Assembly (NCBI GenBank): GCA_003568945.1
Contig: BDIP01000068.1
Location: 1-34,233 of the forward strand
Source of the DNA: Kipferlia bialata
Lineage: Eukaryota
Length of the DNA: 34,233 bases
Direction: 5' to 3'
Both the position numbers and the translations under genes were made by a program. Under the pieces are notes generated by a model. That model saw only the letters and a program-made list of their open reading frames with translations. It did no database searches and was not told the DNA's origin. Below, in pieces: positions 1 to 34,233 of this stretch (its first letter is position 1; the number at the start of each line of letters is the position of its first letter).

Positions 1-102
1 CATCGACAACAGACAAGAGCCTCTGCCACCCCCCCCCTCCACACACACACACACATATATATAGTATATATAGTATATATACAGAGTGTCTCTAACTCCC
101 AG

Positions 103-3100
103 CACTGGTGTTGTGTCTGTCCTTGGCAGACTGTGCAACATGCCATGGCTGCAGGTACAAGTGTATATATCCACATGTATATATATAGATTTGTATATGT
201 CAAGATAATTGATCTGTCTCTTTGGGAGGATAGAGACATCAGCTGCTGCACATTTCTTATGATACTATATGTCCCATATATGTATGTGTATATATAAGTA
301 CACACTGATGTGTTCACTCATCGTAGGGCACAGGAGATGCCGATAGGAGTGGCACATCCTCCCCCTCTTCCACTAGTGGCAGCACTAGCCCACCTGAGTC
401 TGTGTCTAGCACTAGCACCAGCGAGACGCAGTCTGTCTCTGCTGTGGTTGAGTACCCACCTGTACCAATAGGGAGGGGGGATATTCTGAGACTGCTCGAT
501 GAGGGCAGGTAAGAGACATATATGCGTATGCTGTGTAGTTGTTCTCACCATGTAACCATATTATTCTGGGGAGTATATATATATTCTGAAACCTTGTGTA
601 ATCTGTATTATTACTAGTGTCCCGTTTTCTGAATATGGATGCACTCTAGGCCCCGTACCGCTGCCTCTGCTTATGTATATGTATGTTATATATTGTAAGA
701 TATTGGAAGTGTATAATGTATCTAATAATAATAGGCCCCATGCCGCAGCTCTTGCCTTCAGGGCATATGATAATATACACTGTGTTTTAGCCATGCTATT
801 GCGTTCATTGTATTATGTCAATGAGTACACTCACTATAGGCCCCATGCGGCTGCCCTTGCCTATAGGGTGAGACAGTATCAGGACAAGGATAGAAGAGAG
901 AGGGAGGAGGGGGAGGGAGGGGGAGACAACACTACGGAGAGTATCAAGGGAGCGAATGGAGAGAGAGAGAGTGAAGTAGTTGACCCGTCTGACCTCGCAC
1001 TCCTTGGCAGGATACTGTCAGCTGTGGACACACCCTCCTCTGCAGTTGATGCAGCACTGGGGTATCCCACACTGTCACAACAGGCCCAGGCACTGGGTGT
1101 GAGGTATACATTATAGTGTATTCTTATGTGTACATTCATTAGTGTAGTAACAGGCACAGGCACTCGGTGTCAGATAGAGATATTGATGTACTATGTACTC
1201 ATGGATATTTTCCTATATATGTATTCAGACAGTACTAGGTGGCATTTATTCCAAGGTATATATACATATTCCAACCCCAGGCTGCTGACCCCTGGCCTTG
1301 ACTCCCTCCCTGTTAATATGTTTATGTATATTACTACTAGAAAATACATAGATATGTGCATATTCTACCTGTTCTAACCCCAGGCTGCTGACCCTTGGCC
1401 TTGACTCCCTCCCCTCTGGCTGTGACCTGGTACCATCACTCACACAGTGGTTAGATAATGCCTTAGGTATAGAGCGTATGTATATATGTATACATTGAGT
1501 GTTTTTCAAATACTGTATTATGCCCGCACACTATCAGCACCCTTCAAAGGTCCCCTCTCTCGAAGTATAGACGTTATTCTTACACACCCTAGCCAAGCCT
1601 CACCCCACCCCAATACTTCTCCTACATACAATGATACTGATTCCCATATGTTTTGGTACACAAGCATTTAGGTATGCATCAGATAGACTGTATGCCTCAC
1701 CCTAGCCAAGCCACCCTCCCCCGATGCCAGTCCAGTCAAGAGTGAGGAGAAGGAGAGGGAGAGGGAGAGGGAGAGAGAGAGAGTGGGGAGGGCAATGTGT
1801 GTGATGGGTATCAATGGCATACCCGACACCTACTTGCTACCGGTACTTAGGTCTATCCTGAAACTACGCGATTCTAAGGACGATGACAGCAAGAAGCTAC
1901 GCGATGTCAAGGCTGCCCTGCCCCCATCCACTGTGGCGACAGCTGCATACCTCACACTGCTCAAGAAGAGGTATGACAATGTGTATATTGTGTGACATTC
2001 ATACACCACCTTTGCATTTCGTTAGATACACACTATCACTCCACTTTTTACAAGTAGAATTGGACTTCTATTGATACACTCTCTATATATACTAACCCCA
2101 GTTCCCCCTCCACCAGTGCTGCACTGAAGGCACTGGGCGTGGCAGCAGCAAGGTGAGGATATGTATACAATAGAGTATGCATATACACTATACTACATGT
2201 ACAGTATATGTTTATTATTATTGCACTGGGCGTGGCAGCAGCAAGGTAATAGAGTATATAGTAAAATCAGTGTCAATAATGAATAGTATACACGTATTAG
2301 TCTATTGGTGCCATGCATGCACTGAAGGCACTGGGCGTGGCAGCAGGAAGGTGAAGGATGCGTCGCAACTTGCCACTGGCAAGTGGATAGTATTCATCAA
2401 TATTATACTATCTAGATACATGTATTCATACTGACACTAACCCATCAGGGCAGGACAGCGTACTCGCACCCCTACACCCTCAACAGAGGAGGACACGTCC
2501 AAGGAACCAGAAGCATCCACCCCCTCTCCCTCTCCCTCCACACCCCCTGTGCCCAAGAGTCTGTGGCTGAGGGCAGTGCAGCTTGTATATACAAGGTGTG
2601 TGTAACAGTATTCATATATATATATACATATACATATATATATATGAGTGATTGTATATATGCGTTATGCCTAACAGTCTGTGGCTGAGGGCAGTGCAGC
2701 TAGTGTATACTAGGTATAGTATACCCTTACCCATATGGTTGTTCAAGGCCAGGATCGACGCAGTAACACCTTGCACTATCATACATAGAATGCATTTGTG
2801 TTATAGTATATGTTACTCTATGTGGATCACCATCCTTAACATCAGGTGGTCCTTCAAGGCCAGGATCGAGGCAGTACTTACCTATCATTATCATTAGTGT
2901 CTTGGCTAACTATGTATATATATAGTAGTAATCGTAGTATACAGTATATACTTACTTCTAGGTGGTCCTTCAAGGCCAGGATCGAGGCAGTGTGTCTGGA
3001 GTCACTGGACCTGACCTCATTCAAACCAGGTATATATACACTATTATAGTATATACTATATACTGTTTATTCTTTACACTTCCCAGCCAGGGATGTTACG

Positions 3101-5547
3101 ATCCTTCACTCATGGCTGCCACAGTACCATATCTATCATATATAGCACTCATCTTCAGACCACTCCGATGCCTTCCAGTCCACCCTGGACTCTCTCTCTC
3201 TCTCCCTGCCCTTTGAGATACCAAGTACACCCAGTGTACCTAGTATGCCCAACAAGGGTACACCTAGTCAGGGGCATAAGAGGGTATCGATGGGGCCTAG
3301 TCTGCAGCAGACACTGACATCTACACTGGCGGATGCAAAGGAGGTATGGATAGGTGGTACAGTACTATGTAGTATAATGTATAGTAAACATAGTGGTAGG
3401 GTGTGGTATAATAATATAATAATATAATAATATAATAATCCTAGTGTGATAAATTAGAGTCAGGCAAGCACTATCGAGCAACTCTGGCAGATGCCAAGGA
3501 GGTATAGGTGAAGGAGAATAATGTTCACATGTGTATATAGATAGATAGTGTGGCCCAAGGCCGGTGGACCTACTCTATTCTCTGTCTCTTAGATATTTGT
3601 GTTTATATATTGGTCTTCTCACTCTCTAGGCCGGTGGCACTGCCAAGGAGTTCATGGGTGCCCTGCTGATAGCACTCGAGAGGGCAAAGGGGAGGTATAG
3701 GAACTGAATGTATTTGTATATATATATACATATATATACTATTACATAGATTAGTATACATAGACATTTGTATGTATATGGAGAGGGCAAAGGGGAGGTA
3801 ATGTACCTGTGTATACTTAAGTGTATATAGTCATAACGCACCGTCCATATATATATGGATCTATATTACTTTATATTAGTGATTGTTGTACTCACTTTAC
3901 CTGGTCCTCCTTCGAGCGTGCCCTGCGTGTATAGCAGAGTAGTCTATATACAACATCTTACATGTGTATACCAATTGTGTATACCAATTCCAGTTGGGTA
4001 TCCTTCGAGCAGGCCCTGCTAGTGTTGCACACTGTACACATATATGATATATATACATATGTACACTTTCTCATATACTCACTTCAGTTGGGTATCCTTT
4101 GAGCAGGCCCTGCTAGTGCTACACACTGTACACCAACACGTGTCACAGATGGCAGAGACAGGGACACATAGGACTAGGAAGGGAAAGGCCCCTTCCCTCC
4201 CTAGTGTAAAGGTTAGTTCTTGCATATTAATTAGGTTTTGATTATGGGTGTGTATATGTATATATGTGTGTCACAGATGGCAGAGAGAGAGACACATAGG
4301 ACTAGGAAGGGCAAGGGGGGGAACACCTGCCCTTCCCAGTGTGAAGGTATCAGTGTTATACGATACCACATTAATCCTTCTTATCCTCACTGTCAATTTG
4401 AATGAATCCAATCAACTCTATTCTGGTACTGATAACTAACCCTCTAGCTAGACCCCTATGTGTCTGATGCCTGTAAGGACTGGGGCAGACAACAGGTGAC
4501 ACAGTGGCTGCACACATACAAGGCAGCAAAGGAAGCAGCTAGGAATAGGGGTCCAGCCGCCACTGATGGTACCTCTACACCCTCAATTGTTGCCGGCGTC
4601 CCTGTCCCTCTATCCTCCTCCGTCTGGCTGGATGCCCTTGTATCAGCCGTGGCAGACTCTGTTGACTGTCTGTTCTTCTCTCTCCCCTCTGCCTTGTGTG
4701 CACAGAGACCTAGGGTGCTGGCGCTCTCCCTCTCCTTGGCTGGGTCCTGTCTGCCATCGCCATCGCTGCAGGTAGTGTATGTATATGGAGGATATACACT
4801 GTATACCATTATATATAATATATGAATTCATATATCCTGCCTGCCATCACCATCCTTGCAGGTAGTGTATGCATAGTCACTTTACACAATACAATGTAGT
4901 GTATATGCGTTGTGCCTATAGTATATGTCGCTGGTTGTGTCAGCATCCTCACTCTTTGTGTTCTAGAGACAGTGCACTTCAGGCATGGCTAGACGATACA
5001 TATCCAATACTTTCTTTTAGTATATATATGGCTAACCTTAAGGGTTCTAGAGACAGTGTCCTACAGGCCTGGCTGGACCAGTCCACCATCAACACATTTT
5101 TTATGTATATATTTATTAGTCATTTATTATTCTACCTAGCCTCACCCTAAGGGAGCAAGAGATCAAGTCCTTCAGGCCTGGCTAGACCAGTCCACCCTCA
5201 ACACCCTGATAGAGACTGTCACAGAGGGGCAGACAAAGGGTAGACAGATGGTGAAGCCATCGTGCTTGGATCAGGTACAATGTATACATGTGTATATTCA
5301 TGTATATATGTATATATATATGTGTGTGTGTGTTATATTTACACTGTGACAGTGTATATATGTATACCCAACCCCAGGTTGAGTACTCGGCTCTCTCCCA
5401 GCATGTCTACAGATTGTACCTAAAATACATATATACCTATATATGTGGGCTTATCTTCAGGTTGAGTACTCTGCCGTCTCCCAGCATGTATCTAAGGTGG
5501 CATCTGCGGAGAGTCACAGGCACGGCACAAACCTAGGACTGTCGTAG
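103..5547 (+). CDS. Hypothetical multi-exon protein, 5'-partial; low-complexity and helical, function unknown
   Basis: GT-AG exons join in frame: TGVVSVLGRLCNMPWLQ|GTGDADRSG..LLDEGR|PHAAALAYRV..QALGVR|LLTLGLDSLP..|..VPKSLWLRAVQLVYTR|WSFKARIEAVC..|..ADAKE|AGGTAKEF..|SWVSFEQALL..|LDPYVSDAC..SLQ|GARDQVLQAWLDQ..|VEYSAVSQ..LGLS*. Stop TAG is at 5545-5547. One in-frame TAG at 3143-3145 is unresolved. No domain recognised. Confidence 0.65.
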
Positions 5548-5834
5548 ATACATGATGTGTCTTACATCAATGTTATAGGTTTAATCATATGGCTACTATA
5601 TTTTACAGCTTCTTCCCCAGTCAAATAGACAGGTTTCATTTGCATTAGCATCTGAACCCATAAAGAAATAGAGTATCATTTACAGATGGGAATGTCTAGC
5701 AACTCCAGCCTACACGCTTCTGCTGGTTTAGTCAAAAAACCTGCAAAAGGGGCTAGGCTGAGATAACATGACAAGACATCCTTTCAGTGGTAAAACACGA
5801 AGAACACCCCCTTACCGATCAGTATTCCAGCCGT

Positions 5835-8800
5835 ATGCCACCATTACTAACCATACTGGCGTTATTGTGCGTCTTAAGCCTCTCCTTGGCCCTGGATACC
5901 GGTGGTTCCCAGCATGTCACGGGAGCCTTGGCTTCTGATGCCTCTTACAGTGGCTACTCCAGCCCTGATCACCCTCTCGCCAATGACAATGGGCTTTTGA
6001 CTGACTCTGTCATGTCTTTCATGGGTCTGAAGGACTCCTCCCCCGCTATTGATGGTGTGCAGACCCTCCAGCCCAGTTCGACTGCCAATGCTCGTGTTGG
6101 CCACTCAGTCTCTGTGGATGGCAACTGGATGGCCATAGGAGCACCGTATGAGGATGGAGACAACGGAAATGTGGGTATATGTGTATCTCTGTCGGTAGAA
6201 GCGTACATACTGATTCCGTGTAGGGGTGGATAGAGGTATTTATTGCGTGTAGGCCATCCCTCATTGCGTGTAGGGTCTTCCTGAGTCTTGCCCTCTCGTG
6301 TCTATTGTCCATCTCCCTCTCACCCCAGGTCTACATCTACTTCAGATCTTTCATCGGTGCCTCCCGTGCCGATGACGTCTGGACCCTACACACCACACTA
6401 TCGGCTGTTGTGATACCCTGTCCCAGCTGTAGTACAGATGCCCCACCGATGTTTGGGTACTCTCTCTCTCTCTCTGGCACCTGGCTTGCTGTGGGAGCTC
6501 CAAAAGGTAACTGCTATAATGGTGTGGACCGTGCGCACGGCGTTCTTCACATGTACCACCTGATTGGTGATCAGTGGGAGTATGATTGCCTGCTAACCGA
6601 GGGGTGTCCTAACAGCAATGACCTGAGACAAGGACACTCTGTATCACTCTTGGCCGACACCCTGCTCTTTGCTGGTTGGCAGAACGTATGGACATCCCAC
6701 TACTCGAATGGGGTTTGGGGTGGCCCGTCGAGAGTTATACAGGGCGGTGGCAGTGATAAGTACAGATACTACTGTGATGTGTCTGTCAGTGATGAATGGG
6801 CTGTGGTGGCATGTGCAGAGTACAATAGGGTCTACACGTTTGATGTCACCAGACTTGAGTGGGTAGTCGGTGACACAGAGGTAGGAGTGGTCTTGGGAAT
6901 CTGTAACCTCTCTGTTGTAAGAGTCTTTAAGTGAGACTCTCCTTCTTGTATATATATAATTATAGTATATACAAATAGTGAGACTGGACACTCATCACCC
7001 TATGGCTATTCATTCAATCCAGAGCAGCATTCCAATGAGGTGGCCATCTTTAGGTGGTGGCCATTATGTCAATGTTGCGCTTGACAGATCCAATGGCGCT
7101 CCTCACATTGTAGTTTCTCAGTCCCACGAGTCCCCTCACAGCGTCAAGGTCCTCTCCTACGAGGAAGAGAACTGGGTCATCAGTCAGGTGTCATTGTATT
7201 ATAATGACATTATCACTGAGTCTATTTTAGTAACACCCATAGACCTACCTCTGACCCCAGGTTCTGGACATTGACAACGTCGAGACTGTCTCTATCCTTG
7301 AGGATGTCATTGCAGTGGGGACGGACCAGAGGGTCACACTGCTCACTCAGGTACACATACTTACTTACAGTCTCGGATTTGTATATATAACATATTCCTC
7401 TTTAGTGATTGTCTCACCTCCAGAACGATGCAGGCGAGTGGGCCACTGACTACTCAGTCACGCCAGAACTCAACTCCTCCATAGGTACTATTGAATAGTG
7501 TTATTTATGTACTTCATAGCCTATCGGAATATATACCGAGGGTGATACTGGCACTGAGCAATTCCTCTGACACTACAGGTGGTATGTCACTCACCCCCGA
7601 TGGTCTCTACGTCGGATCCACCTACTTGAACCTCGACCAACAGGCACATGTCGGAGGGGTGCAGGTACTGCACCTACCATACTTAACAGTATCATGTATT
7701 ATAGATGATGTATATTGACTCAATGTCGGAGGGGTGCAGGTACACTCACTGTATCTGTGACTATGTATGAGATACTGATACTGATACTGATACTGATACT
7801 GATACATGTCGTTGGGGTGCAGGTGCTCTCAACACTCACTGTCACAACTGTTTGACTACTCAAACACCTTAACCTTATGTTACTTAACTTTATGTTACTT
7901 AACCTTATGTCAGAGGGATGCAGGTACTACACCTACCAGCCATTGGTATATTCAACTCAACCTGATCATTCTGCACCCTTATTGCCCAGGTTATGCCTCC
8001 CCCCAACACCCCTGCTCTTTGCATGAGAGGCACAGGAGTAGATGTATCCTTGAGCACTGTTGGTAGTGGCCTGCTACACGCATCCGTGGGAGAGGAGGTA
8101 TGCAGGTCACTCTCCCCCTCTCTCTCTCTCTCTCTCTCTCCCCTCATCCCCTCTCTCACCCAGGTCTCCTCCACCGTCACTCTCCTCACCACCTCCGGCA
8201 CACCCCTTCTGACAGAGATGTCTGTCCTGGCAGTGTATGAGGGTGTAAAGACGGTGTGTGTGTGGGGAGGGGCCAGCACATACACCTGTGCAATGACATT
8301 CACAGACACAGACACAGCAGAGTATGAGGTACACTCAATTGGACTGCCCCCCGTCCTACGTGTTCCATTCCTTTTATAGCAACACCCCCCCCCGCGCGGC
8401 CCTTCTCCCGTATTGCCTATCTCTGTCCTTCTTCGTCCCCCCCCCTCCCCCCCGCCTTTCCTCAACCCTTGTTTCACATTCAGGTTCTAGTAGGCTGTGT
8501 CAGTAACAAGGAGATATCCTTCCAGACTGGCGATGTCTATGTTGTTCCCGGTGCGTTTGATGCCATGGAGACACAGGTATATGCACAAACGCATGTTGTG
8601 TACATACTACTACTGTGTGATCTGCCTCCCCTCCCCCCCCCCCTTCACATACATCTTGTCCGTTACAGTGTCCACCTTGACCCCAGACCCACTACGACAC
8701 GTCCCTCTCTGGCCTTGCCCAGACCGTTCCTGAGGTTGTGACAACAGACACACCTGTCACACTCAAGATGGAGGTATTTGTGTATTGTATGCATACGTTA

Positions 8801-11800
8801 CGTTGGGAACACTAATACTATGTATTTTGCAGTGACACATATGTGGAGTTGATCAGTACATATGTACTATGTATTTTGCAGTGGCTCATATGTGGAGTTG
8901 ATCAGTATTCTAAGAAATCTCATATCCTCTATATCTCTCTCCCGGTGGGGACCCCATTCACCCTCTCACCACTTAGATCTACGACATCAAGGGCAACCGC
9001 ATCCTAACCAGGCCTGACACTGATTCCCTTCAGTTCCTGACAGCTGTCTACAGCCCTGTCTCCCCCACCATCCCAGTCTGGTCTGGCACTGCAGCATGGT
9101 CTCACCCAGACAAGGCATACGTGGTGGGAGGAGGTATGTCACTTGTGTGTATGCAGTACTAAAGGGTATTTGTAGTCTACGCAGACAGCATATACGTGGC
9201 GGGAGGGGAAGAGTAACTATATAGCTGTTTGTATGAAACCAGGAGTCGCACAGCCCCCCCCCCCCACAGTCAATTCTCTTCTTGCCAACCTAGACCCTCT
9301 CTTAACCCCAGGTTTCTCCCCCATCAGTCTGCGCTCCATTGGCACCCACTCTGTGACATTCACAGATGCTGGTGATGCGACATCCACTGTCTCCATGGTG
9401 TTCCCAGTTGCCCAGGGCGTGCCCTCCACAGTCACATCCACCATCACCCCCCTCTCTGCCTCTGCCGGTGACACTGTCTCTGTCACTGTAGTGGCCAAGG
9501 ATAGGGCGGGGATAGAGATTGGCACTGGGGTGAGCGCCAAGATCTCCCTCTCCAGCCCTGACCCCGCCACTCCCTCTGTCCCATACACAGACGGAGTGGG
9601 GTTCCAGACATCGCTCTCTCTCCCAACTGCCGCAGGTTAGTATTGCTGGCCGTGTATCGTAGAGAATGTACCTCTGTATCAATACTTACTATTGTTTATG
9701 CATCAGGACCCCAGACAGTGTGTGTCGTGTTTGCAGGGGACGGAGTGGTAGGAGAGCCAGTCCTCTACATGGACTTCTATGTGTTTGCAGGTACCCACAC
9801 TGTATATATGTATATATCATATATCCATACATTTGAACTATTGCCTCACAGCTTGTTTCCTGTATGCATATTATTATCCCAGGGACTCCTCAGGAAGTGA
9901 CGTTTGATGGGTCTCTAGCTGTGAGGGCCTTAGACAGCAGTGAGACCCTGCTCCTCTCCTTCACCCTCACAGACGTGTACGGCAACGAGTACTACACAGG
10001 CACCAACACATACCTCTACGTCGACTCTGAGGGCGACGCCAGCAAGGCGTTGTGTGCATATGCCGATGGGTCCTACCAGATGTCCAGATCCCTTGGTGCC
10101 CTGTCTGCAGGGTCCCATGCAGTGACTGTGGGGTGGGGGGAGACGGGGAGTGTGACTGGGACCCTTGAGGTTGGGAATCCCCTGTCGGCATCGGCTAGCA
10201 CTCTCTCTCTCAGACCCGCAGCACCTCAGGTCTTGCAACAGGTGAGAGTAGTTATATACTTATTTCTATACCTATAGTGTCACCAACAGGTACACATGCA
10301 ATATATTGTTGTGATATTGGTATAGTGTATTGAAAAACCGTATTGATACATAATACTATATTCATTATCTGGGTATCTGACTCATACTTACCCCTCATAT
10401 GCCCCAGCCTCACCGTAGGTCTCTGCGCTTGTCTCTCTCTTCGACATCGAGTCCACTGTGTACCCTACTGCTGTGTCTGTCTCTGTGGAGTATGAGACAT
10501 CGACGGCGTCCTGTCTCTACAGCATTGGGGACCATGCGTATGTGTGCAGCATGACATTCAGAGACTTTGACTCCTCCTCCTACACGGTGCGTTCTATTGT
10601 AATGTCGTTGTTCTGGCCTGGGGTATTCTGCAATATAATGTCTCTATAGTCTCTATATGTGTTTATTTCAGGTTCGAGTGGCGCCGTGCATTGGTGCTGA
10701 CCCCCTTGACTTTCTGACTGGCTCAGTGTCCATGGCATCATCAGGATACGATGCCTACCAGACACAGGTGCCAGGATGGAGTATATAGTCATTCATTCTA
10801 TAATATCTAATCACTCACTTTCAGCTGTACTATTTGCAGCACTCTCTCGACACTGTGTCCTCACCGGTTGTGGCAGGGATCCCATTCAGGATACTGGTCA
10901 AGGTATGTAACAGTATGCAGCCCCCCTCTCTTGTCACATTCCTATACCACCTCAGACTGCCAAGCATGGTGTCTGTTCCTTGATATATATCTATATATAC
11001 ATATATCTCTCTGACTGCCAGGTGTTTGATGAGCATGGCCGTCAGATCGAGTCAGACCTTGGTCAGACTACCTTCACAGCTTCTGTCTCATCTCGCATAG
11101 CGACTGAGGATGCAGTGTGGTCTGGACCTGTGTATTGGTCAGACAGTGACACGGCATACAAGTCTGGTGAGAGCCTTACCCATTAGTGCATCAGGTCTAT
11201 AGTATGCGAGTATCCCCTAACCCCAGCGCTGATATCGATCCATGACATCACAACTCTTGGCTCTACCTATGATGTTGCATTCATAGACTCCTCTGGCACT
11301 GTTGACTCAGTGGCCATGGACTTTTCTATCCTGCCAGGCGCCCCCTTCCCTGCTACGTCATCTGCCACCAACCTAGATGGGCCTGTTGGTGCTACGCAGA
11401 CGGTCACTGTGGTGGTGAGGGATCTGCAGGGCAACGAGATATCAGACGTCTCCGCCAGGATGGCCTATGGGACCCCGGACCCTCTCTCCCCCACGGCCTC
11501 ATACACCAGTGGGGTGGGGTACCAGCAGGTGGTGACGCTACCCACAGAGGTAGGCACCCACACCCTGTTTGTGTCACTCTCCGGTGGGTATCTCGACACC
11601 CCAACTGCCATATCCTTTGAGAGTACCACCACCATGGGCCCTGCTACCACCATGCTTGTGTCCAGTCAGTTTGGTATCCTTGGCCTCCCCTCCACCGTAT
11701 ACTTCAGCCTTACTGACTCCTATGGGAACCCAGACACCACCCAGCACTCCGCCTTCTTCTATCTCGATGCCCTGGGATACAGCTCCAGCGTCGAGTGTGA

Positions 11801-14800
11801 TGTGACAGGTTCCGGTAGTGACATGCAGTACTGTGGGGAGGTGTCGTTCGGGTCCTTAGAGATGGTTGGGACACACCCTGTCAGCGCTGTCTTGGACTCA
11901 GGCGCTCTGAGTACTGGCACCCTTACAGTGAGCCAAGTGGTGTCTGCGGTAGAGAGTAGTGTCCAGCCAGCATCACTGAGTGTGGTGGCAGGAGAGAGGG
12001 TATGTGTCGTAGACTATTTCTTCAACCACCTGTGTCCAGGCACCCTCTTTCTACGTCTCTGACCGCCAGGCTACCGTAAATGTGGTTGTTTCAGATCCAA
12101 ACTCGGCAATGTTCCACACCGAAGTACGCACCACTGTCATCTGTGAGGGCATTGAGTCGAGCTGCGCCTACGTCACCGACCCTAACGAGGGTGCCTTCTA
12201 CTCGTGCCTACTGTCCTTTGCGGACATTGCTACAACTGAGTATCAGGTAGCACCATTTGACCTGACGTTGCATCTATATATACCATTCAAATATTGTCTC
12301 CCATTGTCTACTGACCCAGGTCTATGTGGCTCCTCTCGGCACCACAGGTGGTGGGTCTCTACTCCTGACATCCAGTGTGAGTGTGACACCCGCTGATACT
12401 AGTGCAGATGGGACACAGGTAGAGGACATTTGGATATACTCACTCTTTCTAGGACAAGTCAGGAATTGATACAGATGTACCTATTCTCTCATACTAGGAG
12501 ATGTATACCTCAGTCCTTGGCTCCGTTATCCTCACTGAGCCTGCCGTTCCAGCCACAGGACAGCCCTTTGTGGCCATGCTCCAGGCAAGTTACTGCATCA
12601 TAGTGCTGATCATCCGTATACACTAGTGTTACTGACACCAGGCCTTTGACCAGTTCGGTAACAGAGTTGTCACTGCTCCCGCTGACATAGAAGTGTCAGT
12701 CTCTGTTTACCTTAACACTGGCGACGAACACCCTCTTACCACTACACATGCTAGCTGGGACAATACCACACAGACGTTCAAAACTGGTGCGTGTCAACCT
12801 TCTACGTATGTTTGTGTCTGATGGTCGGGCCTAACATCAGATACCCTAGTCGTCCACTCGTTTGGTCAGCTTCTGTGTGTGTTCACCCTCAAGCACGATG
12901 GCGACACAGAGTCCAGTGGAGATGTGACCCTGGGGCTGCTTGTGGCCTCGGGTGCCTACAGCTCCGGCGTGACACAGACCTACTATAGGCAGAACAGTAT
13001 CGAGACACGTCCAGCGACGGCAACCACAGACGAGCCATTCTCTCTAGTATTCAAGGTACTTTTGATATATGAAGGAGCTCAAGCACCCTTGTATATTCCT
13101 GGTGTTGTCTGACCTCAGGCATTCAACCAGTTTGGAGACCTGATCGCATCCAACCCGACTGACATGTCCCTTGTTGGCAGTGTTGCATCCCCCACCGACG
13201 AACACTGGACAGGCCCACTAACCTGGCTGGAGACTGATTCTGTGTTTGCCACAGGTGACTGCTACTAGCGGATATAGACTTTTCATTCTTTCAGTTGGTG
13301 CTGTAGTGTATATCATGTACTATCGTATATACTCACCATCAGGCACACTCTCTGTCACGGACATTGGCAGTCAACACACGCTGACAGTATCTGTTACGGC
13401 AGATGACGGTTCGACTGTGCTGGCAGACCTCTCTGTGCTCCCTGGTGTACCCTCCGTAGCTACGTCTTCTGTTAGCCTTGTGGATGGTGTTGCTGGGTCT
13501 ACCCAGGCTGTGACCCTGGTAGCCAGAGACGCAGCCGCCAACACCCTCACCTCAGTCACTGCTAGGATAGCATTTGACACCCCAGACCCCAATGCCATAG
13601 CTGCCTCATACACTGCCGGAATAGGTTATAGCACAGAACTGACGCTGCCGACTGTTGCTGGGACTCATACTCTGGTGGCCTCTCTCTCTGGCGGACACCT
13701 TTCAGACACTACTGTTGAGCTGGAATTCCCTGTGACAGTGAGTGCCAGTTCCCCGTCGACACTCACACTACTCAACGAGTTCTTGGTGGACGGTCAGGAC
13801 AACACAGTGACCTTCACTGTCGCCGATGCCTATGGGAACCCTGTGACCGAGGGCTTCAGTGGAGTGTTCTTCTTAGAAGATGCGGGGTTGGACTCCAGTG
13901 AACCTTGTACCAGAGAGACTGGTGGCGATGGACTGTATGTATACTCTGCCCCTGTATCCTTCGGTACCACCACACTGCTTGGAGTACACAATGTTGTTGC
14001 TATCCTCGACGGTGGTATCCGCTGTGACGGCCAGCTGTCAGTCACCCGTCTGGTCTCCTCTAGCCACTCCTATGTAGAGCCATCTACCCTTGAGCTGACT
14101 GCTGGAGCTATGGTGAGAGTGTTTGCTATATAATACCTATGGTACCTCTTGTCTATCTATATATCTACTACATAGTAACTGCTTACATACAGGGAGGTGT
14201 ACGAGTGTATCCAATGGAAAGTGCTGGAACACCATACCCCAACCAGATACTAGTCACCATTCACATAGAGGGTAACGGGTTTGGGTGCAGTTATCAGAGT
14301 GACGGTCCCGAGTCATTCTACTCCTGTACTATGTCAGCAAGTGACGCTGCAAGCACAGCCTACGAGGTACTGTATGCGTTATGTACGGGTCCATTCTGTG
14401 GTTGTACTTATTATATAACTGAGTATTTCAGTAAGATTACGAAACTTTCTGTTTGTAGAGGTCTCATGTCCAGGTAAGAGTTGCCTCCGTGACGGGTGGT
14501 GATGCTGGCCTATTGACCTATGGGGCATTGGATGTTTCCATGGGTGAGATTGCTGCCCAGGGGACACAGGTGTGTTGTATAGGAGGGAAGAGTACAGGCT
14601 AAGATACCCTATTGTCACTCATTCCAGGAAGCGTACGCTGCTGTGTTCGATACTGTTAGCACTCAACCTGAGACCGTTTCTGAAGGAGAAGACTTTGTCG
14701 CATACCTCAAGGTAATGCCATCGTGACAGTGTATCATACATGGTTGTGACATATCATAGCTCTCAAACATCTAATACTGCAGGTGTACGACATGTATGGG

Positions 14801-16991
14801 AACAGAGCTCTGACAGAGCCTGCAGACATTACCGTCAGTGCCTCCGTACGGCTAGAAGACACTCCTTCCGATGTGGTTGCCTATAGTTCTGCCACTTGGG
14901 ACTCAACCTTCCAGGGATACGTCACAGGTGAAGCAATGTGTCTAAATATCCCAGTTATGTCTCTAACCATCAGATGCAGAGTCACCCTTGGTCGTCAAGG
15001 CATTCGGGCAATGCAAGTGTGTGTTCAGCATCAGCAGTGAGTCGTTGGTATCTAACGATGGTGAGGTGACTCTCTCATTATCCGTTGATGCCTCCGAACA
15101 AGATGAGCCAGACGCCCTTTCGCAACTACTTGACTTGGACGCTCTCTATCTCATTGGTGGTGGATTGGTTGTAAGCATGGTAGTCTGTATAGCTTGCCTT
15201 ATCTGCTGTAGGCGCGGGGAACAGACTACCAAGACTCGTCGTTTGAAACCTCTGAGATCCCCGGTAAAGGGTGGGGGAGACTTGGAGAACCAGGCCTCGG
15301 CACCTGATATTGGACCCGTTGGCCTGACTAATTATACCCCACAGACACCCACTGGTACCTCGTCTTTCGATATCGGCTGCTTAGTCGGTAGAACGGTGAG
15401 TGTGTGGCAATAGTAGTCCTTCTGTCCACCAGCTAACCCTCAGGACGTGATTCCGCTGGTCAAGCTCCAGATGGTGCATGAACTTGGACAGGGGGCATAC
15501 GGCAAGGTACTGTCTTCTGTCGGTCAGGCATAGACGCAAATGTAACTGATGGTTCCTTGTACATTGTACATTCAATAGTTACCCATATTTACTCCCCACC
15601 AGGTGTGGCTGGTCAAGTGGCGGTCTGAAAAGTTTGCCGTCAAGCTCTTTAGCAGGAGTGGCATGTCTCCTGCTCACATTAAGGTATCTCAATGAATCCG
15701 TATGCATTGAGTAGTATCCTTATAGATATATAGACCGGAACCGCTCTTTACTCCTGTGTCGAGTGTGTGATTTCACAGCCTCATTTCAGTACTGTATATA
15801 TACGTAGTATCTCATATTGCTGTTTTGCTTCACACCAGGGTGTTGTGGCAGAGTACGAGCAGACCAAGAAACTCTACTCCGCCTTCATCGTGGACGTCCA
15901 GTGTCTGGTCATGGACGCTGACAACATCGGCTTCATGATGCGGTATCTGAGTGGCGGGACCTTGCACGACGCTATTCACAAGTAAGTGCCCTTGTGCCCA
16001 GTAGTATATATTGCTCTCCCTGCTCTGCGGTTTCTATCACAGTCTCACGTCAGGCCTGGTGCTCCTATGTCGTGGGATCTGCGGTCCTCGTTGGCCTACC
16101 AGATAGCGAGGGGGTGCCAGTACCTCTACTCCGGGGACCCCCCTGTAGAGCACAGAGACCTCAAGCCTGCCAATGTAAGTGCTCTGCTTGTGTCTGTCGT
16201 TGTGTTGGAATACTTACAGTTTACGTTTATGGATACAAATTAGAACTCATCGTAGGTTCTGCTGGAGAGCGACGGTCTTCGGTGCCGCATCTCAGACTTT
16301 GGACAGAGTAAGGTGCACGACACGTTCAAGACTTCCACGCTATCTCCTGCCCAAGGGACACTCAGCTACATGGCCCCTGAGCTCTTCAACCTTAGGTATT
16401 CATCTACTATTCTATATACACAATGCATGTGAAGAGAGACTTGAAACCAATGCAGCCTTCACAGCGTTATGGATAGCATTATTCTTCATAGCAATCGATA
16501 GCTGTGAGCCCATTTCTTTCGCTAGTGACTATTAGTATCCAATACCTAAGCTTTCTGACACTCAGGTTCCACTACAGCGAGAAGACTGACGTGTGGAGCT
16601 TCGGTGCCATCCTGTGGGAGATGATCTCTGGATTCCTGCCTTTCCAGGAACAGAGTCCACTCAGAATTCCCTCTATCATATGCAGCGGCGGTGGCTTCCC
16701 ATTCACCGAGGTGACTCACTCTCTAGTAATTAATACATTGTATAGCTGAGACTTAACATACCCTACATATTGCCAGTCTAGATACGCATAATTTCTCAGT
16801 TAGATGTGCTGTGAGTAGTTAAGGGGAGCCTGTTTTCAACCTCATCCCAGGGCTGGATCCCTGTCGATGCCCCTACTGTTCTGGTCAGTGTGGCCCAGGC
16901 CTGTCTCAGCATGGATCCCAGAGAGAGGCCCACCTTCAATGAGATTGTCACTAGTCTCCTTGACATCGTGTCCAATGACTTTGATGAGTGA
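5835..16991 (+). CDS. Single-pass receptor-like kinase: signal peptide, FG-GAP repeats, multiple Ig/filamin-like repeats, TM helix, TKL-type kinase
   Basis: Signal peptide MPPLLTILALLCVLSLSLA. FG-GAP repeats VGHSVSVDGNWMAIGAPYEDGDNGN|VYIY and FGYSLSLSGTWLAVGAP. Repeated D-x-x-GN beta-sandwich motifs. TM ALYLIGGGLVVSMVVCIACLICC-RR (15141-15209). Kinase motifs across exons: LGQGAYGK|V, AVK, HRDLKPAN|V, DFG, GTLSYMAPE, DVWSFG, RPTF. Stop TGA 16989-16991. Confidence 0.9.
7648..7940 (+). repeat. Donor-side exon echoes: ATGTCGGAGGGGTGCAG|GTAC-like unit x4 (one exonic, three intronic)
   Basis: Copies near 7648, 7723, 7806 and 7907, with an (ACTGAT)n microsatellite between copies. Confidence 0.85.
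8817..8908. repeat. Intronic tandem duplication of about 49 bp
   Basis: TACTATGTATTTTGCAGTG.C.CATATGTGGAGTTGATCAGTA occurs twice. Confidence 0.9.
12585..12641 (+). other. Non-canonical GC-AG intron (57 nt)
   Basis: CAG|GCAAGT...ACTGACACCAG|GCC gives PFVAMLQ|AFDQFGNR. Paralogous repeats have GT-AG introns at the same position (LVK|VFDEHGR, VFK|AFNQFGD, YLK|VYDMYGNR). Read-through hits an in-frame TAG. Confidence 0.8.
15444..16991 (+). other. Protein kinase domain, TKL-like, predicted Ser/Thr specificity, catalytically intact
   Basis: Gly loop, AVK lysine, HRDLKPAN, DFG, GTLSYMAPE, DVWSFGAILWEM and C..DP..RPTF are all present after splicing. Confidence 0.9.
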
Positions 16992-17450
16992 TTGTCACAA
17001 TCACTGCTTGTGTGGCACTCGACAGTCCTCTCTTCTGCCAATAGATCTTACATGTATACACACGAGTGATTGATGGCTTGGAATCCAGATTAGTTCTTAG
17101 TCATTGTCTGAGTCTCTGTAAGGGTGATAGAGCACATATGAGTTGGATCTCTGTGTGTCCAATAGTCTATTGGACCAATAGACTTGGAAAGAGTATGCTA
17201 TACAATGAAGTACCAGGCAGGACAAGCTGGTATTAGTAGTCTCTTGAACGACTAGACCATTGGATGTGTATATGGCTGGATCCAAAGAACAGTATAATGA
17301 CCTATGATTCAGGGCTGTAGTGAGCGTGGTACTGTAGGCTACAGTAACTGTAGCAACTGTTGATACCGGCCAAATCAGAGAACACATGGCCTCATCGGCT
17401 TATATGACTCCGATCACCATCCGCTTCACTCCCATCGTTTCACTCTACAA

Positions 17451-18997
17451 ATGAGAATCCTAGTTCTTGCGACTCTGGCTCTCCTAGCATGTGTCCTAGC
17501 CCAGTGTGGCATAGAGAGACACGCTTTGGAGTCCATATACAACGAGACCAATGGGCAGTTCTGGACTGTTGACAACAACTGGTGAGACTCATTCGATAGA
17601 GAAACTACTCCCTCAGTACATGGACCGGGACAGTTTCCCCCCATAGTAGACACTATGTGTAACGCCAGGCTCTCCCATGACCCTCACTGCCTCTGGGCAG
17701 GTGTCCAGTGTAACCCTGCAGGGTATGTATCAGAGCTGGACCTGTCCTCATTTGGGCTGACAGGCCACATCCCAGACGACATCGGATGCCTACCATTCCT
17801 GCAGGTGTGACTATTTCAATTATTGTAATAGATGTAGTCCATATAGTTCTTTAGTTCAATGAACTGTTCATACTCTAATGGATCAGGCCTTCTATGTCAA
17901 CCACAACCAAATGTTCGGGGTCATACCACAGGGGCTTTGCAGACTATCCAATCTCAAGGTATGTGGATGTTTAGTATCAGTATAGACTCTAGTACCATGC
18001 TTCAGTATACACAGTACTGTAGTCAGTGAGACACTCAATTCTGACTAGCAGTACTAATCATTGCTGAATATGAGGTTTGTTCAGCACTCTTCCTCCTGCG
18101 TATACTGAAGAGTACAGTTCATGGGTCTCTCAATACCGTCGTCCACTGTCTAATAGCAGTACCTACAGATGGACTCCACTGGGCTGGGTGGATACATTCC
18201 AGAGTGTATTTGCACCATGGACAACCTTCAGTACGCCTACATAAGGTTAGTCATCACCCTTTTCAAGCAGCCTTGAACCTAGTGTTCCATATACACTGAT
18301 CCATTGGTACAGTGAGTTCTCATGTCAGTGATAATGCTCTCGAGGGCGAGATACCCTCTTGCGTGGGTGATATGACCTACCTACGTGAGCTGCACTGTAC
18401 GTTCTACAGTGAAGTGTACACTGTGTAGAATCTAAACAACATGTATATGATAGTGTAACACTGTCATCTTACCCAATATTGCGAGGTACTAACAGAACAG
18501 TACCTTTACTTTACTCTCAGGCCTCAAGTCTCTAAGCACTATACTTGTATCATTTCCTCTCTCACTGCAGTGAATGGCAATTACCTTGCTGGTACTGTTC
18601 CTCATGTGTTTGACAGCCTGGACTTCCTGGAGGTGTGACCCAGACATAGTATCTAGTAGGACTGCAATATGTAACTCTATATGAAGTGTCTCTAACACAG
18701 GAACTCTGGCTCCAGTGTAACTATGACCTAGAATGCGCTCCTCTCACAGGGGACTTCATCTACGAGTGCGGGTACGATATATCCCAACCTTAAGAAAGCG
18801 TGTACATCGATGAGTATTCCAATATGTTAATCCGCCCTATATGGTATTATGCCGGGCGATATGACCGCATTACACACAATTCCTATACTTTCATCGTTTT
18901 ACCCAGGTATGACATGGACTCATGTCTCAAGCCGGTAGGGTGTCCCATATACGTATTGTTGGTGGATTGCGGAAGGTACTATTGGACAGACATGTAA
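17451..18997 (+). CDS. Secreted leucine-rich-repeat protein with plant-type LRRNT cap and LxGxIP repeats
   Basis: Signal peptide MRILVLATLALLACVLA. Cap ERHALESIY..W..HCLWAGVQC. Repeats LDLSSFGLTGHIP, YVNHNQMFGVIP, MDSTGLGGYIP, SDNALEGEIP, LNGNYLAGTVP. Cys-rich tail, TAA at 18995-18997. No TM helix seen. Confidence 0.85.
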
Positions 18998-19143
18998 CGG
19001 ACATGTTTGAACTGTAGTAGAGTCTCTACAAACTGCACTAAATTATCACATGTACCTCTCTTGTAGAGTCTATCCGAGTACTCAACCAGAATTTCTATCT
19101 ATCGATGTCTATTAGACACATACAGATATCTGCTCTATCCCCC

Positions 19144-22005
19144 TTAGAGAGTGACGATGACTGGTGGAAGCTCCACATCATCATAGTCCTCTCCATAGGA
19201 GGCGCCAAACACAAGCTCGACGTACCTCTTATCGGGGGTGGCCTGGGAGTGAGGAGTATGCACTGACACAGAGATGACTGTGAACACATACCACCTAGAC
19301 AGTATCCAGTCTTTGAGAGAAACATTGAGTCGGTAGAGTGTCGACATAACCATAAGACACATGCATCAATGCCATCCTCACCTTGAGAGCCTTCTTGAGG
19401 GCCTCGGCCAGGGGCAGGTTGATGATCTCCTTCATCTTCTGCTTCTTGAATGCATTGTACACGATGGAGGTGCCGCATGTCACCATGTCCACATCGCACT
19501 TGTAGCTGGGGTGAGGGCATGCAATATACAAAGACAACGCATCATGACACCATGTTGTATACATATATATATATATATAGCATCCATACCGTGTAGAGAC
19601 GTGGGTGACCAGCTCGCTGAGTGTCTTGGATGCCCCGTCTACAGTGATGGAGTCCCACACAGTGAACTCCTCCTCAGTAGAGGCAATGGTGGTCTGGGGT
19701 CAGGTGTACATTTTACAATTCTATATATAACAGTGAAACTGCTTCTGATACTGACACTCAGTAGAGTAGAGGTAATGGTGGTCTGGGGTCAGGGATACAT
19801 CTGTAAAGATATATTAATATATAGCAGTCAAACTGATACTGACACTCAGCAAAGGCAATGCTGGGCCAAGGTAAGCATTGTGTGGGAGATAGAGTTGTGT
19901 AGGTAGTGTACAGTACACACCCACCTTGTTGGGCTCTGCTGGCTCAGCTGCCTGGAAGATGGGGATGGCAAGGTTGAGGAACACCTGGGGGTGAGTGAAA
20001 GGGGAACAGCGACCACCTAACACTACAGTCACACATGGAAGTACATACCTGTCTGAGGTCTGAGATGGGGTGTGTGGAGAGAGTCTTGCACTGCTCCACA
20101 GCCACCAGCCCAACCACAGCAGCTGTGGTGGTGATCATGGCGGGGATGATGCGGCCGGCAACACGCTTGGACTCGGCCTGGGGTGAATAAATGCACAACT
20201 ATACAGACAATTCTGCAATACCAATTACGTATACATGTACTGACTATATGGATACAGTAGTAGTTGATGCCTCCCACCTTGGAGACAGTCTCGATCCTGT
20301 AGTTGCTCGCCCTGAGGTTGGCGCATGCGTGGATGAATGCAATGTGGTCGTTGGAGTCGTCGTCCTTCTCAAACTCATGGAGGAAGAGAGACTTGTGGCC
20401 TGGAGGTGAGGGAGGAGTCAGTATTATAGAGGTCATACGGAGATTGGACAATGTCTGGCTGGGAGCTTGGCCACGGCAATCTCGAACTCATTCTTACAGT
20501 ACACATAAGCATACAATGAATAGTATAATACACATGTGTATATACTATATATATAGATGGTATACCTGCCCTTGCTGGCAGCTTGGCCACAGCCATCTCA
20601 AACTCGTCTCCCATGGGTGTGTCGGCATCACCACCGGCAATGACATTGCCCTCCTCGTCCTCAATCTGGGCGTAAGGGAGATGTATATATGAATATATAT
20701 GTTTATGAATACAAGTATATACATACTATAATATGAAATATGACATTGCCCTCCTCGTCCTCAATCTAGGGTAAGGGGTTGGAAAAACAGATATAGACAC
20801 CCATAACTATTGGTACACATTGGTGTGATATGCTGATACTACTATTACATATTATGGCATTGCCCTCCTCGTCCTCAATCTGTGGTGAGGGGTTGATACA
20901 TTGATTGTTATATGCCATAAGTATACATATTGGCGTGATGCTATGGCATTGGCCTTCTCGTTCTCGTTATGGCAACAAACATATGTCAAAACCCACATAT
21001 ACATACAATCCCCCTACCTTAGTGGCGTGGTATGTGTATGGCTTGACTGTGATGGTGGGGATGAGTCTGTCCACATCGGCATGCACCGTCATGGGGTCCA
21101 TCTGGGGGGTTAAGGGAGAACAAAGTGAAACTGGATATATATATGAATATATAGGACTATAATTACTTCCCGAATAGTCATGGGGTCCATCTGAGGTTAG
21201 AGAGACAGAGTGAAACTGGATATATAGGATAATAGATACTATCCAAATAGTCATGGGGTCCATCTGACATAAGAGAGACAAAGTGAAACTGGATATATAG
21301 GATAATAGTTATTATCCGAATAGTCATGGGGTCCATCTGGGGGGTGAGACAAAATCAAAATGAAATTGATATATCTATATGGAGAGATCGGTGTGGTAAT
21401 AATTAGGTCATGGGGTCCATCTGGGGGGTGACTAATATGCACATGAATAGATTGATCATAGGAATATAAGTGTAAACTATATATATGTATATCATACCAG
21501 TATATACATGCAGAGTGTGGACCCACCTCAATGTTGAACATCTCGGCTCTGAGCCTGGCACCTGCCCTGACGAAGCCCATGCACAGGGGGTTCTGGGGGG
21601 TAAGATACATACAAAGCGAAGTATATATACATAGTACAAACTAATACAATCCAAATACATCCAAGTATGGGGACTACATACAGGTAAATGGCATATATAT
21701 GCCTACCTCCACGTCGAATGGGATCTCTACGGGTGGCCTCTTGGCACCAGTCCAGAAGAGAGCGCCTAAGGGTCAGAGCTACAAATACGGTAAAACATTG
21801 AAGGGGTAATATTGAAATAGGACATGTCTACCTGTTGTCTCGTCTCTCTTGTCGACTGGGAACAGGAGGAGTAGGGACCTCTGGGCATAGACAAACAGCT
21901 CGTGGTAGAGGTTCATGGCCCACTCGACACAGTCTGCAAAGGAGGACGGCTTGGAGGAGGGGGAGATGCAGTCGACAATGGTCTCAACCTGGGGGGGTGA
22001 ATAGT

Positions 22006-22044
<39 letters not shown>

Positions 22045-23083
22045 AAGAGAGGCAGACGACAATATGTCCTCACAAGTGTATACAGTGTGTACCTTAGTGG
22101 TCCTGGTGGATGTGTTGCTCCTGATGCTGTCGACAAAGTCCTCGTTGTTGAGGTAGGCATTCACAACCTGGCGTAAGTCTCAAACTATACGTAACACAAC
22201 TAAGTATCGAGGGTCAGTGTATCTATGGAAACATAACTAAATATCCTGTTAGGGTTGTATTACCATACCTCCGACTCGTTGTGGAAGAACCCCTCGAACC
22301 TGTCCCTGGCCCAGACCAGACAGTGGGTGATGTTGTTGGGGAAGTTGTGGATGAGGCAGGCAGGCTCCTCCTTCTCCTCTAGAAGTGAGTATATAAAGGG
22401 TGTAGAGGGGGAGAGAGAGAGAGAGAGAGGAAGAGAGTACGTACGGGGGTCTGGCTGGGCACCGTAGTTCTCGGTGATGTTGGGGAAGACAGGTGTGGTG
22501 TTGGCCTGGGGGCCTGGGGGTTAGTAACCGCAAGATATACTATCACGGATATCAGTGATACATACCAAGATCATGAGGATATAGATACATATACCACATG
22601 CCGTACCGAGTGTGCCGCTGTCGAGCATGGGGAGTCCGTGCCTGATGGCCTTCTCGTCACAGTACCTGGGGGGTGAGATACAAATAGCATGCGCAGTAAG
22701 AAACAATTGCATCGGATTCTTGTGATGGTACTTATACAGATAGCCTTCTCCTCACAGACGGGGGGGTTGAACATAGTCAACACATATACTAATACTTCAC
22801 AATAATATAAATGTATCATACCTCCTAGCGTTGACGTTGTCGAGGCCTGTCACGATGTAGGAGAGTGATGACCAGAAGGCATGGTCGAGGACATCCTCGG
22901 TCTCAGGGCACACCCTGGGGGTGAGGGTATTGATTGTGACATATATACAGCACATAAGCAGGAGGTGGCTATAGTGTACGATTAGAACTATACACAGGTA
23001 TATATATACCCCACCTGATGGCCATTGACTGGCAGTTGAACTCAGGGTTCATCCTGGAGACAGCACCAACAGCGGCCTCAGAC
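19144..23083 (-). CDS. UBA1: Ubiquitin-activating enzyme E1 (UBA1-like), C-terminal half only, about 17 exons
   Basis: [34 protein letters not shown], catalytic Cys in [90 protein letters not shown], and a UFD-like C-terminus ending [10 protein letters not shown]. Confidence 0.93.
20641..21430 (-). repeat. Two acceptor-side echo arrays in UBA1 introns (YAG|ATTGAGGACGAGGAGGGCAATG x3-4; CAG|ATGGACCCCATGAC x5)
   Basis: First array near 20641, 20741, 20856 and degenerate 20943. Second array near 21088, 21178, 21251, 21324 and 21408. Confidence 0.9.
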
Positions 23084-23166
23084 TGACAGTTAGAGAGAGA
23101 GAGAGAGTGTGTGTGGGATGGCAACGGAGCAACCAGAGCTGCCTCGGAACTCATAAAGTAGGAATA

Positions 23167-23191
23167 GGGGGGGGGGGGGGGGGGGGGGGGG
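23167..23191. repeat. Poly-G tract (25 nt) where UBA1 homology stops
   Basis: Directly visible homopolymer; sequence character changes across it. Confidence 0.95.
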
Positions 23192-23308
23192 AAGAGGCAG
23201 AAGTCAATGATGGATTCACCGCACTGGCAACTGACTGTGTGAGAGCAGTGAGCCATGTCAGTCAATCCGAGTTCTAATACTCCTAACATGTCTTGCCGAA
23301 ACAAAGAA

Positions 23309-23680
23309 CTACAACTCAGGTTTCTGCTCCTTCTGCTCCTTCTGCTCCTTCTGCTCCTTCTGCTCCTTCTGAAGTTCAGCGATCATACTATCCCAGCCCG
23401 TGGTGGCTAGCTCATTCCGGCTAGCTCTACTGTTCCACAGGAGGTATAGGTAATCCAGTGCTGCAGAAACAGCCACCGCCTCCGTAGCACCACGGAAAGT
23501 GCGTCCATCGTGGTGGAAGTGAGCGATATTTCCATGAAAGGCAGTAAAACTCACAACAGACCGAGTGGGATTATTGAACTCGGACGCGATCAGCAGGGCC
23601 ATGTTGCTCCTCTTCAACATCTTCCGCAGCTGGTCTTTGTCGGACTCAAACAACGCAGTGTGCTCCTGTCTTGTGACCAT
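23309..23680 (-). CDS. Intronless 123-aa orphan ORF with a C-terminal QKE repeat
   Basis: ATG-to-TAG ORF with coding-like composition and no TA microsatellites. The 9-bp repeat keeps the frame. No family recognised. Confidence 0.5.
   Translation of the reverse strand: MVTRQEHTALFESDKDQLRKMLKRSNMALLIASEFNNPTRSVVSFTAFHGNIAHFHHDGRTFRGATEAVAVSAALDYLYLLWNSRASRNELATTGWDSMIAELQKEQKEQKEQKEQKEQKPEL
23322..23371. repeat. 9-bp tandem repeat (TTCTGCTCC) x about 5.5, encoding QKE repeats on the minus strand
   Basis: Directly visible. Confidence 0.95.
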
Positions 23681-24204
23681 TGTGGTTCCAATGACTGGGT
23701 AAATAGAAGGTTGTTACTCACACAATGTGAGTTTTACTGTGTGGCTCAAGTTTTTGGACCCGTAATACTGTACTAAAAATAGAAATCAAAGGGTTTATCC
23801 TTAGGGTTCCGAGATGGCGGTTGGTACTATAACACTCACTACGTAACGCCATTTATCATTGTGGTCGAATCCGCCACTCAATGAAGCAGCTAAGATAGAA
23901 ATACAGCAAGAAATACTTGGTTCACAACATCATCCAACAAATACAGCTGAAAACACAAAAGACCGTAGGGCCAACCTCCCAATACGGCAACGCAACGTGT
24001 ACATAGCCGTATGTACATGTACATGCACATACCACATCACATTGCAACACAACCCCCTCCCTCTCTGCCTGGACAGCACCGAGAGAGGACTACTCTCCCC
24101 CTGCGACAACAGAGGGAGTATACCTACTACCTAACCATGAACTCTCTCTCTCTTTCTCTCCACTCATACACTCTCTCTCCCTCTCTCCCTCTCACTGTAC
24201 TGTC

Positions 24205-24573
24205 CTACTGTTGTGGTGACCCAGGGTATCCATGGTACTTGCCACTCCCTAGGCCTGGGTCGAGGTCTATGGCGTTGCCCAGTGCTGCCTGGGCCCCACC
24301 CATACCATCTATACCATCTATGGGCACTATGCCACCCATGCATGGCCCCATGCTGGATAGAGGGTCCATGGGTGAGGCAAGGGGGTCGTCAAAGAGACCA
24401 GGCCACTCCTCTCCCCCGTTGTCTCCATCGCCCTCGGGCACTATCTGGGGTTATATACATATACTGTATCTATGTTAGGTATATGTCAGTGTCATGGTCC
24501 CCCTACCTCCACCTTTGGGTCCAGGGCATTGAGCCTGTCCTCATAGAAGGCAATGAGGGCATCGGGGTGGGTT
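24205..24573 (-). CDS. Last two exons of a 5'-truncated gene; possible HP1-like chromo-shadow domain end plus an acidic/Gly-rich tail
   Basis: Exon 24573-24507 reads THPDALIAFYEDRLNALDPKVE, resembling HP1 CPQIVIAFYEERL. It joins in frame by GT-AG to exon 24444-24205 (IVPEGDGD...GSPQQ*). Upstream exons fall in or beyond the gap. Confidence 0.5.
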
Positions 24574-24676
24574 CTGAGGGTGAGGAGGGAGAGAGAGGGG
24601 GGGGGGGGATGTAGAGAGAGAGAGAGAGAGAGAGAGGCAATGAGAGCACATAGGGGGGGGGGGGGGGGTCCCCCCA

Positions 24677-24908
24677 NNNNNNNNNNNNNNNNNNNNNNNN
24701 NNNNNNNNNNNNNNNNNNNNNNNNNNNNNNNNNNNNNNNNNNNNNNNNNNNNNNNNNNNNNNNNNNNNNNNNNNNNNNNNNNNNNNNNNNNNNNNNNNNN
24801 NNNNNNNNNNNNNNNNNNNNNNNNNNNNNNNNNNNNNNNNNNNNNNNNNNNNNNNNNNNNNNNNNNNNNNNNNNNNNNNNNNNNNNNNNNNNNNNNNNNN
24901 NNNNNNNN
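24677..24908. other. Assembly gap (232 N) flanked by G/C homopolymer-rich sequence
   Basis: Run of N. It must hide the 5' ends of two divergent genes. Confidence 1.
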
Positions 24909-25004
24909 CCCTCCCCCAACCCCTTCCCCCCCCCCCCCCCCCTCCCCCCACTCTACCCCTTATGTCTCTATCCTACTCTCTTTGTGTCAGTATTCTCACC
25001 CCAG

Positions 25005-28000
25005 GCTGGCAGCTCACCCAGCTCCCAGAGTACGCAGAGGCCAAGGTGGTCAGAACAAGGTAGACAGTGGGTATGTACTCTCTCTCCCTCTCTCCCTCTC
25101 ACTCTCTCTCTCTATATATATATCACTTGGTATATAATATATATATATAATGATGGGGTCCGCTGCTGAAGTTGTGTGCTCACTCTCTCACTCTCTCTCT
25201 ACGCAGGTTTATGTATGTAACATCCATATACATACAATAACATGCAAAGATCTGGATGTCATCTGCTCTGCCTATGAGTCTCTCTCTCTCTCTCTGTGTA
25301 TACATTCATATTTCTCTCACTTCACATACTGACCCTAGGGACCAGGATGTCATCTCCGCTGCCACCATTGTGGTTGATGTCGGTGGGGTATATGACCACG
25401 AAGCAAGGAGGTAAGAGAAGTGGGAGTATCCATGTACACTAACTATTGACTGTAGCTTTAATATACTATACATATTGTGGTTGGTGTGGGTGGGGTATAT
25501 GACCACGAGGCCAGGAGGTAAGGATACTGATACACATTCAGTTCATTATTATCATACTTATCATATACTTATATACTTACTCATGTGTATACCTCTTTAT
25601 GACCACGAGGCCAGGAGGTGAGTATCTCAATACTTCCATGGGTATTTAGTATTATTGGCATATCATTCATTTTTGACCACTACTAGTAGGCAACAACCAT
25701 GTTTTACTATATACTGGATAGATGTACTCACCCTGTAGGTATGACCACCACATGAAGACATGCAACGAGACCATGCCCGGATACGACATCAAGCTGAGGT
25801 ATCCGGTATGCACTACATATACATATACTACATCATCTACTGATGGATATATATATATCATGTGTCTGGATACGACATCAAGCTGAGGTACGTATTGGTG
25901 TAGTGAATAGTACAATGGAGTGTTAGTGATCCAATCCCTCACACTGTAGCAGCGCCGGCATGGTGTACAAGCACTATGGCCACCAGATCATTGACATACT
26001 GTGTGCATACATGGACACACCTGTCACACTCACAGAGACACAGAGGGAGTGGGTATACCAGACGGTGTATAAGGTACTAGTATGTTATACTACTACCAGT
26101 TAAAATACACGTATACTGTTGGTGAGTGAGTGGGTGTATCAGAAAGTGTATAAGGTCTATATGTAGACTCTTTATGTAGTAAGGTATTAAGATTAATATT
26201 CCATGTATATACTATATAATTAGAGAAATGTATGCTATATTGCGTATCAACCGTATTGACCCCAGGGCTATGTCATGGCCTGTGACGGACAGGACACGGG
26301 GGAGGCAAAGGTATATATAGACAGATAGGATGTACATGTACAATTTTAAGTATAAGAGTTATGCATATCGGGGTATATATACTCCGGACACTGGTGAGGC
26401 AAATGTTCAGAGAGATATGTAGATATGTCAGGTATATATATTCAAGACACCGGAGGGAGAGGTATGGGAGATCGTTTATGTAGGATAAAACGATATTCTT
26501 ACACTAGGTTGTGAATGCTGATGGGACAGAGGATTGTCGGAAAGTGAACTTGTGCCTTACAGTATATACTCTTTGTGTGTATATTAGTTTTCATATTCTA
26601 ACACTAGGTTTTGAATGCCGATGGGACTGAGGATGGTCTGACAGCATATTTGTATTTTCAGTGTGTATGTTATATTAGAGGGAGTACACTTATGCTAGGT
26701 TGTGAATGCCGATGGGACCGAGGATGGACTGACTGTGAGATACAGTGACAGCACGGGGATGGGGTCCACAATAGGTATGTATCATGTTATATATACATAT
26801 TGTACTTCATACATATTCAGGACTATACAATGGTAGAACGGGGATGGGATGTACAATAGGTACACACTTGGCATATACCAAATACACGGTACATCCAGCA
26901 ACCACTCGATGCATTAATATATACATTATACACTGATTCTGACCTCCAGCCAACCTGAGGCCCCAGTGGAATGAGTCATTCTCATTCGACAGCAGGTGTG
27001 GATGTACTGTTGTATTGGCACCAGTGTCCAAATATCCTCTCATAATGTATTAGTTAAAATATATCATACTTATGGAGACATTCTCGTTCGACAGCAGGTT
27101 TGTATACAGTACCGGTATATCTGTGTAGTGTCGGTATTTTTGTTTGTGTACCATTATTACCTCGGTTCCCTGCTGTGGCGTAGCCCTATTCCACATGAAT
27201 GTGGTGTACAATCATTGTATGTGTCATATAGTCATTACCATTAATGTTTAGTATTTATGTATATGCCCTCACCCTCTAGGTTCCCCGAGGCCATGACCAC
27301 CGTTATACGTATGCAGTGTACTTATAGTATATATGAACGTTCCTTGCACATTAGTGTTCATTACTTACTTCAGGTTCCCCGAGGCCATGGCCACAGCCGG
27401 TGCACACTTCAAGGCACATGTTACGCGGTAAGAGATATATAACATAGAATACAGGATGTGCATTCGGTATCGTTGTACAACACATCCATAGAATATCAAG
27501 TGTGAACAGTACCACTGATATGGGCACATTACTAGTGACAGGTTGTCTCTTAGACTCTCCTCTAGTGTGTCGTGCTTACCCCCAGCGTTGTGAAGCACCG
27601 TCTCCCAGCCTATGACATAGTCAAGACAGCCATGGACAACAGGTATATATGTGTATACATTGATGGAAGTATATTTATATGTAGGTAGTAAATGATATAT
27701 ATATATGTTGCCACAATACATATGACAATGCCAAGACAGCCATAGACAACAGGTATATTCATATACACTGGTATTCATTGATGTATATCCGATGGACCAC
27801 AGGTGGGATACTGCTAGGGGGGTAGTTAGGTATAGAAGAAAAGATACAGTATTCCTTGACACCTAGGCGCACCACCCTGCCCTGGGGTGAGGGCCGTGTG
27901 CTTGTGATAGACACTGGGGTGCCAGCTGACAGGATGGTCTACGAGATGGAGGAGGAGAAGGGTATGATGATATATATATATATATATATATATACTAGTA

Positions 28001-28927
28001 TGTATACGTATGTAGTTATGTCAATGGTCTACGAGATGGAGGAGGAGAAGGGTATGAAGTAGTATATATACTAGTATATATACATACTAATATGTGTATG
28101 TATGTGTAGATGTGTCTGTTGACAGGATGGTCTACGAGATGGAGGGTATGTGGTACATATTGATACACACTACTCCATCTGACTGTCACAGGGCTTGTGG
28201 TGTACATTGTGATGCTGGGAGTACGTCTCAATTATGTGTTGACGTATGTGTGCATATACCACATGCCTTGTCCTGTACAATGTGATGCCTCGCTATGTAT
28301 ATGTGTATCTCTTAGTGTACTGCATCCATCTAACCCACAGGCCTTGTGCTGTACATTGTGATGCCCAGGTCTGATGGTACATGGGGGGTCAAGGCAGTCA
28401 ACAGAGAGGGGTCCATGGCCCTCAGGTATAGTGTATTAGTGAAAATATGTAAAACCTCAGACCATGCAATTCTATCTCTCTGTATGTATTTCAATGGCAT
28501 CTCACCCCCTGCCCCTGCCCCTGCCTGTTGGCTAGTATATATCTACTATGAGTTACTATATAATACTATTAGATAGCTAGTATTACTGACTATTCATTGG
28601 CCGTAGTAGGCTCCTGCCCTCTGCCTAGTTGCACTGACTTACTCCTATATATATGAGTATTATTGTATATAGCGCTGTGTCATACAAGTCTGACCCCAGG
28701 AAGCCCCTGCCCTCTGCGTGGGGTGGTCTGAGACACCAGGACCTGGATAAGGCAACAGGTGAATATGTATATATATACTAATACGTTGAATATGGAATAT
28801 ATGTATGCCTTACCCCCCAGGCCTGACTGGGTGTGTGTTTGTGCACAAGGCCTTGTTCACAGGTGCCGCCAGTGACAGGCAGACGGCACTGGACATGGCC
28901 AGAATGGCATACGAGAACATGGAGTAG
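25005..28927 (+). CDS. MYG1: MYG1 (UPF0160) exonuclease; first exon missing in the gap
   Basis: WQLTQLPEYAEAKVVRTR|DQDVISAATIVVDVGGVYDHEARR|YDHH..IKLS|SAGMVYKHYG, FPEAM, VLYIVMPRSDGTWGVKAV, RKPLPSAWGGLR, GCVFVHKALFTG..ALDMARMA. TAG at 28925-28927. Confidence 0.93.
26500..26740 (+). repeat. Acceptor-side echo array in MYG1 (CTAG|GTTGTGAATGCYGATGGGACNGAGGAT-like x3)
   Basis: Copies start at 26508, 26608 and 26699 (the true exon). Confidence 0.9.
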
Positions 28928-29082
28928 AAAAATAGAAAGATGTATCATGATCGTGCTACATATTATAGGTATAGCTTTTGGATATACTGGCACTACAGAT
29001 CGCCAGAACTCACCAATGCCTCTGATATCCAACCACCCTCATCAACAGGGATGTATCAACGCAACGTTTAATTGAATAGATT

Positions 29083-30209
29083 CTATTCAGTTTCTTCCGT
29101 TTTTCTCATCCCCTCCACCATCTTCCTCACTAGTGCCTCTGATATCCTGCCACCCTCCCTGGCCACACACTCAGAGGACAGCTGGGCAGCAAGTCTAGGG
29201 ATGAGAATAGTACTATACACATATATAGTACATTGTACATATACACTCCCTGGCCACACACTCAGAGAAGAGCCGAGCAGTCTAGAGAAAGTAGGGTAAT
29301 AGACAATATATAATGGTTTATACACCCCACCTTGGGCCAGGACACCCCATCTCAGCTGATATAAATATATGAATATACCTGTGTCTGTGTATTCTATATA
29401 TACGGTATTCTGTACAATATACCTTGGGTCTGGGCACCCCATCTCAGCTGCCAGTCTAGAGGCATGCAGCCTCATGTGGCCCTGGGGGTGAGGGGTGTAT
29501 ATTTGAAATAGTAGTTATCAAGGCAGACAAAATTATGAAGAACACCTCAGAGCTATCTTGACTGATAAAACGATGCATATAATACTTGCTGATTACCTGG
29601 CTAATACCCTTTCCAGCCAGTGCGAGTACAGCAGACATGTTCTGGGACAGTATATACACACATTCGGTATAAAGACATATGTAGTACTTGCTGATTACCT
29701 GACTTATGCCTTTACCCGCTAAGGCTAGTACCGCTGCCATGTTCTGGGCCAGACCATATACAAACATATATCATACACTCAATAACACAGTACATATATG
29801 AATCATATATACCTGACTGATACCCTTGCCAGCTAGGGCCAGCACTGCAGACATGTTCTGGGCCAGACCAACAGCTGCCATGACACGGCCTAGGATAGAG
29901 GACCTAGGGGTTAGAGATAAGACTAAAAATAGATATATGTGTGTTAATACTATTACAAGTATGAAATGTCATCAGCTGCCATGACACGGCCTAGGATGCA
30001 TAATCCAATAGTCAGATGGAAGAGATACTTGCTCATGTATTTTAACTATTCCCAAACTACTATATTTGTGAGACCAAGGATAGAGGGGGATATGAGTAAA
30101 AGTACTCAAACTCATACTAATACCAACACGTGTCCCTGGATCCCCCCAAAGTATGGGTCATGGTCACTGTCTACAATATTGATGCATGATCATTATATAT
30201 ACAAATACC

Positions 30210-30243
<34 letters not shown>

Positions 30244-33200
30244 TGTGCATACCTGGACGCCCCATCAAAGTATGTCCCATCCTCTCCGTCCACTAGCATG
30301 GACAGGGCACAGGCAGCACGGGCATGTCTAAAGGGTTAGAGAGTTTATAAGTACATACTATGTACTATCACCACTATACATATAGTTGTATGATGCAGAA
30401 GTGTATATCATAGACATAGCACAGGCATTATATGGGCAGAAAGAGAGATATACCTAGTTGTGAGCCCCCCCACCACCCCTATAGGCACAGCCACCCTACA
30501 TCTGACACGGAGGCCATATACATCAGGGCCTGGGGGTGAGGGGGGTATGATACATAACACATATCTCAGAAAACAATACACCTGATACGGAGGGCATGGG
30601 TGTCAGGGCCTAGGGGTGAGTATATTCTACATATATATATATATATATATATATAGTTATATCGTGGGTGGCAGTGTCAGTATCAATAGAGGAGAGGGGT
30701 CAGGGGCCAGGGTAACTGGATGGTGTGTGATGCAATACGCATCAGCACGCACCCACCCTGGTCTGGCATGGGCACATACTTACGGCACAGGCTATCTAAT
30801 ACAAACCCTGAAACATACTTACATATATCATCATACTATAATCACCCACCTTGTCCTGGCATAGGCACTCTCTTCACCCAGGAGAGTGGTCTAACCTGTC
30901 CATCCTTGCAGGATAGAGTGTGGTTGCATGCCTCGATGGCCCTGGTGTCCTGACAATGTTAGTATACCTAAATGACCAATTCTAGTGGACTTATGCTTAT
31001 ACGCTCTCTCTTAGATATGTATCAATGGAAATGTGTATATACAGTAGTTGCCTCGATGGCCCTAGTGTCCTGATAGTGTAAGGAAACTCATTGATCACAC
31101 ATGTAGGTCTCTAGGTGTCCTACCAGATTTCAATAATCATCACGATCTGTGTATGTATATATACACCATATCAGCATACCTGACCAGTGGCAAGGGCCAC
31201 AGCAGACACACCGTTCATGATACCCTGGGGGTAAGGACAAAGGTAAACTACAAGCAACGCAATAAACATACAATAGCTACCTTGTTATGCGTGACTGCCC
31301 TTGCTGGGTGCCTAACCCCTAATGAGTACACCCTCTCCACCCTATCCAACAGTGCAATGGCAGAGGGCATGTCACTACACCTCTTGCACTCAATTAGAGA
31401 GGCAGGGGTGAGGAGACACTCGGCCACAGCTAACCTGGCATCAGTGCAATTCTACACGATTGATGTGTAGTATTTACGCGATAGATATACCTTGGCCCAG
31501 CTAGATGGACTAAGCTGGCATTCCCTGTTGCCCCCTTCCCTATGCCAGGTGTGAAGGGACCTGCCTCAGCAGCAGAAGGGGGGGCAAGGTTGGACACAAT
31601 TCTAGGAGGGTTAGGAAGTACACGAATTTGGATCGCGTAGCTTACACAGCTACTACATGTGTGCATATATACCATAAGAATATGTGAATGTCTATACCTG
31701 GCCACTGCCTGTGTCTCTGGGAACAGACCCATGCAGTCTATAGGTATAAAAATATATGTATGTACTAACAATACACATGTACATATATAGATACCATACC
31801 TAGCCACTGCCTGTGTCCCTGGGAACACACCCTCCAACAGGTGTGTATATATATGTATATATGCCATATATACATTCAGTATATGAATATATATATACAC
31901 ACGGTACCTGGCCACTGCCTGTGTCCCTGAGAACATACCCTCCAACAGAGGGGCACAGGCCTCGGCAACGCCTAAAGTAAGGGAGGAGAGTATACTTAGT
32001 ATATTTAAAGAGAACTGCAATATACGAGAATGGTATATAATACAGGGGGGGACAGGCCTCGGCAACACCTACACTCAGCAATACGTTCTAGAAAGCATAA
32101 GTCAAGCAACTGGAGGAGAGAAATGTACTATGTCCTAATATGGGGGCACAGGCCTCGGCCACACCTAAAGTAAGGGAGGTAAGTATATGTATCAGTTGAT
32201 AGTAGAACTCAGGATACTATCATATGTGAGGAGGGTATAGTATGGGGGCACAGGCCTCGGCAACGCCTGAGGTCAGAGATATGGGTGGAGGATATACATG
32301 ACACATAGATAACCATGTATCGGACCAAAGAGGTGTCATACACTCTCTAATATGGAGTATAGTCGTATTCTTCAGTTCCTGCACCTGCTGCTATGTTGGC
32401 ACCCATTGCATCACAGACATCAATGTCGAGTGAGACCAGTATGTACATGGGTACATCCACAGACTCGGGTACAGTGGCATCTGTGTCTATATCAGTGTCA
32501 CCACCCACATCCTCTGGAGCATCTGTGTCTATACCCTCCATACCCTCCATACCCTCTGGACACCACTCTGTGTCTGGGGGTAGAAGGGTGCCCCTGACCC
32601 GCACCAGACCTCCACCCTGCAGAATGAGAGAATGGTTGGCATATATACACAAGAGCTTTTACACAGTAATCACATAAGTCAATGTATAGTAGGTAACCAC
32701 CACCATGTACAGTGAGACAGTGTATGCATAGAGTAGTATACTAACCCTCTCATACAATCTGGGATGCATCCTCCTGCACACCCTGTCCATGTCTACATAT
32801 ACATATGTATGTATATGTATGCATAGAGGAGTACATATCAGTATACTAACCCTTTCATATAACCTTGTATGCATTCTTCTGCACACCCTGTCCATGTCTG
32901 CATATGATGTGTCAAGGGTATCTGACACAGACTCAGGGGTCAAGGGGGTGCTGGGTGGGGACACTAGCTGCACCATGCCAGTCACAAGGGTGGGGCCTAT
33001 TAATTAGTCATCAATATAGATAGACATAGACACAAGTGGATCACTATAGTCATATGGATTAATACTGCTCTTTGCCAGTCGCAAGGGTGGGACTGGGGCT
33101 AACACATAAGTCAATATCTCACATATTGAGATATGTATCCCAGTCTTCTAAACCCAATTATAGCTATTAGTTCTCTTGCTGCACCACGCCAGGGTGACAC

Positions 33201-34113
33201 CTCAGAGGAAAGCACAAACCAACATATCGTGTGGCATACCTGCCGCTGTTCTGAACCCACCCTCTACATATCCCCTTAATACTGTGATATACACATGCTC
33301 AAGTGACCCTATAAATATCACTAATGCATACTCTAAAGTAGAGTAGAACACAATAGAAAATATATATACCTGCCGCTGTTCTGAACCCCCCCTCGACCCT
33401 AGCTATCTTGGCCCCCAGTGAACAGGCAGCCACTACGCTGGGTTCCTCAGTGACCATGGGCACAACAAGCTAGTGTTACATTATTACTTATATATATACA
33501 TATATAGAGACAGAGAGAGAGAGAGAGTATAGAAGTAGCTACAATGCTGGGTTCCTCAGTGACCATGGGCACCACTAGCTACAGGGTAAGGGAGCCACTG
33601 GTGCAGTAGACTTGATATATACAAGAGTAGATTCCAGTAGTTTTCAAAGACTTCTTTCAGTGGATAATATATATGTGTCAATCTCTACAACTTTCCACCC
33701 TGAGGAAATATATATGTTCGGTAAGGGAGCCCACTGGTGCAGCTGCAATACTGATAGAATACAAGATTAACACAGCATTAATTGCCATGTGTAGTAGTTT
33801 GTTCAGAGTATACTCTGTGTAATGCTAAATATGTGTCAGTGTACATCTTACTTTCACCCTGAGACAACATAGAGATGATGACACACTGATACTTATCTAT
33901 ATGTAAAATGAGAGTATTCATACCTCGTTTCCATCCACTATGAAGTTTGGTGCCACTCCCATCGAAAGGAAGAAAGACAAACATATACATATATTCATAC
34001 TGTATAAAGATGTGGTAAGAAACAAGAATACATAACATTACCTCATTTCCATCCACTATAAAGTTTGGTGCCACCCCCATTGGAAGGGAGAAGGTGCCAA
34101 TCACATTCTCAAC
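29083..34113 (-). CDS. mvaA: Class II (bacterial/archaeal-type) HMG-CoA reductase, 5'-partial
   Basis: VENVIGTFSLPMGVAPNF, VPMVTEEPSVVAA, DAMGAN, RIVSNL, RAVTHNK|GIMNGVSAVALATGQ|DTRAIEA, PIGVVGG, AVGLAQN..LALAGKGISQ|GHMRLH (catalytic His). TAG at 29083-29085. Confidence 0.93.
29597..29860 (-). repeat. Donor-side echo array in HMGR (QNM.AVLALAGKGISQ|GT x3)
   Basis: Exon end 29813-29860; copies 29699-29755 and 29597-29644. Confidence 0.95.
31697..32275 (-). repeat. 64-nt HMGR exon (31908-31971) flanked by three acceptor echoes and two donor echoes
   Basis: AG|GYGTKGCCGAGGCCTGT near 32070, 32165 and 32268; ACACAGGCAGTGGCYAG|GTA near 31800 and 31698. Confidence 0.9.
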
Positions 34114-34233
34114 CTGAGGTGGGGAGAGAGAGATACGCACCCTCATCATATCTGGGTATTGCTTCAATGATACCAGATTCAATCACGAAAATGAGGAATG
34201 GGGGGGGGGGGGGGGCACTGGGACATGAAATGA

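Follow-up and report, generated by a model that had tools for sequence, protein, structure and literature searches.

Genes of the window and the copies in their introns

The window, that is, the whole 34,233-nucleotide stretch of a Kipferlia bialata contig that was analyzed, carries an LRR gene and the genes listed below. In four of them (gene 1, UBA1, MYG1 and HMGR), which form our sample from this one contig, introns hold copies of the ends of neighboring exons, hereafter called echoes.

103..5547, + strand: gene 1, 3' part, 14 exons modeled on a stop-free frame with GT-AG introns
5924..16990, + strand: receptor-like kinase gene, echo-poor; approximate model, not a clean ORF, with a kinase Pfam match
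19144..23082, - strand: UBA1 (E1) gene, 17 exons modeled; the model equals database protein P0001 (Kipferlia bialata) and has Pfam support
25005..28928, + strand: MYG1 gene, 3' part, 13 exons; RNA contig of 925 nt at depth 222, Pfam PF03690
29083..34113, - strand: class II HMG-CoA reductase (HMGR), 14 exons modeled; RNA contig of 1590 nt (exons 6-14), database protein P0003, PF00368

No Pfam family scored above the cut-off for the three exons of gene 1 that were searched. The kinase and LRR gene models are approximate and served for intron and echo counts only.

At an alignment score of at least 14, which was our detection threshold, we found 62 echoes (14-58 nt) in 34 of the 54 introns of the four genes: 16 in gene 1 (in 8 of its 13 introns), 12 in UBA1, 16 in MYG1 and 18 in HMGR. 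This is well above chance, as 44 of 108 pairs of an intron and an adjacent exon reach that score, versus 3 of 2878 non-adjacent control pairs. An alternative detector (threshold 13, with a low-complexity filter that drops long echoes) also returned 62 echoes, with a donor-side silent bias, described below, of 6.6 versus 7.3, and the echo pattern was unchanged between thresholds 13 and 14. Nearly all repeats found in introns are echo-linked.

The sequence-only reading had called this architecture window-wide, which was an overstatement: the LRR gene has none and the kinase gene next to none (0 of 6 and 2 of 38 introns in their approximate models, or 2 of 44 together, versus 34 of 54; Fisher p 6e-10), so the pattern does not extend across the window. 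Its list of carriers was right for gene 1, UBA1, MYG1 and HMGR and partly so for the kinase gene (median intron 80 nt), which contributes two introns and another with a tandem unit; the chromo-shadow-like gene drops out, having a single 14-nt repeat that falls under the threshold.

7723-7739, 7804-7822, 7907-7938 and 9179-9206, + strand: kinase-gene donor echoes, from repeat detection
8816-8907, + strand: 49-nt tandem unit, which adds one further kinase intron

The layout of the echoes is regular. Most of them (53 of 62) end no more than 3 nt from a junction and lie in the same orientation as the exon, which points to junction-spanning duplication, and none of the 62 reaches the far exon end, i.e., there are no whole-exon copies. 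In all 34 echo-bearing introns, including the 10 of 10 with both types, copies of the preceding exon's end (donor echoes) come before copies of the following exon's start (acceptor echoes), just as proposed. Each unit of about 100 nt consists of a 14-58-nt exon end, a splice signal and a spacer (45-137 nt, none under minimal-intron size). Units measure 70-158 nt, with a median of 100 nt that equals the usual intron length, the spacing of about 70-120 nt given earlier is exceeded at its upper end, and the upper bound of the claimed copy length (about 15-85 nt) is not reached. Unit length modulo 3 is 20/26/16 (n=62), by which retention of units in frame is rejected. Together, the units make up 6151 of the 12,368 intron bases of the four genes, about half; intron length grows by some 87 nt per echo (rho 0.86), the median being 301 nt for introns with echoes versus 100 nt for those without. 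In these genes, the suggestion that intron length owes much to junction-spanning duplication is therefore supported. GT-starting exons are not enriched among acceptor echoes (6/22 vs 5/32). Homology between the intron part of a unit and the true intron end was detected for 2 of 24 donor echoes and 4 of 29 acceptor echoes; whole-unit homology of the human F7 intron 7 type is thus the exception, and simple local duplication does not account for the unrelated intron parts.

Gene 1:
735..763, + strand: acceptor echo of exon start 840-868, four silent changes and one replacement
2223..2350, + strand: donor echoes at 2223-2245 and 2318-2350, each followed by GT; their source exon ends at 2152
2668..2713, + strand: donor echo of 2550-2595, third-position mismatches 5/5
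2736..2875, + strand: two acceptor echoes of exon start 2962; the copy closer to the exon matches it at 30/30 positions, yet carries a different branch point and AG of its own
3994..4039, + strand: acceptor echo of 4088-4133, 3/3 changes silent
4835..4875, + strand: donor echo of 4745-4771, 4/4 silent, sharing 13/14 intron-start bases with the true donor
4977..5095, + strand: two acceptor echoes of the exon starting at 5152
UBA1:
20455..20489, - strand: donor-side echo without GT, third-position mismatches 5/5
20740..20965, - strand: three acceptor echoes of exon start 20665, with greater decay farther from the exon
21147..21431, - strand: four acceptor echoes of exon start 21101, three of them whole 73-nt tandem units that are 88% identical
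MYG1:
25474..25617, + strand: two donor echoes of the exon ending at 25410, with two silent differences from the exon common to both
26508..26642, + strand: two acceptor echoes, each with its branch point and AG intact, that precede used acceptor 26699
HMGR:
29566..29756, - strand: two donor echoes (29597-29650, 29699-29756) of exon 29813-29903, in intron 12, with 8 and 10 silent changes and one replacement each
30577..30609, - strand: acceptor echo, a 28-nt micro-exon in database model P0003 that the RNA contig skips
31698..31840, - strand: two donor echoes of the exon ending at 31908
32042..32266, - strand: three acceptor echoes of exon start 31971
32719..32800, - strand: intron 3 donor echo of 32851-32905, six silent changes
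33240..33267, - strand: donor echo of 33370-33397, 2/2 silent
33526..33578, - strand: acceptor echo whose branch point and AG fit the consensus, which those of modeled true acceptor 33469 do not
33924..33974, - strand: donor echo of 34042-34092

The whole-unit echoes in 21147..21431 are ordinary young duplicates. The pairs first singled out by eye proved exact: 2676-2713 with 2558-2595 (CTT/CTA, GTA/GTG, ACA/ACT), 3994-4039 with 4088-4133 (three silent changes, in two codons), 33240 with 33370 (2/2 silent) and 33924-33962 with 34042-34080 (the echo's last 39 nt, 3/3 silent).

The echo copies are real and skipped in the main mRNA where checked, a partial confirmation that covers 24910-31830 (gene 1, UBA1 and HMGR exons 1-5 lie outside). 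Three DNA contigs built from the reads of run X1 match 24956-27961, 28054-30202 and 30252-30619 with 0 differences and contain 21 of the 25 echoes of 24910-31830 plus their exon part. The pattern is therefore present in raw reads, and an assembly artefact is rejected for this region. Since X1 may be the source sample, the comparison tests the assembly and not other strains; the DNA run has no second letter (allele) at any position of 24910-31830. Run records name none as RNA, and we treated run X2 as such because its contigs join GT..AG. These spliced contigs skip the 24 echoes in the 20 introns checked (MYG1 and HMGR exons 6-14), as seen directly at four joints and by record coordinates or length arithmetic at the remainder. 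None of the 16 MYG1 echoes is retained in the main RNA contig, and no echo letters occur in the RNA contigs at depth 222 (MYG1) and 10.7 (HMGR), contigs being prone to drop rare forms. In MYG1 and HMGR exons 6-14, the echo pseudo-sites are thus unused in the main mRNA, as in F7.

Silent bias and splice signals of the echoes

A neutral copy of a constrained exon by itself gives a silent bias of up to 2:1, so only the donor side is anomalous. Donor-echo mismatches fall 13/15/72 on the three codon positions (n=100), with a pS of 0.324 and a pN of 0.044, i.e., a ratio of 7.3 (p 2.5e-7 against the 2:1 ceiling; CI 4.0-12.6 by intron bootstrap, with a ratio of 2 or less in 0/5000). Taken singly, the four genes give ratios of 5-13.5, and the introns checked against RNA give 8.1; in a null simulation, where the third-position share is 0.45 +/- 0.055, 0/2000 runs reach the donor value of 0.72. 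In contrast, acceptor echoes show a pS/pN of 2.4 (CI 1.5-3.7), which fits the neutral expectation overall; their third-position share is 42/91 versus 72/100 (p 0.0004), and mismatches between acceptor echoes are spread 9/10/11. Acceptor echoes with an intact branch point and AG reach a ratio of 3.6-4.5 (p ~0.045), and degenerate ones 1.8. The non-uniformity across codon positions and the constraint on the exonic part that had been put forward for all echoes consequently hold for donor echoes, the constraint weakly for intact acceptor echoes, and neither for the acceptor side as a whole.

Chance alignments are flat by codon position (365/384/360), and base composition or detector bias is rejected as the source of the silent excess. 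Same-chromosome gene conversion or repeat collapse is discarded by argument, a ratio above 2 being out of reach, and the lack of a net shift between exon and echo in codon preference (26 vs 29) or GC (30 vs 22, in the threshold-13 set) dismisses these as directional causes. Two compositional trends do exist: third-position A rises from 5% at exon starts to 21% at exon ends, and third-position transversions place the purine in the exon 23:10 (p 0.035, among three tests of direction). Donor conservation peaks near the splice site, with 8/339 mismatches at positions 1+2 within 20 nt. Stop codons are absent from the 288 codons of donor echoes and the 287 of acceptor echoes, a weak observation given that ~1-2 are expected on each side, and 13 of 31 donor-side replacements have a BLOSUM62 score of at least 0.

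Splice signals are often retained. GT follows 22 of 27 donor echoes, and a branch point with AG accompanies 17 of 29 acceptor echoes versus 30 of 527 other intronic AGs, most of these acceptor signals differing in sequence from the true site. A branch-point remnant is not enriched before donor echoes (6/27 vs 89/495). Exon and intron parts are uncoupled both ways: intron homology is missing in 22 of 24 donor cases, and HMGR introns 3 and 12 show the opposite, near-identical intron parts beside heavy silent divergence (p 0.0006 for each, by Fisher's test for intron 3). The two echoes of intron 12 share 14/14 intron-start bases, 11 of the 14 mismatches between them are at third positions, and silent divergence at exon 12 is 0.56-0.61; the intron part of 32719..32800, in intron 3, has one substitution and one 10-nt indel over ~27 nt. 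Across echoes, silent divergence spans 0 to 0.6, and one exon has three distinct versions.

Some donor echoes retain the ancestral amino acid. In 32719..32800, the family-consensus Pro stands where the exon has Thr, and for four HMGR donor-echo replacements it is the echo that carries the residue of the 119 homologs compared (echo vs exon: P 83/T 1, A 111/S 7, G 57/D 2, L 57/M 1). For seven of the eight other HMGR donor-echo replacements, the commoner residue is in the exon.

Origin of the donor echoes

We tentatively interpret donor echoes as leftovers of highly diverged working alleles, produced by off-register, exon-confined recombination together with junction-spanning duplication. A unit of ~100 nt is added beside a junction; in MYG1 and HMGR exons 6-14, the outermost donor and acceptor are used, hence the protein is unchanged. 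Some units are plain same-chromosome tandem duplicates with even decay, as in UBA1 introns 9 and 14 and the degenerate acceptor echoes. If allelic exons are alignable and allelic introns are not, recombination may end off-register at the junction, leaving the partner's exon end plus a piece of intron, or the exon copy alone may later be replaced. Either route would give the exon and its echo independent histories as protein-coding sequence, the echo having become non-coding only recently. Loss of NHEJ and Dmc1 in place of Rad51A might favor such events; PMC8516963 describes metamonads without NHEJ and, in fornicates, loss of Rad51A and two Dmc1, and PMC6719624 the stabilization of mismatched joints by Dmc1. 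In the hypervariable fungus Schizophyllum commune, crossovers are reported in conserved exons (PMC4209137). This reading draws support from the donor-side silent bias, the homolog residues retained in four HMGR donor-echo replacements, the uncoupling of exon and intron parts, the echo linkage of nearly all intron repeats, spacers that never fall under minimal-intron size, and splice signals that resemble separate working junctions. Against it, the silent diversity required among donors, ~0.3 (0.32 uncorrected, with HMGR exon 12 higher still), lies above the 0.20 that PMC4576712 reports as extreme. The predicted diverged allele was not seen, P0001 and P0003 each having one member sequence, and two metagenome scans gave no close relative among the matches listed (67 pattern matches for UBA1, none a relative; for HMGR, among the matches listed, only 29-35% identical homologs). 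The donor/acceptor asymmetry is not predicted either, a difficulty partly eased by the excess in intact acceptor echoes and the third-position A gradient, and symmetry would be expected where purines stand 23:10; the unenriched branch-point remnants and the exon-favoring HMGR replacements also count against it.

Several of these features would follow if the echo were a frozen same-chromosome duplicate and silent sites in the exon's last 40 nt outpaced neutral DNA, driven by splice-enhancer selection against a rival donor or by selection-filtered local hypermutation. This would account for the donor-side bias, the A gradient, the purine excess and HMGR intron 3, where the intron part is young, the echo retains the consensus Pro and the exon has A at 6/7 codon-level differences. 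We nevertheless regard it as unlikely, for the exon branch would require ~8 times the neutral rate with no net codon-preference or GC shift, the third-position mismatches between the intron 12 echoes would imply two full recodings with reversions, and loss of GT would be an easy cure for a harmful rival donor, yet most echoes retain it. If echoes were instead selected in place for their amino acids and splice site, as spare exon ends rarely swapped into mRNA via an unrecognised direct-repeat-guided step, Kipferlia introns would be selected alternative junctions and not junk. The conservation peak beside the donor, the retained signals, a unit length matching the usual intron and, weakly, the lack of stops fit such use; it is made improbable by the echo-free RNA contigs (from which rare forms are dropped), the non-conservative donor-side replacements and HMGR intron 3, which pairs a young intron part with an old-looking exon part. 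Canonical swapping is rejected, swap sites occurring in 3 of 62 echoes, both donor-side ones lacking a branch point, and so are recursive splice sites, since 0 of 23 donor echoes end in a branch point and AG.

Paralogs or homeologs from an old polyploidy or hybridisation, mostly lost since, could be the source of silent changes close to saturation in a conserved protein, such as those of HMGR exon 12. We hold this to be very unlikely, as silent divergence values from 0 to 0.6 with three versions at one exon do not form two classes, and no second K. bialata UBA1 or HMGR was found in protein searches, which were limited by word and length. That ordinary tandem duplication and neutral decay, in the style of the F7 intron 7 minisatellite, explain everything is very improbable: the degenerate acceptor echoes, the even acceptor echo-echo mismatches and the whole-unit arrays of UBA1 suit it well, but for donor echoes it is rejected by simulation and bootstrap, and unrelated spacers beside identical exon parts are left unexplained.

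Implications and comparison with known systems

If the allelic reading is right, one genome would store pieces of other alleles within its introns, and the allelic diversity and sex of a free-living relative of Giardia would be readable from a single assembly, one with ~125,000 introns (PMC5874029). Half of the intron length of conserved genes would then stem from recombination errors, not transposons, a point relevant to whether Kipferlia gene structure mirrors that of the ancestral fornicate. Nature has also set up in the echoes an experiment on how splice sites are chosen: acceptors that fit the consensus are passed over for one farther downstream, and the spliceosome of this lineage is reduced (87/174 proteins; PMC6679479). 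Gene prediction is misled by them: the database HMGR model includes one as a micro-exon, which the RNA contig contradicts.

Recursive splice sites, nested introns and mutually exclusive duplicated exons all feature intact splice signals within introns, and share with Kipferlia inner GT...AG pairs of usual intron size. Unlike mutually exclusive exons, the echoes include no whole-exon copies, rarely have swap sites and are not included in RNA contigs. Junction-spanning repeats are known, but we found none in the literature at such density or with protein-level constraint. The closest likeness in units with silent pseudo splice sites is human F7 intron 7, whose 37-bp VNTR has its first unit across the exon-intron boundary; downstream donor copies are reported to be intact and unused, and the most upstream donor wins (PMC1557585). 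F7 is a single locus with near-identical whole units, whereas in Kipferlia 63% of introns in four genes are affected, with donor and acceptor types, ~100-nt units, mostly unrelated spacers and a protein-coding divergence pattern.

Intron gain via tandem or internal gene duplication (Rogers 1989; Gao and Lynch 2009; potato RdRp, PMC4974935) likewise involves local duplication of exon and intron with splice signals from the parental junction. In Kipferlia, an existing intron grows, the old mRNA junction is kept and no new intron arises, and the order is the reverse of the AGGT (Rogers) model, donor copies preceding acceptor copies in 34/34 introns. Introners similarly reshape introns on a genome scale in a protist (PMC9860276, whose main text does not name Kipferlia); they are families of similar introns at unrelated sites, and an echo, as far as intron-versus-exon controls in the window reach, resembles its own neighboring exon only. 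Schizophyllum commune offers the exon-limited recombination between silently diverged alleles that our preferred explanation assumes; its abstracts do not mention junction duplicates, and its hyperdiversity is measured, whereas that of Kipferlia is inferred and would lie at a higher level (PMC4209137, PMC4576712).

Exon echoes and intron length in four genes

Across gene 1, UBA1, MYG1 and the gene for a class II HMG-CoA reductase (HMGR), we modeled 54 GT-AG introns, and in 53 of the 54 true acceptors a branch-point motif lies 2-7 nt before the AG. The database UBA1 protein, P0001, which like the HMGR protein P0003 is labeled Kipferlia bialata, is identical to our model once one donor is corrected. 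Run X2, treated as RNA since its contigs join GT..AG, yielded spliced contigs that show four MYG1 joints directly, while its record coordinates agree with the modeled exon lengths at each of the 12 MYG1 introns and at HMGR introns 6-13 (278 fits five exons, 144 and 151 two each, with further fits of 59 and 45). Where checked, the main mRNA uses the outermost splice sites. At 30577-30609 and 32851-32890 (- strand), the database HMGR model, P0003, departs from ours: it takes an acceptor echo (30577-30609) as a 28-nt micro-exon, which is contradicted by an RNA contig, and also truncates two exons; against 119 homologs, our model scores 253 bits versus 240 for P0003. At acceptors 33469 and 32996, which are modeled, and 26699, which is RNA-supported, the branch-point consensus match is poorer than, or no better than, that of upstream echo acceptors.

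An ungapped search that ignores codon phase (+1/-1 scoring, score at least 14) found echoes, that is, intronic copies of the neighboring exon's end, in 34 of the 54 introns. They number 62, with 27 on the donor side and 35 on the acceptor side. Scoring pairs numbered 44 of 108 for adjacent introns and exons versus 3 of 2878 in the control. The exon parts of echoes span 14-58 nt, the whole units (exon part, splice signal and spacer) 70-158 nt (median 100) and the spacers 45-137 nt, with donor copies always upstream of acceptor copies. Junction units have been added, some as plain tandem duplicates. Median intron length is 301 with echoes versus 100 without, and 6151 of the 12368 intron bases in the four genes lie in such units. 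The sequence-only reading had proposed a window-wide architecture with duplication as a major source of intron length. Of the six genes modeled, four confirm both the layout and what it adds to intron length, but the pattern is nearly absent from the kinase gene (echoes in 2 of 38 introns) and the LRR gene (0 of 6), whose models are approximate. Its four codon examples all proved exact. Contigs from X1, a DNA run that may be the source sample, match three long pieces of the window with 0 differences and cover 21 of 25 echoes and their exon parts in the aligned stretch (24910-31830).

Other features of the window
5924-16990: large receptor-like Ser/Thr/Tyr kinase gene, introns short and echo-poor
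6200-6275: ~12-nt motif ending in AG, three short copies at 21-29 nt spacing, first kinase intron
17451-18771: small LRR-like gene, introns short and echo-poor
23322-23371: tandem array of perfect 9-nt repeats, upstream of the modeled UBA1 part
24507-24572, - strand: short exon, head-to-head with MYG1
24677-24908: 232-N gap between the chromo-shadow-like exon and MYG1, seemingly too short for both 5' ends
32477-32533, - strand: in-frame 42-nt internal repeat and short tandem in the acidic insertion of HMGR (exon 4)

The motif copies in the first kinase intron are unrelated to exon ends, and one likely GC-AG intron lies near 12586. P0001 starts farther upstream than the modeled UBA1 part, near 23690. 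The short exon at 24507-24572, which we take to resemble a chromo-shadow C-terminus, belongs to a gene in which a single weak repeat of 14 nt recurs after 87 nt. HMGR (29083-34113) is of class II, and its best other matches do not exceed 38% identity, those with a name being prokaryotic; if it arrived by lateral transfer, all its 13 or more introns would be later gains. In the four modeled genes, A occupies 5% of third positions over the first 20 nt of exons but 21% over the last 20. Compared with exon middles, AG is depleted at exon starts (0.050 vs 0.083) and GT at exon ends (0.038 vs 0.061), and these gradients suggest an exon-definition code.

Codon-position divergence of donor and acceptor echoes

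Uniform mismatches are the wrong null, because next to an exon that tolerates silent changes alone, a neutral copy already allows silent sites to differ up to twice as fast. Acceptor echoes overall fit this 2:1 null, with mismatches of 24/25/42 by codon position, a silent-to-replacement ratio (pS/pN) of 2.4 and a third-position share of 0.462 (simulated, 0.463); echo-echo mismatches are 9/10/11. The ratio is 3.6 (p 0.046) in acceptor echoes with intact branch point and AG (n=17) and 1.8 in degenerate ones (n=18). Donor echoes depart from the null: their mismatches are 13/15/72 (pS 0.324, pN 0.044, ratio 7.3, p 2.5e-7). Gene by gene, the ratio is 10.0, 13.5 (one echo), 5.3 and 8.5; it is 5.6 without the two strongest introns and 4.0-12.6 in an intron bootstrap. 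Across 318 chance alignments, mismatches are spread evenly over codon positions. Third-position mismatches outnumber the others at 14 of 22 donor junctions, are fewer at 4 and tie at 4; within 20 nt of the donor, they affect 44/162 sites, versus 8/339 at positions 1+2. The silent bias noted from sequence exceeds what neutrality allows on the donor side alone.

Donor echoes display a protein-coding divergence pattern that is uncoupled from the adjoining intron part. HMGR exon 12 and its two echoes code for the same 18-residue stretch apart from one residue in each echo, with 10 and 8 silent differences from the exon and five positions carrying three different codons, while the first 14 intron bases are identical between the echoes. 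In the HMGR intron 3 echo, six silent changes fall in the exon part, against one substitution and one indel over ~27 nt of intron part (Fisher p 0.0006). The opposite pattern is commoner, 22-30 nt of identical exon part lying beside unrelated intron parts in which a consensus splice site is still present. Donor-echo replacements overall are not conservative. Among the 12 in HMGR, the echo carries the clear consensus of the 119 homologs in 4 and a marginally more frequent residue in 1. In the other 7 the exon's residue is the more frequent; three of these are at ragged ends of the alignment, and one change is common to two echoes. At acceptor-echo replacements, the echo's residue is the more frequent one in 2 of 20.

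Origin of the donor bias and known systems

For the donor silent bias we lean, at somewhat less than even confidence, toward duplication combined with exchange with highly diverged alleles, because exon/intron uncoupling would be expected from recombination between partners homologous in exons only. Schizophyllum crossovers prefer conserved exons (PMC4209137), metamonads lack NHEJ, fornicates have lost Rad51A and possess two Dmc1 (PMC8516963), and Dmc1 stabilizes mismatched joints (PMC6719624). Against allele exchange, no diverged allele was seen among the X1 DNA contigs, protein searches and metagenome matches listed, more silent diversity would be required than the 0.20 of PMC4576712, and the more constrained third-position composition at exon starts accounts for just part of the donor/acceptor asymmetry (p 0.0004).

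A fast-evolving exon end is an unlikely source of the bias, demanding in simulation an exon branch ~8 times faster. We consider it distinctly improbable that echoes are used in place at low level, and a little more so that their donors were paralogs since lost. Purely neutral duplication would account for the acceptor echoes, which overall sit at the 2:1 null, but is very improbable for the donor side, since 0 of 2000 simulations reach its third-position share of 0.72.

The echoes can also be compared with recursive splicing, nested introns and mutually exclusive exons. Among the titles and abstract openings listed by searches that covered few subscription journals, none describes the echo architecture. 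The main text of the K. bialata genome paper, which counts 124,912 introns, lacks "duplicat" and uses "repeat" in other senses only (PMC5874029); on Kipferlia, the relevant parts of PMC6679479 cover only spliceosomal proteins and snRNA searches, and the main text of PMC9860276 does not name Kipferlia bialata. Intron gain by tandem duplication, as outlined in PMC4974935, differs from echoes in geometry. The nearest known junction-spanning repeat with silent donors is the F7 intron 7 minisatellite (PMC1557585).

Follow-up and report, generated by a model that had tools for sequence, protein, structure and literature searches.

The introns of the HMG-CoA reductase (HMGR) gene of Kipferlia bialata, a free-living protist, contain partial copies of the neighbouring exon, some of which largely keep the amino acid sequence while third codon positions have diverged. 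How can a segment that lies inside an intron come to differ from its parent almost only at silent sites? The initial annotation of this locus held that such copies 'were or are read as protein', and put forward four candidate mechanisms: (a) silent cassettes swapped into the exon, (b) a treadmill that pushes old exon ends into the intron, (c) capture of fragments from divergent haplotypes and (d) template switching at the level of RNA. Here we analyse a window of 34,233 nt, meaning the whole stretch of K. bialata DNA under study, and our census of exon-end copies is confined to these 34 kb. According to part of its genome paper, the K. bialata draft was assembled with SPAdes from short reads, and the genome is probably diploid and has 124,912 GT-AG introns (PMC5874029); repeated exon ends go unmentioned in parts 1-3 of 6 of that paper. 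The Kipferlia spliceosome is reported, again in part of the source, to be reduced, with 87 of 174 proteins (PMC6679479).

Results

Gene models in the window

Four genes were modelled by hand on the criteria of GT-AG introns and open frames, and a long kinase gene at 5.7-17 kb was left out:

103..5549, + strand: unnamed gene, hand model without RNA check, 676-codon open frame; 16 exon-end copies
19143..23082, - strand: ubiquitin-activating enzyme E1 (UBA1) gene, 3' part; 11 copies
25005..28930, + strand: MYG1-family gene (family from Pfam); 16 copies
29083..34113, - strand: HMGR gene, 14 modelled exons, 5' end undefined; 18 exon-end copies in introns

The translation of a 77-residue exon returned one match in a protein search, a Kipferlia bialata protein named HMG-CoA reductase. 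The hand model of UBA1 and the annotated protein agree at 525 of 525 residues, and for HMGR 424 of 432 annotated residues match. The annotated HMGR protein (P0001) counts a 5' copy at 30580-30609 (- strand) as an exon (ALTPMPSVSG), which the RNA contig described below skips; it also cuts the true exon at 30850-30949 short and starts at a later ATG than the hand model, with 12 residues of the exon ending at 32851 missing. Exon-end copies such as that at 30580-30609 thus mislead gene prediction in practice.

The UBA1 model starts in mid-protein, beside a long stretch of C near 23170-23190. Just upstream of it, at 23309-23713 (- strand), is an unrelated open frame of 134 codons that contains an EQK repeat, and a join or an insertion in the region 23150-23960 is possible. 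A scaffold gap of 232 nt of N occupies 24677-24908 between two G/C homopolymer tracts, 4.7 kb from the copies that raised the question.

Two recoded copies of an HMGR exon end

The features of the focal locus are as follows:

29813..29903, - strand: live HMGR exon of 91 nt, parent of the copies; AG/GT flanks, open model, RNA contig without differences, Pfam PF00368
29699..29756, - strand: near 3' copy of the exon end, 114 nt downstream; intact GT
29597..29650, - strand: far 3' copy of the exon end, 216 nt downstream; intact GT
29679..29698, - strand: intron start behind the near copy, the same at 18 of 20 nt as that behind the far copy and unlike the live exon's
29577..29596, - strand: intron start behind the far copy, the same at 18 of 20 nt as that behind the near copy
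29482..29812, - strand: intron of 331 nt holding both copies, removed whole (RNA contig joint 29480>29812, CT..AC)
29970..29997, - strand: 5' copy of the live exon, upstream of it (offsets 7-35), from the intron copy census
29423..29481, - strand: next live HMGR exon, with the GHMRLH motif; RNA contig and hand model
32746..32790, - strand: second strongly silent-biased HMGR copy, with five silent codon changes, T>P and a homologous intron start

When the codon comparison was repeated, the far copy at 29597-29644 again showed 8 differences from the exon end in 48 nt, all of them silent, to which the census added one A>S replacement at the inner edge (29645-29650). The nine silent codon changes and single TCT>GCA (S>A) of the near copy at 29699-29755 were likewise reproduced. 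Both copies are followed by GTAATCAGCAAGTA, as had been noticed, and their first 20 intron nucleotides are identical at 18 positions. The live exon's own intron opens differently, with GTATATATG..., and the common flank therefore ties the two copies to each other and not to the exon. Between near and far copy the shared core shows 10 silent changes to 1 replacement, and five codons of the trio formed by exon and copies are found in three different synonymous states, which implies that the lineages of both copies themselves changed silently, under constraint.

The initial annotation had also found no acceptor with a matching in-frame donor. One such option does exist in register, from an exon-internal donor (AAGG/GTATC) to an AAG acceptor, a non-YAG site, 11 nt before the donor of the near copy; it is unused in the RNA contig. 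We further observe a 104-codon stop-free frame at 29456-29770 (- strand) that passes through both focal copies, with RNA support absent in the contig, and that the flank common to the two copies translates as VISKYY in each, with TAC/TAT differences.

The copies in DNA and RNA contigs

Contigs from two runs of one sample were aligned on 28900-31790 only, which confines the RNA check to HMGR without its 5' part. In DNA run X1, a Logan contig with a depth of 411 covers 28900-30202, where it is letter-identical to the window and has no gaps or joints; X1 is possibly the source of this DNA and hence not an independent sample. The longest exact word common to the three copies is 19 nt, too short for a mis-join by a de Bruijn assembler. 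Together the identity of the X1 contig and the shortness of the shared words speak against the artefact that had been feared, namely mis-stitched haplotypes, and no joint of the kind expected of collapsed chimeras between exon and copy is listed for that contig.

Run X2 is a guessed RNA run, chosen because its contig has GT-AG joints. This contig, of 1,590 nt at a depth of 10.7, has eight CT..AC joints and joins the live HMGR exons while omitting the copies across 28900-31790, rare isoforms not being visible in contigs. The focal copies have no RNA cover in it, since the contig joins across them. It had been suggested that mRNAs might carry letters specific to the copies; at this depth, where rare forms are invisible, the contig skips both copies and shows the parent's letters only. 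No variant letters were seen at the locus in DNA or RNA contigs, which represent one sample and drop rare variants.

Exon-end copies are frequent, regularly spaced and anchored at splice sites

When 54 introns were compared, blind to reading frame, with the exon on either side, 60 copies were found, and a 61st (32746-32790), dropped by the complexity filter, was added by hand. This last copy is included in the 91:86 ratio and in the homologue-residue, two-class-fit and period figures given below, and is absent from the three-way and subset counts and from the simulation with detection built in. With all 61 copies counted, 33 of the 54 introns (61%) of the four genes hold copies; introns are longer by about 87 nt for each copy they contain, and the copies have a period of 99 ± 16 nt.

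5' copies sit upstream of their parent exon and 3' copies downstream. The donor is reached by 23 of 26 downstream copies and the acceptor by 31 of 34 upstream copies, so that 54 of 60 extend to an exon edge; 44 retain GT or AG, and none of the 60 is a copy of a whole exon. For these 44, identity to the parent is 90% in the exon part, whereas the intron flank is related to the parent's in 6 and unrelated in 38, and homology usually stops 2-5 nt from the exon edge, GT/AG counted in. Repeats made of intron alone are rare (7, with about 2.5 expected by chance) compared with the 61 derived from exons. Three units with related flanks are identical at 59 of 63 flank nucleotides, these flanks having been selected as similar, and differ at most silent sites. 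A branch-like YTNAC is found at 15 of 22 copy acceptors against 42 of 566 background AGs.

Where an exon has copies on both sides, these tend to meet. Five of eight such exons have inner ends no more than 6 nt apart, where 0.9 would be expected, and in none of the eight do 5' and 3' copies overlap by more than 4 nt. At the focal exon the inner end of the 5' copy at 29970-29997 meets the start of the near copy (offset 33) with a 2-nt overlap. The 6-nt threshold was picked after looking at the data, and the p value varies with it (0.08 at 3 nt, 0.016 at 4, 1e-4 at 6, 0.002 at 10 and 0.012 at 15).

Several ways of making use of the copies were considered and rejected. In-frame retention of whole units finds no place, because periods are not enriched for multiples of three (19 of 60) and a stop codon stands in the parent's intron frame. 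Intron gain of the type proposed by Rogers would find an in-register GT/AG option in 2 of 60 copies, and these two lie in HMGR introns that are spliced out whole in the RNA contig. Use as mutually exclusive or cassette exons is at odds with the lack of whole-exon copies (0 of 60) and with the RNA contig, which joins across the focal copies.

Other repeats in the window differ in kind. The UBA1 intron at 21177-21420 (- strand) holds four 14-nt acceptor-side copies, three with related flanks, at a period of 73-89 nt, and is a young, classical mirage-like array. At 5770-16990 (+ strand) lies the long gene with many short introns that ends in a protein kinase domain (Pfam); it has almost no exon-end copies, with one family at 7646-7938, and copy density thus differs strongly among neighbouring genes. 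An intron-only tandem duplicate of about 49 nt at 8816-8914 (+ strand; 41 of 50 identical) indicates that simple duplications arise away from exon ends too. In the 572-nt HMGR intron, the region 33560-33860 (- strand) contains an acceptor-region duplicate without AG and two similar CTCAG/GGTG starts; these repeated pieces match no modelled exon and are possibly the remains of a lost exon.

A minority of copies is silent-biased beyond neutral decay

The null against which the copies were set consists of one protected live exon and one neutral copy, and itself doubles silent differences. All 61 copies together carry 91 silent against 86 replacement codons (51% silent), while the silent share under the null was 30-36% in simulation and 33-36% ± 4-5% with the detection rule built in, with a maximum of 0.505 in 450 runs. 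Stop codons are absent from the copies, where 3.8 are expected at matched divergence (P ~0.02), and differences fall on the three codon positions in the proportion 43:43:120. A pS of at least 0.4 with a pN of at most 0.09 is seen in 10 of 61 copies, spread over all four genes, against an expectation of 2.5-3.3, or about 1 with detection built in. The pattern of the two focal copies arose at best in 6 and 3 of 20,000 runs over six simulated ages in which only the live exon was protected, which, corrected for the choice among 61 copies, becomes ~0.02 and ~0.01. A single neutral duplication of the present exon cannot account for the two focal copies; the observation made on them is confirmed, and the pair is real and beyond chance.

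The pair is also the extreme of the window. Without it the silent share is 69 of 152 (45%), and a likelihood ratio test gives p = 0.002 against a null ratio of 2.0 and only 0.035 against 2.3. Several subsets look neutral: acceptor-side copies (29:49 silent to replacement), copies without an intact GT/AG (20:43, against 66:42 in those with one) and the copy-specific changes in non-focal three-way sets (8 silent to 24 replacement, the neutral expectation), in which far copies have 20 unique changes and near copies 12. A two-class fit assigns 65% of copies to a neutral class and the other 35% to one whose pS/pN is near 12. Most copies are therefore ordinary decaying duplicates, about two-thirds fitting plain decay, and a minority, the focal pair foremost, are not.

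Other signals were weak or absent. The lack of correlation between pS and pN (rho -0.09), significant in first tests, is only about 1.5 SD from the null once detection is simulated and is not relied on here. Third positions of the copies show no drift towards A/T (34:34), the replacements do not differ from the null in BLOSUM conservativeness (p 0.05-0.4), and base-specific hypermutation was rejected, the rate of difference at fourfold sites being similar for all four bases.

Consensus residues and the search for a donor allele

The S>A of the near copy gives the family-consensus alanine, present in 111 of 119 homologues and lacking from the live exon, and the T>P of the copy at 32746-32790 is likewise the consensus residue (83 of 119). 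With D>G and M>L (each 57 of 119), four HMGR copies carry a commonest family residue that is absent from the live exon (4 of 26 replacements). Such residues can instead reflect later change in the live exon.

Protein searches turned up neither a second allele nor a paralogue from Kipferlia, and the clusters of HMGR and of UBA1 have one member each. Among proteins of 237-756 residues there was no Kipferlia HMGR paralogue, the next best match being at 36%. A degenerate pattern of the exon end had 0 matches in metagenome contigs, and a search for HMGR-protein loci over 3 of 64 parts gave at least 80 loci at 29-35% identity, with no Kipferlia relative among the matches listed.

Discussion

Origin of the exon-end copies

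Short tandem duplications that span splice sites account for the geometry of the copies, and splicing passes over them, as shown for 28900-31790. The shared breakpoints suggest breaks inside exons whose ends were extended on a template and rejoined. The silent-only class calls for divergence while coding, and as nothing points to present use of the copies, a working allele that had diverged is their simplest source. We therefore favour the reading that the copies are tandem products of break repair, that the silent-only differences derive from deeply diverged working alleles of a putative donor, and that the copies are now silent fossils; we judge the balance for and against it to be about even. 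As to the claim that the copies 'were or are read as protein', the first half survives, in that the silent changes would have arisen while each version was read as protein, and current use is unsupported. Of the four candidate mechanisms, (c), capture from divergent haplotypes, combined with (b), the treadmill, fits best.

According to this reading, a break inside an exon would be extended on the homologue or the sister, through the splice site and into the intron (~100 nt), and the extended end would then be joined out of register to the other broken end. The old exon half would be pushed into the intron, so that 5' and 3' copies meet at one breakpoint. Splicing would take the site beside the complete exon, by analogy with amphioxus mirages and the human CBS and F7 genes; boundary events would on that account be tolerated, as whole-exon duplicates would not. 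In about a third of cases the exon-derived part would come from a diverged allele, either at birth or by later gene conversion, presumably limited to the exon, where homology persists. Later overwriting fits the focal pair better, given that the intron starts agree at 18 of 20 nt while 10 codons differ silently, and it is also favoured for the three units with near-identical flanks (59 of 63 nt) and diverged silent sites. The copies would decay afterwards.

A broader version of the reading, which we offer tentatively and would sooner expect to need revision than to stand as it is, is a genome-wide treadmill of exon replacement, in which a Dmc1-only, NHEJ-free repair inserts exon segments of diverged alleles at exon breaks, old exon halves are pushed into introns, introns grow in steps of ~100 nt and fossil alleles are kept. 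Rad51A is missing from all Fornicata examined, which have two paralogues of Dmc1, and NHEJ is absent from metamonads, according to part of the text of one comparative study (PMC8516963), and Dmc1-type residues allow repair from templates at least 20% diverged in yeast, according to part of another (PMC6719624). By analogy, this set of repair genes and the mismatch tolerance of Dmc1 make copying from a diverged allele plausible.

The weak point of the diverged-allele reading is that three mutually diverged versions at pS ~0.6 need very deep population structure. A donor allele was not seen in the X1 contig, the protein clusters, the metagenome contigs or the locus matches listed. Fast slippage in TA-rich introns could also erase flank homology without any capture.

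Alternative explanations

The strongest rival is that these are ordinary mirages, identical duplicates that decay neutrally beside a live exon that changes only silently, with the focal pair a lucky extreme. The layout equals that of amphioxus mirages, about 65% of copies fall in the neutral class of the two-class fit, and the non-focal copy branches (8 silent to 24 replacement), with more unique changes in far than in near copies (20 against 12), behave as plain decay predicts. We nevertheless think this unlikely: the window-wide silent share is 51% rather than 33-36% and stop codons are absent, the focal pattern is reached at best in 6 and 3 of 20,000 runs, and the two copies differ from each other by 10:1. 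The silent rate of the live exon would have to be many times the neutral rate. This rival also leaves the shared breakpoints unexplained.

Alternatively, the copies may still be used, through rare micro-exon or alternative first exon transcripts, RNA template switching or DNA cassettes, with selection keeping the residues. In silent-cassette conversion systems of the antigenic-variation type, variants of the expressed locus carry cassette-derived tracts. The stronger silent bias of copies with an intact GT/AG (66:42 against 20:43) agrees with use, but younger age alone accounts for their intact splice sites. The excess of YTNAC at copy acceptors (15 of 22 against 42 of 566) and the 104-codon frame through both focal copies, with spacings in multiples of three, would fit as well, and conversion from a duplicate into the live exon has been proposed for CBS in part of the text of one report (PMC2630376). 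Current use is nevertheless improbable, because both copies are left out of the RNA contig and no letter specific to them appears in it, no collapsing DNA joint is listed, an in-register GT/AG option is found in just 2 of 60 copies, periods are not enriched for multiples of three (19 of 60), and frequent swapping should homogenise silent sites and not saturate them. The single RNA contig, at a depth where rare forms are invisible, gives no support to mechanisms (a), silent cassettes in current use, and (d), RNA template switching.

The exon parts might instead have been overwritten or supplied by RNA or cDNA, a paralogue or the gene of a sister species, and not by chromosomal alleles. Copying from RNA would account for the end of homology at the splice site, mostly 2-5 nt from the exon edge with GT/AG included, and the scarcity of intron-only repeats (7, about 2.5 by chance, against 61 exon-derived) points the same way. 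We see little chance that this is the answer, since copy acceptors retain intron-side branch motifs that a spliced template lacks, an unsystematic look noticed no copy across a spliced exon-exon junction, and no Kipferlia HMGR paralogue was found among proteins of 237-756 residues (next best match 36%). Tandem stitching of haplotypes or strains is conceivable in a short-read SPAdes draft of a probably diploid genome (PMC5874029, as described in part of that paper), the more so as X1 is possibly the source of this DNA. Its probability is very slight given a read contig that was assembled separately and has the same sequence over 1.3 kb at normal depth, exact shared words of at most 19 nt in the trio, ~100-nt spacing without gaps and three versions at one site.

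If the diverged-allele reading is right, one genome records several extinct or absent alleles per exon, and outcrossing and deep diversity in fornicates become measurable from a single assembly, in a group where sex is hard to observe. It would also provide a countable mechanism for intron growth in an intron-rich relative of the nearly intron-free Giardia, and would tie the absence of Rad51A and of NHEJ, both lost, to a visible mark in the genome. Should the treadmill hold, introns would keep a readable record of alleles no longer in the strain.

Comparison with known systems

The initial annotation knew of 'no described system like this', which is overstated, as duplications of exon boundaries that splicing ignores are known from amphioxus mirages, CBS 844ins68 and F7. 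A literature search, with most subscription papers and supplements outside it, gave no report of such copies in Kipferlia, of silent-biased mirages or of shared breakpoints.

Human CBS c.[833C; 844_845ins68] is a 68-bp duplicate of an intron/exon junction in which the site by the complete exon is spliced; the inserted and displaced copies differ in allele (833T versus 833C), and conversion from the duplicate was proposed (PMC2630376, seen in part). The CBS case is one polymorphism, whose displaced copy carries one difference, a harmful one, whereas the Kipferlia copies are pervasive and repeated, with many silent differences. In the 37-bp VNTR of human F7 intron 7 the most upstream donor is chosen and the downstream donor copies are silent (PMC1557585); as far as the available part of that paper goes, this array is homogeneous, with identical pseudo-donors and no recoded coding segments, in contrast to the recoded copies of Kipferlia. 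The Rogers model of intron gain via a short tandem genomic duplication within a gene (PMC4974935, PMC3087553), as set out in parts of these papers, leaves exon-like sequence in the intron as in Kipferlia, but requires an AG/GT inside the duplicate, with both copies making the new intron, for which Kipferlia has an in-register option in 2 of 60 copies.

Closest are the mirages of amphioxus, described in the accessible portions of two papers for Adh3, the globins BflGb6 and BflGb9, TnC and PGBD5 (PMC3087553, PMC3902484), together with partial exons in VCBP3 introns (PMC2632668, likewise in part). There, as in Kipferlia, tandem duplications over the 5' or 3' exon-intron boundary, often with an intact AG or GT, leave splicing undisturbed, and several units of 10-160 bp may lie at one boundary. 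Amphioxus mirages are minisatellite-like over their whole length, with 81-100% identity in BflGb6 and concerted evolution. Mirage-type duplications are further marked by copy numbers that vary between haplotypes or cells; for Kipferlia no variant is listed in the contigs of the one sample. Unlike this, the intron part in Kipferlia is unrelated to the parent's in 38 of 44 copies, and partly similar between the two focal copies (18 of 20 nt); copies are found in 61% of modelled introns at a narrow period of 99 ± 16 nt, with shared 5' and 3' breakpoints. A subset of the Kipferlia copies is near-saturated at silent sites with hardly any replacements, a silent bias that goes unreported for mirages in those portions. 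The Kipferlia copies thus work like mirages but lack their similarity over the whole unit, and what is newly seen here is the sharing of 5' and 3' breakpoints (5 of 8 exons), the mostly unrelated intron flanks (38 of 44) and the silent-biased class.
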